From IMG/VR virus record IMGVR_UViG_3300037141_000177, positions 1 through 64,000 of that record: a DNA stretch of 64,000 nt; one strand, 5' to 3'. The notes below the pieces were generated by a model. That model saw nothing but the letters and a program-made list of their open reading frames with translations, was not told the origin of the DNA and ran no database searches. Each line of letters starts with the position of its first letter. Positions within the stretch are counted from its first letter, which is position 1. A program made the position numbers and the translations under genes. Shown here one piece after another: positions 1 to 64,000 of the stretch. This stretch comes from a virus.

Positions 1-2
1 TC

Positions 3-1214
3 TCCATCAGCAATTCCACCGTAACACTGCAGGCGCCGAGTGGCTCGGTGGTCGCGGCGATCGATCTGAACGCGTTCCCGACGGTCGAGGAGCTGGTCGA
101 CAACATCAATTCGTTTGCTGGCTTCACTGCCGTCGTCAACGGAGGGTTTGGCACCAACCCGACGCTTAACGCATTGGACAACCTCGCACCGGCAGACGTC
201 CTGACCGCGCCGTTGAATGTGCTGGCGAACCTGCAAGCGCTGGTGAACTGGTTCAACGGTTCCGCTCAGCCGCTGGTGGTGGCGACGCGCGTGCCGGGGG
301 CAGGAACGCTGCCTGTGGCTCTCCCGTACACGTACCTGACCGGTGGATCGGACGGCGTCACGACGAACCTGCAATGGTCGAATGCCTTCGATACGTTGCA
401 AGGGCAGGCGGTGCAATGGCTTACGCCGATTTCCTCGGATCCGGCCATTGCGGCGATGGCAGATGCGCACGTTCAGTTCATGTCGACGATCGGGCGCGCT
501 GAGCGTCGGGCCATCGTGGGCATGGCGCTCGGCTCAACCGACGCGGACGCGCTGCTTGCGGCGAAGAACCTGAACAGCGATCGCACGTCGCTCGTGCACA
601 TCGGCTACTACGACTACGACGCGACGAACATCCTACCCGGCCTTCAACTCTATTCGCCGTATCTGGCTGCAGCAGCGGTCGCTGGTGCCTTCTCTGGCGT
701 GAGTCCTGGCACACCGCTCACCAACAAGTCGCTGACCTTCCGGGGCCTTGAGCGCAACCTGCTGAACCCGACGGACACCGATCCGCTCATCACGGGTGGC
801 GTGCTGTGTATCGAGAACACGTCGACCGGCTACAAGGTCGTGCAATCGATCTCGACGTGGCTCACGAATTCGAACTACGACAAGGTCGAGCAATCGGTGG
901 GCGCGGCCCTCGATTACGTGGCTCACAACGTTCGCGACGCGCTCGACGTCCTGCGTGGTTCGAAGAACAACCAGATCACGCTTGCGCGCGCGGTGACCAT
1001 CACCGAGGCGACGCTTCGCCAGCTGGCGATTCCCGATCCGCAAGGCCCGGGCGTCCTCGCCGGCGACGCTACCAGCCCGCCCTACATCAACATCACCGCC
1101 TCCAGTGTTGGCGACGCGATTGCCGTGTCGTTCCAGTGCTCGCCGGTTCTCCCTGCGAACTACATCGCAATCACGATTTACGCCGTGCCGTTCACTGGCA
1201 CCGCGACTGCATAA
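3..1214 (+). CDS. Tail sheath protein, C-terminal part (5' truncated by window)
   Basis: Frame open to the window edge; LTGGSDG motif and sheath-like C-terminus; precedes tube, chaperone and tape measure genes. Confidence 0.9.
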   Translation, partial: SISNSTVTLQAPSGSVVAAIDLNAFPTVEELVDNINSFAGFTAVVNGGFGTNPTLNALDNLAPADVLTAPLNVLANLQALVNWFNGSAQPLVVATRVPGAGTLPVALPYTYLTGGSDGVTTNLQWSNAFDTLQGQAVQWLTPISSDPAIAAMADAHVQFMSTIGRAERRAIVGMALGSTDADALLAAKNLNSDRTSLVHIGYYDYDATNILPGLQLYSPYLAAAAVAGAFSGVSPGTPLTNKSLTFRGLERNLLNPTDTDPLITGGVLCIENTSTGYKVVQSISTWLTNSNYDKVEQSVGAALDYVAHNVRDALDVLRGSKNNQITLARAVTITEATLRQLAIPDPQGPGVLAGDATSPPYINITASSVGDAIAVSFQCSPVLPANYIAITIYAVPFTGTATA

Positions 1215-1225
1215 GGGAGTAACTC

Positions 1226-1663
1226 ATGGCAACCGCAAACACTCAGGTCAACCTCAAGACCCGCTCTGGTAACCGGATCATCCTCACCTTCGGCGGTGCG
1301 CAGATCGGGATGATCCAGTCCCTGAGCGCTGAAGATGACTACGCGCCGGAACCGGCCTCTGGTATCGGGGATATCCACATTCAGGAGAACGTGCCGACGA
1401 TCGCGCGGCACAGTTTGAGCGTGCAGGCGATGGTCTTGAATGTGGGCGCGATGATCACGGCGGGCATTGCTCCGGAGAACGGCGACGCTGTTCTGTTGGG
1501 TCTTGTCTTCAACACGGAAATCTACTCCAAGGATGACGGCACGTTGCTGCGCAATTACATCGGTTGTTCCTACGCGTCGGGTTCGCTCGAGGTGTCGAAG
1601 CACGCGATTGTGATGCAAACGGGTCGGCTGCTCGCGCTCGACGTAGCAGGAACAGCAGCGTAA
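1226..1663 (+). CDS. Tail tube protein
   Basis: 145 aa directly after sheath, SD AAGGGAG; beta-rich tube-like sequence. Confidence 0.8.
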   Translation: MATANTQVNLKTRSGNRIILTFGGAQIGMIQSLSAEDDYAPEPASGIGDIHIQENVPTIARHSLSVQAMVLNVGAMITAGIAPENGDAVLLGLVFNTEIYSKDDGTLLRNYIGCSYASGSLEVSKHAIVMQTGRLLALDVAGTAA

Positions 1664-1669
1664 TAAATC

Positions 1670-1701
1670 GCCGGGTGCTTGCGGGCGCTCGGCTTTCTTT
1701 T
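1670..1701 (+). terminator. Intrinsic terminator after tube gene
   Basis: GCCGGGTGCT/GGCGCTCGGC stem followed by TTTCTTTT. Confidence 0.6.
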
Positions 1702-1717
1702 GTCTCAGGGGATCAGA

Positions 1718-2155
1718 ATGGCGCGCACTGCAAATTCAACGGACTTCACGGTCGATGTCGACAACATCGGCCGTTTCATTTTTGGGCGCCGCACCGCTGG
1801 CGACGTGTTCAAGATCCGTGCGCGCTATTCGGTCGCCACGGAAGGGAACTACGAGGAAGACGGCCGCGTGGCGGATATGGGTGGACTCGCCTACGTGACG
1901 ATCCAGACGCTTCAGGTCGCCGCGCCCGAAGGCTTCGCCGTCGAAGACCTCGATCCGATCATGGACGATGACTTCGAAAAGAAAATCATGGCTATCTTCA
2001 AAGCGCTCCGCGCGCGGGAGTTGTCTTTTCGTCCCAGCCCGCCGAAAGCAAGCGAAAGCCCGGGGGATGGAGCTGGCGCGGAGCTACGAGTTTTGGTACC
2101 GGAAGAAGTACAACCTGACGCCGACGGACCCCCGCTTTCTGGAAACAACGGCTGA
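1718..2155 (+). CDS. Tail assembly chaperone (G)
   Basis: Between tube and tape measure genes; ATG 1718 with upstream GGGGA. Confidence 0.75.
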   Translation: MARTANSTDFTVDVDNIGRFIFGRRTAGDVFKIRARYSVATEGNYEEDGRVADMGGLAYVTIQTLQVAAPEGFAVEDLDPIMDDDFEKKIMAIFKALRARELSFRPSPPKASESPGDGAGAELRVLVPEEVQPDADGPPLSGNNG

Positions 2156-2363
2156 ACAGATCGAAGCTGAGTGGTGGGCGTACCACTATGAGGACTCGAC
2201 CGCCAGCGTCGAATTTGACGACGACGATGAAAACGCTGCCGAGGACTACAAAGCCAAGATTATCCGCGAGGGCGAAGAGGCTGAAGCAGCGGCGAGACGT
2301 GACGCCACAATCGTCGAGATGGTTGTTGATCCGGCAACCGTCGACGATTGGGAAGAGGTATAA
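2028..2363 (+). CDS. Tail assembly chaperone T segment, probably expressed as a GT fusion by +1 frameshift (alternative ATG at 2067)
   Basis: Overlapping +1 frame with WYRKKYNLTPTDPRFL motif, ending just before the tape measure gene. Confidence 0.65.
   Translation, partial: FVPARRKQAKARGMELARSYEFWYRKKYNLTPTDPRFLETTAEQIEAEWWAYHYEDSTASVEFDDDDENAAEDYKAKIIREGEEAEAAARRDATIVEMVVDPATVDDWEEV
2296..2311 (+). promoter_or_regulatory. Degenerate copy of candidate late promoter
   Basis: GACGTGACGCCACAAT, one mismatch to core, 55 bp before tape measure ATG. Confidence 0.45.
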
Positions 2364-2366
2364 AAC

Positions 2367-5252
2367 ATGGCTGAAGTGAAGATTGGCGTGAACGCTGATG
2401 GCACAAATGTAGCCAGAGCGATCGATCAAGTCACTGCCGCCATCAACAAAATGGGCGCCGCGGTCGCTGCCGCGAGCCGCCTCAAGTTTGAGCCGGTCGA
2501 CGTCAAATACACGGAGCGCGACCTCTCGCGCATCAACACACAATTCGGCCAGGCGCTCAAGCAGTCAGCTGCGCTGCGCAACGCTGTAAAGAATTCGGGC
2601 CAAGAGGGCAGGAGCTTCGCGCAGATGGATTGGTCGCGCACGAGCATCGATCCTGCGGCTGCGCAAAAGAACCGCGACCGGGCCTTCAGGCATTCCACCG
2701 CCGGCACGGCGTGGGATATGACCAACTTCGACGCCGAGGACGCTGGTCCGGGCGCAAGGGGTCCGGGCGGGCGTGCTGATACCGGCACCTATTGGGGCCG
2801 AAATCGCACGCGCGACCGCGGCGAGGGTAGCGTTGGAGGCCGGATCGGTTCTGTGGTCGGCACCGCAGCTAGTTCGTTTGCGGGGGGCTTGGGCGGGGGC
2901 GTTGGGAGGATCGCGAACGGCGCGATTGGCGGAGCGTCAGCGGGCGCCGCCGAGGGCGGTGGGCTGCTGGGTGGTATGGGTGGCATGGTGAAGGGCGGGC
3001 TGGTTGCGGCGGCGGCAGCAGGCGCCCTTAAGGCCGGACAGATGGTCATGGAAGGCTACGGCATGGCTAAGGACCGCGATATCGGCCTCGACACCGTGAA
3101 GCGCCAGATGGGCGACAACGGTATCTCGTTCGATGAACTGAAGTCTGGGTCTGACACTGCGTCGCAAGGACTCGGTGTCAACGCGAAGGAATTCGCCAGC
3201 CTCGAGCAATCCCAGCTTGCCGCCTCCCACGGTGCGTACCGGCACGCTCAGGATTTGGCAGGAGATACAGCGACGAGCGTCGGCTTCGCGCGCTCGTTCG
3301 GCACGGACCCGAGCCAAACGGGCAGTTTCTTCGGTGGGATGAAAAACGTTCGCGACCCGCGCCAGAACAACAAAGAATTGGCAGTGTTCATCGCCGAAGC
3401 CATCCAGCGCGTGGGTGGTCGAGCGATGGCTTCCGACGTCATGCAAGCGGTCCTAGCGAATGCCACCCAGACGTCGCGCAACAGCCTGTCCAGCGCCAAC
3501 TCTGACGCGTTTGCGGGTGCCTACACGGGCATGCTGATCAACGGCGGACCGGGGATGAATTCCGACGCCGCTGGCGCGATCCTCGGGCAGGCCAACTCCG
3601 CGATGATGCAGGGCGGCATGGCGGGCGAGGCTGGGCAGAATTTCATGCTTCAGGCGCTCAATAAAACCGGACCGATGATGAACCCGGTCGAGGCGAAAGC
3701 GCTTGAGGCCGGCGGTTTGTTTGGATCGCGCACCACCGCATTTGGTACCGGCACTCCGCTTGCGAAATATATGGAAAGCGACGGCCACGGCGGCGAAGAT
3801 AAAGAAGGCAGCGCAGAGATGCACCGCCTTGCCGGTACCTCCGAGGAGGGCGCGGCAACCAACTTCGACGCATTCAAGGCAAAGCTCGAGTCCGACGAGA
3901 AGGACAAATGGCTGCGCCTGGACGCGGCACAGCGAATGATGGGCCTGAGCTCGCCGCAGCAAGCGGCGGCATTGCTCAACCTCGACGGCAAGGGCTACGG
4001 CTCGCTTAAGGAGAACCTTGGCAACGCCGGGATCAGCCTGAACAACCTCAACGCCACCGGCATCCAGACGGAAGCCGAGATCAGCGGCGCGAACACGAAG
4101 GGCGAGCTGGGTAAGGTCTATGGCGATATCCGCGCGCGTACTGGCGTGGGTTCTCTTTCGGACGATGAAAAGAAGCAACTCGACGCGGCTCAGGGCGGCG
4201 ACCCGGCGGACTTCAAAAAGCTGCTCACGCAGATCATGGCTGGCAAGGACCAGCAGGAAACCGAGGGATCGGATATCCGCAAGGGCAACGCCACCCTCGA
4301 AAATATTCAGATTTCGATCGGTGAAAAGCTGGTCCCTGCGATGAATCAGGCGCGTGATGCGCTTTTGTCTCTGGCCGGGAAAAATGGAAAATCCGCCACT
4401 CCGGAGGAGCTCGCGCGCGCGGCATCAGATGCCGTTGATGGCGTTAATCAGGGACTCAGTTCTGACGATGATGGCACCGCTCTCGGTGCGTTTAAGCATT
4501 ACTACAACCAACTAGAAACCGGGCGCTCGGATGCTGACAAGGGAATAGCGCCGCAGGGAAAGGAAAGGGTCGCAGCCTTCGATACGCTCGCGGATCTCGA
4601 TAAGCAATTCAAGATCCCCGCTGGTGGACTCGAGGGTATTTGGGGAACGGAGTCTAGTTTCGGGGCCAATTCGGGCCGTAACTCGGCCGGCGCTGAAGGG
4701 AATTTCCAGCAGCTCGACGGGACCGTGAAACGGTACGGCGTCAAGCGCGGCGACTTCAATTCGGAAGCGACCGGCGCCGCTCGGCAGATTGCCGATCTCA
4801 TGAAGGCGAACGGGGGAGACTTCGATAAAGCGCTTAAGGATTACGGCGGTTTCGTCACGAAAGACCCGACGAGCTACATCAATAAGGTGCATGGGTATGG
4901 CGATATGGATTCGAAAAAGGGATTCATTCCCGAGATGAACGTCGCCGACAACTCGTCCTCCACGGTTCCGAAAGAACTTCAGGATAGCCAGTCCAGCGCG
5001 GAGGCGCGCGGCGTAGACGAGTACTGGAAAGCCAAGACTCCCAAGGAACGCCACGCGACGGCGGAGGCGCTCGGCTATACCCCGAGGAAGGGCGGGACTC
5101 CGGGCGGAACGATCGACACCGTTGTGCTGGACGTGAACATCAACGCGACGACTTCTGGATCGAACGGAACTGCGGTGCTCCACAACATCAAAAAATCAGT
5201 TTCGGTGCCACGCGGCTCAGGCACGACGACTAGCTCAGTGCAGTCCATGTAA
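2367..5252 (+). CDS. Tape measure protein with C-terminal lytic transglycosylase (SLT-like) domain
   Basis: 961 aa, Ala/Gly-rich; IWGTESSFG...AGAEGNFQ SLT motifs. Confidence 0.88.
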   Translation: MAEVKIGVNADGTNVARAIDQVTAAINKMGAAVAAASRLKFEPVDVKYTERDLSRINTQFGQALKQSAALRNAVKNSGQEGRSFAQMDWSRTSIDPAAAQKNRDRAFRHSTAGTAWDMTNFDAEDAGPGARGPGGRADTGTYWGRNRTRDRGEGSVGGRIGSVVGTAASSFAGGLGGGVGRIANGAIGGASAGAAEGGGLLGGMGGMVKGGLVAAAAAGALKAGQMVMEGYGMAKDRDIGLDTVKRQMGDNGISFDELKSGSDTASQGLGVNAKEFASLEQSQLAASHGAYRHAQDLAGDTATSVGFARSFGTDPSQTGSFFGGMKNVRDPRQNNKELAVFIAEAIQRVGGRAMASDVMQAVLANATQTSRNSLSSANSDAFAGAYTGMLINGGPGMNSDAAGAILGQANSAMMQGGMAGEAGQNFMLQALNKTGPMMNPVEAKALEAGGLFGSRTTAFGTGTPLAKYMESDGHGGEDKEGSAEMHRLAGTSEEGAATNFDAFKAKLESDEKDKWLRLDAAQRMMGLSSPQQAAALLNLDGKGYGSLKENLGNAGISLNNLNATGIQTEAEISGANTKGELGKVYGDIRARTGVGSLSDDEKKQLDAAQGGDPADFKKLLTQIMAGKDQQETEGSDIRKGNATLENIQISIGEKLVPAMNQARDALLSLAGKNGKSATPEELARAASDAVDGVNQGLSSDDDGTALGAFKHYYNQLETGRSDADKGIAPQGKERVAAFDTLADLDKQFKIPAGGLEGIWGTESSFGANSGRNSAGAEGNFQQLDGTVKRYGVKRGDFNSEATGAARQIADLMKANGGDFDKALKDYGGFVTKDPTSYINKVHGYGDMDSKKGFIPEMNVADNSSSTVPKELQDSQSSAEARGVDEYWKAKTPKERHATAEALGYTPRKGGTPGGTIDTVVLDVNINATTSGSNGTAVLHNIKKSVSVPRGSGTTTSSVQSM

Positions 5253-6772
5253 TGGAAATCGAACTCCGCAAGCCAGGCATCCAGATCCTCTTAAAAAAGA
5301 ACGTCGGCCGAAAAACGGTCGCCGGTTCCGCACCGCTCTCCCAGCGCTATGCCGGGTCTGGCGGTGTCGTCGACCTGACGCAGTACCTCGGCGAGCACGG
5401 CTCTGTACGCGTTCAAAAATCTGTTCGCGGGGGTGCCGGTGCATTCTCGATCGCGTTTCCCGACAACATCGATATTGGCATCCTAGATTCGCTCTACGCG
5501 CTGATCGAGCCGATGGACACGCTCGAGATTTATATGGCTGGCAACGCGTATCAGTACGCCGGGGTTGGCCTTCCGATAATGATGCGTGGCTTCGTCTCGA
5601 CCATCCAGCGCCAACGCGGCATGTCGCCTGATGGCAAGCCCACGCGCACCGTCGTCGTGTCGGGGCAGGACTACGGGAAGATCCTTCAGATTCTTCAGAT
5701 TTTCAACATGCCGTTCAGTGCGGACGTGGCTGCGCAGGTAACCAACTTTCCGTTCTTTACGCGCTTCGGCTTCAGCCAGCGGCCGCAGACGGTTGAGACG
5801 TTCCTTCAGACCGTGTTCAATATGATTGTGAACCCCTATCTGGCGCTCATGCGCGAGAATGCGGACGGCTCGACGAACACTCAATCGCCGCTGCTGCAAA
5901 TCTCGCTTGATATCCAGAATGACGGCGATCAGGTGTCGCCGTTCGGTACGGGCGGATGGAACACGGGCACGATGGAAAGCCTGATCCAGCAGTTCACTGA
6001 TATCGGCGCGTTCTGCGAATTCTTTATCGAGGATCGGGTCGATGGTCCTTGGGCTGTGTTCCGTTCGAATCCGTTTCAGGACGCGGCCACGGGCGCCTAC
6101 ATTTTTGACGATCTCAAGACGCCACCCAGCTTCATCCCGCTAGTAAGTGCCGACATTGTGACTATGTCGAGCGAGCGCTCAGACGCGAACGTCGCGAACT
6201 ACTTTTGGGTGGAGTCGCCGCGGTTCCTCTATAACCACGACAGTACCGCGCGTGCGGTGTCATTCCAGTCCGCCCAGCAGGGCGGTCCTCAGACGGTCTA
6301 CATGACTGGCTACGGAAACAACAATCCGAACCTGTACGGTATCCGGAAGCTGGAGGAGACGACTCAAATAGCGGGCGGCTCGGAGCTGTACAACGGCATG
6401 GGCTTGAATGGCTTGGCGCTGCCGACTAGCGCGTCCGTCGGTATTGATTGGGTCACGAAGCGTCGGGAGCAGTTGATCGCTCAGAACCTGGATAACGTCG
6501 TATTCGAGACGGGTTCGATGCACATCAAGGGCAATGAGTTGGTGAAGGCCGGGACGTATGCGCAGCTCACCGAGGGTATCCAACTCGCTGATGCTCCGAA
6601 CATGGTGAGTCAGTATTACGTCGACTCGGTGACGCACGATTACGAGCCCTACGGGAACTACTTCACGACGGCTCAATTCTCGCGCGGCACCGGGTTCATT
6701 GTGCGTTCGCAGCGATCGCAGTCGCAGAACTCGCCTTATTGGGCTGAAATCACGCGAGGTAACGGGCTATGA
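5252..6772 (+). CDS. Baseplate hub-like protein
   Basis: 506 aa between TMP and spike; VSGQDYGKIL and YYVDSVTHDY...RG hub-type motifs. Confidence 0.7.
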   Translation: MEIELRKPGIQILLKKNVGRKTVAGSAPLSQRYAGSGGVVDLTQYLGEHGSVRVQKSVRGGAGAFSIAFPDNIDIGILDSLYALIEPMDTLEIYMAGNAYQYAGVGLPIMMRGFVSTIQRQRGMSPDGKPTRTVVVSGQDYGKILQILQIFNMPFSADVAAQVTNFPFFTRFGFSQRPQTVETFLQTVFNMIVNPYLALMRENADGSTNTQSPLLQISLDIQNDGDQVSPFGTGGWNTGTMESLIQQFTDIGAFCEFFIEDRVDGPWAVFRSNPFQDAATGAYIFDDLKTPPSFIPLVSADIVTMSSERSDANVANYFWVESPRFLYNHDSTARAVSFQSAQQGGPQTVYMTGYGNNNPNLYGIRKLEETTQIAGGSELYNGMGLNGLALPTSASVGIDWVTKRREQLIAQNLDNVVFETGSMHIKGNELVKAGTYAQLTEGIQLADAPNMVSQYYVDSVTHDYEPYGNYFTTAQFSRGTGFIVRSQRSQSQNSPYWAEITRGNGL

Positions 6773-7647
6773 ACCCCAGCGTAGATATCGGCTGGGTCGT
6801 CGCGACGTACCCGCAGAGCCATTGCATAGACGTGCTCCTCCCCAACGGTGACCGGCTGGCTGGCATCCAGGCGATGGTGCCGAGCGGGAGCGATACCCAC
6901 GGGTCCGTGAACCTCCCAACTATCGGCGGGCCGCTGGACGAATCGCGGTGGAATATCGCAGGTCCTCGCTCGCGCTTCATGCGCGCAGTGGTCACGTATG
7001 TCCGCGGCATTGCATTCTGTTCGGGTTTTCTGCTGCCGCAGACCTCTCAGGTGACCTTCGATCAGGTCAATCGGAAGGTCGAGCGGCATGCCTCCGATGT
7101 CTATTCGACGATCGACGGGTCCGGCAACATGGAAACGTACCACCCTAGCGGGACGTATTTCCGTGTCGGTTCGAACCCTGCCCATGAGGATCTGACGGGC
7201 AAGAACTATCAGGAGAATTGGGCAATCGAGGAAAACACCGGCTCGGCACCTTGGGTGAACCTGACGGTAGCGAACGCGGGGGCAGTCGTCGCGAACATCC
7301 AGATCGATCCGGAAGGAAACGTATCGCTCACTAACACGGGAAACCTGACGGCGGATGTGAGCGGCACGACGACGGTCAATTCTGGCGGCGCTGCGACGCT
7401 CAAGGCGCCGTCCGTGACGATTAACTCGCCTGCCACCACGATCACCGGCACGCTGCTCGTAGAGGGTGCTGTGACGTTCGAGTCGGGTATGACCGGCTCG
7501 GGCGGATCGGGGGCCACCGTTACGATCGACGGGTCCATCGCGACGACTGGTGATCAGGTCGCTGGCGGCGTCAGCCAGATTGGTCATACGCACGGCGGGG
7601 TGCAAGAGGGCGGCGATCAGACCGACCCGCCGACACCCGGAACGTAA
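6769..7647 (+). CDS. Baseplate central spike (gpV/Gp45-like)
   Basis: HPSGT motif, beta-helix repeats, C-terminal HTHGGV metal-binding apex. Confidence 0.85.
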   Translation: MNPSVDIGWVVATYPQSHCIDVLLPNGDRLAGIQAMVPSGSDTHGSVNLPTIGGPLDESRWNIAGPRSRFMRAVVTYVRGIAFCSGFLLPQTSQVTFDQVNRKVERHASDVYSTIDGSGNMETYHPSGTYFRVGSNPAHEDLTGKNYQENWAIEENTGSAPWVNLTVANAGAVVANIQIDPEGNVSLTNTGNLTADVSGTTTVNSGGAATLKAPSVTINSPATTITGTLLVEGAVTFESGMTGSGGSGATVTIDGSIATTGDQVAGGVSQIGHTHGGVQEGGDQTDPPTPGT

Positions 7648-7682
7648 AAAAGGCCCCTTTAGGTGGGGCCTTTACTATTTTT
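7647..7682. terminator. Bidirectional intrinsic terminator
   Basis: AAAAAGGCCCC-TTTAGGT-GGGGCCTTT between convergent genes. Confidence 0.75.
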
Positions 7683-7704
7683 CAGGATGGTTTGCTCAGG
7701 CGAT

Positions 7705-8175
7705 CTACTTGATATCGGCTACGGTTCTCGCTGTTCCACCGTTCGCCTTGTAGTCGACCCACGCGTCTCGGATGCTGTTCTCGCAAGTGATGATCCATTG
7801 TCCCGCCTTCCGCTTCTCGCTCAAATCTACTACCCCTGATACAGCTTCGATCCGGCGCTCCTCGGCAAGGGATTCCTTGGCTGACACAATGGTCCGCTTG
7901 CACCAATGGATTTGCTTCTCGGCGGCATCAGCCTTAAATCCGGGTGTTTTTTCAAACTCGATCTTCGCTTGGCGGTCTGCGTTCGCCTTTGCGATGGCAT
8001 CGTTCTGCACCACCGTGGCCGCAGCGATACGGTCTTTCTGTGCCTGTTGATCAGCGAGAAAAGCCGCGTGCCCTTGCTGGACATAAGCTTGATTTTGCGC
8101 GGCCCACTGCTGCTGTGGCGTCATGCATGCGCTCAGGCTAGTGGCAAGAATGGCGGATAAAAGGATCGTTTTCAT
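7705..8175 (-). CDS. Lipoprotein moron, unknown function
   Basis: Signal peptide with lipobox LSAC; opposite strand within the late tail operon. Confidence 0.8.
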   Translation of the reverse strand: MKTILLSAILATSLSACMTPQQQWAAQNQAYVQQGHAAFLADQQAQKDRIAAATVVQNDAIAKANADRQAKIEFEKTPGFKADAAEKQIHWCKRTIVSAKESLAEERRIEAVSGVVDLSEKRKAGQWIITCENSIRDAWVDYKANGGTARTVADIK

Positions 8176-8216
8176 TTTATTTTCCTCAGTGCCGGGTTAC
8201 GTGCACCGGATGACGC

Positions 8217-8245
8217 ACGGTATTGCGTACAACGCAAACTAGCAA
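8217..8245 (-). promoter_or_regulatory. Sigma70-like promoter of the lipoprotein gene with palindromic operator (8223-8237) in the spacer
   Basis: Minus strand TTGCTA-17bp-TACCGT; operator TTGCGTACAACGCAA. Confidence 0.6.
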
Positions 8246-8270
8246 CACTTATTCATCACACGTGTTGTTT

Positions 8271-8286
8271 GTCGTGACGCCAGACT
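8271..8286 (+). promoter_or_regulatory. Candidate phage late promoter
   Basis: GTCGTGACGCCAGACT, 6 bp before ATG 8293. Confidence 0.7.
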
Positions 8287-8292
8287 CGCGTC

Positions 8293-9492
8293 ATGAGCTT
8301 GCTACCGTCTTTCTCCCTGCCGTCTATTGCGATCCCGACCGCGCTCCAGGTGCTCGGCGCTCCCGCGTCGCAGAAGGCCGGTGACCGTCCGATCAGCTTC
8401 TCGCTGGATGATTTGGCGACCGGAACGCTCAATACGATCGCGCTCAATATCCGGCCGGAAGAACTGACGCGCACCCAGGTATCCCGCTTGACCGTCCAGC
8501 AGACGCTGGGCGGTGCTTGGGCTGATGACTTCGGTGCTGGGCTGACGACGATCAATATCAGCGGCCACACGGGCTGGCGCGGCTCGTTCAGCGGTGGCGA
8601 TGGCATGGATCTCTTCGCGGCGTTGAGGGCTCAGGTATTCGATAACTGGCACATTCTGCGCAATCAGGCGCGAGCTAACGGGGTCGATCCGCGTTTCGTG
8701 CAGCTGGTATTCGCAGACGCGCTCGATTCGACGGTGGACGTGGTCGCGCCGATCAGCTTTACGTTGCGGCGGTCCAAGTCCCGCCCGCTGCTGATGCAAT
8801 ACCAGATATCAATGATCGCGTTGGGCGACATTCCGCCGCCCGCACCGCTTGGTTTCCTCGACTCGCTCATTCAGGCGCTCGGGCTCTCGTCTGTCATCGC
8901 CGCGATCAGTTCGATCGTCTCCACTATCAAGGCGGTCGTGGGCTTCGTGGAGTCGAACATCATCGGCCCGATCGTGGCGTTCATGGGCCTGGCGGTCAGT
9001 GTTTTCAACACGGCCGTCGCAATCATCGAAACGCCGGCCGCGCTCGTGAGTCTTGTGCTCGGCGTAGCCACTTCCGTGGCGCAGGTCGGTGTCAACATCT
9101 TCGGAACACTCGGTGCGGTGGTATCGAATTCGACGAATGTGACAGCGAACCTGATGGCTGTAACGGGTGCGTTTTCCGATATTTTTTGCGTGCTTAAAAA
9201 TTCGATCGCGCAAGCCAAGACGTACCCGATCTATACGGGGCTGTATGGCGCGTCGAACTGTTCCAGCACGGTTCCCGGCGCGAGTCCGGCGAGTCAATAC
9301 ACGCTTAGTGGCGTGAACCCCTTCTATGACGTGGTCGGGACGGCCACAACGCCGCCGGTCTCGGTGAGCGTGGCCGCACAGGTCGCCATCGACACGATTA
9401 TCTACACCGATCCGGTGCTGAGTCCGCTCACGCCGGCGCAACTAGCGGCGCTCATCACGACGATCACCAACGGGATCTCGATCACCGCATGA
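8293..9492 (+). CDS. Baseplate/tail tube initiator-like structural protein
   Basis: NIRPEELTR...QQTLGGAWADDFG...ISGHTG motif typical of myovirus baseplate genes; position. Confidence 0.6.
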   Translation: MSLLPSFSLPSIAIPTALQVLGAPASQKAGDRPISFSLDDLATGTLNTIALNIRPEELTRTQVSRLTVQQTLGGAWADDFGAGLTTINISGHTGWRGSFSGGDGMDLFAALRAQVFDNWHILRNQARANGVDPRFVQLVFADALDSTVDVVAPISFTLRRSKSRPLLMQYQISMIALGDIPPPAPLGFLDSLIQALGLSSVIAAISSIVSTIKAVVGFVESNIIGPIVAFMGLAVSVFNTAVAIIETPAALVSLVLGVATSVAQVGVNIFGTLGAVVSNSTNVTANLMAVTGAFSDIFCVLKNSIAQAKTYPIYTGLYGASNCSSTVPGASPASQYTLSGVNPFYDVVGTATTPPVSVSVAAQVAIDTIIYTDPVLSPLTPAQLAALITTITNGISITA

Positions 9493-10100
9493 CGACAATC
9501 TTCGACACGCCACTGGCTGGTTACCGGTTCGTCCAGACGCAATACGGAGACACGCTTCAGGCGTTCGCTGCGCGCGTGCTCGGCGATGCCACAAATTGGG
9601 CTCAGCTTGTTGCTCTGAACGGTTTGCTTCCGCCGTACCTGACCGACGATGCCGACCTCGTATCTGCGACGGTCGTTCTCAACGGCTCTTTCATCATGGT
9701 CCCGGCCTCGTCGCCCAGCTCGGCATCGACTGATCCGGACTCGGTGTTTAAGACGGATCTTCTGCTCACGCCTGACGGTTTCCTCGCGGTAGCGAATGGC
9801 GATTTCGCACTTGTATCCGGCGTGGCGAATCTCACGCAGGCGCTTGAGAACGCGCTCAACACCGACCAAGGCGAGCTGCTTTTTCATGACTCATACGGCA
9901 CGCTCATGCGCCGCCTCATCGGGACCGGTAACGGACCGACCGCCGGTCTGTTGGCTGCTCGATACGCGAAGCAGACCGTATCGGCCGATTCCCGCATCAG
10001 CAGTGTCACCAGCTCAGTGGCCACGGTGCTTGGCGTAGTGATCTCGACGGACGTGCAAGCACAGACGATCGCCGGAACAACTATTCCGATCACCACTTAA
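9489..10100 (+). CDS. Baseplate wedge protein (LysM-like N-terminus plus gp25-like domain)
   Basis: GDTLQAFAARVLGDATNWAQL LysM-like; GDFALVSG...GELLFHDSYG gp25-like. Confidence 0.75.
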   Translation: MTTIFDTPLAGYRFVQTQYGDTLQAFAARVLGDATNWAQLVALNGLLPPYLTDDADLVSATVVLNGSFIMVPASSPSSASTDPDSVFKTDLLLTPDGFLAVANGDFALVSGVANLTQALENALNTDQGELLFHDSYGTLMRRLIGTGNGPTAGLLAARYAKQTVSADSRISSVTSSVATVLGVVISTDVQAQTIAGTTIPITT

Positions 10101-10116
10101 CGGATAAGGAAACGAC

Positions 10117-11238
10117 GTGGCCTTTCAGATCAAGAATTTTGTCTCGATCGTCGCTTCGATGGTGAATCGTATAAAGGCGACGCAGACGCAGGTCGACGAT
10201 TTCAACGATGGAGCAATTGGACGTACGCTGGTCGAAGCACCGGCAATTGAAATTGATCAGCTGTACCAGCAGGCGTTCAACCTCGTGAGCGCTGCGATCC
10301 CGGTGTCGGTCTACACGTCGTTCAGTTTTGCTGCACTCCCGTCGCTCACGGCGACCGGCCTGGTGCTGGTGAGCATCGCGGCGCAGCCCATCGTGACGCT
10401 CGTCTCGGCGGGTTCGCAGTTTACGTCCAGCGGGACGCAAAACGTCTATGCCTCGACCGCGGACGTCTTGATACCGGCTGGGAGCACCAGCGCCGAAGTG
10501 CCGGTTTCGGCCACCTCGAGTGGGGCGGCATCAAACCTCGCGAGTGGCAATGTTTTCACGATGACGCCGGCGGCGACTGGACTCGTCGGTGCGACGAACC
10601 TGTCTGCTTTCGTGAGTGGGCGCGATGTCGAAACCGGCCCCCAGCAGTTCATTCGTTTCAACAACTTTATCTCGACACTGCCGCGGGGCACGGTGCCTTC
10701 GCTCTACTATGGCCTGTCGCTCACGTTTATCTCGGACGCCTTCGGGAACCTCATCGAGCGCGTGGTGTTCTCGAGTGTGGTTGAGCCATACGTGCTCGAT
10801 GATACGCAGCCGATCGCTTTGGTTAATGCCTTCATCCACAACGGGGTAGGGAGCACATCAAGTGCGCTCGTCGCTCAGGCTAACAAGATCATTTACGGGT
10901 ACTACCTGGCGAACGGTACCGCTGTCCCGGGCTGGAAGGCAGCAGGCATTCCAGTGATCATCGCGGCTGCGACCGAGGTGCCCCTCGCTGTCACCGGGCG
11001 GCTCACGGCGCTGGCTGGGTACGACCAGCCGACACTCTGCGGCCTGGCAGTGACGGCAATCTTCACGTACCTCCAAAACCTGAACATCGGCGCGACCGCA
11101 TTGTTCGCGGAGATCAGTGCGTTGGTGATGGCTATCCCGGGCGTGTCGAACTTCGTGTTATCGGCACCGGCGCCCGGAGTTGACACTCCGTCGACGCCGA
11201 GCACGAAAATCATGCCTGGCGTGATCGGAGTGACCTGA
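10117..11238 (+). CDS. Baseplate J-like protein
   Basis: DFNDGAIGRTLVEA, VLIPAG, SGRDVET...RGT, AIPGV motifs. Confidence 0.88.
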   Translation: MAFQIKNFVSIVASMVNRIKATQTQVDDFNDGAIGRTLVEAPAIEIDQLYQQAFNLVSAAIPVSVYTSFSFAALPSLTATGLVLVSIAAQPIVTLVSAGSQFTSSGTQNVYASTADVLIPAGSTSAEVPVSATSSGAASNLASGNVFTMTPAATGLVGATNLSAFVSGRDVETGPQQFIRFNNFISTLPRGTVPSLYYGLSLTFISDAFGNLIERVVFSSVVEPYVLDDTQPIALVNAFIHNGVGSTSSALVAQANKIIYGYYLANGTAVPGWKAAGIPVIIAAATEVPLAVTGRLTALAGYDQPTLCGLAVTAIFTYLQNLNIGATALFAEISALVMAIPGVSNFVLSAPAPGVDTPSTPSTKIMPGVIGVT

Positions 11239-11240
11239 CC

Positions 11241-12344
11241 ATGCGGCTCACGAAAACGCTCCTCGGCTACCTGAATCGGGTTTTCAACAAAGACCCGCTT
11301 GCGTACCTCGCTATCCAGCTTGACTACATGGGCGGCATGACATGGGAGGTCGCCGACGGGATATTCACGACCGTCGTTGTCGGTGGCCCCGGCCAGAACC
11401 TCACGGTCGACTTGTCGACATACACCATCGGCGGGCTCGTCGATTATCTTGCCGCGCAGGCTGGTTATTCAACGCCTTACTCGGATCACACCGCCGGCTC
11501 GAACCTGTCCGCGCTGATCCTGCTCGACGGTACCGGCGACATTTCGCTATCGAACGGCGACCACCTGAACGCGTATTCGAACGTGCTGTGGGCGTACATG
11601 GAGGCGAACGCGGCAGAGCTGCAGCTTGCGGAAACGCAGATTCAGAACCTTGCGCTCGAGATGGCGACCACGACCGCAGACTCGGTCTGGCTTGACACGC
11701 TGGGCGGTTACTACAAGGTGCCGCGCCTGGTGAATGAGCTCGACGGCACGTATGGTCCGCGCATCATTGCGCAGGTGCTGCGGCCGGCCAACAACAACGT
11801 GGCCCTCGAGGCCGCGATACAGGTCTACACGGGGCAGTCCGCACTGGTGACCGATGTGGTGCTGCCTGGTGTTACCGGGAATGTCTACAACGGTGCCCAT
11901 GTACACGACGGGTCAATCTTTTACAACGCAGTGTCGACGCCCATCTACGGGCTGTTCGATGTCGCCTATTCCTACGATCTGATCAATGGTGGCGATCTGT
12001 CCACGTTTCAGGCGACCGTGGTCGGTCTGATCAACACCTTGCGTGCGGCCGGCACGCATATGCGCTCGATCTCGCTTCAAGGGTCGGTGCTCGCCGATAC
12101 GCTCACGCCACCGACCGATTCCTTCGGGAACATGAGTGTCGTGCTCGCGCCGGCCGACACGCTCACGCCACCGACCGATTCAGTGTTGGCAGGCGCTGCG
12201 CTCGCGCCTTTTGCGGACACGCTGGTGCAGCCTTCAGATTCCGACACGCTGACGATCAATTACAACTACACGTACAACGGCGTTCGCACATACAACGGGG
12301 CCATCAACCATCAAGGCGGGACGGTTGGCACTGAGCATCTATAG
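11241..12344 (+). CDS. Baseplate wedge protein (gpI-like)
   Basis: TADSVWLDTLGGYYKVPR...E.D..Y..RI motif; follows J. Confidence 0.7.
   Translation: MRLTKTLLGYLNRVFNKDPLAYLAIQLDYMGGMTWEVADGIFTTVVVGGPGQNLTVDLSTYTIGGLVDYLAAQAGYSTPYSDHTAGSNLSALILLDGTGDISLSNGDHLNAYSNVLWAYMEANAAELQLAETQIQNLALEMATTTADSVWLDTLGGYYKVPRLVNELDGTYGPRIIAQVLRPANNNVALEAAIQVYTGQSALVTDVVLPGVTGNVYNGAHVHDGSIFYNAVSTPIYGLFDVAYSYDLINGGDLSTFQATVVGLINTLRAAGTHMRSISLQGSVLADTLTPPTDSFGNMSVVLAPADTLTPPTDSVLAGAALAPFADTLVQPSDSDTLTINYNYTYNGVRTYNGAINHQGGTVGTEHL
12093..12242 (+). repeat. Intragenic 60-bp period repeat (ADTLTPPTDS x2 plus degenerate third)
   Basis: GCCGAYACGCTCACGCCACCGACCGATTC at 12093 and 12153; degenerate copy at 12213. Confidence 0.8.
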
Positions 12345-12348
12345 CGGG

Positions 12349-12364
12349 GTCGTGACGCCAGACT
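12349..12364 (+). promoter_or_regulatory. Candidate phage late promoter
   Basis: GTCGTGACGCCAGACT before ATG 12377. Confidence 0.7.
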
Positions 12365-12376
12365 GAACCTCACAAT

Positions 12377-12841
12377 ATGGAGGTTCGCGTGAAGATTCGC
12401 TTTAGGGACAAACTTAAGAAAGGACCGACGGGCGTGCTGTCCTACAGCGTGTTCCGCAATGGCGTACTGATCGAGGAAGTGGAAGATCACAACCTGATCG
12501 TCGTCGGTTCGCAAGCCACGCACGCGAACCTGCTCGGTGGCAACGTGGCAAACAGAAGCCTCACGCAGATCGGGTTCGGTACGAATGCCGCAGCGGTGGC
12601 GTTTGCCAACACGGCGCTCACCGGAGCGTACGTCAATAACCTCGCTGCGCCGCTCTATCCAGCGTCCAATCAGGTGAGTTTCGGGTTCGCGCTTGGCACC
12701 GCAGAAGCGAATGGGATCGCCATTTCGGAGTTCGGAATGTTGACCGCCGGAGGCGTGCTGTATTCGCGTCTGGTTAGGGCGCTCCCCCTTAACAAGGGGC
12801 CGGACTTGAGTATGTCCGGATCGTGGACAATCTCTTTCTAA
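12377..12841 (+). CDS. Tail/baseplate structural protein (fibre-attachment type)
   Basis: HNLIV...IGFG...EANGIAISEFG...WTISF motif seen upstream of phage fibres. Confidence 0.65.
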   Translation: MEVRVKIRFRDKLKKGPTGVLSYSVFRNGVLIEEVEDHNLIVVGSQATHANLLGGNVANRSLTQIGFGTNAAAVAFANTALTGAYVNNLAAPLYPASNQVSFGFALGTAEANGIAISEFGMLTAGGVLYSRLVRALPLNKGPDLSMSGSWTISF

Positions 12842-12860
12842 ACGTTGAGATGAACGGGGT

Positions 12861-13679
12861 ATGAAAAGGTGTTGTGACTGCAATTTAGACTTGCCACGCG
12901 AAAACTTTTCAAAGCGATCTGTCGCGAAGGATGGCCTGAAGCCGTGCTGTAAGTCTTGCGACAGCGCTTATATGCGCGCGCGGCGGATCGCTGATCCCGA
13001 AGGAGAGCGCCTTCGAGTTAACACCTATCGGTTAGCCAATGACGCGAAGGTAAAAGCGCGGAAAAAGGTGAGCTACGATCTTGCAGACCCAATTGTCCGT
13101 AAGGAAAAGGGCCGCGCATATTACGAGGCTAACAAAGAGGCGCTGGCCGTGCGACAGCGCGCCTACGCCGTAAAAAACGCAGTGACCGTCGCAGCGGGCC
13201 ATGCCGCCTACTACCGGCAAAACAAGGCTCGCCTCATCGCGCATGGCGCCGCCTATAACAAAACAAACCCTGACGTCCGCAAGCGCGCGCAATCAAACTA
13301 TTCTGAAAAGAATCGTGTTTCTATAAGTGCGAAAGGTGCCGCCTACAGGCGCGCCAATCCGGAGAAGAATTTCGAACGCGGACGAAAGTGGCGGCTCGCA
13401 AACAACGCGCTGGTTAATTCCTACGGGATTCAGAGGCGTGGAATGCGGCTGAAGCGGACTTTGCTTCACGATGCTGAGTTACTTGGTCTGGTCGTGCGCG
13501 AAGGCTATGACGTAGCCCTTCTCCGCGAGGCAGCGACTGGCATCAAATGGGAGCTTGATCATACCGTCCCGCTTCAAAGCAAGCTCGTATCGGGGCTTCA
13601 CAACGAGCACAACCTGCAGGTCATTACCCGTTTCGAGAACCGCAGCAAATCAAACCGTCATTGGCCTGATATGCCATAA
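12861..13679 (+). CDS. HNH endonuclease (freestanding, homing-type)
   Basis: N-terminal CxxC...CKxC, basic helical repeats, C-terminal DHTVPL...GLH..HNLQVI...N..K.N. Confidence 0.88.
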   Translation: MKRCCDCNLDLPRENFSKRSVAKDGLKPCCKSCDSAYMRARRIADPEGERLRVNTYRLANDAKVKARKKVSYDLADPIVRKEKGRAYYEANKEALAVRQRAYAVKNAVTVAAGHAAYYRQNKARLIAHGAAYNKTNPDVRKRAQSNYSEKNRVSISAKGAAYRRANPEKNFERGRKWRLANNALVNSYGIQRRGMRLKRTLLHDAELLGLVVREGYDVALLREAATGIKWELDHTVPLQSKLVSGLHNEHNLQVITRFENRSKSNRHWPDMP

Positions 13680-13695
13680 GTCGTGACGCCATGCT
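13680..13695 (+). promoter_or_regulatory. Candidate phage late promoter
   Basis: GTCGTGACGCCATGCT abutting the HNH stop, before fibre ATG 13719. Confidence 0.65.
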
Positions 13696-13718
13696 GTCCT
13701 GAACGCTAAGGGACAGAC

Positions 13719-15632
13719 ATGGCAAGCCAACCAGAAGTCAGCAACTACGACGTAGGCGTTTATCAGCTTCAAACTTCTGACGGGGTTCAGGGTGGCCTCG
13801 GCGGTGCCAGCAACACGCCGCTGTTGAACCTTGCGAACCGCACGAACTGGCTTTACACCCAGCTCAATCTCGTCATATCGGGTGCCACGATCCCGCCGAC
13901 AGTAGCGGCGTTGCTCAGTCCGATCTTCAGCGGCTCGCCGACTTCGCCGACCCCGGCACTTGGTGACAACTCGCTCAAGCTGGCCACCACGGCGTTCGTG
14001 CAGGGCACGGTGAATGGGGCCTTGTCGCTGAGTGTCGCCGGCGGGGTGAACGTCAGCCTCAGTGCGGTTCAAGCGGGTAACGGGATACTGATCCTATCGG
14101 GCGCGTTGACGGCCAATATCGCCGTGATTGTGCCGTCCGCATCGCGTAAATGGATTGTCCAGAACCTGACAACCGGTGCCTTCACGCTCACGGTTAAAAC
14201 GGCGTGTGGCGGTGGGATCGCGATCACTCAGGGCAATACGCAGACGGTCTGGTGCGATGGCATCAGTGTCTTTCTCGCGTCGAACGACTTCCCGAGCGTT
14301 GCACTGCTCGGCACGCCTACATCGCCCACTCCACCGGTCGGCGACCAGTCGACGCGTATTGCCACGACCGGCTTCGCCTACACGCTGAAGAACGGCGTCG
14401 TGTCCGTGCCGGTTGGTGGCAACGTCGACGTGACGCTCACGCCTGCTCAGTACGGCGTGGGCATCCTGTTGCTGACTGGCGTGCTCACCGGGCCGATTAA
14501 CCTGATCGTGCCTGCGCAGGGCGGCACCTACGTCGTTGCCAACAATACGACCGGCGCGTTCGCACTCAACGTGGGGGCGGGTGGGGCAGGGACTAAGGCG
14601 CTCGTGCCACAGGGTTCCTCTGTCGTCGCCTACTGCGATGCGACGAACGTCGTGCTCGCGGGTGCCGCGGCGACGAGTTCGTTCTCGCTCTACACGTTCA
14701 CGGCGACCGCCGGGCAGACCGCATTCAACGCACCGTACACGCCTGGAAACATCGTTTTCATGCAAAACGGCGCCGTGCTGTCGCCGCTAAATTACACAGC
14801 GATCAACGGTGCAAACGTCACGCTTAATGTCGGGGCGACGCTCAACGACGACGTGTCGATCATCGCCTTTGCATCGTTCACCGTAGCAAACGCGCTGCTG
14901 CTCGCCGGCGGCACGATGGCGGGGCCGATCATTCATGCGGGGGGCGACACGGGTGTGACGCCCGCGCAGTTCAATAACTCGACGTTGCTTGCGACGACGG
15001 CATGGGTGACACAGTTAGGGAATATTGCGAGCGGCGTCTATCCGTACAACGCGAATACCGGAATCCCCGGGTCGGCGATTGGCGGCTTGGTTTATGCGTA
15101 CGGCAGCGCCGCGCTGGCTTTCAACCTCCCAGGCTCCGCTGCCTTTGGAATCCCGGTTGGTGCGCAGATAACAGTCCTCAACGCAGCTTCGCTGGCGATG
15201 ACCTTGTCCTCTGTGGGCACGGACAAAATCAACATTGGGTCCGTTCAGACTGCGGCCATCATCATTCAGCCTAACGACACCATTACCCTGACCTGGAATG
15301 CAACGTCATGGTTCGCCTCTGGCGGCGCCACGATGTTGACGAAATCAGGGTTGTTCGCCTCGTCCATAGCTGCACCTGGATGGCAGAAGCTTCCGAGCGG
15401 TCTGATTATTCAGTGGGGGAGTTACACCACGTCTTCTCAGAGCATCGGCGTGACGTTTCCGCTGGCGTTCCCGTCCGCCTGCCTCTCGCTGGCGATGAGC
15501 GGGAATACTTTGACTTCCGCCGCAATGGTCGGGACTACCTCAATCTCCAGGACGGGATTTACCGCCGTTAGTTATGCGTCGGGCGGCACTTATGTGGCGG
15601 TGACTTCTAGCTACATTGCTATCGGATTTTAA
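13719..15632 (+). CDS. Tail fibre protein
   Basis: LANRT N-terminus, GSPTSPTP..GDNS.KLATTAFV repeats, C-terminal GWQKLPSGLIIQWG...FPLAFP domain. Confidence 0.92.
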   Translation: MASQPEVSNYDVGVYQLQTSDGVQGGLGGASNTPLLNLANRTNWLYTQLNLVISGATIPPTVAALLSPIFSGSPTSPTPALGDNSLKLATTAFVQGTVNGALSLSVAGGVNVSLSAVQAGNGILILSGALTANIAVIVPSASRKWIVQNLTTGAFTLTVKTACGGGIAITQGNTQTVWCDGISVFLASNDFPSVALLGTPTSPTPPVGDQSTRIATTGFAYTLKNGVVSVPVGGNVDVTLTPAQYGVGILLLTGVLTGPINLIVPAQGGTYVVANNTTGAFALNVGAGGAGTKALVPQGSSVVAYCDATNVVLAGAAATSSFSLYTFTATAGQTAFNAPYTPGNIVFMQNGAVLSPLNYTAINGANVTLNVGATLNDDVSIIAFASFTVANALLLAGGTMAGPIIHAGGDTGVTPAQFNNSTLLATTAWVTQLGNIASGVYPYNANTGIPGSAIGGLVYAYGSAALAFNLPGSAAFGIPVGAQITVLNAASLAMTLSSVGTDKINIGSVQTAAIIIQPNDTITLTWNATSWFASGGATMLTKSGLFASSIAAPGWQKLPSGLIIQWGSYTTSSQSIGVTFPLAFPSACLSLAMSGNTLTSAAMVGTTSISRTGFTAVSYASGGTYVAVTSSYIAIGF

Positions 15633-15634
15633 AC

Positions 15635-16075
15635 ATGAGCCAAAAATACGCACATCTTGACGTCGATCGCTTTGTCATTGGCTTCTATGCCGATGACTTT
15701 CATGAAGCGCATCAGATTCCCGCTGGCGCGGTCGAAATTGATGACGAGCACCACGTCGCGCTCCTCGAGGGGCAGTCGGTCGGTAAGCGCATGAAGCTCG
15801 ACGCGAAGGGTCAGGCGTTGCTTGTGGATCCGGCACCGCCGACGAGCGACGAGCTGGCTACCGCGTTGCGAGGGCGACGCGATGCCGCTCTCGCGGCCAC
15901 CGACTGGCTTGTCTCGCGCCATCAAGACGAGACGCTGTTCTCAGCCAAGACGACACTCACGAAAGCACAGGGAGACGCGCTCGGTGCGTACCGAAAGGCG
16001 TTGCGTGATCTGCCTGCGGTGAAAGCGTTCCCGTCCGTCGATCTTCCCGCTGCACCTGACTTCATCGGAGCCTAA
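15635..16075 (+). CDS. Tail fibre assembly chaperone
   Basis: GFY...IPAGAVEI, RDAALAATDW, YRKALRDLP motifs. Confidence 0.85.
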   Translation: MSQKYAHLDVDRFVIGFYADDFHEAHQIPAGAVEIDDEHHVALLEGQSVGKRMKLDAKGQALLVDPAPPTSDELATALRGRRDAALAATDWLVSRHQDETLFSAKTTLTKAQGDALGAYRKALRDLPAVKAFPSVDLPAAPDFIGA

Positions 16076-16078
16076 GCC

Positions 16079-16849
16079 ATGAGCCGTTCTGCAATCCTCG
16101 CGCAATTGGCATCCATGCTGCTTCCAGACGCGCTGGGGAACATCCTTCTGCCGCAGTCGCCGCCGCAGTTCGATAACTCGTTGAAGCTGGTAACCACGGC
16201 TGCGATGAAGGCTGCTGGCAATCAAGCATCCGGCGTGTACCCGTATAACGTCAATACCGGTATCCCTGCTTCGTGCATGGGCGGCCTTGTGTATGCGTAC
16301 GGATCTAGTTCTCTCTCCTTTAACCTTCCGGGCGCTGGGGCTGCTGGGTTCCCGATTGGCGCGGAAATTACGATCCTCAACGCCAGTTCGCAGCCGATGA
16401 CGTTGTCGGCCGTAGGAACAGACAAGATCAACTTCGGCGCTTCGCAAGTAGGGTCCGTCATCATTCCGGTGAACGACGTCCTTACGCTGGCCTGGAATGC
16501 GTCGTCTTGGTTCGCTTCTAGCGGCGGCGTAATGCTGCAGTATTCTGCATTGTTTGCGGCGAGCCTTGTTCAAGCCTCTGGCTATCAGAAACTTCCGAGT
16601 GGGCTGATTATCGAGTGGGGTATCAGTCAGGCCATTACCAATGGAGCGGGTCCGACTTCAGTTTTGTATCCACTCGCGTTTCCGCATGCTCCTCTGGTCG
16701 TTTTGGCGAACTATGGCAACTCATCGGGCGCAGCGGGCGGAAACGGGAACCCTTGTAACGCTTATCCGACCGCTTCGACTTCCGCTTTCGCCATCGTCAA
16801 TAGCGGTGCGGCGCTTGCTCAGTACAACTTCATCGCACTCGGGAGCTAG
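16079..16849 (+). CDS. Second, short tail fibre paralogous to the C-terminus of the main fibre
   Basis: Shares QF.NS, SGVYPYN.NTGIP, GGLVYAYGS, VGTDKIN, QKLPSGLII.WG with 13719-15632. Confidence 0.85.
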   Translation: MSRSAILAQLASMLLPDALGNILLPQSPPQFDNSLKLVTTAAMKAAGNQASGVYPYNVNTGIPASCMGGLVYAYGSSSLSFNLPGAGAAGFPIGAEITILNASSQPMTLSAVGTDKINFGASQVGSVIIPVNDVLTLAWNASSWFASSGGVMLQYSALFAASLVQASGYQKLPSGLIIEWGISQAITNGAGPTSVLYPLAFPHAPLVVLANYGNSSGAAGGNGNPCNAYPTASTSAFAIVNSGAALAQYNFIALGS

Positions 16850-16851
16850 GC

Positions 16852-17403
16852 ATGGGTCAAAAATATGCGGCGTACGATTCAACTGGCGCAATCGTCGGGT
16901 TCTACGACTCGATAGACAGCCCTGTCCCGGACGGCGTCAGCGCGATCAAAATCACCGATGCGCAGTGGCAGGCGTGCTTTAACAATCAGGGCGCATTCGT
17001 CGTTGTGAATAATGCGATCGCCGCGGCTCCGCCTCCCGATCCTACGATTCTCCTGGTTGCCACCCAAGCGATTGTTAAACAGGCGGTGCGCGACTGGCGT
17101 GATGCATTGTTGTTGCTGACGCCGTTTAGCGGCAAGTTCGTCCAGTCGGACCTCACTTCGAAAATCCAGATCATGAACATCGTGAATTTGGGTTCGTTGC
17201 CGCCTTACGCAACCTATTGGCGCACTAATGACAATTCGTACATGGTGATGACATTCGAGATTTTTGTTTCGCTGATGGCAACGATTATGAACCGCGAGGG
17301 TGCGGCCTACGGAGTGTCCGCGCTGATGCAGGACGCAATCGATAAGTTGACCACGACTGATGCGGTCAACGCCTTCGATATTAATGTGGGGTGGCCGCTG
17401 TGA
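16852..17403 (+). CDS. Second fibre assembly chaperone (DUF4376-like)
   Basis: KYAAYD..G.IVGFYDS N-terminus, WRT.DN motif, terminal WP. Confidence 0.7.
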   Translation: MGQKYAAYDSTGAIVGFYDSIDSPVPDGVSAIKITDAQWQACFNNQGAFVVVNNAIAAAPPPDPTILLVATQAIVKQAVRDWRDALLLLTPFSGKFVQSDLTSKIQIMNIVNLGSLPPYATYWRTNDNSYMVMTFEIFVSLMATIMNREGAAYGVSALMQDAIDKLTTTDAVNAFDINVGWPL

Positions 17404-17909
17404 ATTACGACGACGCACGCGCATTAATCAAGACGAATGACATGATCGCCGTGCGTCGGCGCACGGGCTTTCTCGCCATCGCTACGCGCATTGTGACGCG
17501 CAGTCCATACACGCACACCGGCATCGCTTTCTGGACTCAGGGACGGCTCATGATCGCGCAGTCGAATGCGGGCGGCTGCAATATCGTGCCGCTCTCGCAG
17601 GAAGCGATCTATGACTTCGATGTGTTCGACTGTCCGCCAGCGGCCGTCGATGTGGAAACTTGGGTATGGAGCACGCTGGGTGCGCGCATTGGGTATGGCT
17701 ACCTCGATCTGGTACGCATCGCCGCGTTCATCCTGTTCAAGATACCGCTGCCTGTGCATGACGGCGACGATCTGGTCTGCTCCGCGCTGTCCGCGTTGAT
17801 CTATCAAAAGGCGGGATGGTTGCCGGTCGGTCTGCCGTCGATCCCGTGGCCTGCGGCAGTGGTGACGGCGTTCGTGAATCCCGCGCGCATCGAAGTGCGA
17901 ATCCCTTGA
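17391..17909 (+). CDS. Permuted papain-like NlpC/P60 (YiiX/C92-like) protein
   Basis: TRSPYTHTGI (His) preceding GY.YLDL and LVCSAL (Cys). Confidence 0.75.
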   Translation: MAAVNYDDARALIKTNDMIAVRRRTGFLAIATRIVTRSPYTHTGIAFWTQGRLMIAQSNAGGCNIVPLSQEAIYDFDVFDCPPAAVDVETWVWSTLGARIGYGYLDLVRIAAFILFKIPLPVHDGDDLVCSALSALIYQKAGWLPVGLPSIPWPAAVVTAFVNPARIEVRIP

Positions 17910-17930
17910 AAATTCTTTGCGCCAGTAAAC

Positions 17931-17955
17931 AAAGCCGCCCTCGCGCGGCTTTTTT
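17931..17955 (+). terminator. Intrinsic terminator ending the tail operon
   Basis: AAAGCCGC-CCTCGC-GCGGCTTTTTT. Confidence 0.8.
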
Positions 17956-17960
17956 CTTGT

Positions 17961-17976
17961 GTCGTGACGCCAGACT
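17961..17976 (+). promoter_or_regulatory. Candidate late promoter of the lysis cassette
   Basis: GTCGTGACGCCAGACT immediately after the terminator. Confidence 0.7.
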
Positions 17977-18059
17977 CAAATCGTGCGTAAGGCGCACATC
18001 GAGGCGGTTGAGGCGGACGTTAAGAAGCTTGGTTAGTGGGTCGGTTCAGGGAGCACTTC

Positions 18060-18752
18060 ATGGATGGTAAAGACGCCCGTCGCAGCGCCATCGAAGGTCC
18101 GGAGTGGTCGCTCGAATCATTGGAAATTTTTCTCACGAAAATATCTAACGAGCGTGATCGAACCTATCAGCAGCGCTGGGAAGCTTCAGAGAAGGCCACA
18201 GTAACGGCGCTGAACGCCGCGAAGGAAGCCGTCGCCGCTGCGCTGCTGGCGCAAAAAGAAGCGGTTACGACCGCCTTCACTGCGCAGGAGAAAGCGGTTG
18301 CGGCGGCGCTAACGGCGGCAGAGCGTGCGGTATCAAAAGCCGAGACCGCATCAGAAAAACGCTTCGACTCGATCAACGAGTTTCAGTCCCAGCTTACCAA
18401 TCAAGCGACTACGTTTTTGCCTCGGGCTGAATTTGATCGGACCTTGCGAGCCATGTCCGACAAGCTCGACATCATGGCCGCAACACTGGCGGATAAAACG
18501 GACACCAGTTCCAAGGCTTTAGAGGAAAGGATCCAGTCGTCCGCGCGTGCTCTGGACGCCAAAAGCGACGCGAACGCGCTGAAAATCGACTCGAACAACA
18601 AGGCGTTCGGAGCACGCCTCGATGACTTGCGCACGTTCAAGGATTCGAGTTCCGGCCGCTCGCAGGGACTCAATGCGGGCTGGTCCTATTTACTCGGACT
18701 GGTTGCTTTGATCGGTACGTTGGTGACGATTATCTTGGTGATCAAACGATGA
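18060..18752 (+). CDS. Coiled-coil protein with C-terminal membrane anchor (lysis-associated)
   Basis: AAKEAV/AQKEAV/AQEKAV repeats; single C-terminal TM; first gene of lysis cassette. Confidence 0.6.
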   Translation: MDGKDARRSAIEGPEWSLESLEIFLTKISNERDRTYQQRWEASEKATVTALNAAKEAVAAALLAQKEAVTTAFTAQEKAVAAALTAAERAVSKAETASEKRFDSINEFQSQLTNQATTFLPRAEFDRTLRAMSDKLDIMAATLADKTDTSSKALEERIQSSARALDAKSDANALKIDSNNKAFGARLDDLRTFKDSSSGRSQGLNAGWSYLLGLVALIGTLVTIILVIKR

Positions 18753-18961
18753 ATATTCGCCTGATTGATGACATACGCCACATCCACACGTTCTACTCGT
18801 TTTGGGCGTTCGTTGCGATCTTCGGATTCTCGACGCTCGAGGCGGCGGCTCCGCTCTTGCAGGCATGGGTGCCGGTATGGGTGTATCCGCCCGTCTTGGG
18901 CCTGCTGGCGATAGCAGGCGCGCTCGTGCGCTGCATCAAGCAGGATCCGCCGCATGCCTGA
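18749..18961 (+). CDS. Holin (probable pinholin)
   Basis: 70 aa with two TM segments, directly before endolysin. Confidence 0.75.
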   Translation: MNIRLIDDIRHIHTFYSFWAFVAIFGFSTLEAAAPLLQAWVPVWVYPPVLGLLAIAGALVRCIKQDPPHA

Positions 18962-19478
18962 TCCGATCCCCACACGCGGCCCGGTATCGAAGCGCACGCT
19001 GGTCGCGATCGTCGGGGCGGGCGCCGCGGCGATCGTCTTGGGAATCTCGAGCACGCACGAGGGTGTGCGCCTCACGCCGTACGACGACGTGCTGGGCGGT
19101 CATGTGGCGTCGGTGTGCTTTGGCGAGACGAACGTCGCCATGCGCCGGTACACGCTGGGCGAATGCAAGCAGTTGCTCGCTACCAGCCTGGCGGGGTACG
19201 CGGCCGGTGTGCAAGCCTCGACACCTGGATTCGACGCGCTCACGGACGGGCAGAAAGCCGCGGCGATCGACTTCGCGTACAACGCGGGGCTGGGCACCTG
19301 GCAGGTGTCCAGTATCCGCAACGCGTACGCGCGGCATGATTTCCCGGCCGCGTGTCAGCGCTTCATGCTTTACACCTTCACGAATCACGGCAAGATCGAT
19401 TGCAACATCGCGGCCAACAAATGCGCCGGCATTCCCGCCCGTCGCCGTGCTGAACGGTCCGCTTGCCTCGGAGACTGA
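18954..19478 (+). CDS. SAR endolysin (GH24 lysozyme)
   Basis: Ala/Gly-rich N-terminal TM; HEGVRLTPYDD, CFGET, DFAYNAG, RRRAE motifs. Confidence 0.92.
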   Translation: MPDPIPTRGPVSKRTLVAIVGAGAAAIVLGISSTHEGVRLTPYDDVLGGHVASVCFGETNVAMRRYTLGECKQLLATSLAGYAAGVQASTPGFDALTDGQKAAAIDFAYNAGLGTWQVSSIRNAYARHDFPAACQRFMLYTFTNHGKIDCNIAANKCAGIPARRRAERSACLGD

Positions 19479-19479
19479 C

Positions 19480-19971
19480 ATGCTTTCGTTTCTAGTTGCC
19501 CATTGGGGCCTGTTGCTGGGCGGTGGCGGGGTTCTCGCCGCTGTGGTGGGCCTGTGCGTGCTGGTCGGTCCTGCGGTGCTGCTGGCGCGCTGGCGGCTCG
19601 TCTTAGGCGGCGCAGTGGTGCTCGTGGCCGGGGCGACAGTCGTGTATCTGTGGCTCGCGCTCGAGGCGACGACCGCGAAGCTCATCGTCGCGCAGGCGAA
19701 CTACGCCACGGTCACCGGGCAGAACGTCACCCTTAACGCCGATAACAAGAACCTGGCGGCGCAGACCCTCTTGCAGAGCAAGTCGATCCAGCTTGTCGCC
19801 GATGGTGCGCGGGAGGCCAAAACTGCGGCCGACGCTGCGCTGGCCACCGCCGTCGCGCAGCAGTCCGTCGACCAGTCCAGCATCGTCGCGCTGCAGGCAC
19901 GCATGAAGGATCCCAAAACCAACGCGGGGAGCTGTGATGACGAGATCGCTCGTATTCGGTCCACTTTGTAG
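19480..19971 (+). CDS. i-spanin (Rz-like)
   Basis: N-terminal TM segments plus coiled coil with C-terminal Cys; follows endolysin. Confidence 0.75.
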   Translation: MLSFLVAHWGLLLGGGGVLAAVVGLCVLVGPAVLLARWRLVLGGAVVLVAGATVVYLWLALEATTAKLIVAQANYATVTGQNVTLNADNKNLAAQTLLQSKSIQLVADGAREAKTAADAALATAVAQQSVDQSSIVALQARMKDPKTNAGSCDDEIARIRSTL

Positions 19972-20287
19972 CCTGTTTCTCTTATTGCTAGTGGCGTGCG
20001 GGACAGTGCCGACGGCTCCGCCGTTAATGGATACGCAAACCGTCGAAGTGAAGGTTGCGGTGCCGGTGCCTTGTATTGATTCAATCCCGCCGGGTCCGCC
20101 GGTTCTCTCGGACAAGCAGTTAATGTCGGGGAGCGGGGCGCAAGTGGTCGACAAGCTTTGGATTGATCATTTGCAGGGCAAGGATTACACCGCGCGACTG
20201 GTGGCGGTGTTGCTCGCCTGTATCCGGCCTGTCACTGCGGCTCAAAATTTGGGCGGTTCGATAATTCCTTTTACCCTCCCTGAGTAA
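19937..20287 (+). CDS. o-spanin (Rz1-like lipoprotein)
   Basis: Lipobox LVAC, Pro-rich VPVPC, overlaps the i-spanin end. Confidence 0.8.
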   Translation: MTRSLVFGPLCSLFLLLLVACGTVPTAPPLMDTQTVEVKVAVPVPCIDSIPPGPPVLSDKQLMSGSGAQVVDKLWIDHLQGKDYTARLVAVLLACIRPVTAAQNLGGSIIPFTLPE

Positions 20288-20439
20288 ACCCCTAATTCGG
20301 CACAGAATGCCGAGCGTCATCAAGCGATATTACGAAAAAATAAATAGCGCAGCGAAGTCAGGCAGAGTAGGGTGCGGTGGCGTCCCGCGATAAGTGCGCC
20401 AATCTGGCATGCACCTACCGGGACTAAAACAGGACTTCA

Positions 20440-20793
20440 ATGTCGACATATCAAGAGCTAATCGCGCAATCGAACGAGTTACTTCGTCAGGCCAATGAAA
20501 TGATTGCAGTGGCGCGAAACGAGGGCATTCAGAGGGCGCTCTTGATCATTAACGAGTTCGAGCTCAACGCTTACGATCTTGGTCTGGTGCCCACTCAGTC
20601 TATCAAGGGCAGTAAAGCGCGAGCCGGTGAAAAGACTTTTGTGGCGAAGCTGCCGCACCCGCCAGTTCCGCCTAAATATCGCGACGAGGCGACAGGCAAG
20701 ACGTGGAGCGGCCGTGGCCATGCGCCACTTTGGCTCGTCGGCGACCGCGATGATTTTCTAATTGAGCCTGCGCGCGAATTGCACGCGGCCTGA
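20440..20793 (+). CDS. hns: H-NS family protein
   Basis: N-terminal coiled coil; PKYRD..TGKTWSGRG.AP.W DNA-binding motif. Confidence 0.9.
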   Translation: MSTYQELIAQSNELLRQANEMIAVARNEGIQRALLIINEFELNAYDLGLVPTQSIKGSKARAGEKTFVAKLPHPPVPPKYRDEATGKTWSGRGHAPLWLVGDRDDFLIEPARELHAA

Positions 20794-20810
20794 TCGTGCG
20801 GCCGGTCGGC

Positions 20811-21020
20811 TTATAACTGACCGGCTTCTAAATCGCTGCGTATCTGCTTTGCCATCATCTCCAACATGTCGGGCAGCTTCAGCTGCGTCGCAAAGTCTGC
20901 TTGCACAGAGAAGCCGGAGCCGATTTCCCCGCCCAAAATAATCACGAGCGCGCCGTCGGCTTTCGCCATCTCGCGCGCTGCCGTGCAGATGTAATCGTAT
21001 TTACCTGCGCCGAGAGCCAT
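20811..21020 (-). CDS. Hypothetical protein
   Basis: 69 aa ORF in the leftward operon. Confidence 0.65.
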   Translation of the reverse strand: MALGAGKYDYICTAAREMAKADGALVIILGGEIGSGFSVQADFATQLKLPDMLEMMAKQIRSDLEAGQL

Positions 21021-21053
21021 AATTTTCTCTTTAAATGGTAATGAGTGAAATCG

Positions 21054-21614
21054 TTAGGCTGCGGCGTTCGTCATGGACAGACGGCCTATCGTTCGAATGT
21101 CTATCGGCGCGAGTGCGCCAGGTTCTGCACGCCGTGGATTCTCTAGAATCGGGCAGGTTCCTATCGCCGAGTAACCGGTCGTGTGGAGCGCCACGAGAAT
21201 GACCTCTTTACGCCCGGGGAAATGCTCGATGCTCTTGTGTTTGTCGTATAGCGCTTCGACATCCTTAATGGGCTTCGGGGCTGCGGCTATCCACGCCTCG
21301 GCGATCTGCACGACGATATCGGGCATCGCTGCGCCGGCCTCTTGCAAACCGATGCGTATGGGTGAGCCGGGGGTGGTGAGTAGCTTGATGACTTCACTGA
21401 GCATGTCCTTGCCGTCATCGCCGTTTTGGTAAAACTGAACGACCGACCCGGGGTGAACGGGATTGAACTCTTTGATCGACCCCGGCTCGTCGTCGAGCGT
21501 GATGCAAAAGAGCATCGGCTGCGCTTCGCCATCCTCGTTGAACGCCTTGACTGCCATCTCGCTAAACTGTTTAAACACAGATTCGAAATCTGCCCGGGTA
21601 ATAGCGCGTCCCAT
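21054..21614 (-). CDS. Hypothetical protein
   Basis: 186 aa, SD AAGGAG. Confidence 0.75.
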   Translation of the reverse strand: MGRAITRADFESVFKQFSEMAVKAFNEDGEAQPMLFCITLDDEPGSIKEFNPVHPGSVVQFYQNGDDGKDMLSEVIKLLTTPGSPIRIGLQEAGAAMPDIVVQIAEAWIAAAPKPIKDVEALYDKHKSIEHFPGRKEVILVALHTTGYSAIGTCPILENPRRAEPGALAPIDIRTIGRLSMTNAAA

Positions 21615-21812
21615 TTACTGCTCCTTTTCGACTCGATCCAGTTTCCCTGCGGCTACCCCGAGCATGAAGCAGGCGATCGGCACGCGGTCGATCAACGATT
21701 TTAGGTATCGCGATTCCTCCTGATTGGGGTCGGAGAGCAGTTCACGCTGCAGGACGATTTCCAAGGACGAGAGCATGTTTGCTGCCGCGCGCGATAGTTC
21801 GAGATTGGTCAT
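21615..21812 (-). CDS. Hypothetical protein
   Basis: Tightly packed ORF, SD GAGG. Confidence 0.55.
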   Translation of the reverse strand: MTNLELSRAAANMLSSLEIVLQRELLSDPNQEESRYLKSLIDRVPIACFMLGVAAGKLDRVEKEQ

Positions 21813-21817
21813 GATGC

Positions 21818-22048
21818 TTAGTTCCTCGGTGCGCCGCACGCCCACGATATGGGGTTGTGCTCGTCATCTGAAAATAGCTTGCCGTGAATGTGCGCGGTCG
21901 TGAGTCCGGCCGAGAAGGATTTGAAATGCCAGCCCTCGAGCATCTGCGGGCAGTCGCCGGTCAGCCTGCAATACACGTACACATCGGTGACGTCGGCGTG
22001 GCGCACATCGAAGCGAATCTCATCGTATGAAACGGAGCATGCGCCCAT
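21818..22048 (-). CDS. Hypothetical protein
   Basis: ORF in operon context. Confidence 0.55.
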   Translation of the reverse strand: MGACSVSYDEIRFDVRHADVTDVYVYCRLTGDCPQMLEGWHFKSFSAGLTTAHIHGKLFSDDEHNPISWACGAPRN

Positions 22049-22073
22049 TAATGTGTTCCTCTGCCCATGTGAT

Positions 22074-22520
22074 TTACTCCGCCGCGGCGATCAGATACTT
22101 CTCGCGCTTTTTACCCACCAGCCAAGCCGGAGTATGGCCCATGCCGCTCCAAGTGGCGCCCGTTTTGGGGTCGAGGTACTTGGCTGGCCTGGTGCCCTTG
22201 GTCTTGGCTTTGGGTGCCACTGCTTCGCCGTCAGCCGCCAGACTGGCCGACTCCGAGCCGTTCAGCGCCGGAGCGTCTGTGGGTGCATCGTGCCCTGCGC
22301 CATTCGGCGCCAGGCCGTTCGTTACGATCGGTGCCCCCTGTCTCTTTTTGTACTGCTTCTTGGGCTTCGCAGGCTCGGCGAGGTCCGCCAGCGTCAGCCC
22401 GCGCTCGAGCATGAGCTGCTTCACCTCGTTGACGGATTCTGCGCGCACGCGGGCACGTTCAGCCTCAACTTTGGCGGTCAGTTTATCTAGTTGTTCTTGC
22501 AGTTCTGCGAGCGTTGCCAT
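22074..22520 (-). CDS. hns: Second H-NS family protein
   Basis: MATLAELQEQL coiled coil, GLTLADL, AKYLDPKTGATWSGMGHTPAW; SD GGAG. Confidence 0.88.
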   Translation of the reverse strand: MATLAELQEQLDKLTAKVEAERARVRAESVNEVKQLMLERGLTLADLAEPAKPKKQYKKRQGAPIVTNGLAPNGAGHDAPTDAPALNGSESASLAADGEAVAPKAKTKGTRPAKYLDPKTGATWSGMGHTPAWLVGKKREKYLIAAAE

Positions 22521-22570
22521 GTAAGTCTCCGGTGGTTGTCGGTACAGCGTGGGTGAAACGATTAAGTGCC

Positions 22571-22849
22571 TTAGTGCGGAGTTTTTCTGACGACGAAACG
22601 CCAAGCCGCTTTGAAGCGCCGGACCTTCGGATCCTGCTCGAGTTCGTACCGCTCGGTGTCGGTGGGCAGGCGCAGACATTTTTCGTACAGGTCGTATATC
22701 GACAATTGCCCACAGCCGATGCACAGGGAAGCATCGCCGTGCTTCGGAATGCCGCCTTCGAAGTCCGAGTGCTGGTCGAGTCGTTTCCCGCAGTGAATGC
22801 ACGTCGTATCCAGCGTGCTGGGGCGCTTGTCGCCGAATTTCAATCTCAT
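22571..22849 (-). CDS. Zn-ribbon hypothetical protein
   Basis: CIHC...CIGC. Confidence 0.65.
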   Translation of the reverse strand: MRLKFGDKRPSTLDTTCIHCGKRLDQHSDFEGGIPKHGDASLCIGCGQLSIYDLYEKCLRLPTDTERYELEQDPKVRRFKAAWRFVVRKTPH

Positions 22850-24099
22850 GCCGCTCGTTGACCTTCACCTAGCCATTTGTCGAGTGCAACACGGGCGGCG
22901 GACATGGAGCCGAGGAGCGGTTCGAACTTGATGTGGGCGGACTTCAATCTATTCCGTACCTCATGCGAGACGTACTCGCCCATCAACAGCACCATGTCGC
23001 ACTTCTCGACACGTCCGTAGCCGCCCTTGGGTCCGCTGCCGTCCTGGTCGCCACCGAATACAAATTCGATCCGGCCGGCGTAGTCCCGCTCGAGCTGCTT
23101 ATCCTGCTGGTGGACCAATCCGAACACGCCCACGAGAGGTTTGCGGTCCCGTGGAGGCGCGGACACTGACTTGAGGGTGGGCCGGGCCGCTGGCACGAGT
23201 GACTCCACGGAGCCCGATATCTCCTCGCGCAGTGCATCCACGAGCGGACGAGCGATAGCTTTGACCAGCTTGCGCGCGATCAGGCCAAGCAGTTCCTCGA
23301 TCGTCACGCGTTCGCGAAACTCTGAGAGGGCTTCCGTGCGTGCCTCGTATGCGGCGAGATCCGCCAGTTCGATCGCTGTTTTCTCCAACTCCTCGCGCTC
23401 GTGGACATGATTGAGCTGTGCCGTCTGCTCAGCGGCCACCTCGTTGCGGTGCCGCTCTTGTGCCTCGCGTTCGAGGACCACCTCATTCGCCACCTCGACC
23501 AGCAAAGGCTCAAGCCACGGCTTCTCTGTGGCGTAGCCGGCGAATTTCCGTTGACGGTTATCTGGCAAGTTGTATTGCATGGAACGCCGCACGCATTCGC
23601 TTTTCGCCAAGTCAGGGAAATCGTTTTGCAGCTTGAGAAAACCTTTCGCGATCGTGCGCCGCTCGGCATCGTTCCAGCGAACCAGCTTGGCACCTTTCGC
23701 CATGCCCCGGTGTTTCTTGGGGGTGGGCGCGTCAGTTACTGGCGCGTCGGTCACTATCTGGGTTTCAACTTCTGTTTCAGCGACGGGAGCTGATTCGGCT
23801 GTGGCAGATTCTTGCGGCATAGGCGTCTCCGCGACGTGTGCGTTTATTCGATCCCGTTCTTCGGCGATGGCTTCCCACAGTGGAATAACCCACTGGCTAT
23901 GTGCCATATCCTTTATTTCCTTGCGCTGGCCTGCTGGCAGCATCAGCACGGCTTTGCGCAGGGCGTCGACGCGCGACAGACTATTATTCTCGTGCATCAA
24001 GCGCAGCGATTCCCGCGCCATTAATTCTTTTTCCGCTGCTGACCATCGAATATCTTTCTTAGTCGTGCTGCTGTTCTTACGTGCGTAGGGGTGCGCCAT
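22846..24099 (-). CDS. Hypothetical protein with two N-terminal helical repeats and DUF2325-like C-terminus
   Basis: RWSAAE.../RWNDAE... repeats; CDMVLLMGEYVSH. Confidence 0.7.
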   Translation of the reverse strand: MAHPYARKNSSTTKKDIRWSAAEKELMARESLRLMHENNSLSRVDALRKAVLMLPAGQRKEIKDMAHSQWVIPLWEAIAEERDRINAHVAETPMPQESATAESAPVAETEVETQIVTDAPVTDAPTPKKHRGMAKGAKLVRWNDAERRTIAKGFLKLQNDFPDLAKSECVRRSMQYNLPDNRQRKFAGYATEKPWLEPLLVEVANEVVLEREAQERHRNEVAAEQTAQLNHVHEREELEKTAIELADLAAYEARTEALSEFRERVTIEELLGLIARKLVKAIARPLVDALREEISGSVESLVPAARPTLKSVSAPPRDRKPLVGVFGLVHQQDKQLERDYAGRIEFVFGGDQDGSGPKGGYGRVEKCDMVLLMGEYVSHEVRNRLKSAHIKFEPLLGSMSAARVALDKWLGEGQRAA

Positions 24100-24198
24100 T
24101 TTCGTCTGCCTTAAAGGTCTTTCAATCCCTCATTAATAGCTGAATTGACATAATAAAAGTTATCAACCGGAAATTTTGGGGGCTTCCAGCCTCGTCGG

Positions 24199-24870
24199 TC
24201 ATGCGTGGCGAGCCTTGCCGCCTTCCCATATCGCGACAAAATCTGGCGAGCCATTCAGCGCCCTCGAGTACAGCCAACTCGGGTAATCAAGCGCCGGTTT
24301 TTTGCTCCATATCTCTTTGCCGCGATGGACCTGCGTGTTTCCAACGAACATATATTGCTCGCAGTTTTTAAGGACGTCCGACTCGTCCACGCCGAACTCG
24401 TTTCCACCGGCTTCGTGTCGGCGCTGGTCGTACTTGTGGGTCACCCATGCGGCCACGACGACCGCAGGCTTGTACTTGCGCACGGCATCCCGCGCTGACA
24501 GCTTCTCGACGTTCTCACCATACTTCACCGTCGCTTGGTCGATAGCGCCATAGTAGGCGCGCACCAGATCGGTGTCCTGCATCCGGTTGTCTGTCGCGCG
24601 AATGCCCAACGCTGCAGCGATCACGCCGTTACCTGCGCCTATCTCAATCGCATCACGGTCCCCGATCGCTTCTTTAAGAAACTCAATCAATTCGATTGTG
24701 GGTAAGCAATAGACGCCGTGCCGCACGCAGAAAACGCTTCGTTCCTTTGCGCTAACGCCTGCGTAGTACGCCGCTGGCATGACTTTCACTTGCCCATCGT
24801 CGCCAAGCACGTCGGGTGCGATGTCGCGAACGCCTGTCGGGTCTATCGTATGGATGCCAGTTTGGGTCAT
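24199..24870 (-). CDS. Class I SAM-dependent methyltransferase-like protein
   Basis: AIEIGAGNG motif I. Confidence 0.6.
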   Translation of the reverse strand: MTQTGIHTIDPTGVRDIAPDVLGDDGQVKVMPAAYYAGVSAKERSVFCVRHGVYCLPTIELIEFLKEAIGDRDAIEIGAGNGVIAAALGIRATDNRMQDTDLVRAYYGAIDQATVKYGENVEKLSARDAVRKYKPAVVVAAWVTHKYDQRRHEAGGNEFGVDESDVLKNCEQYMFVGNTQVHRGKEIWSKKPALDYPSWLYSRALNGSPDFVAIWEGGKARHA

Positions 24871-24885
24871 GTTAGATAGAAGTTA

Positions 24886-25077
24886 TCAACGGGAGATCGC
24901 GTCAGGGGTTTGCACGAAAATCTCGCCATATTTGAGGTGCTGATAGAGGCCGAAATATTCGCCGCGGTGTTTTCCGATCAGTTCGATTTCAGTGCCTGGG
25001 GGCAGCGTCACTTCGGTGTCGTGCATAGCCAGATACACCACGTACGGCTCCGTCAATTGCGCGTGCCCCATGTTCAC
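24886..25077 (-). CDS. Hypothetical protein
   Basis: Coupled small ORF. Confidence 0.5.
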   Translation of the reverse strand: MNMGHAQLTEPYVVYLAMHDTEVTLPPGTEIELIGKHRGEYFGLYQHLKYGEIFVQTPDAISR

Positions 25078-25394
25078 TCCGTTTTCGATAGTAAACGCTC
25101 GTCGCCAAGTAGCTTCAAAAGCACAGTGCGCGTAACGTTGAAGTGGTTGCTCGCTGGATTCGTCTGCACGATCGCGCGGTAGACTTCCTTGCGCTTTTCG
25201 CGCTCAGCTTCGACAAAGTGAAGTGCTTCAGCGAAGCCTCGCTTAAAAGCCGCGTCCACGGCCAGCAGATGCTCGTCGGGTTCGGCCAGTATCTCGCGCA
25301 GGTCGTCAGAACGCACAGGGATGCGCGTATTCATCCCCCACATTTCCAGTTCACCTTGTAGTCGTTCACGCGCTGTATTTGGCATAATTTTCAC
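25074..25394 (-). CDS. Hypothetical protein
   Basis: 4-bp overlaps with both neighbours. Confidence 0.6.
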   Translation of the reverse strand: MKIMPNTARERLQGELEMWGMNTRIPVRSDDLREILAEPDEHLLAVDAAFKRGFAEALHFVEAEREKRKEVYRAIVQTNPASNHFNVTRTVLLKLLGDERLLSKTE

Positions 25395-25618
25395 TTTCGA
25401 AGTTTTACTAGAATGCCGGTCACTACCGAGTGATAGCCGCCGTCGTCATCCCTTAGCACGGGCATCAAGCCGACGCAGCCGTCAAGAATGGCCTCGAATT
25501 TGAGCAGCAGTGATCTTCCGTTCTCCGATGCCAGGATGACCGTCCCTGAAACATTTCGGCCGTCGCACTCGATCTGGACCGCGTCGCCTGTGTGCAGAAT
25601 TTTTGCATCGTCACTCAT
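25391..25618 (-). CDS. Hypothetical protein
   Basis: Coupled small ORF. Confidence 0.6.
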   Translation of the reverse strand: MSDDAKILHTGDAVQIECDGRNVSGTVILASENGRSLLLKFEAILDGCVGLMPVLRDDDGGYHSVVTGILVKLRK

Positions 25619-25799
25619 GGTTTTCGCTGTCTCTCGGCTCGAGCGTCACACCGCCGTCCCATTCAAGGGCGACGGGAGCGCGACAGAGGCCGCAATTTGT
25701 GGATTCACCGTCGTGCGAGTCGTCGACGAAATGCGTATGGCCGCGATGCCCACAGGCCGCGCAACAGTAGACATACAAAACGTTGGCAACGGGTTTCAT
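25611..25799 (-). CDS. Small Cys-rich hypothetical protein
   Basis: CAAC...CGLC. Confidence 0.55.
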   Translation of the reverse strand: MKPVANVLYVYCCAACGHRGHTHFVDDSHDGESTNCGLCRAPVALEWDGGVTLEPRDSENHE

Positions 25800-25819
25800 C
25801 TTCTCTCGCCTGCTATCGA

Positions 25820-26056
25820 TTATTTAGGTATTTCTTGTGGTTCTGGCCCATGCCCGAGCAACCGACAAACCACGGCTTCGGCGATCTCATTTGCACCGCC
25901 GCGGGATCGCAGCCAGACATTGAGACTCGCGCGCGTCAGCGTTGCGATGTCGTGGTTGCCGACCTTGCCCTCGTATTCTGCGCGGACGTAGTACCCCGTC
26001 TCAGGAAGGTCTAAGCGTGTCGGGTCAACCTCTATTTTGTGCAGCGGTTCGGTCAT
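25820..26056 (-). CDS. Hypothetical protein
   Basis: ORF in operon context. Confidence 0.55.
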   Translation of the reverse strand: MTEPLHKIEVDPTRLDLPETGYYVRAEYEGKVGNHDIATLTRASLNVWLRSRGGANEIAEAVVCRLLGHGPEPQEIPK

Positions 26057-26057
26057 C

Positions 26058-26456
26058 TTAGTGCGCCAGTGGTTGCACAACGTTCACCGCCTGGCCGTGC
26101 ACCTGAAGTTCCTCGAGCCAGCATGTGCATGCCCTCAAACCGCCGACAAAGCCCAGCGCCTCTGCGACCATCCACACGGCATGTTCGTTTGGCACCCGGC
26201 CTTCCTTGCCGACGCTCATGCTCATATGTGCGCAGGTTCCCGCTGGGTGTCCCTTCTCGATGCTGTAGGTCACCATAAAATTGGTGGGTATGTGCACGGT
26301 CTGCGCTGTCATCTGGATCATGTGCGCGGCTTTGCCTGCCCGGTGCTTGATGGCTTCCATCAACACCTTCACATCCACGGGCCGTGCGCTCGCGCGCTCG
26401 CGGAGCTCGGTCAGCATCGCGATCTCGGCTGGGCCGATCATCAGTAGCGTGCTCAT
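26058..26456 (-). CDS. Hypothetical protein
   Basis: ATGA-coupled; YSIE...CAHMSMS...P motif. Confidence 0.65.
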   Translation of the reverse strand: MSTLLMIGPAEIAMLTELRERASARPVDVKVLMEAIKHRAGKAAHMIQMTAQTVHIPTNFMVTYSIEKGHPAGTCAHMSMSVGKEGRVPNEHAVWMVAEALGFVGGLRACTCWLEELQVHGQAVNVVQPLAH

Positions 26457-26710
26457 GGTGCGCCCGGTTTGATGGGGTTGCGTGCTATCCATGCCTGCGC
26501 GGCCATCTTCGCCGCCAAGCGGCGCGTGACGCCCTCCGGATCGGGCGATAAGCTGCCGCCGCAGCAGGCACACTGTCCGTTCAGATGATTCAAGCCCCCC
26601 ACGACCGCGCGCAGGCCACACTCCCAATGCAGCGGCGCATTCGAGATGGGGGCCAGCGGCTCTCCCGGCAGGATCGGTTCGTGACAGTGCTGGCAGGTCA
26701 CGGCGCTCAT
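26453..26710 (-). CDS. Cys/His-rich hypothetical protein
   Basis: CQHC...HWEC...CACC. Confidence 0.6.
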   Translation of the reverse strand: MSAVTCQHCHEPILPGEPLAPISNAPLHWECGLRAVVGGLNHLNGQCACCGGSLSPDPEGVTRRLAAKMAAQAWIARNPIKPGAP

Positions 26711-26940
26711 GGCCAGACCCTCATGAACGCGGCGGTGCGCCGGTACGTCTTGGCCGACGTGTCGTATTTCAGGTTGTCGGGCGCGATCGCGATATAGGCG
26801 TTCAGGTCGAGACTCGCCTGTTGCGTGGACAGCCCGAAATAGCCGCTGATCACGTCTCGATTGATGGTGCCGTACTGCGCCATCAGAAAGTCGATGAAGT
26901 GCAGGCGAAAGGTCTGGCCGAAGAGGTTGTTTCTCGTCAT
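26707..26940 (-). CDS. Stand-alone winged-HTH resembling the N-terminal domain of CapW-like WYL regulators
   Basis: RLHFIDFL...G.INR......FGLS.QQAS.DL..Y...AP.NL.YD.SAKTY. Confidence 0.7.
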   Translation of the reverse strand: MTRNNLFGQTFRLHFIDFLMAQYGTINRDVISGYFGLSTQQASLDLNAYIAIAPDNLKYDTSAKTYRRTAAFMRVWP

Positions 26941-27269
26941 GGCGCTTCGCCGCGGCGAATCCTGGCGTTGCACGCCTCTATTTCTACCACCAGTGCTTCG
27001 AGCCTGACGCGAACCCGATTCCACTCGCGCCAGTACCGACCCACCGTCCGGGTCAGAGAAGTCGCTGCCAAAAAACAACCGGCGAGGCAGATGCAGTCAA
27101 TTGCGAGAAGAAGCGTTTCGCCGCGGGCTGCGTTGAAGTGGGCGGCGAATAGATTCCACCCCACCATCACGTAACCACCGAACAAGGCGACCCACAGCTT
27201 CCAGTCCTTCAGCGTCGGCGGGAACCGCGGAAGCCGTTCAGGGACTGGAAATTGCGGCGGTGTGCTCAC
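26937..27269 (-). CDS. Membrane hypothetical protein
   Basis: Two TM segments; coupled. Confidence 0.55.
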   Translation of the reverse strand: MSTPPQFPVPERLPRFPPTLKDWKLWVALFGGYVMVGWNLFAAHFNAARGETLLLAIDCICLAGCFLAATSLTRTVGRYWREWNRVRVRLEALVVEIEACNARIRRGEAP

Positions 27270-27796
27270 GATGCCGGTTCGATCAGGACGGCGAGCTGTG
27301 ACGCGAGAATGGTGCACTCACTGCGAACGTAGTCGATATCGCGGTACGTCTCGGGGTTCCACAGCGAATCGGTTATATGCCCGCGCGCCGTCGGCACGAA
27401 CCCGATCTCGCGCATGGTCGCGTGCATGGCTGGCATTAGGTCGAACGCGTGGCCACAGTCGAAGCCGAACCAGTAGACGTCATCGGGCTCACCGGGTTCG
27501 GGAATGTGGCAGATGCCCTCGCCTGTCTCGGGGTTGAATCCCGGGTCGCACTTATCCGCGAAGGTTATCCCCCCGTGCACCGACACCGGAATTTCAGAGA
27601 AGTCGTGTATTCCGTAATGCGGGTGGCCGGAGCCAACGCCCACGTATCCGCACCAGCTTCCGGTTGTCTTGGCGCGATGGATCATGCACGGCAAGCCGGT
27701 AGCCGGGTCGGTCCACTGCACCTTGTCCGGCTCGCTGTTCCACGGGCCTTCGCCCCAAGTCGTTTTATCGAGAAACTTCCATTGCATCTCTTTCAT
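27266..27796 (-). CDS. Phage hypothetical protein
   Basis: WCGYVGV..HP, VHGGITF, WFGFDCGH motifs. Confidence 0.8.
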   Translation of the reverse strand: MKEMQWKFLDKTTWGEGPWNSEPDKVQWTDPATGLPCMIHRAKTTGSWCGYVGVGSGHPHYGIHDFSEIPVSVHGGITFADKCDPGFNPETGEGICHIPEPGEPDDVYWFGFDCGHAFDLMPAMHATMREIGFVPTARGHITDSLWNPETYRDIDYVRSECTILASQLAVLIEPAS

Positions 27797-27805
27797 GTCT
27801 TTACC

Positions 27806-28060
27806 TCACGAGTTTTTGACGTCTGCCGCCGCGGTGCCGATTAATGAACGTCGGTCTTCCGGGTGGGCATCGTGATAGATCTTGCACGCCCCGCAGAAGC
27901 GATGCCGCACGTCCTCGGTGTGATAGGAGGTGCGGTTGCACTGCGGACACGTAATGGTCCAGCCGTACTCGAATGTTTCGGGGGTCATCAGAAGTTGACG
28001 TATTCGGTGGTCGGGTCGCCATTCACCCGCCGGCGTCCGGTATCCGGATGGGCTTCGCAT
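27806..28060 (-). CDS. Zn-finger hypothetical protein
   Basis: CPQC...CGAC. Confidence 0.6.
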   Translation of the reverse strand: MRSPSGYRTPAGEWRPDHRIRQLLMTPETFEYGWTITCPQCNRTSYHTEDVRHRFCGACKIYHDAHPEDRRSLIGTAAADVKNS

Positions 28061-28150
28061 ACTTTCTGCGCCCTTTCAGTTTCGAGCCGCTCTCTGTCCA
28101 ATACGATCAAATTCGTCTCCTTTTCGGGCCTCGACGCATCAGTTCGCGTT

Positions 28151-28165
28151 TTGCGGTCTGCGCAA
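28151..28165. promoter_or_regulatory. Candidate repressor operator
   Basis: TTGCGGTCTGCGCAA, intergenic, upstream of leftward genes. Confidence 0.5.
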
Positions 28166-28272
28166 TAGTCAGACAGAGTAACCCTATATTCGTACGGGCG
28201 GTTTAATAATGGTTTAAGCGGTGCCCTGCTCCACTATCTTTTCGCAGCGTTTCATCGCCTCGACTTCGGGCG

Positions 28273-28512
28273 TCATTTCACTTGGCCTTTCAGGAGGAAT
28301 GGTTGGAGGAGCGCGCACGCCTGCGCGTAGAGCTCGGCTTCCCCTTCCGAGGTAAGCCAGACCAGATCGTTGCCGATCTCGTGCACGCTCAATTCGACGC
28401 CGTCCTGGTCGAAGCCTCGGGCGCGGCCGAGCGTCGCCATTGTCGCCACGAGCTGGGCGCGACCTTGAACCACTGTGTAGCTTCCGTCCTCGCTTCTGTG
28501 CACGACAATCAT
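28273..28512 (-). CDS. Hypothetical protein
   Basis: ATG with SD GGGAG. Confidence 0.55.
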   Translation of the reverse strand: MIVVHRSEDGSYTVVQGRAQLVATMATLGRARGFDQDGVELSVHEIGNDLVWLTSEGEAELYAQACALLQPFLLKGQVK

Positions 28513-28528
28513 GGCTTTCTCCCTGCTT

Positions 28529-28876
28529 TCACGCCACCCGTCGACGACGAGCAGCTGGTTTCCGGATCCGCTCCGGAGTGATGACGTCAATAATCGCGTT
28601 CGCCTGTGCCATGAGGGCATCGTGGGACTGCAGCCCGACCGCAATGGCGAAGCGGACCGCGACAGAGGGGCGCCCTGCCTTCAGCCCGTAGATTGCTGCC
28701 CCAACGCACATGCTTTCGTTCCCGCGCCTCTCTAGCGTCTTGTGGCACTGAAACGTGGACCGGTCGTCGGCTTCCTGATCGGCGACGATCTCGGCCACCC
28801 GCCCTTCCCTCAGATAAATCGCGCCAAACTTCAGAAACGGGCAGTTGGCGCACGGTCGTTTCATGTTCGCGTTCAT
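28529..28876 (-). CDS. Cys-rich hypothetical protein (DUF6283-like)
   Basis: PCANCPF...FQCHKT...CVGA. Confidence 0.65.
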   Translation of the reverse strand: MNANMKRPCANCPFLKFGAIYLREGRVAEIVADQEADDRSTFQCHKTLERRGNESMCVGAAIYGLKAGRPSVAVRFAIAVGLQSHDALMAQANAIIDVITPERIRKPAARRRRVA

Positions 28877-29106
28877 GTCGGCCGCGCCACCACCGCTTTT
28901 ACCCTGACCTCGACAAAGGTTTCGAACCCGATCGAGATTTCACAATGGTTACAGTAAATGCTCTTGTTTTTCAGGCCCTCCGCAATGGCCCCCGGCATGT
29001 TTTTAAGCCCGTAGGTTTTAAGCGTGCACTCGCCGTCTTTGGTCTGAAATGACGTTTCCTCGCCGCACGCCGGACATTCGAATTTCACGGTATCGAACAT
29101 ACCCAT
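28873..29106 (-). CDS. Zn-ribbon hypothetical protein
   Basis: MGMFDTV..ECPAC...FQTKD..C; SD GGAGG. Confidence 0.7.
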   Translation of the reverse strand: MGMFDTVKFECPACGEETSFQTKDGECTLKTYGLKNMPGAIAEGLKNKSIYCNHCEISIGFETFVEVRVKAVVARPT

Positions 29107-29139
29107 GTCAACCTCCGTTAAAAGTAGACGGTTCGTCCT

Positions 29140-30501
29140 TCATGCTTTCTCCTGCTTCAACGAAAACGCGAGCAAGTCCTCTGCGGTCGGCTCGCCCCAC
29201 AGTTTTGCGGCGAGCCACTCGGCGAACGCCGTTTTCGCCAGTTTCGATTTGACGACTCGGTTTGTAATCCCGTCGCGGACTTGTTTCGGCAGGTCCATCG
29301 CAAGCCACTCGTCTTTCAGGGCCGTCGCTTCGTCAGCCCCGACTTCTTTCCAGTAGCCGCTGGCTTCGGTTATTTGATGGGCCTTGTATGCCGCCTTCAG
29401 GCTGGTCATCTCCGCCTCGGGGTCTGCTAGGTCGAGCGCTGCTTGCTGTGCCGCCTTAACCGCGATTTTCGGCTCTTTGTACTTGCTTCGAAGCATGACC
29501 TTGAAATAGGCCGCTTGGCTCACCAACGGTTTCCCCGACGTACTCACGGCCTTCGCGTCGGTGGCCTTCAGTGCTGCACGAATGACTTTCCTCTCGTGCT
29601 TTTGGTATATCGCACGCGCTTCGTCTTGCGGGATGTCCATCGCGACCATTCGTCGAATCAATTCAACGTCCAAGGGCGAATTGATCTCGCCGAATCCGCT
29701 ATTTTCGCTGACGGGCTTGGGCACGATTTTGAACTGGATATCGCTCACCCGAATCCCGTTTTTGTGCTCCACCAACTCGACCGTAAACGTTGCCCTGTCC
29801 TGACTGTTTATCTCAGAAATACTGGCCTTCAGAATGTCGCGTTTGAAGTATTTGTACTCGCTGTATGTGTTCTTCGCGTCGCCGGTCAGAACGGGCACCC
29901 ACCACGTCCAGTCCGCTCGGTTCGTGACCCCTGTTCCGTCTTTCTGATTTCGACTGTTCGTTTCGTAGCGCGAGCAAATCTCAAAAAGGGAAACCGACGC
30001 GCCCGAGGTGAGCGACGTATGGATTTGCAGAGACAGGTGCGTGAAGGCTTTGTAATCGAACAAGCGGGATTGAATTTTTTCCGGAAACATCCACTCGAGC
30101 GTTTTTGCCTTGCCACGCGGCCCGTCGTTTAGCTCGGCTTGCGCCAGCATTGCGGTAACGCCCCACCCCGCCACTTTCCCCGGTGTGTTCCAGATAACTG
30201 CGATGCCTGCGGTCATCAATTCAAGGTGGTGCTTGATCACGTGTGTCGCGCCGCTGCTGAATTCGATGTACTCCATCACTTCGGATAAGGGACGGCTGTA
30301 CTTGGCTTGTGGGCCGTCCTGTTGAGCGAAATAAACCAGCACGTTGAAGAGGCGCCGCACCACAAGCGTGACTCGACCGCGCTGCGGGTGAATGGCGATT
30401 GTCTCGTTCATGCGCCGGACGAAATCTTCGTCGTTCGGTGTCGAAATGTCTGTGTTTTGCATGGGCCACAACATATCCGAGCCGGTGAGACAGATCAACA
30501 A
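29140..30501 (-). CDS. repA: Plasmid replication initiator (Rep_3/RepB-type); true start may be ATG 30462
   Basis: RRLFNVL, LFEIC.RY, YSEYKYFKR.ILK.SI.EIN, VEL.EHK.G..V..IQF; iterons directly upstream. Confidence 0.9.
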   Translation of the reverse strand: MLICLTGSDMLWPMQNTDISTPNDEDFVRRMNETIAIHPQRGRVTLVVRRLFNVLVYFAQQDGPQAKYSRPLSEVMEYIEFSSGATHVIKHHLELMTAGIAVIWNTPGKVAGWGVTAMLAQAELNDGPRGKAKTLEWMFPEKIQSRLFDYKAFTHLSLQIHTSLTSGASVSLFEICSRYETNSRNQKDGTGVTNRADWTWWVPVLTGDAKNTYSEYKYFKRDILKASISEINSQDRATFTVELVEHKNGIRVSDIQFKIVPKPVSENSGFGEINSPLDVELIRRMVAMDIPQDEARAIYQKHERKVIRAALKATDAKAVSTSGKPLVSQAAYFKVMLRSKYKEPKIAVKAAQQAALDLADPEAEMTSLKAAYKAHQITEASGYWKEVGADEATALKDEWLAMDLPKQVRDGITNRVVKSKLAKTAFAEWLAAKLWGEPTAEDLLAFSLKQEKA

Positions 30502-30527
30502 TTAATTTTCACCTGTTTTTTCGGCAA

Positions 30528-30647
30528 AGTTCCCTATATCCACTCACCTAGTTCCCTAAATACGCTCACCTGTTGGTTCAAAGTTCCCTAAATTCACTCA
30601 CCTAGTTCCCTAAATTCACTCACCTAGTTCCCTAAATACGCTCACCT
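30528..30647. repeat. Five 22-bp iterons (plasmid origin)
   Basis: AGTTCCCTAWATNCRCTCACCT at 30528, 30550, 30582, 30604, 30626. Confidence 0.92.
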
Positions 30648-30690
30648 GTTGGTGCCTCAAACCCTTGCTGGGCGGGCTTCTCCGTTTTCT

Positions 30691-30720
30691 CAAGGTTTAC
30701 AAGGGTTTACAAGGGTTAAA
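30691..30720. repeat. Three 10-bp repeats, candidate DNA-unwinding element
   Basis: CAAGGTTTAC AAGGGTTTAC AAGGGTTAAA next to the iterons. Confidence 0.6.
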
Positions 30721-30911
30721 AGCTTCAAGAATTCTCAATGTCGAGGCTCGTAAAAAAAGCTTCGAACCCAAATCCGCCGGCAATCCGTGGCCTCCGGTGC
30801 GGCGGCGCTGCGGCGGGGGAAAGAGGTGAGCGAATTCGTGATCGAAAGCGCCCGTTCGGACGGCCACCAGCACGGTGGCGTCGGTTTTTCGGATGAGGGT
30901 GGGTTTGGACG

Positions 30912-31262
30912 TCAGCGCGCGATTCCGTACTTCTTTTTGAGGCGTGCCAACTCGGTCCTCGCTCCGTCGACCAGCACTTCCGTCATCGGAATGTCGGTTT
31001 GCTTCGTGAAATCCCGGAGTTCGTCGTAAAAATCAAGAGGCACGCGGAGGTTCATGGTCGCCTTCGGTTGGCGGCGTCGCGGCAATACAGCCCCTTGGTG
31101 CGGTTTTGCGGTATCCGCCTGTTCGGATGGGTCCACCACCCGGAACGAAGGCGCTGGCGGCATCTCTGAGGCCGCTGGTGCCGTTTCGGGTGCGGATAGG
31201 TTCTCGCTGGCGTCCTCGATTGAGGGGGGATCGCCGAGTCCTTTGGTTTTGAAAGTGACCAT
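30912..31262 (-). CDS. Partition adaptor (ParG-like ribbon-helix-helix)
   Basis: Downstream of parA; low-complexity N-terminus plus ATMNLRVPLDFYDELR RHH. Confidence 0.75.
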   Translation of the reverse strand: MVTFKTKGLGDPPSIEDASENLSAPETAPAASEMPPAPSFRVVDPSEQADTAKPHQGAVLPRRRQPKATMNLRVPLDFYDELRDFTKQTDIPMTEVLVDGARTELARLKKKYGIAR

Positions 31263-31267
31263 TTTTG

Positions 31268-31891
31268 TTACTCCGCTGCGTTGACTAAGGCTTGGATCAG
31301 GGCGTCTGCTCGTGAATTCAGCGCCTTGTACCGGGTTTCTGTGACCGCATACCCCTCGTTTTGCGCCGTTCGGTAGCTCGGGCGCTCGACCATGCAGCCG
31401 TCCAGCACGGCGTATCCGGCTTTGGCGATATAGGCGCGGGCTTGGGCCTCCTCCGCGTCGGTGCCTATGCGGCTCAGGGCAAAAGCGAGTTTCTCGATAG
31501 GCACGCCCGCCTTCACCAGCGCGTGAAACTCCCGGACCGCTGGGCGCAGATCGTCAAGGGACGCTCCGCTCGGCTGGACGACGAGGTTCGCCGCCATCGC
31601 GATCGCGAGCGTCGCCGCGCTCGTGCGCGCTGGCGCATCGATCACGAGGATGTCGTACTGCCCAGCAATCGCGAGCGCCTGTGCTGCCGTTTTGAACGAT
31701 TCGGCGGAGATGGCCGGTTGGATGCCGGCGTCGTTCCTGGTGATCTGCCAGAACACGCTTGTCGATTGCTGGGTGTCCAGGTCGGCGAGTTTTACGCGTA
31801 GGCCGGCTGCTGCACCTTCCCTTGCTAATGCCCTGGCGAGTGTGCTTTTGCCTACCCCGCCCTTCTGTGAGACGAACGCGACAATGGTCAC
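31268..31891 (-). CDS. parA: Type Ib ParA partition ATPase
   Basis: 207 aa; QKGGVGKST deviant Walker A, DLDTQ, VIDAP. Confidence 0.93.
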   Translation of the reverse strand: MTIVAFVSQKGGVGKSTLARALAREGAAAGLRVKLADLDTQQSTSVFWQITRNDAGIQPAISAESFKTAAQALAIAGQYDILVIDAPARTSAATLAIAMAANLVVQPSGASLDDLRPAVREFHALVKAGVPIEKLAFALSRIGTDAEEAQARAYIAKAGYAVLDGCMVERPSYRTAQNEGYAVTETRYKALNSRADALIQALVNAAE

Positions 31892-31895
31892 TTTT

Positions 31896-32330
31896 GTAAA
31901 TCCTCATGTATTGCAGTGTGGCAACGTTAGTGTATTTGTGCGTTTGCTGCAATGTTTCTGTATGGCCGTGCGTATATACAGTTGTAAAGACGTGCGTACG
32001 TACGGCGTTACGTGCAGATAGCTGTGTGTATGGCCGGGTTGTCGTCTCCGGGCAACCACCTAGAGTCCAAGGTGGTCGAACGCGCCGGTTTATTGATGTG
32101 CTGCCGGAGTGGTGTCTGTAAGCGCACCCGTCCGCGCATCTGCACGTCAGTGCGTACGCATGTAAAGACGTACGTGTATACGTCTGTAAAGACACGTGGA
32201 TATGTGCGTGGAAGCGGTGAAACAAAGCAGGATGTAAGGAAGTAATGCTGTGCGCATGGGTGTAATGGCAGAAGCACTGACTTCTTTATACAAAGCCGTC
32301 TATACGTGCATCAATGCGTGCGCACTGAAG
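31896..32330. repeat. Candidate centromere: purine/pyrimidine 4-bp periodic tracts upstream of parA
   Basis: TGTAAAGAC at 31983, 32161, 32185 and runs of GTGC/GTAC/GTAT in two blocks. Confidence 0.6.
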
Positions 32331-32349
32331 GGTGTATTGGTGGACCCGT

Positions 32350-32850
32350 TCAAATTTCCTCGTACCCGACTTGAAACAAGGGGATACCGAGTTGCGCCTG
32401 CACGAGGTGGAGCAACTCGACCTCGCTCTTGCCGTGGAGTGCGGCGAACTGCGGACGACCCATGTCGTGTACGCCGACGCCGCTGTCCTGATGGTGCCGT
32501 GGGCACAGTGGCATGGTGTTGGTGTGCGCGGCCTTCATCTTTCCCTGTCCGGTGCGCAGGTGATGCACGATCGCTGGTGTGTCGGCGATCCCGTAGCAGG
32601 CCAAGCAGCAAATACACCCAAGCCCACGGACGCGCTCCATGTAGCGCAGGTCAGCCGCGCTCACGTACGGGCGGCTGCTTTTCAGCGTCGAATACGCTTT
32701 CCCCGATCCTTTCTCTAACGCCCTGGCGATGACCTTCTTCGACTGCTTGGCGAGCGGGGTGGAGCGCGACAGACCCTTCGCGTCCGGCTTGGTTTTGAAG
32801 CCGCTGCGCTTCATGGGTGCGCTGCGCGTGAGGCGGTTACCGAAGCTCAT
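32350..32850 (-). CDS. Ref-family (recombination enhancement) HNH nuclease
   Basis: Basic N-terminus; LGCICC...VHHLRTGQG...MPLCPRHH...GVH. Confidence 0.8.
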   Translation of the reverse strand: MSFGNRLTRSAPMKRSGFKTKPDAKGLSRSTPLAKQSKKVIARALEKGSGKAYSTLKSSRPYVSAADLRYMERVRGLGCICCLACYGIADTPAIVHHLRTGQGKMKAAHTNTMPLCPRHHQDSGVGVHDMGRPQFAALHGKSEVELLHLVQAQLGIPLFQVGYEEI

Positions 32851-33080
32851 GGCGCCGCCCGCATGGTGCGCACAACTTGGCTGTTGAAAATCCGGCGCAG
32901 GGTGAAGCTGCGCACCAGTGATATGGCGGTATAAATCACGCCCAGCCCGAGGTTCTGTTCGCCACTTAAGTGCCAGCCGAACAGTGGAAATAGCAGCGCG
33001 TTTGCGGCGAAGTTGATGGCAAAGCCGACCGCCACGTTCACAACCGCCTCGAGCGCGGATCCTTTTTTTGATTGGGTCAT
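32847..33080 (-). CDS. Small membrane protein
   Basis: QSKKGSALEAVVNVAVG...RRIFN; two TM segments. Confidence 0.75.
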   Translation of the reverse strand: MTQSKKGSALEAVVNVAVGFAINFAANALLFPLFGWHLSGEQNLGLGVIYTAISLVRSFTLRRIFNSQVVRTMRAAP

Positions 33081-33090
33081 TTTTGTTATC

Positions 33091-33582
33091 TCAGAAAGGG
33101 ATCTGGTCGTCTTGAAGCTCGTCAGCCGGTGGTGACCGGCTACCGGCTGTATTTGTCGTGCGCCCCGCAGCGCGGTTATTGCGGCCCTGTCCGTAGCCGT
33201 CGGTGCGCTGGTCCCGGTCCTCCTCCTCCATGCCTCTGCCGGTGCCGCTGATGCGCCCGCCGAGCATCTGAAGGTTCAACACCCTGACCTCGGTCTGGTA
33301 GTGCGTGACCCCGGCCTTCTCCCACGTCTTGGTGCGCAGAGCTCCTTCGATGTAGATCGACGCGCCTTTCTTGAGGTACTCGTTCGCGATCTCGGCGAGG
33401 CGCCCGAATAGGACCAGCCTGTGCCACTCCGTGAGTTCTTTTTGCTCGCCGCTGACCTTGTCTTTGAATTTGTCGGTGGTCGCGAGCCGGATGTTGCAGA
33501 CCGGATCGCCAGAGGGCGCGTACCGCATTTCCGGATCCGCGCCGAGGTTTCCGACCAGAATCACCTTGTTAACTGAAGCCAC
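33091..33582 (-). CDS. ssb: Single-stranded DNA-binding protein
   Basis: [32 protein letters not shown]-terminal DDQIPF. Confidence 0.96.
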
Positions 33583-33638
33583 GTTCTGTCCTTTGTTTGT
33601 CGAAAAACCCGGCGGCGCAGTGCCGGTCGGGTTCTGTT

Positions 33639-35489
33639 TCAGGCGGCTTTTCGGTACGCCGGCGTGTCGAGCAGCTTCTTTTCGAGTGCCGGAAATTGCT
33701 GAATCAGTGCGTCCAGATCGAGCACGGAGCCTTCGTGGATCCACTCGCACGCGATGGCCGCTGGTAGGCCCGTGGGCGGTTGCTTGAGCGTCGCGAAGAG
33801 GAGGGCTGTGTTGATCGCTCCGGCCTCGGCGCGGCCGGCGAGCCAGAGCATCAGTTCGACGCGCCCGTCGTTATCGAGCACGTCGACCCGGTCGAGCAGG
33901 AGCACGCGCACTTCGGATAGCTCGGCGATCGCGTCGGCGATCATCGCGTCGATGCGCCAGCGCTCGGACTCGGAGTGCAGCGCGTAGTCGCGGCCCTCGG
34001 CGGTGATCGTCATGTCGGTGTTGATGGTTGGCTGGCGCCAGCCGGTGGCCACGGCGCTCTGGCGCATGGCCGTGTTGACCGGTCGCAGCGCTTGGGCGAG
34101 CAGCTGCGCGGGGATGCCGTTCGGCGCGAGCTGGTCGGCGATGGCGAGCCACTGCGTGACTTCGGAGTGGTGCGTCGCGGCGTTCGCGGTCTTTTCGTCC
34201 GCCTGTGCGGCTTGGTCGGCGATCACCAGCAGCGCGGCCAGCGAGTTCGCCGCGCCCGTGAACGCTGTCTTGCACGCGGTAATCCGAAGTTGCGCCTGGT
34301 GGACGTCCTCATCCGAGACGCGCTTCGGTGCGTCGCCGGCGATCAGGGTCGCTGCCGCCTCGGAGCTCGCCAGATCGCGCTTGCCGTTCGTGACGGCGTT
34401 TTGCATGAGGGTGAGCGCCGCGCGGTACTTGACCAGTTCGGAGAGCACGTCGGGGTCGCCGACGTTGCTGGGCAGGCCGAACTGCTCGACGTACTTGTCG
34501 AAGGCGCTGCGCGTGACCGCGACCGCCTGTTGCGTGCTCGGGCGCTGATCGTCGCTTAAGGTGTCGATCATCGTTTCGGCCGCTGCGCCGAATTCGTGCA
34601 CCAGTCCGACGCGGGGCGCGGCACCGGCCTTGGTCGCGAGGTCAGCCACCTTGAGTTCAAGGTCGCTCAAATTCTTCTCGTCTATGGCCAGTTTGTTGCG
34701 GATCCGCCCGATCTGGCCTGCCGTCGCTTCGGCCTTTTCCCGGAACCTGATGTCCAGGTTGTATTGCGCCTGCTGTGCCGTCAGGGTGCCGAGGGCGGTC
34801 TGCTCGAGCCGCAGCGCGTCGTCCGCCGCGTCGCGCTGGGTCGTTGCCGCGGTGATCGCTTGCGGGTCGTATTCCGGCTTGTCGGCTTCCCACTCCTCGG
34901 ATTTCTTCGAGCCGTAGTTCTCGCCCGTGAGCGCCTTCCATGCGCCCTTGGCCTCGGTGGCTTTGGTCGACGCAAAGGTGGCCGCAGCGGGAAAACCGGT
35001 TATGGACTTGAGCAGCGGCACGGTCTGCGCGACCTTCGCCGGGTCGCACTCTTTCTCGATCAGGATCCGCTGGACAATCGCTTCGGTGACGCTGCAGTGC
35101 GTGAGCGAAAACAGGAAGGTGCGCCGCGCCTCCGGCGTGAGGGATGCGAAGCCCTGCGCGTTCAACACGAAGGGCAGGGCGTCGGGCAGGCCGAGCAGCA
35201 GGTCGCCCTCGAGCGTGTGCACGCCGCTCGGCAGCGTGTAGCTCGCGGTACCGGAGTCGGTCGACACTGAGCAAGTGCCAGATTTGGCACCTTCTGAGAC
35301 CATCGTCGGATAGTCGCGCTTCAGGCTCACGCGCAAGGTGACGCCTGTGAAGGCCATCCGGACGGCTTCCTGAATGCTCGACTTGGCTGCGCCGTTGAAC
35401 CCGGCAAAGAGGATCACCGGCGTGCGCGGGGTGATATCGACGTGCCGCGCGCCGAGGATGTTGGTGATTTTGATGCGGTTGATTTTCAT
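33639..35489 (-). CDS. SMC/Rad50-like coiled-coil ATPase
   Basis: [10 protein letters not shown]-loop, long coiled coil, HSESE and LLLDRVD C-terminal motifs. Confidence 0.8.
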
Positions 35490-35492
35490 GGC

Positions 35493-36584
35493 TCAGTCCA
35501 CCGACATTTGCGATTGCCGCGCCGTCGCACGGGCGGCTTGCTTGGCATCCGGCTTGGCCTCGAGCGCTTCGCGGCACTCGCGATAGATCGCATCGAGGTC
35601 GGCGCGATGCTCGAGCACGGCGGTGCGTATCTGCTCGGCTGCTTCGTCGAGCGCATCGTTGGTCGAGGCGTTGCGCATCTCGAGCGCGATGGCGTTCATC
35701 AGGTCGCTTCCGGCGTTCGCAGAGGCGCCGCCTTGCCGCTGGTCTGGTCCGGGGGATGTGGTGTTGGCCTTTTCGTTGTCGCCGTGATGGCGGTGCGTTT
35801 CTTCGCTCGAGCCGCTTTGGTCGTTCGCCGGGGGCGTTTCGGCTTGCTTGACCAGCATGTCGCCGTCGATGGTCAGCCCACGGCCTTCGTCGGCTGCTTC
35901 GCTGGCGGTGATCGCGTTGATCATTTCCTGCGATTTCGGCATGTACTTGAGCACCTGCAGCAGCGCTACTTTCCTGCCGTACATCTCCATGTTTCCGTAC
36001 GCGTAATGCTTGGCCCCGACCTTGTTGTATTTCTTGAGGTGCTTTGCCACGCGCGCCATCGTCCACACCTCGATCACCGGCCAGTCGCCCCCCTTGATCC
36101 GGCCCACCGCGTAGACGTGCGTGATCTTGGCAGGGTCATCCTCGCCCTGCGGCTTGTGGGTGATGAACGGCTTGTCGCCCTTGGCGTATTCGAAAATGTC
36201 ACCGTCGTACACGGCGTCTGTCCACACCCCGGCGCGGCCCGAGCGCGACACCAGATCGACCAGTCCCATCCACCCGGGCACGAACGTGCAGATGCCCTTG
36301 TAGGGCACGAGAAAGCCCTGCCCGCCGACGATCTCGAGGCCGAGGTTGGCCGAGATGCTCAGCGAGGCGTAGACGGATTCCTCGGAGCACGCGAGCAGGT
36401 CGGGGTTCTTGTTCATCGCGACCACTGCCGAGCGCACGAGGCGGCTCGCATCCATGTGCTGCGGCATGCCTTTCGCCAGATTGCCGATACGTGATTCGAG
36501 GTATCGAACCTTCGTGGCGAATGTCTGAACGGCCCGGTTCTCCGGGTTGTCCCGCGTTTTCATGTCTGCGAGCTGTGTAGCCAT
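35493..36584 (-). CDS. recT: RecT-family ssDNA annealing protein
   Basis: LLAC...S....LGL, FLVPYK, GLVDLV.RSG, VYDGD.F, M.RK.AL....KYMPKS. Confidence 0.92.
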   Translation of the reverse strand: MATQLADMKTRDNPENRAVQTFATKVRYLESRIGNLAKGMPQHMDASRLVRSAVVAMNKNPDLLACSEESVYASLSISANLGLEIVGGQGFLVPYKGICTFVPGWMGLVDLVSRSGRAGVWTDAVYDGDIFEYAKGDKPFITHKPQGEDDPAKITHVYAVGRIKGGDWPVIEVWTMARVAKHLKKYNKVGAKHYAYGNMEMYGRKVALLQVLKYMPKSQEMINAITASEAADEGRGLTIDGDMLVKQAETPPANDQSGSSEETHRHHGDNEKANTTSPGPDQRQGGASANAGSDLMNAIALEMRNASTNDALDEAAEQIRTAVLEHRADLDAIYRECREALEAKPDAKQAARATARQSQMSVD

Positions 36585-36624
36585 CGTGGTGTCTTTGTCC
36601 GTGGTTAAAGCGTGCGGGTGGAGG

Positions 36625-37452
36625 TCATGCGTGGAACAAACACGTTTTCCAGCGAGCGCAGAATTTCTCTGAACAAAGCGTGGATTGCGGGTTGGGGGGG
36701 AAGTCGCCGGACTTGAAAAAACCGGCGGCGTATTCGATCAAGCCTTTCTGCGTGGAGGTGCCGACCATCGACTGCTTGGCGTCGAAGATCGGACTCACGA
36801 GGGCGGGGGCAGCGGAGGTGGTTTGGAGGGCGATGATTTGGGAGCCGACGGTGCGCTCGCCCGTGTTCTCCTCGTACATCAACTCGTAAGCGCCCAGCTG
36901 CGCGACGCGGCCCTTCAGGATCACGCGGTCCTGTTCAATGAGGCGTGAGCCGCTCTTGATGTCGGGGATGACGACGCCACCCTCGGCTTCGGCCACGCGT
37001 GCGCGGTCCATCGTTCCCTTGAGGCGGATGGTGATGCCGTCGACGTCGATCTCGACCGGCTCCATCAGCATCTCGACGGCTTTGAAGGTGAAGCGGGGGC
37101 TGATCTCGACGCAGTATTTGGTGTGCAGGGTCAGGCCGATGACTTCGGCCTCGCGCATGGTGATGCTGCGGTCCTGCTTGTAGTCGACGTCGTCGGTGGG
37201 GTGGTGGAGCGTGTGAATGAACACGTCCGCTGCATCGCTGGCGCTGATGTTCGTGCGGTCGAGGCGGGACTGGTCGAAGGCGGCGGTGCTGGCGTGGATC
37301 GCGGTGCCGAGCGTGGCGCGCAAGCCGGAGGGGCGCCGCAGGCCGAGGAGGTGTTCGCCCTCCCAGGCATGCGCGCAGTCGAAAAGTCGGCCCCATGAGG
37401 AGGCGCGGACGTCGATCGTGCGCGTGTACAGCGGGTTGTGTGTCTTGTCCAT
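36625..37452 (-). CDS. PD-(D/E)XK exonuclease (RecB/Cas4-like)
   Basis: GTAIH, LKGTMD, DIKSG, QLGAY, terminal C....C.RW..C. Confidence 0.85.
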   Translation of the reverse strand: MDKTHNPLYTRTIDVRASSWGRLFDCAHAWEGEHLLGLRRPSGLRATLGTAIHASTAAFDQSRLDRTNISASDAADVFIHTLHHPTDDVDYKQDRSITMREAEVIGLTLHTKYCVEISPRFTFKAVEMLMEPVEIDVDGITIRLKGTMDRARVAEAEGGVVIPDIKSGSRLIEQDRVILKGRVAQLGAYELMYEENTGERTVGSQIIALQTTSAAPALVSPIFDAKQSMVGTSTQKGLIEYAAGFFKSGDFPPNPQSTLCSEKFCARWKTCLFHA

Positions 37453-37491
37453 CGTGCCGGTCCGTGTCGTCCCGGAGATGTAACGCCGGTA

Positions 37492-37524
37492 TTGCACGAT
37501 AGACAAATTGTGCGTCTAAAGCAA
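37492..37524 (-). promoter_or_regulatory. Leftward early promoter overlapped by two operators
   Basis: Minus strand TTGCTT-17bp-TATCGT; operators GTGCGTCTAAAGCAA (37510-37524) and weaker TTGCACGATAGACAA (37492-37506). Confidence 0.65.
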
Positions 37525-37582
37525 TTTATTCCTGCCGAACAATGTTCGTTTAAAGAATATTTTATTCATTGGGATTGAAACG

Positions 37583-37608
37583 AAAAGACCCGCCGGAGCG
37601 GGTCATTT
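37583..37608 (-). terminator. Terminator downstream of cI
   Basis: AAAAGACCCGC-CGGA-GCGGGTCATTT. Confidence 0.7.
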
Positions 37609-37665
37609 ATGTGCTGGTGATAATGACAGGTTGTGTAATTGTGAGGCTTCTGATAATGCCTTTTC

Positions 37666-38502
37666 TTAAAATCCGCCTCTGCAGCTGGATCGTTTAACCC
37701 GGCCCACGATGTTGACGCCCGCAGCTTGCTGCGCGGTGAGAACCATCTCGGGGTAGCGCGAATTTTCACAGATGATCCGAATGCCTTTGTTCACGAATGG
37801 GAGCACTCGACGCACGCAAAGTTGAGGATCTAATTCGTCGAGAACTATGACGAAAATCCCGCCGTTCAACGGTATCTCTTTATCTCCTAAGTCCGCCACC
37901 ACCACGTCTGACGCGTACATACGAGGCTCCATCGTATCGTCTAGTAGTTCGAAGCATCCAATATTATCGGGTTTGCTATCCAAGTCATTCACCATGAACC
38001 CGCCGAAGAGGTGAGTCGTGCGTTCTTCCACACTGTATGTAATGCCGCCTCTTGAGGCATTTGGCCTCGCGGTGATTATTCCAATGGCCACGTTCTCGTC
38101 CTTTGGTATCTCGTTGAGACACTTAAACTCGCTGAGATGTCGGGTGTGGCGTCCGACGTCTGGATCACCAGTATTACCCCGTATTCCGTTATGTGCCGGT
38201 ATATCCGAAAACAATTGCGCGAGCGTTATGTCTAGTGCCTTCGCGATCGCAATCATGGAGTCGTTGGTCAGGCTTTGGTGGCCGTTCTCGATTTTTGAAA
38301 GGCTCCCGGTGTTGATCCCGGTTCGTAGGTTCATCTCTCGGAGCCGAAGGCCACGCTGCTCGCGATGCGCTTTTATTCGTTTGCCAATTTCGGCGTTTTC
38401 TACATTCTCGGCTTCGCTCACGACGCTCGCTCCTTGAGGTGTCGCTAGGTTTTTCCCCGATGCTCGTGCTCTTGTTAGACGGGTATTACGAGCATCATCC
38501 AT
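37666..38502 (-). CDS. cI: CI-like repressor (XRE HTH plus S24 peptidase-like domain); start uncertain
   Basis: IGKRIK..R...GL.L.....GI....LSKIENG; DTMEP...D.VV.D, RIICEN..YP; divergent from cro. Confidence 0.88.
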   Translation of the reverse strand: MDDARNTRLTRARASGKNLATPQGASVVSEAENVENAEIGKRIKAHREQRGLRLREMNLRTGINTGSLSKIENGHQSLTNDSMIAIAKALDITLAQLFSDIPAHNGIRGNTGDPDVGRHTRHLSEFKCLNEIPKDENVAIGIITARPNASRGGITYSVEERTTHLFGGFMVNDLDSKPDNIGCFELLDDTMEPRMYASDVVVADLGDKEIPLNGGIFVIVLDELDPQLCVRRVLPFVNKGIRIICENSRYPEMVLTAQQAAGVNIVGRVKRSSCRGGF

Positions 38503-38523
38503 AAACGTATCATTGTTAATATT

Positions 38524-38538
38524 TTGCTTCACGCGCAC
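38524..38538. promoter_or_regulatory. Candidate operator in the cI/cro intergenic region
   Basis: TTGCTTCACGCGCAC. Confidence 0.55.
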
Positions 38539-38574
38539 AATTCCCTTCGTAAACTTTCTTACATGTGACATAAA

Positions 38575-38865
38575 ATGAATCCGTCCGACCAGAAGACCGG
38601 CGCCTCTCCGCTGCGAAAAGTCCGGCACCTGCGTGGCCTGACGCTGCAGGAAGTCGGCCGGCGCATGAACATGGACTCGGGCAGTATTTCGCGCATCGAA
38701 GTCGGGGGTCAATGGCCCCCTAAAGACCTACTGGTGCGGCTTACAGCGTTTTACGCGCCTGACCTGCTCGAGGTGCACATCCTGTTTCCGGAGCGGTACA
38801 TGAGCTTCGTTGCTCCGCCTCTGGCCGTTAAGAAAGTAATTAAAACTGTAGACAAATCCAAATAA
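38575..38865 (+). CDS. cro: Cro-like XRE HTH regulator
   Basis: SPLRKVR..RGLTLQEV...DSGSISRIE.G...EVHILFPERY. Confidence 0.85.
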   Translation: MNPSDQKTGASPLRKVRHLRGLTLQEVGRRMNMDSGSISRIEVGGQWPPKDLLVRLTAFYAPDLLEVHILFPERYMSFVAPPLAVKKVIKTVDKSK

Positions 38866-38900
38866 AAGGCGTCAACGTCGTTATTCACAATACGCATCTT

Positions 38901-38915
38901 ATGCGTTTAACGCAA
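38901..38915. promoter_or_regulatory. Candidate operator upstream of the lytic replication gene
   Basis: ATGCGTTTAACGCAA. Confidence 0.6.
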
Positions 38916-39072
38916 AGGGTAAACGTTCATCACGCGAAAATATTCGCGTTTGCACCTAAAACTACGGTGCGGCCCGGGCCGCATCCTTCCCTGCCAGGCG
39001 TAGGCAGGCAGCGCCACACGGAGTCGATCCTCGCCTTTGTGAACTAGAAATCCGACGACCAAGCTGCGCGCC

Positions 39073-39921
39073 ATGAATCACTCTTTTGACATCGATCACG
39101 CTGCTCGCTTCGGGACCAACGAAGCGATCCTGATCGAGTGCATCGCCTTCTGGGTCCGCACGAACAAGGCCAATGGAACGGGCGAGTTCGAAGGCCGGAC
39201 CTGGACCTACAACTCCGTGCGCGCCTATGCGGTGATGTTCCCCTACATGTCCGCCGGTCAGGTGCGCCGCGCGCTCGAGCACCTCGTCGAGCTCAACGTG
39301 CTCATGGTCGGCGAGTTCAACGCCAAAGCGGGCGACCGGACCAAGTCCTACGCGTTCGTCGACGACCGGCCTTTTCAGCCTGAAGTCGACCATTTGTCGC
39401 TGGCAGCAAATGGTCCCGAAACGCCCGAAACCGACCATTTGTCATTGGCGACAAATGGTCCCGAAACACCCGAAACTGACCATTTGTCACCGGCAGCAAA
39501 TGGGGCCGACCATTTGTCACTGGTGCCAACTCCATTTGTCACCAGTGACAAGTCACTAATAAGTACAGTTGTAAACACAGTTAACCCGGCGGTGAAGCCC
39601 AAAAAAGCCCCGCCTGCGGCGCCTGATCTCGCGCCTGGTGAGCCGCTCTGGTCGAGGACCGACGAGTCGATCATGGCGCGCGGAGTCGAGCTGGGCGTCG
39701 CGCCGCTTGTGGGCGAATCGATGACGGCGTTCAAAAACCGGATTCAGGCAAAAACCGACCCGGTGAAAGCAAAACCCGCTCGCGCAAACGTTGCCGTCTC
39801 CGCTTCTGTGCAATCCCGGGCTCCGTTGCCCCGGCCAGCCGTACCGACGCCCGAGGTAATCGCGGCCAGACGCCGAGCGCTTGACCACGCGCTGCACGGT
39901 CAGCAGGGGAGACTGCATTGA
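39073..39921 (+). CDS. Phage replication initiator (replisome organiser/O-like wHTH)
   Basis: FD...A..FG..EAIL...I.FW...N......EGRTWTYNS.......FPY.S..QVRRAL; internal DNA repeats. Confidence 0.8.
   Translation: MNHSFDIDHAARFGTNEAILIECIAFWVRTNKANGTGEFEGRTWTYNSVRAYAVMFPYMSAGQVRRALEHLVELNVLMVGEFNAKAGDRTKSYAFVDDRPFQPEVDHLSLAANGPETPETDHLSLATNGPETPETDHLSPAANGADHLSLVPTPFVTSDKSLISTVVNTVNPAVKPKKAPPAAPDLAPGEPLWSRTDESIMARGVELGVAPLVGESMTAFKNRIQAKTDPVKAKPARANVAVSASVQSRAPLPRPAVPTPEVIAARRRALDHALHGQQGRLH
39388..39553. repeat. Intragenic palindromic repeats, candidate lytic origin
   Basis: GACCATTTGTC at 39388, 39433, 39478, 39508 (partial at 39532); 39433 copy is GACCATTTGTC-N6-GACAAATGGTC. Confidence 0.85.
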
Positions 39922-40445
39922 GTTCCGGCCTTCGATGGACAGCCGCCCAATTTGACGCCCACAGCGCCCGTCTCGCCGCTGCGCTGGCGCCGGACGTCCC
40001 AATCCCCGGGTTGGCTGTGGCGACCCGGCCACGGCCCGCTGCTGCCGCGCAGGCGGTCAATGCTGAGGCGGTTCTGCGTGCTCACGCGGCCACCGAGCGT
40101 TTTCAAGCGCTTGGCAGAATGCCTAAAACGTCGATGAACCGGACGGAGGCGGCTTATGCGGAGCTCCTCGACGAGCGAAAACACGCGCGCCAGATCATCG
40201 AGTGGCGGTTTCACCCGATGAACGTACGCCTGGCACCGAATACGTTCTACGAGGTCGACTGGCTGGTGTTCGCCGCCGACCTCGGGCTGGAAATTCATGA
40301 AACGAAAGGTGGTTTTACGACGGTGCACGGCCAGCTGAAAATCAAGTTGTGCGCCGCGGTGCTGCCGTTTATTCGCATGTTCAAGGTCACGCGCCTGGCG
40401 AAGAAGCTCGGCGGCGGATGGCACAGCCAGGAGTATTTCGCATGA
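39918..40445 (+). CDS. DUF1064-like PD-(D/E)XK nuclease, candidate resolvase
   Basis: MNRTEAAY, FYEVDW, HETKG, KIK. Confidence 0.7.
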   Translation: MSSGLRWTAAQFDAHSARLAAALAPDVPIPGLAVATRPRPAAAAQAVNAEAVLRAHAATERFQALGRMPKTSMNRTEAAYAELLDERKHARQIIEWRFHPMNVRLAPNTFYEVDWLVFAADLGLEIHETKGGFTTVHGQLKIKLCAAVLPFIRMFKVTRLAKKLGGGWHSQEYFA

Positions 40446-40639
40446 GCGCAGCGATGGTTTCGATTGGATGGCGGTTCGACCGCGCCCTAGCGGCGCTGCG
40501 CACAGGGCGGGACGTCGACTTCACGAAGTACAGCAAGATTTTCGAGATCGACGAAGCCCGGACGATTGTGATTTTCATGGACGCCGCGTGCTCGCTCGGC
40601 GTCTGTCTCGAGGTGCGAGCTGATCCGGTGCTGCATTGA
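40442..40639 (+). CDS. Hypothetical protein
   Basis: ATGA-coupled. Confidence 0.5.
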   Translation: MSAAMVSIGWRFDRALAALRTGRDVDFTKYSKIFEIDEARTIVIFMDAACSLGVCLEVRADPVLH

Positions 40640-40660
40640 CCAGCTTCAGGAGCAGATGTG

Positions 40661-41251
40661 ATGGAAAAAGACGCGGCGGTTGCGGTCCTTTACTTCCGGC
40701 CAGATGGGGTGCCCGGGCGCTATTTCGAGTGTGCGCATTACGGCGTGATGAGCGTGGGGGCGTGCGCGCGTAATTTCTCGGCGGCGCCGGAGTCAGCCAA
40801 GACCGGGCGTCTGCAGCGCTGTGTCGGCTGTGCGATCGGCAGGAAGCACGCAGGGACGGTGCTCGACGAGCCGGTGAGCGCGCGGGTCGCCACCTCGGTG
40901 GTGTATCGCATCGCGTGTGTGCGGTGTCGTCGCGACGGCAAGCATTCGGGCACGCGGCTGATCGGTCGGCTGCGCCTGGTGCGGGGCCACACGATTTGCG
41001 TGAGCTGCTTCAATCGCGAGGCCGAGGTTCGCCGCGGTGCGAATTCGAAGGGCGCCAGGCCGAAAAAATGGGCGGGTTTGTTCTCCACGCGTGCGGCCTA
41101 CGTGGCGAGCGCGAAGGCGGTCGTGCTCACGCATCCGAGTCCAGTTGTGGACCGCATTGAGCTCGCGCTGACGTTGATTCGGTGCGGCCACGACAGCGGC
41201 ATTGTGTGGGCGCGCTCCGTGGTCCAGCGCGACATCGAGGCGAAGGGGTAG
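40661..41251 (+). CDS. Cys-rich (Zn-binding) hypothetical protein
   Basis: CVGC..G..H, CVRC, ICVSCFNRE; SD AGGAG. Confidence 0.7.
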   Translation: MEKDAAVAVLYFRPDGVPGRYFECAHYGVMSVGACARNFSAAPESAKTGRLQRCVGCAIGRKHAGTVLDEPVSARVATSVVYRIACVRCRRDGKHSGTRLIGRLRLVRGHTICVSCFNREAEVRRGANSKGARPKKWAGLFSTRAAYVASAKAVVLTHPSPVVDRIELALTLIRCGHDSGIVWARSVVQRDIEAKG

Positions 41252-41254
41252 GGC

Positions 41255-41659
41255 GTGCGGGTGTTCCAGTTCGATCTGTTCGATCCCACCGCGACGAAGG
41301 ACGCCGGCGAGCCCGAGGCCGTCAAAAGGCCGCGTCTGTCCGCTGGCTGGCAGTTGGCTAACCACGCGTGCCGATTCTGTTTCGGGCGCGTGCTGCAGCG
41401 TGTGGCGGGGGGCAGGGTGGTCGAGGTGCGCTGCGCGGAGTGTGGGAAAAGCGCGGACGGCTTGCCGCGGATGCTTTGTTGCTGCGGGGCGGAGTGTGGC
41501 GATCTCGGGTATGTGCTCGAGTGCGTCAGAAACCGGAACGTGACGAATGAAGTCCCGCACGAGATCCTCGTGCGCGAGCGGCTCGTGCCCGTGACGACGG
41601 AGGTACGTCCAGCTTCCCGGCCGGTGCTCGAGCATGGCACCTCGGGGAGAGAAAAGTAA
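41255..41659 (+). CDS. Cys-rich hypothetical protein
   Basis: HACRFCFGRVL, CAECG, LCCCG. Confidence 0.7.
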   Translation: MRVFQFDLFDPTATKDAGEPEAVKRPRLSAGWQLANHACRFCFGRVLQRVAGGRVVEVRCAECGKSADGLPRMLCCCGAECGDLGYVLECVRNRNVTNEVPHEILVRERLVPVTTEVRPASRPVLEHGTSGREK

Positions 41660-41671
41660 CGCTGCTTGGCG

Positions 41672-41687
41672 GTCGTGACGCGAGACT
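41672..41687 (+). promoter_or_regulatory. Candidate late promoter
   Basis: GTCGTGACGCGAGACT upstream of the HU-like gene. Confidence 0.65.
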
Positions 41688-41726
41688 GGTTTCATCGAAT
41701 ACGGTTAGTTATCAACGGGAAATACG

Positions 41727-42014
41727 ATGAACAGGCTGCAGTTTGTTGAGGCTGTCGCGAAGATTTCGAAGCTCGGTGTCAAGCAGGTGGCGTCGGTGTT
41801 GCTCGGCATCGAGGAAGTCGCGGCAGCGGAAATTAAAGAATTCGGCCTGGTGCGCGTTCCCGGCCTGGTGATGATCAAGCGGCTCGACCGCGGCGAGCGC
41901 CTGGTGCGCAATCCGAAAACGGGCGAAGAGTTTCTGATGGGTGCCACGATTACGGTGCGATCGAAGCCTTCGCTGGCGTTTTCGGACCGCATCAAGCTTG
42001 AGAATCCTGTTTGA
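41727..42014 (+). CDS. HU/IHF-family DNA-binding protein
   Basis: MNRLQFVEAVA, VRVPG, RNPKTGE. Confidence 0.85.
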   Translation: MNRLQFVEAVAKISKLGVKQVASVLLGIEEVAAAEIKEFGLVRVPGLVMIKRLDRGERLVRNPKTGEEFLMGATITVRSKPSLAFSDRIKLENPV

Positions 42015-42191
42015 CGGTGCGGTCCCGCCAAGCAGGTTCAGAGGCGGTCAATATCACTTGCAGATGTGAGCGTGGCGGGTGTGGGCCGGTCATCGAGGCA
42101 TCACACAATCGGACAGGCCCGAGCTCCCGGGTTAGTCGCGCGTCGCATCGGACGGCCGAGAAAGAACGGCACCAACACCCCAAGGACGCAG

Positions 42192-42560
42192 ATGAATATC
42201 TCTTGGTTCAAGCTTCGGGGCGATCGTCGCCTCGAGGCGCTTTTAGTCAACGTACATCACAAACTAGGATTAATTATGAGCGCTCTTGACGACCTGACGG
42301 CAGAAGTAGCCGCGAACACGGCAGTGGAAGCATCAGCTGTCACCTTGATTACGGGCATCGCTGCGCAACTCGCTGCGGCACTCGCAGCATCGTCGGCCTC
42401 GGAAGACCCGGCGCTGGTCGCTCTGACGGCCCAGCTCACCGCGAGCGCATCGGCATTGGGCGCAGCAGTCACGGCGAACACTCCGGCTGTCGCACCGGCT
42501 GATCCGGCGCCCGCCGATCCGGCACCGTCTGACCCTGTACCAGCTGATCCGACCGCTTAA
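42192..42560 (+). CDS. Ala-rich hypothetical protein with PADP tail
   Basis: SD AAGGA; alternative start 42277. Confidence 0.7.
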   Translation: MNISWFKLRGDRRLEALLVNVHHKLGLIMSALDDLTAEVAANTAVEASAVTLITGIAAQLAAALAASSASEDPALVALTAQLTASASALGAAVTANTPAVAPADPAPADPAPSDPVPADPTA

Positions 42561-42619
42561 TTGAGGTTCGGTTAAAAGGGCGAAAAGCAGATGCGTGGGG
42601 CTCATTAGCTATGAGCCTT

Positions 42620-42695
42620 TTCCGATAATCGACGCACGAAACCCCGGTTAGGCGTCGGCCCGGAAGGCCAGATTATTGGCCCTGATGGTGCGGAA
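42620..42695 (+). ncRNA. Type II hammerhead-like element with core variant
   Basis: CGCAC-GAAAC...GTC-GGCC...GGCC-CTGATG-GTGCG plus ATAATC/GATTAT pseudoknot; A9 absent. Confidence 0.5.
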
Positions 42696-42775
42696 CGGGC
42701 GCGTAGCGGAAGTAGCCCCCAATCGATGGCCCGGGCGTATCAGCCGGCGGCAATGTCTAAACCTTGGAGTGAAAG

Positions 42776-43081
42776 ATGACCGATACCTTGCAGCAAGCCG
42801 CAGATGCGGTGTTGAAAGATGCGACGGATGCTGCTGCGGCCGAGGCCACGTCGGGCACTGCGGCTGCTACGCTGTTGGTGGCCGCCGACGCGGCTCACAT
42901 CGTTGATGAAGCGGTGATCGCAGGCACTGGCGTGGTCGCCGCGGCCTCGACCGAGATCGAAGCGGAATTGCCTGCTGCCGAGACGCTGTGGGAAAAGATC
43001 AAGGCGGATCTAGCTGGCATCGTCGAATGGCCTTTGCATGAATGGGAATATCTCGAAGCGGCCGTTAAACGGCATCTTTAG
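42776..43081 (+). CDS. Acidic Ala-rich hypothetical protein
   Basis: SD GGAG; 101 aa. Confidence 0.65.
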   Translation: MTDTLQQAADAVLKDATDAAAAEATSGTAAATLLVAADAAHIVDEAVIAGTGVVAAASTEIEAELPAAETLWEKIKADLAGIVEWPLHEWEYLEAAVKRHL

Positions 43082-43107
43082 GCTGGACGGGCCGGGTCGA
43101 ACCCGGC

Positions 43108-43203
43108 ACCTTCAGAGAACGGCATCGGGGCCTTGCGGCCTGCGCCCCGTCGGGAGTGGATCCACACCGACGATGGTAAAGACCGGTGCCGTTCTCTGAA
43201 GGT
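43108..43203 (+). ncRNA. C4-antisense-like three-way-junction RNA
   Basis: 21-bp closing stem, two inner hairpins, single-stranded TGCGCCC and ATGGTAAAGA. Confidence 0.55.
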
Positions 43204-43240
43204 AAAGCCGGTCGCGATGCCGGTAGCAGAACCAACCTCT

Positions 43241-43346
43241 GCGGATCGCTAAAAATGCCGGGTTGCCACCCGGGACGGCGCGTGCGACGAGCAGGTTAAT
43301 GCTGACTGGACTTCGTGTGCCGCTGGAGTAGCGACCAGACGCCTTC
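43241..43346 (+). ncRNA. Kissing-loop structured RNA module 1
   Basis: Loop TCGCTA (43246) complementary to loop TAGCGA (43329); ends in GCCTTC. Confidence 0.4.
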
Positions 43347-43395
43347 TTCGAACCCCAGCCCGGGATGTAATGGGCACCTCGGTGGAATGCCGAGG

Positions 43396-43481
43396 GCCAT
43401 CATGCAAGACGGCTCATGGCCCGTTCGGGCCAGCGGGCAGCGCGAACACGATTTGCTTGTGAGCCGTCTTGACATGAAGGT
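43396..43481 (+). ncRNA. Long-stem structured RNA
   Basis: CATG-CAAGACGGCTCA / TGAGCCGTCTTG-A-CATG with inner TGGCCC-GTTC-GGGCCA hairpin. Confidence 0.5.
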
Positions 43482-43580
43482 GAATGCGCAGGCTGATGCG
43501 CAGCTGCACAAGCGGTCCTTGTTCGCTCCTACGCGGGTGCAGCCGCCAAATGCCGGAAGATGTCAGCACCGGTCGCCTTC
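43476..43580 (+). ncRNA. tRNA-like cloverleaf with kissing loops (module 2)
   Basis: Closing GAAGGTGA/TCGCCTTC, three hairpins, loops GCTGA and TCAGC complementary. Confidence 0.55.
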
Positions 43581-43949
43581 TTCGATCAAGTAGGCCACCG
43601 TCAACCACCAAGGAAACACCATGAGCTATTCGTTTAATATCCGCGCTGCTTCGAAGGCCAATGCGCGCGAGCGTGCAGCCCAAGAGTTTGACAGTGTGGT
43701 CGCTTCGCAGCCGGTGCACGCGCAAGACCGAACGGCGGCACTCGCGGCGCTCGATGCGTACCTGGACCTGCTGGTGGATGACGCCACCCGCGACATCATC
43801 GTGTCAGTCAACGGCTCGGTGAGCTATGACTGGGCACCGGATGTCGAAGCCACGGCGGTCCCACTGACCAACGCTTCGGTGGGCGTGGGCGCGTACTTGG
43901 CCCCCCGCGAAGCGGCCGAGTAAGCCACGAGTCACCTTCTTCGATCAAG
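43572..43949 (+). repeat. 19-bp direct repeats flanking one gene
   Basis: GTCGCCTTCTTCGATCAAG (43572-43590) and GTCACCTTCTTCGATCAAG (43931-43949). Confidence 0.8.
43621..43923 (+). CDS. Hypothetical protein
   Basis: 100 aa, SD AAGGA. Confidence 0.75.
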   Translation: MSYSFNIRAASKANARERAAQEFDSVVASQPVHAQDRTAALAALDAYLDLLVDDATRDIIVSVNGSVSYDWAPDVEATAVPLTNASVGVGAYLAPREAAE

Positions 43950-44033
43950 CGTAACGGTGCCCTCTGGTTTTGCTTGCGCTGACAGAGATTCATTGGAATG
44001 CGTCCGCAACGTGGCATCGTGACTTGAGTAAGG

Positions 44034-44058
44034 GAACCGGCTTCGCGCCGGTTTTTTT
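44034..44058 (+). terminator. Intrinsic terminator at convergence point
   Basis: GAACCGGC-TTCGC-GCCGGTTTTTTT. Confidence 0.75.
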
Positions 44059-44251
44059 ACGCCCGCGTTCTGAAGGGGGAACGCCGCACGCGGATGCCGC
44101 GCGACTCGCGCTCGGCGAGCAGCTGGTGGTAAAGCCTGCTCATGTAGATGGCGGGTGACGAGATGCCCGTCTCTCGAGCGGCCCGGTACGCGGTGGCACC
44201 GTCCTTGATTAGCTCGATTGCGGCCAGCATCCGGGCGCTCGGTATGTTCAC
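44057..44251 (-). CDS. Small HTH protein
   Basis: G.TAYRAARETGISSPAIY. Confidence 0.65.
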   Translation of the reverse strand: MNIPSARMLAAIELIKDGATAYRAARETGISSPAIYMSRLYHQLLAERESRGIRVRRSPFRTRA

Positions 44252-44664
44252 TTGACGACCTTGATGGCGGTGCCGCGCGTGTCTGCGACGGGCTTCCTCA
44301 CCATAGCTTCGCCGAAGCCGTCAGCGGGGTAGATTGAGTGGTGGCAGTGTGGGCATATCGGCACCATCTTGTGCCGCCGCCACGCTTCCTCGACCTTGAG
44401 CGCGGCCTTCAGGACAACGGTCTTTTTCTCCAGCTCAATTTGCCGCTCCTCGCGCGCCAGAATCTTTTCCCGGGCTTTCCTGTATTGCTCGAGGAAATGG
44501 TTCATGGTCCACCACGCGGTCAACTGCACGCCGCAGTCGTCGCACTTAATAATCTCGCCTTTATCGTCGAGCGTGATGTGGAGGTGCTGGCACTCAGGCG
44601 CTGGGCGGAAAAGTCGCTGATCCCGTGTGAGGCGCATCTCCTCAATGTCGATGACGACTCTCAT
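44248..44664 (-). CDS. Zn-binding hypothetical protein
   Basis: CQH...CDDC...PICPHC. Confidence 0.7.
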   Translation of the reverse strand: MRVVIDIEEMRLTRDQRLFRPAPECQHLHITLDDKGEIIKCDDCGVQLTAWWTMNHFLEQYRKAREKILAREERQIELEKKTVVLKAALKVEEAWRRHKMVPICPHCHHSIYPADGFGEAMVRKPVADTRGTAIKVVK

Positions 44665-44978
44665 CGGTTGGGCACGCGGGGCAGGGCGTTAAATTCGGCC
44701 ATGTCCATTGCATGGATCAAGTCCATTGCCGTCATCGGGCACGCGGCGCAAAGCCGTACGACCTCCTGCCTGCCATCGGGACGTACGACCGTGACGTCGT
44801 GGTCAACCGCAGGCAGCAGGTCGCTGGCGGGCGTGTTGGGGTTGCTGGTGCATGCGCTGATGGGACGGAGGCGAGTCGGTTTCACGGCGGTGGTCCTGAA
44901 AACGGTTATGCGCTTTTCGCCAGCGCGGACGGGAAGGCACGCGGGTGACGGGTTATCTCGATTTGACCGGGCAGGCAC
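44661..44978 (-). CDS. Hypothetical protein (start uncertain)
   Basis: Coupled ORF. Confidence 0.4.
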   Translation of the reverse strand: MPARSNRDNPSPACLPVRAGEKRITVFRTTAVKPTRLRPISACTSNPNTPASDLLPAVDHDVTVVRPDGRQEVVRLCAACPMTAMDLIHAMDMAEFNALPRVPNR

Positions 44979-45259
44979 ATCGTGACGGTGCCGTGCTGAT
45001 CGTTGGCGAGCAATTGCGTGATCGTGCTGATTACCGACAGCGTGAGGGCCGCAGGCGGCTTCCCGGCGAGTAAGTACGCCTGCAGCGCGGCGACCGCGGG
45101 GACGACGTCGGTCCGGACCAATTGCTGAAGCTCGAGCGTTTTCATAAATTTTCTCTCGTCTGCGGCCCTTTGTTGTCGCGAGGGCTCGACGTTGTTTTCG
45201 GGTGCTGGATTTAAGGGCTGTTTCTCGTCTGACTTATTGCTCGAATCCATCATGCCCAT
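44906..45259 (-). CDS. Hypothetical protein
   Basis: ATG with SD GGAG. Confidence 0.5.
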   Translation of the reverse strand: MGMMDSSNKSDEKQPLNPAPENNVEPSRQQRAADERKFMKTLELQQLVRTDVVPAVAALQAYLLAGKPPAALTLSVISTITQLLANDQHGTVTMCLPGQIEITRHPRAFPSALAKSA

Positions 45260-45314
45260 TACTCCGCACACATCAAAGAGAACGTTTGTTATCAAACGAT
45301 TTTATGAAAAACGC

Positions 45315-45683
45315 CTATTCGATCGCTGCCTTGGCGAGGCTCCAAGCCTTGCACCACGCGCAAATGGTCCCAGCCTTCGCGCCGTTGTCAGAATCCCACA
45401 CGCCTGGCACGCTGTGGCCGTGTCCTGGCGCATTGCCGTCGTCCTCGTCGTCGCCGAGTTCGCGCACGACCGCGCTCAGGATCTCGCGGAAACGTTCGGC
45501 GTCCTGGCGAAGTGTCTGCATCGTCTGGTAAGCACGCACGCGCTCCATCGGCATGTCAGTTCGCTCGATCAGGATCCTCGCGCGCTGGACTTGGTCGGTG
45601 TGGTTTGCCTTCCAATGGTCACGCTCGGCGGTCAGCGTCTTGATCTGCGCCTGTAGCGTCGACACATCGGGATCTGTCGTCAA
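45315..45683 (-). CDS. Hypothetical protein
   Basis: Coiled coil; NAPGHGH..PGVWD.DN...CAWC. Confidence 0.65.
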   Translation of the reverse strand: MTTDPDVSTLQAQIKTLTAERDHWKANHTDQVQRARILIERTDMPMERVRAYQTMQTLRQDAERFREILSAVVRELGDDEDDGNAPGHGHSVPGVWDSDNGAKAGTICAWCKAWSLAKAAIE

Positions 45684-45952
45684 AGCGTCACCCGCGACTC
45701 ACGCATGAATTCCGGCGTTGCCTGCATCGTTTTGATGGCGGTACCGCGCTCCTCCTGCGTGAGCAGATCGCGCAACACCATGCGGGCGAGCGTGGCCGCT
45801 CGGTGCGGGTCCAGTTGCACGCAACCCGGTCCGGTGAGGTCTTGGGGGATCACATGCCAAAGGAAGGCATAGGCCCGGGCAATGCCGGCGAGCTGGGCAG
45901 CGATGCGCACATCCGGGTCGTTGTTCTGGTCAGGGGTCGTTTCGGTCGTCAT
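45680..45952 (-). CDS. Hypothetical protein
   Basis: Coupled ORF. Confidence 0.6.
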   Translation of the reverse strand: MTTETTPDQNNDPDVRIAAQLAGIARAYAFLWHVIPQDLTGPGCVQLDPHRAATLARMVLRDLLTQEERGTAIKTMQATPEFMRESRVTL

Positions 45953-46200
45953 GATGCGGCTCCTTGTCGCGCGATGCGGTCGCGCTCGTTTGCTTCGGTG
46001 ACGCTCAATTCCTCGGCGGCTCGGACGAGCAGCTTGGCGACGGTGGACTGCAGCAGTCTCAAAATAAGCACCGACTGGCTCGTCGGACCGCTGGACATTG
46101 AGTCGGCTACGCGGTCTAGCTGCCAGCGCGCCTGCATGTAAAGCTCCGCGGTGTTCTCAGGCGCCATTGGTTCGTCTGGTGGTTCGGCGCGGTCGGTCAT
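45949..46200 (-). CDS. Hypothetical protein
   Basis: Coupled ORF. Confidence 0.6.
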   Translation of the reverse strand: MTDRAEPPDEPMAPENTAELYMQARWQLDRVADSMSSGPTSQSVLILRLLQSTVAKLLVRAAEELSVTEANERDRIARQGAAS

Positions 46201-46445
46201 TGCTTGCCGTCCGGCGGGTTGTGGCCACGGCCTTCGTTGTTTGCAATGAATTCTTTCATGGCCACGATCATGTCCTCGCGACTGGCGCTGGAGATGTAGT
46301 TCATCCGGCCTTCATGGGTGCCTGTCATGAAGATCATCAGCGTAAAGCCGATGGGAGGAGGGAATATATCGCCCAACACATGGGCGATCTTGTTCATTGA
46401 TTCGCGATAGTCCGCTTCGATTGGTCGTTCGCCGTCTGTGGTCAC
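46197..46445 (-). CDS. Small phage hypothetical protein
   Basis: GFTLMIF....GRMNYISSA.REDMI..MKE. Confidence 0.7.
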   Translation of the reverse strand: MTTDGERPIEADYRESMNKIAHVLGDIFPPPIGFTLMIFMTGTHEGRMNYISSASREDMIVAMKEFIANNEGRGHNPPDGKQ

Positions 46446-46500
46446 TGTGGTGCTCCTTTTTGGAGATGGCTACATTTGGAGCCATCTCTTTGTGGTGTGT

Positions 46501-46833
46501 TCATGCTGGTTTGCCGTTGACGGCCGCGTGCACGGCTGCGATCAGCAGCAGGCCGATGTCGTGCCGCATCTTTCCGTCCTCGACGCCCTGGTGAGCGATT
46601 CGGGCGAGTTCGACGGTCAGCGCGTCGACGTTCGGTTCGATGCCCGCCGCGGTGCGCGGCGCTTGGCCCATCATCGCGCGGTACACGGCGGCGCAGACGT
46701 CGCGGCCAACCTCCGGTGTGGACTGGCGGTGCCAGTTGACCGGTCGCTCGGCATCGCCGGCGCTGAGCATCCGGTCTGTCGGCTCGAGCGGGGAAAGCTG
46801 CCATGCGGTTTCGTCGAAGGTGATCGTTTTCAA
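46501..46833 (-). CDS. Hypothetical protein
   Basis: P.EPT..ML.AG...VYRAM...AP module. Confidence 0.6.
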   Translation of the reverse strand: MKTITFDETAWQLSPLEPTDRMLSAGDAERPVNWHRQSTPEVGRDVCAAVYRAMMGQAPRTAAGIEPNVDALTVELARIAHQGVEDGKMRHDIGLLLIAAVHAAVNGKPA

Positions 46834-47111
46834 TGCAGCCCCACGATGATGGCGTCAAGCGCTTCGCACTCGCTGGGATCCAAAAGACGCCCTATGTATG
46901 ACGGCGGAACCTTGGCCGAATACTCGGGTGGGAGTCCCGTTCCCCGCACTTCGCCTCCCGGGTTGCAGCCTGTGAGCCATGAAGTGGTCATTGCTTCGCC
47001 GAAGCCGTCAGCGGTGACGATGCACGCGCCTAAGAACTGGGTGCCCTTCGGACGACGCGCGTCGGCAAAACTCAGCCAGTAAAGCGTGGGAGTAGCTTTT
47101 TTGCTGGTCAT
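46830..47111 (-). CDS. Hypothetical protein
   Basis: YWLSFAD...FLGA..V...GCNPGGEV. Confidence 0.65.
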   Translation of the reverse strand: MTSKKATPTLYWLSFADARRPKGTQFLGACIVTADGFGEAMTTSWLTGCNPGGEVRGTGLPPEYSAKVPPSYIGRLLDPSECEALDAIIVGLH

Positions 47112-47287
47112 GGATCGACCTTTTCGTTGGTGTCGACGGAATGGTCCGCCAGCGCGGCGTCGATGCGCGCGAGCAGCTCGACGGGCACGCTCAACGTCCG
47201 AAAATTGCCAATCGGCAGACCTGTGCGCATACTTTTGTTCGCGTGGCGCTTGAGCGCGGCCAGTTCGCGCAGCAGGTCGAGGCTCAT
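47108..47287 (-). CDS. Hypothetical protein (59 aa, below ORF-track cutoff)
   Basis: MSLDLLRELAAL...; ATGA-coupled on both sides. Confidence 0.55.
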   Translation of the reverse strand: MSLDLLRELAALKRHANKSMRTGLPIGNFRTLSVPVELLARIDAALADHSVDTNEKVDP

Positions 47288-47583
47288 TTCAGCCCGCCGA
47301 AGTCACTGTCTGGCACGATCACCACATCGCCGTGGATGCTGTATTCGTTTACGCGGCCACACTTGTCGTGGTAGATCGCGGTGGCCTTCGGATTGATCGG
47401 ACGCCCATCGACCATGCCTGTGTCGTCCACCAGCATGACGTGGATGTGATCGGGCAGGTTGACGCTGTCGAGGCATTCGGCACCGATCAGTTCGCAAACC
47501 TCTCTGATGGACAGCTTGCCTGGAAGCGGCGATTCGGCGCCGTCGACGCGGATTAGCTTGCGGGTGACAGGTGGGTTATTCAT
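47284..47583 (-). CDS. DUF3846-like protein
   Basis: MLVDDTG....PINPKAT...IHGDVVI. Confidence 0.7.
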   Translation of the reverse strand: MNNPPVTRKLIRVDGAESPLPGKLSIREVCELIGAECLDSVNLPDHIHVMLVDDTGMVDGRPINPKATAIYHDKCGRVNEYSIHGDVVIVPDSDFGGLK

Positions 47584-48116
47584 GTTGGGTTTCCGGTGGC
47601 AATGACGGCTCGAGCTTCGTTGCAGAGTGCTCCTGCAAAGCATTCGCACGGGCCTTTAGGTGGGATCGCATCTTGTGGGCATCCGTGATAGTGGTGCTCG
47701 CCAAACTCGTGCAGAAGGCGCCTGATCATCTCCAGTGGAGCGCTCGCGGCTTGCGCATTGGCTGCGCCGCCGTTATAAGGCGTCGATGGCTGAAACCCGT
47801 CATCGACTGGACCGTCGGCAAAGTCAGGACCGGCATCGGCTTGCGCACTGGCTGGGGGTGCGGCGTCGTACAGCGGGTGAAGTTGGCTATTGGCTATGAA
47901 TGTCGGGGCCTCGAAACCGATAGCCTTGACCACGCTGCCACCTTTGCCGAGATCGTTCCACCAGTACGCCGTTGGGTCTGTGGTGCTGGCCTGGTCCAGA
48001 TGCTTGAGCACAAATGACAAGTCGCCGTGCGTTTTCTTCCATGCTGGGTTTGCATCGCTGGGTCGCGCGCTCGCATGTGCCCGTCGGATCTGCAGCAGAC
48101 GCTCATCGCCCGTCAT
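47580..48116 (-). CDS. Hypothetical protein
   Basis: Coupled ORF. Confidence 0.6.
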   Translation of the reverse strand: MTGDERLLQIRRAHASARPSDANPAWKKTHGDLSFVLKHLDQASTTDPTAYWWNDLGKGGSVVKAIGFEAPTFIANSQLHPLYDAAPPASAQADAGPDFADGPVDDGFQPSTPYNGGAANAQAASAPLEMIRRLLHEFGEHHYHGCPQDAIPPKGPCECFAGALCNEARAVIATGNPT

Positions 48117-48517
48117 GTTGCCGCTCCGCTCGCAGCATCTGCGTGCGCAATCGCAATGTTGATCGACTCAATAATGCGAGTGGTCATGCTGTCGGTATCT
48201 GTCTCGAGCGTCAGTTCGTTGCCTTCAGCGTCGTCGATCTCGACCGATCCCGAGTCTTTTTCGAGGCAAATACGCATGACGTAACCTATCGGCAATTCGG
48301 CTGCTGCGCGCTGCATCGCCTCCTCACCGGCGTTGGCTTGCTTCCTTTTCAACAGCGCGACCGCGTGAAGGATTGGACCGGCGCCACCCGATTCTTCAGG
48401 GTCGATATCGAGTGCATGGGTGATCGCCGCAAGATCGCGCACGGCATCTTCAAACATACGCGTCATTGCCCCGAGTTCGTCGCGCGCTCGCTCGATTTCG
48501 TGATTGGAGTCGGTCAT
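48113..48517 (-). CDS. Hypothetical protein
   Basis: Coupled ORF. Confidence 0.6.
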   Translation of the reverse strand: MTDSNHEIERARDELGAMTRMFEDAVRDLAAITHALDIDPEESGGAGPILHAVALLKRKQANAGEEAMQRAAAELPIGYVMRICLEKDSGSVEIDDAEGNELTLETDTDSMTTRIIESINIAIAHADAASGAAT

Positions 48518-49083
48518 GGCGCGTCTCCCTTTGCGAGGGTGCTCGGGGCTTGCGCATTGGCAGCGAGAATGTTTTGGGCTGCGGCATACATATCGCCTTC
48601 CTGTAATTCCCATGATTCCCCTAGATGCCCGGTCGTCTTTTGGCCTTCTTTCTTGATGGCCTCGACTACGGCTTCTTTCGTCAGCACGGCTTGCGCATTG
48701 GCTGCGTTATCTCGATAGCGCGGCCGAGCGGGCGGGGGCGTGGCGCGGGCGTACATGGCGTACGGGCCGTCCTCCGTGTCGTAGATATCAATGAGCATCC
48801 ACCCGGTGCCTTCCGGCGGGGTGGGAATCCAGTACGAGCAGTCGGCATCGGCCGCATCGTTGTAGCGGTCGTATGCCTCGCTGTCGTCCGCTTCCATGCT
48901 CACGAAGTCGGATTCCATGCCGAAGGCTGCGAGGAACAGGTCTGTTCGCACATCCTCGTCGTATAGCGGAAACGCCGGATGCGTCAGCCAGCCTTCGGCA
49001 TCGCGGGCGATCTCGCGCGGTGCGAGCAACGCGTCGCGCAGGCCCTCGAGTTCGGCGGGAGCAGCGATCACGGGATCGGTCAT
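48514..49083 (-). CDS. Phage hypothetical protein
   Basis: RD.EGWLTHP, W.P.PPEG.GW.L..IYDTEDGP. Confidence 0.7.
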   Translation of the reverse strand: MTDPVIAAPAELEGLRDALLAPREIARDAEGWLTHPAFPLYDEDVRTDLFLAAFGMESDFVSMEADDSEAYDRYNDAADADCSYWIPTPPEGTGWMLIDIYDTEDGPYAMYARATPPPARPRYRDNAANAQAVLTKEAVVEAIKKEGQKTTGHLGESWELQEGDMYAAAQNILAANAQAPSTLAKGDAP

Positions 49084-49742
49084 TGGAGGACCACGCTCAG
49101 CGGTGGCACAAACTTCATGGCCAGACGCGTCATTGCGGCGAGCTGGCGCACCGCTTCCGGGCCGTCGATGGTCGCGATGTCTTGCAGAAGGGGAAGGCCG
49201 GACTTGATCGAGTCCATGACTTCATATTGGGTCGCCGCGCGTCCCTGCGCGTACCACTGCGTATCGGTCGGCTCGCCTAACTGGAAGACGACGCCGCCGT
49301 TGGATTTGATCACTTTGAAGGACGTCGTCACCCACACGAGCGTCACGCCCGGGTTGCGCTCGAGCATGATTCCACCCGGTGCGTGTCCCTCCTCGGGGAA
49401 GTTGGCATCACGGCGTACGGCTTTGGGCATGATCAGGAACGGGCACGCGGTTGCTGAAAAGACCGAGCATTCGCGGTGCGCCGGCGGCTCGGCAGATATG
49501 CGATTGACCGAGCACATCGGCCCGATGGTGAAGGCAACAAACTTGCCGAGCGGCTCGCCACATACCCAGCAGCGCTTCTCCTTCACGCAGCGGACGAGTT
49601 TGTCGCCGTCCGCGATGCGAAAGTCCGGCTCGCCGTCGACGTACCCAACGAAAAATGGGATGGGGTAGCCTTTGCTACTCACTGGCAGGGTTCGGATGCG
49701 CTCAGGCATGAACGGCAGGGATTCGCGGTGCGGATGGCTCAT
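49080..49742 (-). CDS. Cys-rich hypothetical protein
   Basis: GYPIPFFV, CWVCG, IGPMC, EPPAHREC, ACPFL. Confidence 0.75.
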   Translation of the reverse strand: MSHPHRESLPFMPERIRTLPVSSKGYPIPFFVGYVDGEPDFRIADGDKLVRCVKEKRCWVCGEPLGKFVAFTIGPMCSVNRISAEPPAHRECSVFSATACPFLIMPKAVRRDANFPEEGHAPGGIMLERNPGVTLVWVTTSFKVIKSNGGVVFQLGEPTDTQWYAQGRAATQYEVMDSIKSGLPLLQDIATIDGPEAVRQLAAMTRLAMKFVPPLSVVLQ

Positions 49743-49813
49743 GCGGGTTCCTGTGCGGTTGTGTTCGGGCAAATGAAGAGGGTCATGCTACACGTCAGCG
49801 TTATCAAAGCGGT

Positions 49814-50173
49814 TTATGGGTCGTGGCGCTTCGTGGGCGCTGCGCCTGCACGCTGGGCCTGCTCAATCACAAGCCTGGCGTCGACGCCGACCTCATACAC
49901 GGTGTTGCCCACTTGGGCGCGGGCGGTCAATGGGCCGAGCGAATCTGCGCCTGGCGCTGCGGAGTTCCAGCGGCAACCGGCGCAGCGCGCGTCGAGCGGT
50001 CGGCTCAGTGTGTACTGGCAATCAACGGAGAACACGTTTTTGACGCTCACGTACCGCGGGTGGCGCTTTATGTTTCCCCAATTCATATCCTCGACGTCGT
50101 ATCCGTCCTGTGCCATGTAGGTCGTGGACTCACGCGGCTTGTTGTGGCATCCGTACGGGGCAGACGTGCTCAT
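49814..50173 (-). CDS. Hypothetical protein
   Basis: YGCHN, DCQY, CAGC; SD AGGA. Confidence 0.6.
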   Translation of the reverse strand: MSTSAPYGCHNKPRESTTYMAQDGYDVEDMNWGNIKRHPRYVSVKNVFSVDCQYTLSRPLDARCAGCRWNSAAPGADSLGPLTARAQVGNTVYEVGVDARLVIEQAQRAGAAPTKRHDP

Positions 50174-50225
50174 GGAGGCTTTCCTGAAATCCGCTCGCCT
50201 GTGTGCCAGCGCGAGCGGCGAGACG

Positions 50226-51068
50226 TTACTCGGGTGACCCTAGCAGGATCTTGGTGCCCGTCTCTCCCTCGATCTGCGACCAGATGGCGCGAAACGCTGC
50301 CTCGAGCACTTTGTGTGGGCGCACGAGTTCGTACCAGATGTGCAGCTGGCCACCGTTGACGCGGTACTTGATGCGCGCCTCGATCGCGTACGGCTCGCCG
50401 TTCTCGAACACCGGAATGGACAGGACCATTACCGTGGGCATCGTGATTTTGTTGCCCGCGGTCGCGTTGACGTCCTCTTTCCAGACAAACGTCGTGCTGC
50501 CGTCGCTTAAGCGTGCGGCCGACACGAAGCTGGCGTCCTTGCTGGCCTCGAAGTTAAGCGCGACGGTTAGCATGGTGGAGCCGTCCGGCGTCACGATATC
50601 CGGGAGGTTGTCCTCGATCAGCGCGGCAAATTCAAGCTGGTCCAGCTTCGTGCGGTCCTTGTCGGTCCACGTTTTCCACTCGCGGGAAGGCGGCACGGCA
50701 AACTCGACGCGGTATTCGCGCCAGTTCGCGCCGTCGTTCAGGGCTGGTTTGTCCTTCGATTCTTCGTGGTCGTCGATCACGCCGAGGATGCGCGCCGGGT
50801 TCAGGGAGGCATAGATCAGGCTCTCGACGCGCTTCTGACGATTGAAGTACGAGGTGAAGCTGGCGGAGTCGCGGAGCTTTACCGTGCCTCTGGCGCGAGC
50901 TGGCTCCGTGAAAATGTCGGTAACAGGCGCGACGGTGTAACCGGGCGGCACCAGCACGAACGGCTTGCCATCGGGCAACGGGCTTTTCTGGATCTCGGCC
51001 AGACCAGCGCCGGCAGCGAGGACAGCGGCGAGGTCGCGCTCGCCGTTTGATGCATCGATCTTCGACAT
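50226..51068 (-). CDS. YfdQ/DUF2303-family protein
   Basis: SF..Y, S.EW..W, Q.EFA..IED, IPVFE.G, ARIKYR. Confidence 0.85.
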   Translation of the reverse strand: MSKIDASNGERDLAAVLAAGAGLAEIQKSPLPDGKPFVLVPPGYTVAPVTDIFTEPARARGTVKLRDSASFTSYFNRQKRVESLIYASLNPARILGVIDDHEESKDKPALNDGANWREYRVEFAVPPSREWKTWTDKDRTKLDQLEFAALIEDNLPDIVTPDGSTMLTVALNFEASKDASFVSAARLSDGSTTFVWKEDVNATAGNKITMPTVMVLSIPVFENGEPYAIEARIKYRVNGGQLHIWYELVRPHKVLEAAFRAIWSQIEGETGTKILLGSPE

Positions 51069-51105
51069 TACATTTCCGAATAGTTGAGGGGTGGGGCGCT
51101 ACGCG

Positions 51106-51432
51106 TTAGTTGCTGGACGAGCGTGAGTCGGCCAGCGAAATGCCTGGCAGTTCGGTCTGGCGCTCGCTGTGGCGCGACAGGTTGTTTTCGAAGGTGGGGA
51201 AGAACACCTCTGCGGTTTCCTTCTCGCGCGGCAGGGAGGTGGTGACCTTGCCGGTCACCTCGAGCGCGTCGGCGACCTTGGAGAACGGCTTCACGTCGAT
51301 AGTGACGGTGATCTTCCCGGGCTTGCCGGTGTCGCGGACCATCGACACCAGTTCGTTCAATTGATTGGTGGCTTCCTCGACCAGTTCGCCGCCGCGTAGC
51401 TCGACCAGCGTCTGCGTAAATGCTTTCTTCAT
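51106..51432 (-). CDS. Partner protein of DUF2303
   Basis: L.ELRGG...L..LV..V..TGK.G.I...P......FF....NNL.R. Confidence 0.75.
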   Translation of the reverse strand: MKKAFTQTLVELRGGELVEEATNQLNELVSMVRDTGKPGKITVTIDVKPFSKVADALEVTGKVTTSLPREKETAEVFFPTFENNLSRHSERQTELPGISLADSRSSSN

Positions 51433-51560
51433 CTCAAAATCCCTTGTAGAAGAACCAGATTTCCGGATTGCACCGCGCGTGGCGCGGCCAAAGCCGGTAT
51501 GTCAAGTAGGGCGTCACGTCGCTGCGCGTGGCGAACTATTCGTGTGGAAACAAGCGTTTT

Positions 51561-51785
51561 TCAGCCTCGAGGGACCGGGAGGCAATGGGCAGTGACGACG
51601 CAGCCGTTTTTGCCGCTCAGCCAGACGACGGAGGTGTGGCCCGACAGAACCATCGCCGGGGTGCGGGTGGTGTGAAGCGTGGGCTTGCTGATGCCAAGCA
51701 CTTCGGTGTAGGAGACGGTGTCGCCCACGTTCACGATGGTGTTGAACGCATTGGCTTCCTTCTCCGGCTCGGAGATGTTCCTCAT
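51561..51785 (-). CDS. Hypothetical protein
   Basis: FN....VG..V.Y...TRTPA.VLSGHT.VVW. Confidence 0.65.
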   Translation of the reverse strand: MRNISEPEKEANAFNTIVNVGDTVSYTEVLGISKPTLHTTRTPAMVLSGHTSVVWLSGKNGCVVTAHCLPVPRG

Positions 51786-52156
51786 ACGACGCCTCCGACC
51801 TTCTCGAGCGCGGCACGCGCGTGGCGCATCCACACGGTGACGAAGTCGATCATGTCGGCACCGCTCAGGTTGGTGTCGTTCTCGATATCGGGGTATTGCT
51901 CGATAAACGCCTTGATAACGCTCACGCAATCTGTCGCTGCGCGCTCGGACGTGGACGCTTGGCCGCGCAGTCGTGCTGGCCACGATCCAATGATCCGGCT
52001 GCTGTCGCGGTTGTAATCGCTGTGGAGCACGCTCTTTGCCGGTTCGAACGATTGCCAAATCTGAACCAGCCTCGCAGCCTCGCGCAAGCCGTCCGCGTAG
52101 GTGATCTGCGGTCCCGGGACGATGGACGCGCCGTCGCCGAAGTTGATGTCGCTCAT
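51782..52156 (-). CDS. Hypothetical protein
   Basis: ATGA-coupled. Confidence 0.6.
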   Translation of the reverse strand: MSDINFGDGASIVPGPQITYADGLREAARLVQIWQSFEPAKSVLHSDYNRDSSRIIGSWPARLRGQASTSERAATDCVSVIKAFIEQYPDIENDTNLSGADMIDFVTVWMRHARAALEKVGGVV

Positions 52157-52584
52157 TTGGCGGCTCCGGCTTTCACGGTCCGACCGGCCTCGAGGATCGG
52201 CAGTCCCGCCTCGGTGGGCACGTAGATGACCTGTCCGCCTTTGCCCTCGCTGTCTGACAGCTTGTTGATCCACAGGTAGCGCAGGTACGCCGCGCCCTCA
52301 TCGCCCTTAAGCGACTGCCCGATGATCGCGTTCGCTTTGGCGACGCCTCCCGCCCGGATCACCTCGGCATTGGCGAACGACTGCGCGCTTTCTTCCTTCG
52401 CTTTGGCGTCCTGCACCTGCACCAGCTTGCTGTAGTTCGCCTGCGCCAGTTCGGCTTCGCCGTCCATGCGCTGCGAGTAGACCTTGTATTGCGGGTAGCC
52501 CCACATGCAGCCGCCGATGGACGACACCACGATCACCGCGACGGCGAGAACGAGGGTGCTGGTCACGCGTACGTCACTTGCCAT
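52153..52584 (-). CDS. Membrane protein with SPFH/band-7-like C-terminal coiled coil
   Basis: N-terminal TM; YLRYLWI...VIYVPTEAGLPILEA. Confidence 0.75.
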   Translation of the reverse strand: MASDVRVTSTLVLAVAVIVVSSIGGCMWGYPQYKVYSQRMDGEAELAQANYSKLVQVQDAKAKEESAQSFANAEVIRAGGVAKANAIIGQSLKGDEGAAYLRYLWINKLSDSEGKGGQVIYVPTEAGLPILEAGRTVKAGAAK

Positions 52585-52664
52585 TTCGACTCCTTTTTAT
52601 GAGCGTTATCAACGGATTTAGAGCGCCTTGAGGCGCTCGCCATGCGTGTGGATCGGGGGGGGTG

Positions 52665-52916
52665 CTACCGCGCGCTTCGCGTGTGGGAAAAGGCGGCATG
52701 CGGCAGGACTGGCGAGGCCGGAACCGCTCGAGCGGCGGGCGCGTCACCTTCGATGCGCTTGATGCGCGCCTTGAGCATGGTGGTGCTGTGCTCGTAAAAC
52801 TCGCGCTGGCATTCGTGCTCGACCAGCAGGAAGCGCGCAGCGGCCAGCTTTTTAGCGGCCTCGCGCTCGGGTGAATAGGTGATGAACAGGTCGATCAACT
52901 TCCCGTAAAGGCTCAT
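52665..52916 (-). CDS. Hypothetical protein
   Basis: SD GGAG. Confidence 0.6.
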   Translation of the reverse strand: MSLYGKLIDLFITYSPEREAAKKLAAARFLLVEHECQREFYEHSTTMLKARIKRIEGDAPAARAVPASPVLPHAAFSHTRSAR

Positions 52917-52942
52917 GGCTTGGTGACTCCGCAGTCGTGATG

Positions 52943-53125
52943 CTAGTGGGCGATGGTGAGGTGGCTAACACCGAGGGCAAGAGCGACGTACCAGAGGGTT
53001 GCGATGGGGAAGCTGAACCCAAGCATCCAGCCGATGACGCGCAGGCTTCTGGCGGGGCTGTGCGTCGTCCGAAATCTGCCGCGCAGCTTCAGCAGGTCTG
53101 TCTTGCCGGGGATCGTCGTGTGCAT
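52943..53125 (-). CDS. Small membrane protein
   Basis: SD GAGG; one TM. Confidence 0.5.
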   Translation of the reverse strand: MHTTIPGKTDLLKLRGRFRTTHSPARSLRVIGWMLGFSFPIATLWYVALALGVSHLTIAH

Positions 53126-53185
53126 ATCGCCTCTTGTTCGTGTGGGGCAAGTATGTAAGTTTAGAATCTTCCCCGCAAGAAGATT

Positions 53186-53200
53186 TTGCTTATAACGCAA
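53186..53200. promoter_or_regulatory. Candidate operator at the head of the leftward early array
   Basis: TTGCTTATAACGCAA; adjacent minus-strand TTGCGG-17bp-CATACT. Confidence 0.6.
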
Positions 53201-53311
53201 AAATTCCGTGATATTGTTGTCGTGTTGTCATTGATAACGCTCACCGATTGGTGATTCTGTTGTCAGGCGACAAGCCAGCCAAGCCTTTGTAAACAAGCGC
53301 GCGTTCATGTT

Positions 53312-53327
53312 GTCGTGACGCCAAGCT
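53312..53327 (+). promoter_or_regulatory. Candidate late promoter
   Basis: GTCGTGACGCCAAGCT before ATG 53360. Confidence 0.65.
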
Positions 53328-53359
53328 GGCCGAATCGGGTTTTTTGCGGGACAGGAACA

Positions 53360-53959
53360 ATGGCTCGGCCATCGATTAGTAAAGAACAGTGGACGGTTGC
53401 TCGCGCAATTTGGGAGAGCGATCCGGTCGTGACATTCGCGGAGATCGCCGAGGACTTTGGCGTCACGCGTCAGGCCGTCCAACTTCACGCCCGACGCCAC
53501 GGTTGGGTGAAGCGCCTCGATAAGCAGACCGTTTCGGATCTGGCTCACGCTGCGGCGGATTCAAAACTTACAGGATCGCCGGCGGACGGATCCAAGCCGG
53601 CGGGGTCTGTTGTCGCGGACACGCTTGAAAAACGCATCACGCGCGCTTTGCCTGATCTGCCGCTCGGTGCGTCGCCTGAAGACGCGCAGAAGGCTGCTGA
53701 AGCCGCCGCGATCGATAGACGGGCGGAGGTGTTGGGTACGCACCGGAAGGAGCTACTGGCCGCTCGCACGCTTCTGTATGGCGCGATCAAATCGAAGGTG
53801 CTCGACGAGGCCAAGCAGGTAAAGATCGCGGCCGAGGCGATGAAGATCATCCAGGACGCCGAACGAAAAGCCTGGGGTCTGGATTCCGATGAAAAGGGCG
53901 GTCGTCCGCAGGTCCAGGTGATCGTGCATCGACGCGCGGGTAAGCCGAATGGACACTAA
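53360..53959 (+). CDS. Terminase small subunit-like HTH protein
   Basis: QW...R..WE......EIA..FGVTRQAV...A...GW; ERKAWGLD. Confidence 0.6.
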   Translation: MARPSISKEQWTVARAIWESDPVVTFAEIAEDFGVTRQAVQLHARRHGWVKRLDKQTVSDLAHAAADSKLTGSPADGSKPAGSVVADTLEKRITRALPDLPLGASPEDAQKAAEAAAIDRRAEVLGTHRKELLAARTLLYGAIKSKVLDEAKQVKIAAEAMKIIQDAERKAWGLDSDEKGGRPQVQVIVHRRAGKPNGH

Positions 53960-55214
53960 TCGGGTCTTGTTCGGGGATTGTCGCGCGTCGCTGCGCCTGA
54001 TGGCCGCTGAAGGTATGCAGGTGCAAACGTGCGTCACGTCGCCTCCGTACTACGGCTTGCGTGACTATGGCGTGGATGGCCAGCTCGGCCTCGAAGAAAC
54101 GCCCGACGAGTACGTTGCCGCGCTGGTGGACGTGTTCCGCTGCGTGCGCGACGTGCTGGCCGACGACGGCACGCTCTGGCTGAACATCGGCGACAGCTAC
54201 GCGGCGAACCGCGGCTATCAGGTCGCCTCCACGCTTATGAATGGCAAGGCCACGAACGAAGCGCAGGCCGCTGGCGGTCGTGGCATGAAGGCCGCTGACT
54301 ATGGGGTGAAGCCGAAGGACCTGATCGGTATCCCGTGGATGGTGGCGTTCGCGCTGCGCGCTGACGGCTGGTATCTGCGCTCGGACATCATCTGGTCGAA
54401 GGGCAACCCCATGCCTGAGAGCGTCACGGACCGGCCGACGAAAAGCCACGAGTACTTGTTTCTGCTCGCAAAGTCCGAGCGCTACTACTACGACCACGAA
54501 GCGGTGAAGGAGCCCGCCGTGAGCGATCACGCGTCGGGTAACGGCTTCAAGCGCGACGCGCGCTTGTCCTACAAAGACGCCAATGGCGCGCGCGGCAACG
54601 ATGAACAGTGGACGGATATTGGCGGTAGACGTAATCGCCGGTCGGTGTGGAGCGTCAATACGAAGCCGTACAAGGGTGCCCACTTCGCCACGTTCCCGCC
54701 GGGACTGGTCGAGCCTTGCATCCTCGCGGGCACAAGTGCGGAGGGGCATTGCCCGGTCTGCAGTGCGCGTTGGCAACGTGTCACAGACCGTCAGGCGACC
54801 GGCTGGAATGGGAGCAGATATGGCGAGGCGGCGCAGGCGGCGACCGGCGGGGCGATCAGCGGCGGCACTGCGCGCAGCACGCTCGGGTCGAGTAACGGCA
54901 GGCTCACCGCCCAATACCTCACGACCGGCTGGCAACCGACCTGCGCATGCGGTGCCGATTCGGTGCCCGACGTGGTGCTCGATCCGTTTATGGGCAGCGG
55001 CACGACTGCGGCTGTTGCTGTCGACCTTCGTCGGGGCTTCCTCGGCTGCGAGCTGAACCCCGAATACGAACATCTTCAAACCGAGCGGATAACGCGCGCG
55101 CGTGCGGCGCTCGCCGAGCGGCTTGCTGCCGCCTACGCCGCTACCGCGCAGGGCGATCTGTTGAACCCAAATTCGTCTCACACCGTAGTTCAATTCGAAG
55201 GAGCAAAGGCATGA
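53949..55214 (+). CDS. Amino (N4-C/N6-A) DNA methyltransferase, beta class
   Basis: TSPPY catalytic motif, HFATFP, DPFMGSGTT. Confidence 0.92.
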   Translation: MDTNRVLFGDCRASLRLMAAEGMQVQTCVTSPPYYGLRDYGVDGQLGLEETPDEYVAALVDVFRCVRDVLADDGTLWLNIGDSYAANRGYQVASTLMNGKATNEAQAAGGRGMKAADYGVKPKDLIGIPWMVAFALRADGWYLRSDIIWSKGNPMPESVTDRPTKSHEYLFLLAKSERYYYDHEAVKEPAVSDHASGNGFKRDARLSYKDANGARGNDEQWTDIGGRRNRRSVWSVNTKPYKGAHFATFPPGLVEPCILAGTSAEGHCPVCSARWQRVTDRQATGWNGSRYGEAAQAATGGAISGGTARSTLGSSNGRLTAQYLTTGWQPTCACGADSVPDVVLDPFMGSGTTAAVAVDLRRGFLGCELNPEYEHLQTERITRARAALAERLAAAYAATAQGDLLNPNSSHTVVQFEGAKA

Positions 55215-55411
55215 CGACCACTGTAAAGATCACCGTTTCGCAAGTGCATGAAGGCGCGCATGTCGAGGTGCAATACATCGATGCGACGTCGAAGAAGCCG
55301 GTCGGACTCGCTGCAAAGCTTGCGCTCGGTGAGAGCGCCGATGTTGTGTGCCACGACGCAGGGTCGCTGCTGATAGAAGAGGTTGGCGGCATTTACCAGC
55401 GCGGCGTCTGA
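55211..55411 (+). CDS. Hypothetical protein
   Basis: ATGA-coupled, SD AAGGAG. Confidence 0.55.
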   Translation: MTTTVKITVSQVHEGAHVEVQYIDATSKKPVGLAAKLALGESADVVCHDAGSLLIEEVGGIYQRGV

Positions 55412-55456
55412 GCATGCGACGCCTTCCTGCGCGGACCGACCTGTTCGGAGGTTCAT

Positions 55457-55663
55457 ATGCCGCTTGACGCTGCGCAGGAGGCCGTGTGGGCGGCTCAACG
55501 TATCGAAAGCTATGCGCGCTTCTATGCTGCGGTGGCATCGGCTAAGGCGGGCAGCTTCGCGCTTGGGCGAGCGATTGCCTCGCGGGTGCGTGCGGCGTCT
55601 GGCGACGAAGCGGCCGAGTACGCGCTTGCTGAGCTGCGGTCCTGCACGGAGCTGTGGAAATGA
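55457..55663 (+). CDS. Hypothetical protein
   Basis: SD GGAGG. Confidence 0.55.
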   Translation: MPLDAAQEAVWAAQRIESYARFYAAVASAKAGSFALGRAIASRVRAASGDEAAEYALAELRSCTELWK

Positions 55664-55893
55664 TCATAAGCACGGGCAAAGAGGCAGGCGCTGAATGGGC
55701 ATTCAAGCTGCTCGCGCGGGGGAAGTCGCGCACGGGCCTTGGGATGCCGCTTGAGGTCACGCGCTGCGCGACCGATGCGATTCGGTCCGGTGCCGGTTAT
55801 CGGTTTATGCGTGACGCGCCGGAAGACGTTCGCGAGCAATACGCACTGATGTACGACGGGATCATCGCGGCGGAGGGGCAGCGTGACTTTTAG
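55660..55893 (+). CDS. Hypothetical protein
   Basis: ATGA-coupled. Confidence 0.5.
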   Translation: MIISTGKEAGAEWAFKLLARGKSRTGLGMPLEVTRCATDAIRSGAGYRFMRDAPEDVREQYALMYDGIIAAEGQRDF

Positions 55894-57316
55894 CGCGATC
55901 ACCTTCGGCTCAGTGTGTTCGGGCATTGAAGCGGCGAGTGTGGCGTGGGTTCCGCTTGGCTGGCGCGCGGTGTGGTTCGCGGAGATAGACGCGTTCCCGT
56001 CCGCGGTGCTTGCGCATCGGCATCCGTCGGTGCGGAACCTGGGGGATATGACGCTGCTGGTGGCACGCGTGCAGTCGGGGGAGATTGAGGCGCCCGACGT
56101 CCTGGTGGGCGGCACACCGTGTCAGGCGTTCTCGCTGGCGGGGCTTCGTGCTGGTTTGAATGATCCACGCGGTCAGCTTGTGCTGCGGTTTTTGGAATTG
56201 GCAAATGCAATTGACGCAGCTCGACTTGTTCTCGGAAAGCCCGCGTGTGTCGTCGTCTGGGAGAACGTCTACGGCGTGCTCAGCGACAAGACCAACGCCT
56301 TCGGATTCTTACTTGGTGGGCTGGCCGGCGAAGATGTTCCACTTGAGCCGCCAAGGGACGCCCGTGGCCTGAGAAAGCCTTGGTCGCACGCTGGTGCTGT
56401 GTATGGACCCCAAAGAGCAGCGGCATGGCGGCTCCTCGACGCCCAATATTTCAGAGTGGCACAACGACGCCGCCGTTGTTTCCTTGTGGGCAGTGCTCGA
56501 GCGGGGTTCGATCCAGCGAAGGTACTTTTTGACTTCGAAGGCGTGCGCCGGGATTCTCCGCCGAGCCGAGATGCGGGGGAAAACGTTACCGGCACTCTTA
56601 GCGCGCGCACTTCAGCAGGTGGCGGACTTGGGACCGACTTTGAACTAGCCGGTGGCCTGCAGGTGTGCTCGCCGGTCGTGTGCCTGGCGCACGGGCAGGG
56701 AGGGGCCGAGGTGTCGGAGGACCGGTCGCCGACGCTCACCTGCAACCACGAGGCACCGATCGCCGTGTATGCGTTCCAGCCGCGCATCGCGCGCAATGGT
56801 CGGGGCGATATGGGCGAGCTCGTCAATGCGTTGACGGCCACTGCTGGCGAGACGGGCAAGGGTGATGCTGCGCCGTGCGTCGCACTCGCGTTCAAGGCTT
56901 CGCACTTCACGCGCGGTAAGGATGGCGCTCCGTCTGAGGTCTGTCCGCCGCTGTCGGCCGACGCCGACAAGGGCGATCAGGACACGCTGGTGTGTGCGCC
57001 CACGGGGATCGCCTTCGACGCCCGTCAAGACCCGGTTTCAAACGATCACGTCGCAGGCGCGCTCGGCTCATCCAGCCCGCAATCGCAGGCCGTGTGCGTC
57101 GCCGGAGGCATGGCGGTGCGTCGTCTCACGCCGGTCGAGTGCGAGCGGCTTCAGGGATTCGCGGACGGCTACACAAACGTTCCGTACCGCGGCAAGCCTG
57201 CTGCGGACGGTCCGAGATACAAGGCGCTTGGCAATTCTATGGCCGTGCCGTGCATGGCCTTTCTTGGGCGCCGCATCGCGGTCGCTATTGGTGAGCTTAT
57301 TCGGGAGCACGCATGA
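55883..57316 (+). CDS. C5-cytosine DNA methyltransferase
   Basis: SVCSGIEA, GGTPCQ, ENV, QRRRR, RRLTPVECERLQGF, YKALGNS. Confidence 0.93.
   Translation: MTFSAITFGSVCSGIEAASVAWVPLGWRAVWFAEIDAFPSAVLAHRHPSVRNLGDMTLLVARVQSGEIEAPDVLVGGTPCQAFSLAGLRAGLNDPRGQLVLRFLELANAIDAARLVLGKPACVVVWENVYGVLSDKTNAFGFLLGGLAGEDVPLEPPRDARGLRKPWSHAGAVYGPQRAAAWRLLDAQYFRVAQRRRRCFLVGSARAGFDPAKVLFDFEGVRRDSPPSRDAGENVTGTLSARTSAGGGLGTDFELAGGLQVCSPVVCLAHGQGGAEVSEDRSPTLTCNHEAPIAVYAFQPRIARNGRGDMGELVNALTATAGETGKGDAAPCVALAFKASHFTRGKDGAPSEVCPPLSADADKGDQDTLVCAPTGIAFDARQDPVSNDHVAGALGSSSPQSQAVCVAGGMAVRRLTPVECERLQGFADGYTNVPYRGKPAADGPRYKALGNSMAVPCMAFLGRRIAVAIGELIREHA
56403..56648 (+). CDS. Overlapping +1-frame ORF inside the C5 MTase (beta-polypeptide-like)
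   Basis: SLWAVLE...RYFLTSKACAGILRRAE.RGK.LP..L..AL. Confidence 0.5.
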   Translation: MDPKEQRHGGSSTPNISEWHNDAAVVSLWAVLERGSIQRRYFLTSKACAGILRRAEMRGKTLPALLARALQQVADLGPTLN

Positions 57317-57603
57317 GAACGATCTACAAGTACCCGCTCGAGCGCGGCGTGACTCGCCTCGATGTTCCGCCTGGTTCGACGCTGGTGTCGGTTGACATAC
57401 AGAACGGCGAGCCGATTGGCTGGGTGATGCACGACCGGGAGCGTCTGCAGGCGAAGGAGCGCGAGGCGATCATCGTGACTATCGCGCGTACGGGTGGCGA
57501 CATACCTCGGGAGTGCGGAAGCTATCTGTCGACGTTTTTCGAGCACGGCGGGCTGTACGTGTGGCACGCGTTCGCCCATTACGAAGGGCCGGTGAATGGC
57601 TGA
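57313..57603 (+). CDS. Small phage hypothetical protein
   Basis: MRTIYKYPL...TG...YL.T.....VWH. Confidence 0.7.
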   Translation: MRTIYKYPLERGVTRLDVPPGSTLVSVDIQNGEPIGWVMHDRERLQAKEREAIIVTIARTGGDIPRECGSYLSTFFEHGGLYVWHAFAHYEGPVNG

Positions 57604-58963
57604 TATCTCGATGCCGACCGCGCTGGTGATGCGTAACGTCGCGGACCTGTTGCCGTATGCGAGGAATGCCAGAACGCATTCGGATGAGCAGCTGGCGCAG
57701 ATCGTCGCGTCGATGACCGAGTTTGGCTTCACGAACCCGATCCTCGTCTCCGGTGACGGGATCCTCGCGGGGCACGGTCGGATTCTAGCGGCCGAGAAGC
57801 TCGGGCTGACGGTGGTGCCGACGATCGACCTGTCGCATCTGTCCGAGACGCAGCGGCAGGCGTACGTGCTCACTGACAACAAGATCGCGCTCAATGCGGG
57901 ATGGGATCTCGACATGCTGCGCGTTGAGCTGGAGGAGCTGGAAGCGAAGGGGTTTGATCTGTCGATCACGGGCTTCGGCGCGGACGAGCTCGAGGAGCTC
58001 CTGCATCCGGATCTGGAAGCGCCTGGTGGTGATCCGGACGAAGTGCCGGAGACGCCCACGGTCGCGCACTCGGTGCTTGGCGACGTGTGGATTTGTGGCG
58101 CGCACAAGGTCATGGTTGGAGATGCGCTGTCGGTCGATGCCTGGGACGCGCTGATGGGCACGGAGAAGGCGGACGTGGTGTGGACGGACCCGCCGTACAA
58201 CGTTGATTACGAGTCGAAGCTGGCCGGGAAAATCAAGAACGACAAGATGGGCGACGGTGCCTTTCATGAGTTCCTGCTGGGTGCCTTTGTGGCGCTGTTC
58301 ACGGTCATGAAGTCGGGTGCGGCGATCTATATCGCGCATGCCGATACGGAGGGCTACAACTTCCGCAGCGCCTTCCTGAAGGCCGGGTTGAAGCTGTCGG
58401 GTTGCCTCATCTGGAAGAAGAACACGCTGGTCCTCGGGCGTAGCCCGTACCAGTGGATCCACGAGCCGATTCTGTACGGATGGAAGCCGGGAAAAGCGCA
58501 CCGATGGTTCGGCGGCCGCAAGCAAACGACGGTCACGGATTTAGGCGATGCGTCGCCGTTCGAACTGCAGCCCGACGGTCGCTGGGTGGTGCGCGTCGGT
58601 GAGGAGACGCTTGTCGTGTCCGGCGATGCGCTGGTGGAGCGCGTTGAGACATCGCTGATCTATCACGACAAGCCTGCGCGCTCGGCACTTCATCCCACGA
58701 CGAAACCGGTCGGACTTGTCACTCGTCTTTTGAAGAATTCCGCGCGTCGCAACGACATTGTGGTCGATGCCTTTGGCGGTTCCGGCACGACCTTGATCGG
58801 CTCTGAAATGGTCGGCATGTGCGCGCGCCTGATGGAGCTTGACCCTCGCTTTGTCGACGTGACCTGCGCTCGTTACCTTGCCTACACGGGCCGCGTGCCG
58901 GTGAGTGCGGTGACCGGTCTGGAATTCCCGCGCGGCGTGCTCGAGCGGCTTAACGCCAAGTAA
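57596..58963 (+). CDS. ParB-like N-terminal domain fused to adenine DNA methyltransferase
   Basis: PYARNARTHS, FGFTNPIL, AGHGR; TDPPYNV, HPTTKP, DAFGGSGTT. Confidence 0.92.
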   Translation: MADISMPTALVMRNVADLLPYARNARTHSDEQLAQIVASMTEFGFTNPILVSGDGILAGHGRILAAEKLGLTVVPTIDLSHLSETQRQAYVLTDNKIALNAGWDLDMLRVELEELEAKGFDLSITGFGADELEELLHPDLEAPGGDPDEVPETPTVAHSVLGDVWICGAHKVMVGDALSVDAWDALMGTEKADVVWTDPPYNVDYESKLAGKIKNDKMGDGAFHEFLLGAFVALFTVMKSGAAIYIAHADTEGYNFRSAFLKAGLKLSGCLIWKKNTLVLGRSPYQWIHEPILYGWKPGKAHRWFGGRKQTTVTDLGDASPFELQPDGRWVVRVGEETLVVSGDALVERVETSLIYHDKPARSALHPTTKPVGLVTRLLKNSARRNDIVVDAFGGSGTTLIGSEMVGMCARLMELDPRFVDVTCARYLAYTGRVPVSAVTGLEFPRGVLERLNAK

Positions 58964-58976
58964 AACGGAGGTTGTC

Positions 58977-59150
58977 ATGTTGGATACGACTGACCATGAA
59001 TTGCGTGGCGGATTCAAACGCGCTGAGCAGGAACCGGTTCGACTCACGAAGTCAACGCCGCCGAATACCGGCTGGGTTTGCCCGCTGTGCCGCGTGTCCA
59101 ATGCGCCGACCGTGCGCCAGTGCCCGTGCTCATCGGCGATTCGGCCATGA
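58977..59150 (+). CDS. Small Zn-finger protein
   Basis: SD GGAGG; GWVCPLC...AP....CPC. Confidence 0.55.
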   Translation: MLDTTDHELRGGFKRAEQEPVRLTKSTPPNTGWVCPLCRVSNAPTVRQCPCSSAIRP

Positions 59151-59314
59151 ACGCTCATCAACGTCGGATCGTGCGTCGTTCTCTTGGCCGCTCTCTCGCA
59201 CTGCTTGGCGAGCCGTTATTTGAGCCGCGCGTTGCCGCTCCGACGATCCTATTGAGGCATATGTTCGGGATACCCATCCTCGACAATCGGGCGCTTGCCC
59301 GTATGAGCATATGA
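59147..59314 (+). CDS. Hypothetical protein
   Basis: ATGA-coupled. Confidence 0.45.
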   Translation: MNAHQRRIVRRSLGRSLALLGEPLFEPRVAAPTILLRHMFGIPILDNRALARMSI

Positions 59315-59679
59315 ACGCTCGCCAGCGCCGGTTTGTGAAGCGCCACCGCCTGCCTGCTGGCACGGAGGTCTGGTACCGCTCGAGCCGCTTCGGCTGGGTC
59401 GTGGGCACGGTCATGACGAATCAATGGGATGCAGGCGCGTACCGGGTGCGCGTCAACTTAGACGGCGAGCGCGAATACCCGCTGATTAGCGATCTGGTGT
59501 TCGTCGAGCCAGAGGCCATGTCGTTGCTCGCGGTACCCGACCAAGCGAATGCCTTCGTTGAATTCGTCGAGCACATGAACCGCCAGATTTGCGGTGCGTT
59601 CAGTCCTCCGCAGCGTTACTTCTTTCCGCCTTCATCCACGCTCCCGGGCCATGTAATTAACAGATCGGATGGCGTATGA
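59311..59679 (+). CDS. Hypothetical protein
   Basis: ATGA-coupled. Confidence 0.55.
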   Translation: MNARQRRFVKRHRLPAGTEVWYRSSRFGWVVGTVMTNQWDAGAYRVRVNLDGEREYPLISDLVFVEPEAMSLLAVPDQANAFVEFVEHMNRQICGAFSPPQRYFFPPSSTLPGHVINRSDGV

Positions 59680-59849
59680 GCGACGTGTTTAAAGGGATGT
59701 CGCTTGAACGCCTGGCGGAGCTCGCTGAGAAGTTCGGTATTGACGGTCCTGCCGATGGCCTTGTCACGTTTGCTCGCGCGATCCGCTTTGCCGCTTTGGC
59801 TGTGGACGGGCGCCCGGTGCTCACGCCGGTCCATAAGGATTCGAAATGA
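59676..59849 (+). CDS. Hypothetical protein
   Basis: ATGA-coupled on both sides. Confidence 0.5.
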   Translation: MSDVFKGMSLERLAELAEKFGIDGPADGLVTFARAIRFAALAVDGRPVLTPVHKDSK

Positions 59850-60508
59850 TTGATACCTACGCGCCAAACACGAACGGGCGTGACTTCATTGTGGGCGATC
59901 TGCACGGCTGTTTCTTGACGCTCGAGCAAGAGATGGAGTCGGCGGGTTTCGATACGGACCACGACCGGCTGTTTTCAGTTGGCGACCTGGTGGATCGTGG
60001 CCTTGAGTCGGAGCGCGCGCTGGAGTTCATTGACGAGCCGTGGTTCCACCCGGTGCGCGGCAATCACGAGCAGATGGCGATCGACTATCTCTGTGGGCGA
60101 GTCAGCGGCAGCGACTATGTGCGAAACGGCGGGGCCTGGTTCATCGGCATGCCGAAGGTGGAGCAGCAGGACTATGCGGTGGCGTTTCAGATGATGCCGC
60201 TCGCGATTGAGGTTGATCTCGGGCGCTGTCGCATCGGCATCGTGCATGCGGATTGTCCTGTCGAAAATTGGGCCGACCTCGAGGCGGCGCTCAATGGTCC
60301 GAACCGGGACATGTTCGAAGAGTGGATGTTGTGGAGCAGGGCGCGGTACGACGAACGGCGCGCGGATGGCGTGAAAGGCATCGACACGGTGTTCGTTGGG
60401 CATACGGTGGTCCCTGCTGGCTTTCGGCTGGGGAACGTCGCCTACATCGACACAGGGGCCGTGTATGGGCGCGAGTTGACGCTGCTGAATCTGAGCGCAC
60501 TGCCATGA
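59846..60508 (+). CDS. Ser/Thr protein phosphatase (NinI/PphA-like metallophosphoesterase)
   Basis: GDLHG, GDLVDRG, RGNHE, GHT, IDTG. Confidence 0.93.
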   Translation: MIDTYAPNTNGRDFIVGDLHGCFLTLEQEMESAGFDTDHDRLFSVGDLVDRGLESERALEFIDEPWFHPVRGNHEQMAIDYLCGRVSGSDYVRNGGAWFIGMPKVEQQDYAVAFQMMPLAIEVDLGRCRIGIVHADCPVENWADLEAALNGPNRDMFEEWMLWSRARYDERRADGVKGIDTVFVGHTVVPAGFRLGNVAYIDTGAVYGRELTLLNLSALP

Positions 60509-60783
60509 AGTACGGTCCTTTCAACATCGTCGCGAAAGCGCACGGCGACGCAATGGTCATCGAGGTCAGCCAGAAGCCGGTCGCGCCGCTCACCAACCGC
60601 TCGCGTCGCCGTGAGCGGCGGTTTAAAGCGATCCATAAGCGCGAGCTGGTGAAAGGGCTGATGCGGTTCAAGGGCGAGCGCTACACGCCGGAGTTGTTCG
60701 CGCTGATTATGGACACTACGTTCTCGATAACGGACCGCATCAACGAGCGATTCGGGCACCTGACGCCTTGGGGCGTGACGTGA
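60505..60783 (+). CDS. Hypothetical protein
   Basis: ATGA-coupled. Confidence 0.55.
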   Translation: MKYGPFNIVAKAHGDAMVIEVSQKPVAPLTNRSRRRERRFKAIHKRELVKGLMRFKGERYTPELFALIMDTTFSITDRINERFGHLTPWGVT

Positions 60784-60904
60784 CCTTTTACTTTCTGCTG
60801 TATCTGCACTGGTGCGTTCTGTTCTTTGATCCGCGCGCGCCGGGGGAACGGCACCACCCGCTGTTAGGTCATCGGGTCAACACCTGGCGATGAGGCCGTG
60901 AAAA

Positions 60905-61357
60905 ATGATTGAACGTAAGTTGTCCGACTTGGAGTTTCTCGCCGTCGCGGATTCTATGTACACGTTTGATAGAAGCGGCGTGAACTTCGCAATCGGGGCG
61001 GATATCAACGCCTTCGTGCATGACGTCCGATTGATCATGGAAGAGCGCAACGCCGCGAACGCGCGAGCAGCCGCATCGGCCGTTGATGCGATCAAATATC
61101 GGGCGCAACGCGACACACAAATCCAGTTGAAGCTTGGTTTGGCGGCCGAGACGGGCGAACTGCGAGCGCGCCTTGGCCTCGTGCGCACGGAGCGCGACGA
61201 TCTGCATCTCGCGCTGGGTGCGATGAAGGTGAAGCCGGCGGTGTCGGCATTGGGCACGGCGAAGATTGTCGTGCGTCCTGACGGTTCGATTGAAATACAG
61301 GCTGATCAGGTGTCGATCAGCGGTCCCGTGTCTGTCGCGGCTCTCTCGTCGCCCTAG
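60905..61357 (+). CDS. Hypothetical coiled-coil protein
   Basis: 150 aa ORF. Confidence 0.6.
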   Translation: MIERKLSDLEFLAVADSMYTFDRSGVNFAIGADINAFVHDVRLIMEERNAANARAAASAVDAIKYRAQRDTQIQLKLGLAAETGELRARLGLVRTERDDLHLALGAMKVKPAVSALGTAKIVVRPDGSIEIQADQVSISGPVSVAALSSP

Positions 61358-61779
61358 TTGGTCAACCAGTCGGCATAACCCAAGCGGCAGGCGCGTTCGT
61401 AGGCGACGTGAAAACACGGCGGGGCGCTGCGCAGGTTATGGATGCCGAGCAGCTTGGGATTGAACGTGGAGTATTCGTGGCCTTCGTTGCCGTAACGGGC
61501 GACGAGGGTGGCTGGCAGGCCGGTTTGCTCGCACAGGTACAGGTCGTATTCCTCGAAGCGGCCGAGGATCACGCCGGGGCTGTCGGGGTGGGCGAAGCGC
61601 GCATAGTACGGCCATGCGGTTTGCCAGCGTCCGGCGATCTCGGTTCCGTCGTTGGCGAGGCGCAGGCCGGTGATGATGATGCCCCAATCCTCGACGTAGG
61701 CGGTTTCGCCGTCGCGTTCGCGCTGGTTGAAAAACTCATTGAGCGTGGTTTGCATGGTGTCGAGCGTTGCGCGGTGCAT
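61354..61779 (-). CDS. Hypothetical protein
   Basis: SD AAGGA; YDLY...T.VARYGN...EY. Confidence 0.65.
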   Translation of the reverse strand: MHRATLDTMQTTLNEFFNQRERDGETAYVEDWGIIITGLRLANDGTEIAGRWQTAWPYYARFAHPDSPGVILGRFEEYDLYLCEQTGLPATLVARYGNEGHEYSTFNPKLLGIHNLRSAPPCFHVAYERACRLGYADWLTN

Positions 61780-61788
61780 GGCGCATCC

Positions 61789-61998
61789 TTATCGTGGGTT
61801 GAATCCAGCGTCGGCAAGTGCTCGTTGTACCGCTTCCATGCCGTCGATCATCGAGCGTGCGAGCGCTTGGCGCTCGGTGCGTGAAAAGTGCGCTTCGGTA
61901 AACTGGTAGAACGTTTCAAAAGTCGAGCGTTTTGCGAACTGTGCCAGCTGTTCCGCCTGCTCGGCTGTGATGGTCGCTGTGAATGTGACTTCGTGCAT
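61789..61998 (-). CDS. Small hypothetical protein
   Basis: LAQFAKR..F...QRALADAGFNPR. Confidence 0.7.
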   Translation of the reverse strand: MHEVTFTATITAEQAEQLAQFAKRSTFETFYQFTEAHFSRTERQALARSMIDGMEAVQRALADAGFNPR

Positions 61999-62043
61999 CG
62001 CCTGTCCTTATATCGAAAGGGTGATCAGTTCGCTGATTCTCAT

Positions 62044-62520
62044 TTAATGTGCTGTGGGCGTGGCATCGAACAGCAGCATCTGGTGTCCCGCATAGTCCGG
62101 ATCCGCGCCCGTTTGCCACGGGAAGGTGCCAGCCGGGTCGGGCCAGATGATCTGCACGGCGCGCACGTCGTCGCCTTCGATCGCGCGTGCGGCACGCAGA
62201 TAATCGGGGAGGTGGTTGGGGTGCACCGTGCGGAACATGACGCTGTAGCCCTCCACCACCCGGTCGTCGGACGCACTGTCTTGGCACGTCAGGGTGCCTT
62301 GCTTGATGCGCTCGCAGGCTCCGGCGAGGATGCTTTGCGCCACTTCGGGCGGCAGGCCCATGATGACCAGTTCGGGGTGCTGGCAGTTTTCCGTCAGGCC
62401 GATGGTGTAGGCGAAGGAGGGTACGGGCGGCTGCGCCTCGGGGTCGGCGAACACGCCCATTACGGTCCAGCCATGCTGGTCGATGCGCTTGCGCAGTTGT
62501 TCGAGGATCGGGTTATTCAT
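62044..62520 (-). CDS. DUF4262-family protein
   Basis: HGW.V..V...FAYTIGL...HPEL...Q..WPD..G.FPW. Confidence 0.85.
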   Translation of the reverse strand: MNNPILEQLRKRIDQHGWTVMGVFADPEAQPPVPSFAYTIGLTENCQHPELVIMGLPPEVAQSILAGACERIKQGTLTCQDSASDDRVVEGYSVMFRTVHPNHLPDYLRAARAIEGDDVRAVQIIWPDPAGTFPWQTGADPDYAGHQMLLFDATPTAH

Positions 62521-62800
62521 CTTGGTCCTTGATTAGCCGGGGCACGCCTTGGGTCGGCAACGTGAGCGGGATGTCGGTGGGGTCCAGCGATTCGCGGATC
62601 GCTTGTTCCCACATATTCGTGTTGTTCAGGCGCTCCGCGATGCCCTGCGCATCTGCAAGCCGTTCCTCGAATTGCGTGATGGTGATGGGCGGTTTTGCTG
62701 GATCCGCTTCCCACTGTGAGGCGATGGCGCGAAGGACGGTGACGTCGACGCCGAGCATCCGGGCGATCACGGCATAGCCGGTTGAGAGAGGGTGATCCAC
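62513..62800 (-). CDS. Hypothetical protein
   Basis: SD AGGAG. Confidence 0.55.
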   Translation of the reverse strand: MDHPLSTGYAVIARMLGVDVTVLRAIASQWEADPAKPPITITQFEERLADAQGIAERLNNTNMWEQAIRESLDPTDIPLTLPTQGVPRLIKDQDE

Positions 62801-62815
62801 GCATGTCTCCTGTAT

Positions 62816-63079
62816 CTAGTGGGGGAGTTGAAACACAGTGACGATGATTTCGGGCGCGGCCATCACGAACACGATGCGCGAGCGCGTCATGCAGAAGTAC
62901 CGCCCCTTGAAGCCGCCCTTGTGCCATTGCGGATAGGCGACCGGGTTCGACGCTTCGATGCGCCGCTTGGTCTTTTTGCCGACTCGCTGTTTGGCCTGTG
63001 CATACTCGTTTTCAATGTCGCGCTCGGGGAACCGTTCGGCCCATCGTGTGCGTGCGTGGTCGGAGATCAAGAGGGCCAT
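62816..63079 (-). CDS. Hypothetical protein with SDHA..R..ER...IVTV (RelE/BECR-like) signature
   Basis: Motif pattern; directly downstream of brnA. Confidence 0.55.
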   Translation of the reverse strand: MALLISDHARTRWAERFPERDIENEYAQAKQRVGKKTKRRIEASNPVAYPQWHKGGFKGRYFCMTRSRIVFVMAAPEIIVTVFQLPH

Positions 63080-63095
63080 GATTACTGCTGCCTTG

Positions 63096-63377
63096 TCACT
63101 TGCCTTCGGGGCGACGTGCCTTGCTAAGCATGGCATCTCGAAGAATGTCGTTCAGGCGGCTCTGATAGCCCTTGCCTTGGCTCTTGAGCCATTCCAGTAC
63201 GTCGGCGTCGATACGCACCGTCAATTGTTGTTTGACGGGTCGATAAAACCTGCCGCGCGTGGCTCCCTGCCAGTCCTGCGCGTTGGTCGCCGGGATGTCG
63301 GAGAAGTCGATCTCAGATTCCGGTTTCGCGGCCAACGCTGCGAGTTCGCGGCGAATTGATTCAGGCACCTTGTTCAT
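63096..63377 (-). CDS. brnA: BrnA antitoxin
   Basis: IDFSDIP, RPVKQQLTVRIDADVLEWLK..G.GYQSRLN..LR. Confidence 0.92.
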   Translation of the reverse strand: MNKVPESIRRELAALAAKPESEIDFSDIPATNAQDWQGATRGRFYRPVKQQLTVRIDADVLEWLKSQGKGYQSRLNDILRDAMLSKARRPEGK

Positions 63378-63657
63378 AAATTTTCCTTTCTTGCTTAGTC
63401 GCACGTCGCGCCGAGATGATGCGGATGTGTTCCTCGCCGCTCTCTGCTTCGTACCATGTGTGAGCTACTAAAAGCAGGACGACGTCGCCTGCCATGCCAA
63501 CGGTCTGCCACCGTGCTTCGCCGTTCTCGATGCGATCCTGCCGTGAGACGTGCAGGGGGTCATCGAACACAAGGCTGGCGGCTTCAAAACTGACGCCGTG
63601 GTTGCGCTGGTTGCTCTTGTTTTTGGCGGCGTCCCATGAAAACAATTTTAGCTCCAT
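63361..63657 (-). CDS. brnT: BrnT toxin (ribonuclease)
   Basis: FSWD..KN.SN..NHGVSFE.A..VF.DP, GE.RW, IRIISARRAT..ER. Confidence 0.93.
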   Translation of the reverse strand: MELKLFSWDAAKNKSNQRNHGVSFEAASLVFDDPLHVSRQDRIENGEARWQTVGMAGDVVLLLVAHTWYEAESGEEHIRIISARRATKQERKIYEQGA

Positions 63658-63659
63658 AT

Positions 63660-63671
63660 TTGTAGTTACAA
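63660..63671. promoter_or_regulatory. Palindrome upstream of brnT, candidate autoregulatory operator
   Basis: TTGTA-GT-TACAA 2 bp from the start codon. Confidence 0.45.
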
Positions 63672-63731
63672 TAGTGTAGCTCTAATTTGGTCAAAGTTCA
63701 ACGGCCGGTTAAACGCCTGAAAGCCTGTGCC

Positions 63732-63747
63732 GTCGTGACGCCAGACT
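63732..63747 (+). promoter_or_regulatory. Candidate late promoter
   Basis: GTCGTGACGCCAGACT. Confidence 0.7.
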
Positions 63748-63772
63748 CGAATGAACATATTCGGGGTATCTG

Positions 63773-64000
63773 ATGGCTCACGCACTTTCCAGCTTCTCGC
63801 GCCCGTTGCTGTTCCTGAAGGCCGCGATGCATCAGGTGTACGTCCCGACCTTCTCGCGTGCCGACGGTGTGGTGGTGAACGGCCATTACGCGATGCATGC
63901 TGCTGGCGGCAACAGGCCGCCTGCGCTGAAGGTGGTTGCTGCGGTGGCAACCCCTGCGCCTGTTCGGAGCGGTGGCCACGACGCGATCGTGGGGCATTTG
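63773..64000 (+). CDS. 5' end of a late gene, candidate head-packaged protein (truncated by window)
   Basis: MAHALSSFSRPLLFLKAA.HQVYVPTFSRADGVVVNGHY; open to the edge; follows the late promoter. Confidence 0.55.
   Translation, partial: MAHALSSFSRPLLFLKAAMHQVYVPTFSRADGVVVNGHYAMHAAGGNRPPALKVVAAVATPAPVRSGGHDAIVGHL

Follow-up and report, generated by a model that had tools for sequence, protein, structure and literature searches.

How can a phage promoter do without a -35 element? In T4, a MotA box at -30 replaces the -35 of middle promoters, and at late promoters an extended -10 element (TATAAATA) alone is read; T4 gp55 is a phage-encoded, sigma-like initiation factor. In P2, 186 and P4, the small zinc-binding proteins Ogr, B and Delta activate several late operons together with the host sigma-70 polymerase, and Ogr-type sites form a dyad centred near -55. 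Phage P1 has 11 dispersed late promoters with a -10 and no -35, activated by Lpa, the product of an early, repressor-controlled operon, together with host SspA (PMC10695390, PMC1891329); a 9-bp repeat at -22 accompanies the -10 (PMC10695390). The Thermus phages Lalka27a and phiYS40 have about 16 late promoters, with a -10 of TAGGGT, a C at -25 and no -35. Starts were measured 6 nt past the -10, most transcripts are leaderless, and the authors infer a phage factor that alters the specificity of the host polymerase (bioRxiv 10.64898/2026.04.20.719267).

A signal of comparable build recurs in DNA that occurs in peat metagenomes and belongs to a myovirus of the about 90-kb phage group. We analysed a window of 64,000 nucleotides, positions 1 to 64,000 of the 73,971-bp IMG/VR record IMGVR_UViG_3300037141_000177. 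On its + strand the exact 10-mer GTCGTGACGC is present seven times, at 8271, 12349, 13680, 17961, 41672, 53312 and 63732; the chance expectation for both strands is a mean of 0.59, and none of 100 shuffles reaches 8. Each of the seven is intergenic by the gene calls and codirectional with the next + strand gene. The hexamers that follow (CAGACT four times, CATGCT, GAGACT and CAAGCT) all have A as their second and T as their sixth base. The original prediction had listed these copies, their placement and the constant A and T, and an exact 10-mer search and the gene calls bear it out. Each part of it that could be checked held up. It overlooked one exact 10-mer on the - strand (355-364), which looks like chance, since it runs antisense to the tail sheath gene that contains it and no A/T hexamer follows.

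The signal thus spans 16 bases, a box (GTCGTGAC), 2 nt and a minimal -10 box, and can be refined to GTCGTGAY-N3-A-N3-T, which is very probably a phage-specific promoter. The box itself is an imperfect repeat of 8 bp, and 2 nt always separate it from the hexamer. As to orientation and occurrence within genes, on which the original prediction was to be judged, the full pattern is found 8 times forward and 0 times reverse in the whole record, where 0.18 sites would be expected on both strands. Outside the promoters, the bare 8-mer is as frequent as chance predicts on either strand, and it also falls within genes, so there is no sign of a restriction or methylation target. One-mismatch sites overall exceed chance only about 3-fold. 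A literature search on the motif string returned only unrelated primer matches, and none of the papers that we consulted on these phages describes a promoter.

Which genes would these promoters serve? The copy at 8271..8286 (+; box 8271-8278, GC, CAGACT 8281-8286) stands before an operon for baseplate and other virion proteins (8293-12344), and transcription is predicted to start (+1) on the A of the ATG at 8293. The intergenic region in which it lies is beyond a two-way terminator (7649-7673) and a - strand gene. At 12349..12364 (+; CAGACT), 5 nt past the stop of the baseplate gene 11241-12344, a second copy would drive 12377/12389-12841 and an HNH endonuclease gene (12861-13679); its positional counterpart in the related genome G001 is at 65133. 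The third, at 13680..13695 (+; CATGCT), begins one base past the HNH stop and is predicted to serve the tail fibre gene 13719-15632. The HNH gene is missing from relatives, and in G001 no separate promoter stands at the place equivalent to 13680. Directly after a terminator-like hairpin (17931-17952) comes the copy at 17961..17976 (+; CAGACT), which would serve 18036-19478, including an endolysin-like gene.

The remaining copies precede genes of other kinds. At 41672..41687 (+; GAGACT), 13 nt past the stop of the gene for a protein that we call B, a copy would serve an HU-like gene (41727-42014) together with the non-coding DNA that follows; its counterpart in G001, at 87716, also precedes the HU gene. 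The copy at 53312..53327 (+; CAAGCT; counterpart in G001 at 6883) lies in a divergent intergenic region and faces 53360-53959, which encodes a DNA-binding, TerS-like protein, and three DNA methyltransferase/ParB-like genes up to 58963. The motif therefore precedes the HU and methyltransferase operons as well as morphogenesis and lysis genes, in keeping with the original prediction; the class would be late judging by gene content. A divergent region also holds the copy at 63732..63747 (+; CAGACT), before a 366-aa gene that starts at 63773. An eighth full copy, at 64903 (+) and so beyond the window, is a near-duplicate of the 63732 promoter and leader and precedes a gene for a 1476-aa WGR-domain protein; G001 has counterparts of these two at 18355 and 19867. 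The degenerate copy predicted at 2296 exists as GACGTGAC-GC-CACAAT (2296..2311, +), with one box mismatch, before the tape-measure gene 2367-5252. It is probably a weaker copy, and G001 has an exact counterpart at the matching place, 55390. An uncertain candidate, GGCGTGAC-GT-GACCTT, has one mismatch and is intergenic (60772..60787, +), before 60905-61357. Because the regions of 8271, 53312 and 63732 are preceded by - strand genes, each would need a promoter of its own; no sigma-70 consensus promoter was found in the intergenic regions of 8271 and 53312, the two that were scanned.

The motif is not peculiar to this record. With the same strand bias it occurs in 10 of the 11 related genomes that we downloaded and scanned, a set that includes the isolated phages PHB04, Dolphis, phiT5282EW, fHe-Yen8-01, ST4 and Touem01. 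The scanned genomes hold 106 forward sites and 1 reverse site, at an expectation of 0.2-0.4 per genome, and backwards-read controls gave 0 wherever they were run on the full pattern. Across these genomes it is the search pattern itself that imposes A and T in the hexamer; that they matter follows from the strand bias of the full pattern. The E. coli phage ECML-606-1, for which only the pattern was searched, has 0 forward and 9 reverse sites in the orientation of its record, which is the strand of its A gene (A being the partner of B described below). In G001, six of the seven exact window sites, plus 2296 and 64903, have positional counterparts, and the intergenic DNA around them has diverged. 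Hosts range from Alpha- to Gammaproteobacteria, with E. coli (ECML-606-1) and Pseudomonas putida (Dolphis) among them, and the box does not vary across this range. Phage Mecenats66 carries A and B and lacks the exact motif; it has three or four one-mismatch candidates (ATCGTGAT, GTAGTGAT), and searching it de novo for a substitute motif gave nothing clear. When 12 kb of the window were compared with phage records by megablast, nothing matched. Searching IMG/VR for exact 16-mers yielded 25 contigs with a single match apiece; these were left out of the evidence because their number is estimated to be about chance level.

What does the alignment of sites tell about the geometry? The 106 sites carry no information content upstream of the box, as tabulated to 14 nt before it (about -36), and an ATG-anchored alignment reaching about -70 has no shared upstream sequence. 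There is no -35 element, and the box GTCGTGAY lies at about -22 to -15 relative to the predicted start. The layout first proposed, a box at this position with a -10-like hexamer, is what the sites show. The hexamer is followed after 6-7 nt by an ATG in 39 of the 106 sites, 8293 being one example; among the 64 leadered sites, position 7 is rich in A (30/63) and positions 5-6 are poor in it. All ten distinct relatives of the 8293 gene that were compared keep box, 2 nt, nAnnnT, 6-7 nt and ATG, one of them (L044) with a mismatch in the box, while the rest of the upstream DNA is unalignable. This conserved spacing lends comparative support to the near-leaderless start suggested earlier for 8293. 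This geometry suits a -10 element of the sigma-70 type from which transcription would begin about 7 nt downstream, in many cases yielding leaderless mRNA. Many leadered sites have a hairpin that begins within or just past the hexamer (31/54 start at -5 to +1). A start 7 nt downstream would leave the transcript without the 5' arm of this hairpin, whose position would fit an earlier start site. Some of the hairpins behind motif copies carry T-runs, and CAGACT and similar hexamers make poor -10 elements. ECF sigma promoters, sigma-54 promoters and methylation targets were rejected as identities of the motif on geometry and strand bias; the AAC-type -35 that an ECF promoter would have 16-17 bp upstream was not seen.

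We then asked which phage protein accompanies the motif. Only two non-structural proteins of the record are conserved in all relatives, and their genes are always adjacent. Protein A (197 aa; 40658..41251, +) is Cys-rich, with invariant C36, C55, C58, C87, C90, C114 and C117 and a strongly conserved basic core. Protein B (134 aa; 41255..41659, +) is zinc-ribbon-like, with invariant H37, C39, C42, C60, C63, C75 and C77, and directly follows A in every one of the about 90-kb phages. Both genes lie at the end of an early rightward operon, next to a CI-like repressor and replication genes. The 32 genome loci found through homologs of A hold 34 full motifs in about 520 kb, where the per-genome chance rate gives an expectation of about 2, and they include unrelated genomic contexts. 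Four loci have A but no B; there the motif precedes A by 67-194 nt, and three of them also show a divergent partner. Such a motif upstream of A could equally mark A as merely one regulated gene.

Natural A-B fusions exist, and a model of the complex scored 0.66 (best control 0.00), one of three runs giving 0.02; of 80 solved complexes 58 attained that mark of 0.66, as did 2 of 110 mismatched pairs. Contact agreement in the runs was at least 0% and partner pLDDT at least 46. The predicted complex supports binding of A to B, short of showing it. Neither protein has a match in Pfam, PHROGs or NCBIfam, none among PDB sequences below E 0.1, and none in Foldseek against the PDB at E <= 0.001; a wide structural search with A gave a best Z of only 3.0. 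Atlas matches are unnamed clusters only, mostly viral. Long forms of A reach 444-676 aa, and their extensions contain no Pfam domain. Since these sequence and structure searches revealed no recognisable DNA-binding or polymerase-binding fold in A or B, their role is one of guilt by association; we nevertheless lean, if slightly, towards A, with or without B, as the factor that reads the box.

How does this arrangement compare with the described systems? Like the Lpa-dependent promoters of P1, these promoters are dispersed, have a -10 without a -35 and carry a short element near -22 for a presumed phage activator. Unlike them, they have the box GTCGTGAY instead of AAGTTACTT or ATGTGACTT, an imperfect repeat of 8 bp at a fixed 2 nt where P1 has 9 bp and, in two examples, 4-9 nt: in the P1 record LPhot reads AAGTTACTT, 9 nt and AATAAT, and LPpac reads ATGTGACTT, 4 nt and TACCCT. 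Profiles of A and B aligned to Lpa with hhalign at a probability of 0.07%. The analogy to P1 drawn in the original prediction thus stands for the mode of working, a repeat at -22 plus a -10, and fails for membership, since neither A nor B is related to Lpa. To our knowledge leaderless starts are not a feature of P1. Lalka27a and phiYS40 share with our phage a class-specific -10 with an upstream element, no -35 and leaderless transcripts, predicted here; host phylum and sequence differ, and here a full 8-bp box is combined with a loose hexamer. Their start sites are measured, whereas ours are deduced from sequence. No homolog of A was found in the Thermus phage records of the phage collection. 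With P2, 186 and P4 the likeness is in small phage-coded zinc proteins as late activators, A and B being the candidates here; in contrast to Ogr-type sites, nothing upstream of -22 is conserved, and A and B match no PHROG, including the Ogr-type ones. As with MotA/AsiA and gp55/gp33 of T4, the -35 is replaced by a phage element or dispensed with, but position and sequence of the element differ, and no link to a sliding clamp is known here. No relatives of AsiA, MotA or gp55 were detected.

What, then, reads the signal? In the reading that we prefer, the nAnnnT hexamer would be the -10 element for the host RNA polymerase holoenzyme, and the box at -22 to -15, with its fixed 2-nt spacing, would substitute for the -35 and be read by a phage-coded factor; such a pairing of host holoenzyme and phage factor is probable. 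Transcription would start about 7 nt past the hexamer, in which case the 8293 gene would be translated from a leaderless mRNA. The factor would most likely be A, acting with B. The early operon would supply A/B, and these would switch on all motif promoters, reaching HU, the methylases, the 63773 and 64943 genes, tape measure, baseplate, tail fibre and lysis. We regard this mechanism, taken as a whole, as likely. Could a phage initiation factor instead replace sigma-70, on the model of T4 gp55, with A/B or another protein being sigma-like, or could a cryptic phage polymerase be at work? The signal is compact and contiguous without a -35, its asymmetric box keeps a strict spacing, as though one surface read box and hexamer together, its hairpins begin right at the hexamer, and G002 and G003 do encode an ECF-like sigma factor. 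However, that gene is itself downstream of a motif copy, and a sigma domain (sigma region 2) was detected in these two genomes only and in none of G000, G001 and PHB04. The predicted models of A and B are zinc-ribbon or beta-rich and have no helical sigma-2-like domain. The invariant A and T and the A at +7 match the expectation from sigma-70 region 2 geometry. For a polymerase there is neither a family match (PF00940, the T7-type polymerase, was silent in five genomes and likewise in control genomes) nor a large non-structural ORF conserved across relatives. We consider a replacement of sigma-70 unlikely.

It is more improbable still that the host alone reads the promoter, through a common proteobacterial factor on the box or constitutively, with A/B serving another role. 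A conserved host surface could explain why the box is invariant from Alpha- to Gammaproteobacteria, and Mecenats66 retains A/B without the exact motif. Yet the motif is hugely enriched near homologs of A, in unrelated contexts too, and upstream of A itself; weak hexamers, no -35 and no TG extension make unaided initiation unlikely, and no host regulator that uses such a site is known to us. We give very little credence to a motif that acts on RNA or on DNA outside initiation, as a processing or stability site, a loading site for Q-like antitermination, or a methylation or packaging mark. The hairpins directly behind many copies, some with T-runs, and the three methyltransferases of this phage would suit such a role, but the copies in divergent regions have no codirectional upstream transcript to process, the A-N3-T pair, the 6-7 nt distance to the ATG and the A at position 7 would be without function, and eight to fourteen copies per genome are unexpected for a Q-type system.

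Read as a host holoenzyme promoter with a phage factor, the motif supplies a ready-made map of transcription in a clade of about 90-kb myoviruses and phage-plasmids that is widespread yet poorly studied, and from it one would expect dozens of leaderless late mRNAs in Proteobacteria, in which leaderless translation counts as an exception. A/B would be a candidate, open to testing, for a promoter-specificity factor of a new kind. A compact 16-bp promoter dependent on one or two small proteins would also make a useful orthogonal switch for expression, working across hosts. More speculatively, and with some doubt on our part, A and B might form a new two-subunit, zinc-based promoter-specificity factor that docks on the host polymerase and reads the box at -22 to -15, governing a large leaderless late regulon; we know of no characterised activator that uses a spacer box at this position in this way. 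The long forms of A without B could then belong to satellite-like elements that answer to a helper's A/B and, placed behind their own motif with a divergent partner promoter, could feed back on the helper phage, like P4 Delta on P2. A/B are spread over roughly 850 sequence clusters in phages and prophages of Alpha-, Beta- and Gammaproteobacteria.

The sequence GTCGTGACGC is present exactly at all seven plus-strand positions named in the original prediction (8271, 12349, 13680, 17961, 41672, 53312 and 63732), where it is followed, as described there, by CAGACT, CATGCT, GAGACT or CAAGCT; shuffling of the window yields a mean of 0.59 copies. An extra exact copy on the minus strand (355-364) runs antisense within the sheath gene, with no such hexamer behind it. 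Written as GTCGTGAY-N3-A-N3-T, that is, an 8-bp box, 2 nt and the hexamer nAnnnT, the motif occurs eight times forward and never in reverse in the whole record, compared to 0.18 copies expected, the eighth copy being located outside the window at genome position 64903. Every plus-strand copy is intergenic and directed at the next gene, again as claimed, and intergenic candidates with one mismatch are found at 2296 (upstream of the tape-measure gene), 60772 and 69832. A terminator-like hairpin precedes the 17961 copy, and the upstream neighbours of the regions containing 8271, 53312 and 63732 are minus-strand genes. No sigma-70 consensus promoter was detected in the regions of 8271 and 53312, the two regions scanned. 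A palindrome, TTGCGT-aca-ACGCAA (8223-8237), is situated 34 bp upstream of the 8271 box and could bring either this promoter or the divergent 7705-8175 gene under a repressor.

The window covers bases 1-64000 of an IMG/VR virus record (73,971 bp) that is linear, approximately 80% complete and has a G+C content of 60%; near-identical DNA is contained in peat metagenomes. PHROG and Pfam scans identify the window as myovirus DNA whose control region looks temperate. It holds a tail sheath at 48-1214, a baseplate set at 8293-12344, a tail fibre at 13719-15632 and, at 18954-19478, an endolysin-like gene. The minus strand carries a CI-like repressor (37666-38712) as well as genes for RecT and an exonuclease, and a replication initiator (39073) belongs to an operon running rightward. 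An HU-like gene occupies 41727-42014, and three genes of DNA methyltransferase/ParB-like type span 53949-58963. A motif promoter also precedes the gene (genome 64922-69352, L008:1922-6352) for a 1476-residue protein whose residues 755-816 form a WGR domain (PF05406); this protein is shared with the relative G001, Dolphis and Mecenats66.

Is the motif a peculiarity of this phage? Relatives were located via the protein encoded at 8293. In 10 of 10 distinct relatives the box, 2 nt, nAnnnT, 6-7 nt and ATG are kept upstream of the 8293 homologue, with a box mismatch in one of them; the sequence farther upstream cannot be aligned in any. With every genome turned to put the motif strand forward, the full pattern scores 14 forward and 0 reverse in G001, 8/0 in G002, 9/0 in G003, 8/0 in G004, 10/1 in Bordetella phage PHB04, 12/0 in Pseudomonas phage Dolphis, 9/0 in Enterobacter phage phiT5282EW, 7/0 in Yersinia phage fHe-Yen8-01, 8/0 in Aeromonas phage ST4 and 13/0 in Pseudomonas phage Touem01. 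Escherichia phage ECML-606-1 gives 0/9 in record orientation, its nine copies being on the strand that carries its gene for the Cys-rich protein A discussed below. Chance expectation is 0.2-0.4 per genome (seven genomes shuffled), and backwards-read controls returned zero wherever they were run with the full pattern. The relatives span 46%-65% G+C, and their common proteins are often just 30-40% identical. Morganella phage Mecenats66 is the exception, with zero exact copies and few one-mismatch candidates. G001, a complete genome, holds positional counterparts of all but one of the seven exact sites in the window, of the probable copy at 2296 and of 64903; there the motif also stands before the operons for the large terminase, portal, protease/capsid and sheath region, so that 'late or morphogenesis signal' is a reasonable label for what the sequence suggests.

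We aligned 106 motif sites to define the anatomy of the element. Upstream of the box the alignment carries no information, so both a -35 and an UP element are lacking; G is preferred at position 9, and either A or C stands at position 15. ATG follows the hexamer after 6 nt in 28 sites and after 7 nt in 11, against about 1.6 expected by chance per offset. In the 64 leadered sites, A is commoner at positions 7 and 8 after the hexamer and rarer at positions 5 and 6; in this record, A occupies position 7 in six of eight sites. The spacing is that of a sigma-70-family -10 element with a predicted start 7 nt downstream, which would leave 8293 and its homologues leaderless, in line with the near-leaderless start originally proposed for 8293. 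Intergenic siting, strand bias, conservation and -10 geometry support the reading as a promoter, and we consider it very probable, judging from sequence, that the motif represents a clade-wide promoter class without a -35 element. Such a class is not described in the literature searched, and the literature found on PHB04, Dolphis, Mecenats66 and Touem01 contains no promoter descriptions.

Hairpins at the hexamer complicate the start-site model. In leadered sites a hairpin frequently starts inside or just past the hexamer (31 of 54 begin at -5 to +1), whereas starts at control positions are distributed flat. A transcript begun 7 nt downstream would miss the 5' arm, and the hairpins may therefore act on upstream-derived transcripts alone, halting or stabilising these yet passing the local promoter's own. 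Among the leadered sites of 11 genomes, four phages carry a strong hairpin, a T-run and then ATG immediately after the hexamer (examples are Dolphis 28081, ST4 86750, phiT5282EW 91372 and fHe-Yen8-01 30137); this arrangement is terminator-like, its 5' arm would fall upstream of the predicted start, and it may shield the unit from read-through. Promoters 63732 and 64903 have almost the same leader, CGAATGAACAYATTCGGGGT (window 63748-63775; genome 64919-64945, locus L008), and both precede an M-A-H start. At the corresponding place G001 has CGATTCATCGTAATCGGGG (19883-19908); the stem is therefore preserved despite changes in both arms and might represent either a conserved hairpin or an operator that overlaps the point where transcription is predicted to begin.

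What reads the box? A T7-type polymerase was not found in five genomes (PF00940), a search in which control genomes also gave no match. An ECF-like sigma gene does exist in G002 (83240-83446) and G003 (86049-86258), downstream of a motif copy, whereas no sigma domain was detected in G000 (this phage), G001 or PHB04. This sigma factor (190 aa, Sigma70_r2 E ~2e-16) is encoded about 0.9 kb 3' of the motif copy, in relatives that are AT-richer. No conserved large non-structural ORF was found among the relatives. The sole non-structural proteins of the record kept in all of them are A (197 aa, 40658-41251) and the zinc-ribbon-like B (134 aa, 41255-41659), which adjoin in every relative in the order A then B; both are rich in Cys, with CxxC pairs that do not vary, and searches by family, sequence and fold returned no match for either. 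We regard A and B as a candidate two-protein zinc factor for the motif promoters. In the window they are the last genes of the early operon that runs rightward, and 13 nt separate the B stop codon from the first motif copy.

The A family comprises 845 clusters at 50% identity (E <= 0.001); members are found in Alpha-, Beta- and Gammaproteobacteria, on plasmids and in prophages. The 32 loci found via A contain 34 full motifs in ~520 kb, versus about 2 estimated from the per-genome chance rate, and 25 of the 34 are co-oriented with A. In four loci without B (Paraburkholderia, Burkholderia, Cupriavidus) a motif precedes A at a distance of 67-194 nt, and three of these loci carry another, divergent copy; the A of Cupriavidus ulmosensis would itself be leaderless. 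Natural A-B fusions occur (P0167, P0081, P0104). A modelled A-B complex scores 0.66, compared to 0.00 for the best control; solved complexes attain this value in 58 of 80 cases and mismatched pairs in 2 of 110. One of three runs scored 0.02, contact agreement between runs was at least 0%, and partner pLDDT was at least 46. The model supports A-B binding, short of proof, and places the interface in the A C-terminal domain, the portion that differs in B-less forms.

Zinc-finger activators of the P2 Ogr type act through a site around -55; the motif promoters show no counterpart. The functional match is P1, whose 11 dispersed late promoters combine a -10 with a 9-bp repeat at -22 to which Lpa binds, with SspA as co-activator (PMC10695390, PMC1891329). 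The original analogy to P1 holds for the way of working and fails for family membership: the motif system works like P1 yet stands outside the P1 family, since its box has another sequence, another length and another spacing, and A and B are unrelated to Lpa. The nearest experimentally mapped parallel to the leaderless feature, predicted here from sequence, is Thermus phage Lalka27a, in which 16 late promoters (TAGGGT, conserved C at -25, no -35) have starts measured 6 nt past the -10 and give mostly leaderless transcripts (bioRxiv 10.64898/2026.04.20.719267). phiYS40, as cited in the Lalka27a paper, offers the same parallel.

Many A-family members (P0072-P0126; loci L114, L125) are long forms of 400-680 aa. 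Their C-terminal extensions are of low complexity, contain additional Cys motifs and give no Pfam match. B is missing beside these long forms, which often follow a motif copy of their own. Close A homologs reside on stand-alone NCBI contigs of 89.8, 90.3 and 92.2 kb in isolate assemblies (Burkholderia anthina, Pararobbsia silviterrae, Paraburkholderia sp.), phage-sized units that fit an extrachromosomal phage-plasmid lifestyle. An HNH/endonuclease VII-like gene (12861-13679), absent from all relatives, separates the 12377 gene from the tail fibre gene; promoter copy 13680 begins with the very next base behind its stop codon, and another promoter lies at 12349. In G001 the tail fibre gene comes directly, without its own promoter, and a new promoter copy seems to have arrived with the HNH insertion or to have repaired it.

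Follow-up and report, generated by a model that had tools for sequence, protein, structure and literature searches.

WYL-type repressors control many anti-phage systems, and the reason why these systems are inducible is debated. Phages are known to carry host-type regulators that act on host promoters, with experimental support for VqmA of vibriophage VP882 and for phage-encoded H-NS. Two groups of WYL-type regulators are the closest described systems to the viral protein analyzed here. CapW is a repressor of CBASS operons with a wHTH-WYL-WCX domain organization (structures: 7TB5, Pseudomonas aeruginosa PA17; 7TB6, Stenotrophomonas maltophilia C11; 9C5G, Rhizobium leguminosarum). It heads the defense operon and has its own operator there. 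BrxR is a WYL regulator of BREX and of other defense islands (structures: 7QFZ, Escherichia fergusonii; 7T8K and 7T8L, Acinetobacter, the latter DNA-bound). In the full-length dimers, the head (the winged helix) packs against the WYL domain and the linker of the partner.

CapW is described as being released by a signal of ssDNA or DNA damage (PMC11662680). In S. maltophilia CapW, DNA binding and repression are abolished in an R32 mutant and in an S42/Q45/S47 triple mutant, and R32 is, according to the authors, typical of CapW and not of BrxR (10.1101/2022.01.04.474952). In BrxR from E. fergusonii, R17 is essential for binding and repression (PMC9122601). In the DNA-bound BrxR from Acinetobacter, S37-R38-Q39-Q40 contact bases and K64-G65-Y66 reach the minor groove; the head buries only about 870 Å2 per half-site (PMC9122589).

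Here, we describe a phage-encoded protein, P0001, which is very probably the DNA-binding head of such a regulator, blind to the signal and belonging to a phage family of its own. Automatic database names already call such proteins "BrxR wHTH domain-containing". A full-text search of a literature collection returned papers on CapW and BrxR, and nothing on head-only phage proteins. New here are the separation of the family by a single branch, the observation that its distinguishing residues are in columns other than those of the DNA contacts, the identification of the rare short bacterial matches, as far as examined, as broken full-length genes, and a phage/host pair (Sonora and S. maltophilia) that is suited for experiments.

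The Gene and Its Phage Background

The window, which is the whole stretch of DNA that was analyzed, corresponds to the initial 64 kb of a virus record from IMG/VR, which has 73,971 bp and a CheckV completeness estimate of 80%. The preliminary description of this DNA had called a 77-aa ORF at 26707-26940. Sequence and translation place the gene for P0001 exactly there, on the minus strand, with its ATG at 26940-26938 and its TGA at 26709-26707. The gene, its immediate neighbors and the annotated genes that characterize the phage are as follows:

26453-26710, minus strand: downstream ORF, 85 aa, Cys-rich; its own ATG overlaps the stop codon of P0001 as ATGA
26707-26940, minus strand, stop codon included: P0001, a stand-alone winged helix of the CapW/BrxR type (ORF, phmmer against PDB, AlphaFold2, Foldseek, PF26109)
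26937-27317, minus strand: upstream ORF, 126 aa, hydrophobic, no family match; its stop codon overlaps the ATG of P0001 as ATGA
29140-30501, minus strand: Rep3-type initiator
31268-31891, minus strand: ParA
37666-38712, minus strand: CI-like repressor
53949-55214, plus strand: DNA methyltransferase, one of three within 5 kb
55883-57316, plus strand: DNA methyltransferase, one of three within 5 kb
57596-58963, plus strand: ParB-methyltransferase fusion, the third methyltransferase gene within these 5 kb

With ATGA overlaps on both sides, P0001 is part of a tightly packed co-directional array and thus lacks a separate promoter gap. The overlap with the upstream ORF suggests translational coupling. 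The family search of P0001 and both neighbors gave no PADLOC match, and no family could be assigned to the Cys-rich downstream ORF. Upon clustering of neighbor genes, four further viral loci (L004, L020, L021 and L024) turned out to have relatives of this ORF close to the wHTH gene, and the five loci are probably related to each other.

Upstream of the gene, the same strand carries the genes for recombination, partition and replication; the gene itself is located among small genes annotated without function. The record also codes for a tail fiber, a virion protein, RecT, an SbcC-like protein, SSB and a Ref-like nuclease. Judged from its gene content, the phage is temperate and probably plasmid-like. 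The combination of Rep3-type initiator, ParA, ParB-methyltransferase fusion and CI-like repressor makes a phage-plasmid lifestyle likely; a second, O-like replication module is found at 39 kb. The three clustered DNA methyltransferases may serve self-methylation against host restriction. A comparison with isolated phages at the DNA level gave no match to the record. The closest baseplate protein (46% identity) is from Bordetella phage PHB04.

A CapW/BrxR-Type Winged Helix without a Sensor

The likeness to the N-terminal wHTH of CapW, which had been claimed from recognition of the sequence, is borne out by database searches. When PDB sequences were searched with phmmer, residues 7-77 of P0001 matched chain residues 22-92 of CapW from P. 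aeruginosa PA17 (7tb5) with an E-value of 4e-15. Further matches were CapW from S. maltophilia (7tb6, 6e-10) and from R. leguminosarum (9c5g, 7e-8), followed by BrxR (7qfz, 1.5e-4; 7t8k, 6.5e-4). The profile of the short relatives of P0001 matched 7tb5 at 2.7e-24.

A structure search against CapW, which the preliminary description had proposed as a check, revealed very strong similarity. An AlphaFold2 model based on an alignment of 48 short relatives has a mean pLDDT of 93.3. According to DSSP, it consists of three helices (3-22, 28-35 and 39-52) and a hairpin (57-68). The best Foldseek match in PDB is 7tb5 (TMq 0.95, rmsd 0.7 Å, 44% identity over 75 columns). All 15 PDB matches with E <= 1e-3 are CapW or BrxR; generic winged helices follow after a clear gap, and F-112 of SSV1 is among the weak fold matches. 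The precomputed Pfam label of P0001 is PF26109 (WHD_BrxR), which P0001 shares with BrxR, even though it is more distant in sequence from BrxR than from CapW. Scans with PHROGs, NCBIfam, PADLOC and a Pfam set that does not contain PF26109 returned nothing useful.

P0001 stops where the winged helix stops, and no residues are left for a WYL domain, a WCX domain or a linker helix. These are the parts in which it differs from CapW and, in the same way, from BrxR, and without them it is not capable of ssDNA sensing and has no known means of dimerization. The absence of a WYL domain, also claimed previously, extends to the complete record: when all 73,971 bp were searched with the WYL profile PF13280, there was one sub-threshold chance match (6623-6724). 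In contrast to CapW, which heads a defense operon, P0001 is encoded mid-operon and by a phage.

Predicted DNA-Contact Residues

The elements of P0001 that matter for DNA binding and for assignment to the family are:

26875-26934, minus strand: helix 1, residues 3-22, with R12 and the family-specific residues L19 and Q22; Y23 is just past the helix
26785-26826, minus strand: recognition helix, residues 39-52; the motif S38-T-Q-Q41-A-S43-L-D45 begins one residue earlier
26737-26772, minus strand: beta-hairpin wing, residues 57-68, with K64-T65-Y66 (DSSP; alignment to K64-G65-Y66 of Acinetobacter BrxR)
26710-26727, minus strand: C-terminal end motif F72-x-R74-x-W76-P77, the hallmark of head-only proteins; full-length regulators run on into the linker helix

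In a gap-free alignment, the residues R32, S42, Q45 and S47 of S. maltophilia CapW correspond to R28, S38, Q41 and S43 of P0001. All DNA-binding residues that have been tested in CapW are thus kept, including the CapW-typical arginine. R17 of E. fergusonii BrxR aligns with R12 of P0001. The S-x-Q-Q-A-S motif and the wing motif K-x-Y align position by position with the DNA contacts in 7T8K, the counterparts in P0001 being S38-T39-Q40-Q41 and K64-T65-Y66. Based on these alignments, the DNA-binding mode is probably conserved, and P0001 is predicted to bind double-stranded DNA sequence-specifically through helix 3 and the wing.

The site that is read is another matter. R38, the main base reader of Acinetobacter BrxR, is replaced by T39 in P0001, so that the DNA site of P0001 must differ from that of Acinetobacter BrxR. 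As this column is variable in the family, the site probably differs from protein to protein. Also, P0001 is devoid of the dimerizing parts, and the contact of BrxR with a half-site is small; a lone head may therefore bind weakly.

A Head-Only Family Separate from Full-Length Regulators

An exhaustive HMMER search among 1.84 billion representatives resulted in 552 matches. The best ones are all short proteins which align to their last residue, and full-length proteins of 290-310 aa appear from an E-value of about 1e-11. A word-based homolog search returned one short relative and no longer ones. The curated head-only set consists of 49 representatives, each of them standing for one cluster at 50% identity. 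These proteins end at, or within 7 residues of, F-x-R-x-W-P. The C-terminus of P0001 (residues 72-77, F-M-R-V-W-P) fits the family end F-x-R-x-[WFY]-P, with which the proteins from 34 of 39 viral loci close as well.

In maximum-likelihood trees, a single branch (SH-aLRT 92) separates the 49 short sequences from 29 full-length ones, with P0001 on the short side. The label (short or full-length) changes once on the tree, and none of 500 label shuffles gave a value as low. The trees were quickly computed from 73 columns, so that they are a good indication of the split but no proof. They are also unrooted and thus do not tell which of the two forms arose first. The single split argues against many recent truncations and against recent captures of host regulators. 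The head-only proteins appear to be an old and diverse lineage of their own rather than one copied recently from a host CapW.

When the 49 short sequences were compared column by column with 92 sequences of the full-length type, the DNA-contact columns were found to be common to both groups (R12, R28, S38, Q41, A42, S43, D45, Y49, N56, Y59, K/R64 and Y66, with K/R64 and Y66 being near-invariant in both). The most variable columns are the exposed positions 39, 44, 47 and 48 of the recognition helix. The columns that set the two groups apart belong to the first two helices and to the C-terminal end:

position 7: Y in head-only, W in full-length proteins
position 14: R in head-only, E in full-length proteins (H14 of P0001 is a minority state)
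position 19: L in head-only, R in full-length proteins
position 22: Q or H in head-only, W in full-length proteins
position 23: Y in head-only, E or D in full-length proteins
position 30: A or V in head-only, D in full-length proteins
position 74: R in head-only, P in full-length proteins
position 76: W in head-only, F in full-length proteins

P0001 has the head-only states L19, Q22, Y23, V30, R74 and W76, as opposed to R19, W22, E23 and D30 in the full-length proteins. We infer that the group-specific columns reflect the lost interface of the head with the WYL domain and the linker. In the short family, this surface may be reused as a C-terminal cap or as a new contact surface.

One real fusion was encountered among relatives with an N-terminal extension. 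This protein of 145 aa (P0009, from the representative library) has an XRE/CI-type HTH (PF01381, E-value 1.7e-13) followed by a C-terminal head-only WHD_BrxR domain. Most of the other seemingly long head-only forms are artefacts of start codons assigned too early in GC-rich DNA.

Distribution and Genomic Context

A pattern scan of IMG/VR resulted in 39 loci. The proteins from 38 of these are too short to contain WYL and WCX domains, and 34 of the 39 end within 4 residues of the domain end. The sole full-length protein is from L033 (286 aa). The scan patterns were derived from sequences of the short family, and one of the two also fits CapW sequences, so that the bias of the scan toward short forms is partial. 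The viral contigs that carry the family range from small ones up to 315 kb, and some have 180-315 kb. Atlas clusters which contain the domain in proteins of 76-96 aa are 57-83% viral.

Bacterial genomes gave a different picture. Among about 800 sampled genomes from Pseudomonadota, the short-family profile had about 117 matches, and all but three of them are in reading frames of 270-430 aa. Two of the short ones were examined (L076:5842-6174 and L079:4463-5391), and both carry the full-length signature. One is truncated, and its genome has two intact 301-aa paralogs of it. The other is a 91-aa ORF directly followed by a 199-aa ORF, apparently a single gene that has been split. No verified head-only member was found in these genomes, and a scan of genome contigs returned a single locus, which is full-length. 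In the data searched, the family is almost confined to phages.

Among isolated phages, the family is rare. When 50,697 records were searched with P0001, P0007 and P0013, only two phages matched, Sonora and Arash. Gp088 of Stenotrophomonas phage Sonora has 75 aa and is unannotated. It belongs to a series of small, overlapping genes, only two of which are annotated as anything but hypothetical, and the 8.9-kb region around it has no annotated partition or replication gene. The S. maltophilia phage Bhz59, which is similar to Sonora in size and has a small amount of DNA in common with it, has no match to the gene. The recognition helices of gp088 and of CapW from S. maltophilia C11 are alike but not identical at the variable positions; taken without the CapW from the actual host strain, this comparison is uninformative. 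Gp136c of Salmonella phage Arash (L080:2480-2809) has 109 aa and is labeled "WYL domain-containing protein", for which it is too short. This label was probably carried over from full-length relatives. Such phage head-only WHD_BrxR proteins, of which Sonora gp088 and Arash gp136c are examples, are the actual family of P0001: it is like them in its length class, has their end motif and helix-1 signature, and is likewise of viral origin. Even to its nearest head-only members, P0001 has an identity of only 48-60%.

The neighbor genes are not conserved between the viral loci, except for the small Cys-rich ORF in five of them. In about 30 of the 39 loci, the matched domain is preceded, at a distance of no more than 60 nt, by the end of an ORF on the same strand. 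One locus (L037:4980-5419) codes for two 73-aa head-only paralogs in tandem, with an ATGA overlap; this is a hint that two heads may work together. Sporadic presence and unconserved neighbors point to a mobile accessory gene rather than to a core regulator tied to its targets.

Operator Searches and Repeats in the Window

Palindromes with 9-bp arms are at chance level in the window (103, compared to 99 after shuffling), and no palindromic operator above chance was found near the P0001 gene. The upstream regions of 32 full-length genes had no common operator motif. Two sets of repeats stand out.

The first is a 22-bp dyad, CATTTGTC-N6-GACAAATG, with five copies at 39391-39554 (spacing 45, 45, 30 and 22 nt; 0.16 expected). 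All copies are inside a 282-aa ORF (39073-39921, plus strand) which adjoins the CI-like repressor. They look like lambda-O-style origin iterons within the gene for an O-like initiator.

The second is a 15-bp palindrome, TTGCGT-N3-ACGCAA, with copies at 8223-8237, 38901-38915 and 53186-53200 (three found, 0.28 expected). The copy at 38901-38915 is located between the CI-like and the O-like gene. These dispersed palindromes are a candidate operator set of the CI-like repressor. With 6-bp arms and a 3-bp spacer, they may suit the dimer of a CI-type repressor rather than CapW or BrxR, whose sites measure 19-25 bp, but this is a weak indication. One further site is degenerate:

28151-28165, minus strand: TTGCGC-AGA-CCGCAA, with two mismatches, in the gap of roughly 150 bp that heads the sub-operon with the wHTH gene

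It is tempting to speculate that this degenerate copy is also a repressor operator, but this assignment is weak. If it is a CI operator, expression of the P0001 gene would be confined to lytic growth, which is an equally weak prediction.

Possible Roles of P0001

Our preferred reading is that P0001 acts on the host. It would bind a specific DNA site and occupy the operators of WYL-type regulators, or similar sites over promoters. Having no sensor, P0001 would stay bound under the signal, DNA damage or ssDNA, by which CapW and BrxR are dislodged from their operators. Inducible defense operons would thus stay shut while the phage replicates. For the whole explanation, including host defense operators as the target, we estimate a probability of about 0.35. 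In its most specific form, a dedicated phage family of repressor heads on WYL-type operators would block the damage-induced rise of CBASS, BREX and other defense islands, which we consider rather unlikely. The suggestion from the preliminary description that P0001 might interfere with CapW, when taken as direct protein contact, found no support. The logic of host-directed action would be that of VqmA and phage-encoded H-NS, to which P0001 has no relation in sequence or fold.

The phage bias of the family, its behavior as an accessory gene and the CapW-like DNA-reading face speak for a host-directed role. According to a 2026 preprint, induction enables surviving cells to overwhelm the counter-defenses of phages (10.1101/2025.11.13.688357). 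A family that consists of the DNA-binding head of such repressors, and that was met almost only in phages, would be an obvious means to block this induction. Several observations speak against it. Searches for palindromes and for upstream motifs did not reveal an operator. The head-only lineage is not interleaved with host regulators, unlike what repeated capture for mimicry would produce. P0001 is devoid of the parts for dimerization, to which CapW and BrxR owe their affinity for palindromes, and the fusion of an XRE/CI-type HTH to the head in P0009 resembles an ordinary phage regulator. In addition, CBASS has been reported to protect without CapW-dependent induction, so that blocking the latter may bring little gain.

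About as likely is that P0001 is a transcription factor of the phage itself and acts on phage DNA, where it might time early or middle genes or shut a phage promoter. It would then have only the ancestry of the fold in common with CapW and BrxR. Small DNA-binding proteins encoded in the early region of a phage are frequently regulators of phage genes, and the existence of one old head-only lineage apart from the host regulators agrees with such a role, as do the fusion in P0009 and the tandem pair of paralogs in L037. The variability at positions 39, 44, 47 and 48 of the recognition helix would be expected if each phage has its own sites. However, core regulators are usually syntenic with their targets, and neither neighbors nor synteny are conserved here. 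Also, the gene is usually without its own promoter gap or operator, since it is located mid-operon with ATGA overlaps, and the family is sporadic even among isolated phages. The repeats in the window are better explained by the iterons of an O-like initiator and by the palindrome of a CI switch.

It is improbable that P0001 is a DNA-binding accessory factor outside transcription, serving the maintenance or partition of a plasmid prophage, the control of replication or the exclusion of phages and satellites with WYL-type regulators. Many small monomeric winged helices act architecturally, F-112 of SSV1 is among the weak fold matches, and the gene is downstream of ParA and the Rep3-type initiator on the same strand. 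However, the family is also found in other kinds of phages, such as Sonora and the viruses on contigs of 180-315 kb, so that the family is not generally linked to a plasmid lifestyle. Also, the sequence of P0001 is CapW/BrxR-like and not Xis- or ParG-like.

That P0001 is the remnant of a truncated or split full-length CapW/BrxR gene, a pseudogene or a chance ORF, for which bacterial genes of the full-length type that were truncated or split (G515:C198 and G182:C67) are a precedent, is effectively excluded, since its stop is exactly at the domain end after F-x-R-x-W-P, the next gene is unrelated and overlaps by ATGA, no WYL remnant exists in the record, the head-only signature (L19, Q22, Y23, V30, R74 and W76, not R19, W22, E23, D30 and P74) is present, and it groups with the short clade, 34 of the 39 viral relatives ending within 4 residues of the same point.

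Biological Implications

A cheap test is at hand. The cultured phage Sonora, which has S. maltophilia as its host, carries a member of the family, and the CapW from S. maltophilia C11 has already been characterized.

If P0001 is a regulator of the phage's own genes, one DNA-binding module serves regulators of defense islands as well as those of phages, a finding relevant to the origin of WYL regulators. If, on the other hand, host defense operators are its target, P0001 would represent counter-defense by transcriptional lock-down rather than by inhibition of defense proteins, and thus a new class. The family would then also be a direct probe of what the induction of defense systems is for.

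Follow-up and report, generated by a model that had tools for sequence, protein, structure and literature searches.

Stable small RNAs in phage tRNA regions are an old finding, made when T4 and T5 were first studied and still unexplained, and RNAs C and D of phage T4 are similar to the stable RNAs of T5. In the tRNA region of phage T5 (NC_005859), six such RNAs are annotated, namely rnaI, rnaIII, rnaIV, rna1, rna2 and rna2H. These are RNAs of about 100-170 nt which lie among tRNA genes and ORFs of about 55 aa, have their own promoters, and carry neither an annotated function nor an Rfam family; the five that were folded are each closed by a helix of their own 5' and 3' ends around a branched interior. 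Another example is the ban operon of phage P1 (NC_005856, about 68.7-71.0 kb), a phage-plasmid of 94.8 kb and thus of a genome size similar to that of the phages considered here, in which a regulated promoter is followed by a structured leader of about 650 nt and then by tRNAs. The fold of this leader has a z-score of -3.4 (the stretch folded includes the two tRNAs), and the annotation there is limited to a "dicF-like region". Intergenic stems of about 20 bp in polycistronic transcripts are also found at the R sites of phage T7 and in the processing stalks of rRNA operons, and the hairpin left after cleavage stabilises the upstream RNA. Finally, the Y RNAs of the YrlA type from bacteria and phages, with 80-130 nt, have both ends joined in a long stem and a tRNA-derived body with conserved T and D arms (PMC4201824).

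The locus described here was found in an uncultured Burkholderiaceae phage of about 90 kb, whose record comprises 73,971 bp and is 80% complete; the whole stretch of 64,000 nucleotides that was analysed is referred to as the window. A + strand unit runs from a repeated motif at 41672 through an HU gene and an island of small ORFs and RNA elements to a terminator, with the following features:

41672-41687, + strand: repeated motif GTCGTGACGC[CG]AGACT 5' of the HU gene, a candidate for a late promoter or an activator site
41727-42014, + strand: gene of an HU-like DNA-binding protein (Pfam Bac_DNA_binding, E 8e-13), the synteny anchor
42015-42275, + strand: conserved leader, read as non-coding, which aligns with L024 and L031
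42023-42029/42072-42078, + strand: leader helix CCCGCCA/TGGCGGG
42155-42170, + strand: leader boundary hairpin GCCG-AGAAAGAA-CGGC, then ACC
42212-42238, + strand: terminator-like hairpin of the leader
42276-42560, + strand: o94, an Ala-rich ORF of 94 aa, at the place taken in L024 and L031 by their first island ORF
42561-42775, + strand: spacer 2, including the "hammerhead-like" stretch 42620-42695
42599-42617, + strand: terminator-like hairpin in spacer 2, then TTTTCC
42776-43081, + strand: o101, a small island protein
43091-43107, + strand: boundary hairpin A, GCCGGG-TCGAA-CCCGGC, resembling a tRNA T-arm
43108-43203, + strand: long-stem hairpin A, closed by a 21-bp stem ACCUUCAGAGAACGGCAUCGG/CCGGUGCCGUUCUCUGAAGGU around two small hairpins
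43204-43377, + strand: inter-module stretch with small hairpins, holding at 43323-43351 the first copy of hairpin-N-CGCCTTCTTCGA (repeat family D2)
within 43204-43377, + strand: candidate tRNA-shaped module 1, closed by GAAGGU 43198/GCCUUC 43341
43378-43395, + strand: boundary hairpin B, CCUCGG-UGGAAUG-CCGAGG
43396-43478, + strand: long-stem hairpin B, a paralogue of hairpin A, with the base GCCAUCAUG...CAUGAAGGU
43472-43583, + strand: candidate tRNA-shaped module 2, with GAAGGUG/CGCCUUC closing a four-way junction
43576-43590, + strand: direct repeat CCTTCTTCGATCAAG, copy 1, 5' of o100
43621-43923, + strand: o100, a small, widespread phage protein (phrog_28387) that invariably begins with MSYSF
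43935-43949, + strand: direct repeat CCTTCTTCGATCAAG, copy 2, 3' of o100
44028-44060, + strand: intrinsic terminator AACCGGC-UUCGC-GCCGGUU followed by U7, which closes the + strand unit

The position of this island is shared with relatives, which are Burkholderiaceae phages of about 90 kb and possibly phage-plasmids. The gene order o197-o134-HU is kept in L024, L025, L026, L031, L032, L034, L035 and L036, and in the window, L024 and L031 it continues with the island, a terminator and a convergent gene; here the terminator faces the gene at 44057-44251, and in L024 and L031 a homologue of this gene follows the terminator in the same way. In five syntenic relatives, one of them a 90-kb Pararobbsia contig, the slot after HU is a tRNA/RNA island which carries, besides 1-6 copies of a module of two hairpins, 2-5 tRNAs or tRNA-like RNAs. 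The tRNAs are a tRNA-Met and a tRNA-Gly in L024 and a tRNA-Met with an odd tRNA in L025, and L031 holds five tRNAs or tRNA-like RNAs. ARAGORN found no tRNA gene in the window or in the rest of the 73,971-bp record. On the best reading of the sequence, the slot 3' of HU would be a reduced version of the relatives' non-coding tRNA/RNA island from which the tRNAs have been lost. The slot still contains a conserved leader and two copies of the two-part RNA module, along with three small ORFs, of which two have homologues. Neither the region nor HU had a BLAST match in a phage collection, and no comparable island was seen in Bordetella phage PHB04 or Pseudomonas phage Dolphis, which carry distant annotated relatives of o197.

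The motif GTCGTGACGC[CG]AGACT, which had been proposed to mark a late promoter, is repeated, with nine occurrences in the window against 1.24 expected, eight of them on the + strand. Its copy 5' of HU is kept in L024 and partly in L025.

A sequence-only reading had presented 42016-43950 as an array of structured RNAs interleaved with small genes, in which about 900 bp of non-coding DNA is largely foldable. The second part of this description was overstated. Within 42016-43950 only the stretches 43091-43203 (module A) and 43378-43478 (module B) fold far better than chance, with z-scores of -7.43 and -6.31 and none of 200 shuffles as good in either case; the whole spacer that contains them (43082-43620, 539 nt) has a z-score of -5.4. 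The other spacers lie between about -0.7 and -1.9, among them the leader (42015-42275, -1.87, unexceptional against shuffles) and spacer 2 (42561-42775, -0.69, like shuffled sequence). The array is thus borne out for the two long-hairpin modules and by synteny with the relatives' islands, and it does not extend to the remaining spacers or to a tRNA or Rfam identity; within the window the case is carried by the two modules only.

Each module consists of a short GC-rich boundary hairpin and an adjoining hairpin of about 85-95 nt with a very long closing stem; the long hairpins, at 43108-43203 and 43396-43478, bear out the two long-stem RNAs noticed earlier. In hairpin A all 21 positions of the closing stem are paired, by 20 Watson-Crick pairs and a single U.G wobble whose two bases can pair on the + strand alone. 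Hairpin B has a perfect 12-bp core (CAAGACGGCUCA/UGAGCCGUCUUG), and in a descriptor scan it gave the top stem count of the window (43396-43481, 23 pairs with two irregularities); together with hairpin A, with its 21 bp, it makes up the two highest counts. The stem bases are ACCTTCA...TGAAGGT and GCCATCA...TGAAGGT. Both hairpins have a stem of at least 16 bp with a span of 78-210 nt and lie in the island after HU, on the strand that carries the tRNAs, and in both a short GC hairpin ends 0-3 nt 5' of the long stem, an arrangement also present in L024, L025, L026 and L035. Boundary hairpin A (GCCGG-GTCGAAC-CCGGC) nearly copies the T-arm of the L024 tRNA-Gly (GCCGG-TTCGAAG-CCGGC), with an identical stem, and its position equals that of GCCGG-GGAAAGA-CCGGC hairpins in L024, L025, L026 and L035. 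RCCWTC stands after each of the hairpins at 43091, 43323, 43378 and 43552, as had been pointed out; this motif is common, with 243 copies in the window, and five copies in 870 nt are a mild excess only.

The same architecture recurs among the relatives. A descriptor that accepted hairpins with 15 of 17 pairs was noisy, with about four matches per 2 kb in shuffles, and stricter rules were substituted. With at least 17 of 18 pairs counted from the stem base, 2-5 long hairpins per relatives' island were found on the + strand, compared with 0.04-0.38 in shuffles. The long hairpins measure 78-137 nt and share the stem-base motif CAYCWYCA...TGRWGRTG, while the rest of the stem is variable yet complementary; protein identity of the flanking genes is 47-63% and no nucleotide identity is detectable in the stems. 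Many of these hairpins lie directly 3' of a GCCGG-loop-CCGGC hairpin, and in L026 the boundary-then-long-hairpin arrangement was seen in 7 of 8 cases on the + strand and in 0 of 9 on the - strand. In L024, L025, L026 and L031 the modules follow one another directly, together with tRNAs, in arrays that contain no ORFs. Some hairpins of the relatives enclose bodies with T- and D-arm-like elements, and against the tRNA model one of them (L031, 9466-9565) reached 49 bits. Of 20 long hairpins in the window and four relatives, 17 are more stable when folded as the + strand, in many cases by 10-19 kcal/mol, which points to RNA, although G.T wobbles are tolerated in single-stranded DNA too and the strand bias is not strict proof.

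A covariance model, R1, was built from hairpins of L024, L025 and L026 only, with the window sequences excluded, and it retrieved further members in the relatives. With filters off, R1 ranked 43109-43202 (+) first in the 64-kb window at 17.8 bits and E 0.013, with the + strand above the - strand; hairpin B scored 8 bits, which is not significant, and the model is partly a generic long-hairpin detector with rough E-values. The covariation of the relatives' hairpins is in part a product of the way in which they were collected, namely by searching for hairpins. MAFFT with RNAalifold on the boundary hairpins returned no pairs, the alignment being out of structural register.

From the described systems the modules differ in several respects. 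The closing stems of the T5 RNAs measure 5-12 bp, as against 17-26 bp here; the T5 RNAs follow no boundary hairpin, T5 keeps many real tRNAs whereas the window has none, and no sequence similarity was noticed by inspection. In P1, the hairpin GCCGG-AAACGUAC-CCGGC 3 nt 5' of tRNA-Asn recalls the boundary hairpin before the tRNA-Met of L025, but the P1 unit runs on into tciABC and ban, whereas that of the window stops at its terminator. The T7 sites differ by a characteristic internal loop, enclose no branched bodies and follow no boundary hairpins, and cleavage at the present locus is a prediction. With regard to YrlA, no Ro60/TROVE gene is present and no Rfam match was obtained, and T and D arms are absent from hairpins A and B. 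In the literature searched, no description of the two-hairpin module was found; even so, the stable RNAs annotated in T5 among tRNAs and small ORFs, together with the leader hairpin of the P1 ban operon, make the earlier phrase "undescribed system" too strong.

The leader is conserved as well. A block of 39 nt is 90% identical to L024, and the CCCGCCA/TGGCGGG helix, already noticed in the sequence-only reading, is kept along with the leader in L024 and L031, where other letters form the pairs. An ORF at 42011-42289, in which several differences from L024 fall at third codon positions, was considered as coding and rejected, since its codon-position GC is flat (GC3 0.53) and the conserved block is a boundary hairpin that recurs in non-coding contexts. 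Spacer 2 has a 12-mer, GCGAAAAGCAGA, in common with the intergenic promoter region of L024. As had been suggested, GAAGGT (43198 and 43473) can pair with a partner either upstream or downstream; candidate module 2 and hairpin B use one common GAAGGU strand. When 43472-43583 was folded alone, the minimum free energy structure was a cloverleaf-like four-way junction of ordinary energy (z -1.21), undetected as a tRNA by ARAGORN or by Rfam at E<=10. The piece 43204-43350 gave a z-score of -0.85 and no cloverleaf, in a fold that lacked the 5' closing strand of candidate module 1.

Searches for known families returned chance matches only, both with Rfam over the whole window at the gathering score and over 41600-44200 at E<=10; the tRNA family RF00005, defined by a cloverleaf of 7-bp acceptor stem, D arm, anticodon arm with a 7-nt loop and T arm, had no match at E<=10 in 41600-44200, while the relatives do score. 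A hammerhead ribozyme has the core CUGANGA...GAAA in a three-way junction. The hammerhead-like element and the self-cleavage attributed to the locus found no counterpart, with no hammerhead match in the window at the gathering score or in 41600-44200 at E<=10, and the spacer concerned folds like shuffled sequence. The suggestion of antisense regulators fared no better, as no complementarity of at least 13 nt was present in the 73,971-bp phage record; the C4 antisense RNA of P1/P7, which also lacks an Rfam match here, was rejected on the same grounds. A reading in terms of RtcB repair was likewise set aside, no RtcB gene having been found.

From synteny, strand asymmetry, the promoter-like motif upstream and the strong terminator, the best-supported reading is the one proposed at the outset, a polycistronic + strand transcript with structured RNAs between small genes, and the island is probably an RNA-level array homologous to those of the relatives. 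The locus would be the distal, mostly non-coding part of a late-transcribed unit, whose precursor would be cut by host RNases, RNase III at the 17-21-bp stems, and RNase P, RNase Z or RNase E wherever alternative tRNA-shaped folds form; no RNase III is encoded by the phage, and processing would therefore depend on the host. The expected products would be discrete, exonuclease-resistant small RNAs and short stabilised mRNAs for o101 and o100. By means of the common 7-nt strand (UGAAGGU vs RCCWUCA), each long stem may be in competition with the closed form of the tRNA-shaped module next to it. If the array is homologous, the long stems could be RNase III processing or stability elements, a tentative assignment, and with the same tentativeness the hairpin RNAs could themselves be functional products, such as tRNA-shaped or double-stranded decoys or scaffolds, the chances of the two overlapping. 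The tRNA-mimic decoys named in the sequence-only reading are purely inferential. Directly observed are the folds, with their excess over shuffles and their strand preference, as well as the conserved position and the repeated occurrence among relatives; the transcript, the enzymes that would cut it and any role of the products are deduced from these. A bolder proposal, which is doubtful as a whole, is that the modules represent a widespread, undescribed class of RNA arrays of P1-size phages and phage-plasmids, in which the 7-nt toggle between a non-decoding tRNA-shaped module and a long hairpin would act as a co-transcriptional switch choosing RNase P/Z or RNase III, and the released RNAs would have non-translational roles, for example as decoys or scaffolds against host defences that target tRNA or RNA.

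Several other explanations have to be weighed against this array. The hairpins might be cis-acting controls of the small genes, that is, mRNA 3' stabilisers, attenuators or translational gates rather than independent RNAs, with a Shine-Dalgarno-like GAAGG(U) locked by an anti-Shine-Dalgarno-like CCUUC. Hairpin A begins 10 nt past the stop codon of o101; hairpin B ends in GAAGGUGAAUG, with a Shine-Dalgarno-like sequence 5 nt 5' of ATG 43484; the 46-codon frame that starts there ends in ATGA, overlapping the start codon of o100; and terminator-like hairpins lie 3' of HU and of o94. This frame, however, has a non-coding GC pattern (GC1 0.51, GC2 0.70, GC3 0.57), a perfect 21-bp stem far exceeds the need of a stabiliser or gate, and the ORF-free arrays of L024, L025, L026 and L031 offer no gene to regulate, which leaves cis control unlikely. 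Slightly more improbable is that the locus is decaying debris of a former tRNA island, made up of pseudo-tRNA fragments, duplicated tRNA 3' ends and recombination leftovers with no present function. It would account for the lack of any tRNA here against 2-5 in the relatives, for the resemblance of the 43091 hairpin to an orphan T-arm, for the duplicated hairpin-N-CGCCTTCTTCGA 3' ends, one copy of which stands 3' of the mobile gene o100, and for the fact that most spacers do not surpass shuffles in folding. Neutral decay should nevertheless break a 21-bp stem in which every position still pairs; the two paralogous hairpins, with unlike stem sequences, are both intact, and the architecture persists in relatives whose flanking proteins and stems have diverged as described above.

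It is also conceivable, though decidedly improbable, that the inverted repeats act at the DNA level, as folded single-stranded or cruciform DNA (attC-like, recombination or replication sites) at cassette boundaries, the 15-nt repeats round o100 being insertion scars. HU protein, which binds cruciforms, could take part, and its gene is always adjacent. The variable sequence with conserved structure and stem base and the length of 78-137 nt resemble attC architecture, the G.T asymmetry fits single-stranded DNA too, and o100, with its flanking CCTTCTTCGATCAAG repeats, occurs in unrelated contexts in other phages. Against this, the stem bases ACCTTCA/TGAAGGT and GCCATCA/TGAAGGT are not the RYYYAAC/GTTRRRY of integron attC sites, and no tyrosine recombinase (PF00589) was matched in the 74-kb record, whose 80% completeness leaves its absence unproven. 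The o100 homologues elsewhere lack flanking repeats, and among 400 Burkholderiaceae genomes none has a copy of the region; a MITE or mobile palindrome, which should have many near-identical copies with fixed terminal inverted repeats in host or related genomes, was rejected on the chance-level short matches seen in these and in three relative-carrying genomes and on the stems, which differ between copies. Moreover, in the relatives the hairpins either surround tRNA-like bodies or lie next to real tRNAs, and the arrays are bounded by sigma-70-type promoters and by terminators. Least probable of all, with a very slight chance, are retron-like or other templates for reverse transcription and Y-RNA-type partners of Ro60. 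A long stem with a tRNA-like body is the plan of Y RNA and YrlA (PMC4201824), but neither RVT_1 (PF00078) nor TROVE (PF05731, for which control genomes matched) was found in the record or in four complete relatives, no Y RNA or YrlA match was obtained from Rfam (41600-44200 at E<=10; the window at the gathering score), and the interiors of hairpins A and B show no T-loop or D-loop motif and no canonical T or D arm. The retron msr-msd and YrlA assignments were accordingly rejected.

The locus adds a high-GC betaproteobacterial lineage to the phages with such RNAs, and its island can be compared across several phages of about 90 kb. As a natural minimal island, with two modules and no tRNAs, it would allow a clean test of module function in the absence of tRNAs. 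Should the modules be processed into discrete RNAs that matter for infection, they would constitute a new RNA family, and phage "tRNA islands" would exceed codon-usage patches; if they are only punctuation for processing or stability, they would still give a useful annotation rule for gene-free phage stretches.

The small genes said to be interleaved with the RNA elements stand in part. For o94 no Pfam or PHROG match and no homologue was found, its similarity to the L024 ORF is not significant, and its codon-position GC is atypical (GC3 0.60, below GC1 0.74); its coding status is the least certain among the three ORFs. The ORFs at 43315-43593, 43402-43593 and 43484-43624 had no homologues in the relatives' loci compared, and two of them have an atypical composition. 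When viral contigs were searched with o100 and with o101 as single query proteins, no match was obtained. Homologues of o100 were found in 22 viral loci with no common flanking RNA, tRNAs or flanking repeats, so that o100 is not an island marker. For o101, one database homologue is known (P0050, 49% identity), and a protein of 101 aa in the L035 island is its homologue with 38% identity (E 5e-16).

The virus record, 73,971 bp long in IMG/VR and estimated to be 80% complete, with the window as its first 64,000 bases, carries a genuine phage RNA island in reduced form and without tRNAs, of a type that is known but unexplained. Within the window the island sits at the distal end of a block of + strand genes, downstream of an HU-like gene.

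Features of the + strand unit that carries the island
40658-41251, + strand: o197, Cys-rich protein
41255-41659, + strand: o134, Cys-rich protein
41672, + strand: motif copy GTCGTGACGCGAGACT, just upstream of HU
41727-42014, + strand: HU-like gene (Pfam Bac_DNA_binding, E 8e-13)
42276-42560, + strand: o94, small ORF in the approximately 2 kb downstream of HU
42776-43081, + strand: o101, small ORF in the same 2 kb
43621-43923, + strand: o100, small ORF in the same 2 kb
44028-44060: strong intrinsic terminator, which ends the + strand unit and faces the convergent gene

The sequence-only reading had placed a candidate late promoter at 41672. The motif concerned, GTCGTGACGC[CG]AGACT, occurs nine times in the window against 1.2 expected, with eight of the nine copies on the + strand, and is therefore a real repeated signal. 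The + strand copies at 8271, 12349, 13680, 17961, 41672, 53312 and 63732 precede gene blocks, and the motif is also present upstream of HU in L024, a related phage locus. The motif resembles a late promoter or activator site specific to this phage, a role that stays putative.

The folding of each spacer was compared with dinucleotide shuffles. The spacers at 42015-42275 and 42561-42775 gave z values of -1.87 and -0.69, respectively, and the spacer at 43082-43620 gave -5.4 on the + strand and -4.8 on the - strand. The signal of this last spacer comes from two modules, 43086-43206 (z -7.43) and 43372-43481 (z -6.31), with 0/200 shuffles folding as well as the module in either case. Each module is composed of a short GC hairpin (43091-43107; 43378-43395) followed directly by a long hairpin (hairpin A, 43108-43203; hairpin B, 43396-43478). 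For the piece at 43204-43350 z was -0.85, and for a candidate tRNA-shaped module at 43472-43583, a four-way junction closed by GAAGGUG/CGCCUUC, it was only -1.2. As the signal is confined to the two modules, the 900 bp described earlier as largely foldable resolve into two outstanding elements and several ordinary ones. The two long-stem RNAs of that description do stand as hairpins A and B, both ending in UGAAGGU, and the two structured modules are well supported. The hexamer RCCWTC is common, with 243 copies in the window, and the repeat CCTTCTTCGATCAAG flanking o100 is exact and present only there. The third-best match to the module descriptor (short hairpin plus long stem, here of 20 pairs), at 36557-36698 on the + strand of the window, overlaps minus-strand ORFs.

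ARAGORN called no tRNA, either in the window or over the last 10 kb of the record. Rfam, named in the sequence-only reading as a check on the array, gave no match at gathering score over the whole window and chance matches only at E<=10 over 41600-44200, one of them merely picking up the 21-bp stem at 43108-43203. The supposed hammerhead-like element matched no hammerhead model even at this permissive threshold and lies in the spacer that folds at z -0.69, and a hammerhead identity was rejected; an identity as C4 antisense RNA was likewise rejected, with no match to the C4 model.

A search with o197 found the IMG/VR relatives L024 (63% identity), L025, L026, L031 and L032, together with 31 places in genomes, among them several Burkholderiales MAGs and the whole 90,347-bp contig of Pararobbsia silviterrae DHC34, which is the same DNA as L031. 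The gene order o197-o134-HU is conserved in these relatives, and the slot downstream of HU is occupied by an RNA island. In the window, L024 and L031 it also ends alike, in a terminator opposed by the convergent gene or its homologue.

RNA content of the slot downstream of HU in three relatives
L024: tRNA-Met and tRNA-Gly, with approximately 1.1 kb between them without convincing ORFs
L025: tRNA-Met and an odd tRNA
L031: tRNA-Gly, Met, Glu and Trp, and a 100-nt tRNA-like RNA (49 bits) inside a 15-17-bp extended stem

The tRNA-like RNA, at L031 9456-9574, scores 49 bits against RF00005 with good D and T arms; it has only a 5-nt loop in the place of the anticodon loop and a 15-17-bp extended acceptor-like stem without a CCA end, features that mark it as a predicted non-decoding tRNA mimic. 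As read from the sequence, sigma-70-like promoters (TTGnnn, 17 nt, TATGAT/TAAGAT/TATAGT) precede the arrays in L024, L025, L026, L031 and L035, and terminators follow them in L024 and L031. Upstream of the first module, L025 (8480-9290) and L026 (7560-8715) both have approximately 0.8-1.1 kb in which no ORF is convincing, preceded by a sigma-70-like promoter that carries a palindromic GCGCATTGCG/CGCAATGCG element. Conserved blocks common to the two phages include the 15-bp stem CCTAACTGATAAGCC/GGCTTATCAGTTGGG and GGAAAGGCACC...CACTATAG; the stretch matches no Rfam family and may constitute a large structured RNA.

The two-hairpin module recurs in these islands. The long hairpins of the relatives span 78-137 nt (one approximately 200 nt), with closing stems of 17-26 bp, and many start 0-3 nt past a short GCCGG-loop-CCGGC hairpin, whose loop is often GGAAAGA; in L026 this boundary hairpin precedes the long hairpin in 7/8 cases on the + strand versus 0/9 on the - strand. 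With a strict requirement that 17 or more of the 18 pairs counted up from the stem base form, each relative has 2-5 hairpins on the + strand of its island versus 0.04-0.38 in shuffles; the window island has one versus 0.14, because hairpin B has a bulge. The stem base follows a loose consensus, 5' CAYCWYCA(YG) and 3' (CR)TGRWGRTG, which is fitted by the window hairpins, beginning with ACCUUCA and GCCAUCA; the rest of the stem varies between copies and between phages yet remains complementary. In 17 of 20 hairpins the + strand folds better than its reverse complement, often by 10-19 kcal/mol, a sign that selection acts on a single-stranded nucleic acid of + polarity, in the simplest case an RNA made in the tRNA direction. 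The boundary hairpin at 43091 (GCCGG|GTCGAAC|CCGGC) nearly reproduces the T-arm of the L024 tRNA-Gly (GCCGG|TTCGAAG|CCGGC), and in L025 a boundary hairpin leads through ACCAGUUU directly into tRNA-Met, suggesting that boundary hairpins descend from, or work together with, tRNA ends.

A covariance model, R1, was seeded with five hairpins from L024, L025 and L026 only, with 18 closing-stem pairs modelled. Outside the seed, it matched L026 8941-9018 (E 7.5e-6), L026 9983-10091, L025 9800-9923, L024 9339-9445 and L031 9588-9694. With filters off, its best match over both strands of the whole window was 43109-43202 (+), with 17.8 bits and a rough E-value of approximately 0.013; hairpin B reached 8 bits, which is not significant. 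Since R1 tends to score any long hairpin well and gives only approximate E-values, this lends modest support to the membership of hairpin A in the relatives' family.

The closest annotated precedent for the window island is the tRNA region of phage T5, where six features described as "stable RNA with unknown functions", of 103-172 nt, lie among tRNAs and ORFs of approximately 55 aa; the five that were folded here all close on their own two ends. Similar is the ban operon of phage P1 (NC_005856), with a repressor-controlled promoter, a structured leader of approximately 650 nt and then tRNAs. In this leader (~69315-69347), a GCCGG-AAACGUAC-CCGGC hairpin stops 3 nt short of the annotated tRNA-Asn and corresponds in kind to the boundary hairpins of the Burkholderiaceae phages.

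From the sequence we infer the steps of transcription, cutting and 3'-end protection. Transcription would probably run from the 41672 motif, and perhaps also from internal promoters, through to the terminator at 44028-44060. The precursor would then be cut by host RNases: stems some two helical turns long would most naturally fall to RNase III, and RNase P or Z could act wherever the RNA adopts an alternative tRNA-shaped fold. Cleavage immediately downstream would leave a boundary hairpin as the protective 3' end of the upstream RNA. The products may be functional RNAs themselves, or the hairpins may serve solely as punctuation and stabilisers of the transcript. Alternative folds of neighbouring modules had been proposed, and the GAAGGU strand that ends each long hairpin on the 3' side indeed doubles as the strand closing the following four-way junction on the 5' side. 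Only one of these folds can therefore form at a time; on thermodynamic grounds the long hairpins are predicted to win.

Other readings of the region fare less well. A mobile palindrome was rejected, since 400 Burkholderiaceae genomes and three relative-carrying genomes yielded only chance-level short matches to the region. Retron-like, Y-RNA and integron-like readings are disfavoured by missing partner genes: the record, itself only 80% complete, is without reverse transcriptase, Ro60/TROVE, RtcB, tyrosine recombinase or RNase III genes, and reverse transcriptase and TROVE are absent from four complete relatives too. As for the antisense regulators suggested earlier, no island stretch is complementary over at least 13 nt to the rest of the record, which argues against an RNA with an extended target there.

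The leader directly 3' of HU (42015-42180) can be aligned with L024 and L031. A 39-nt block has 90% identity to L024, and in both relatives the CCCGCCA/TGGCGGG helix persists with a changed paired sequence; an ORF overlapping the leader was treated as non-coding because its codon-position GC is flat. Searches with the small ORFs of the island retrieved no syntenic relatives. The o100 protein is a member of phrog_28387, a family of small proteins widespread among phages, in which MSYSF is invariant at the N-terminus and a Q..H..D motif is present. Members are common in soil phages and also occur in Burkholderia pseudomallei records; the 22 other viral loci with o100 homologues show unrelated contexts, with no flanks in common with the window. 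For o101, a 101-aa homologue (38% identity, E 5e-16) in the island of the related locus L035 marks it as a genuine, if rare, island gene. Directly after this homologue, an IS3-like transposase pair (two overlapping minus-strand ORFs, L035 10148-11517) appears to truncate that relative's island. In the window, a 46-codon frame at 43484-43624 begins 5 nt past GAAGGUGA, a Shine-Dalgarno-like sequence at the base of hairpin B. The composition of this frame resembles that of non-coding DNA (GC2 0.70), and the frame closes with an ATGA that overlaps the start codon of o100, as is typical of translationally coupled genes.
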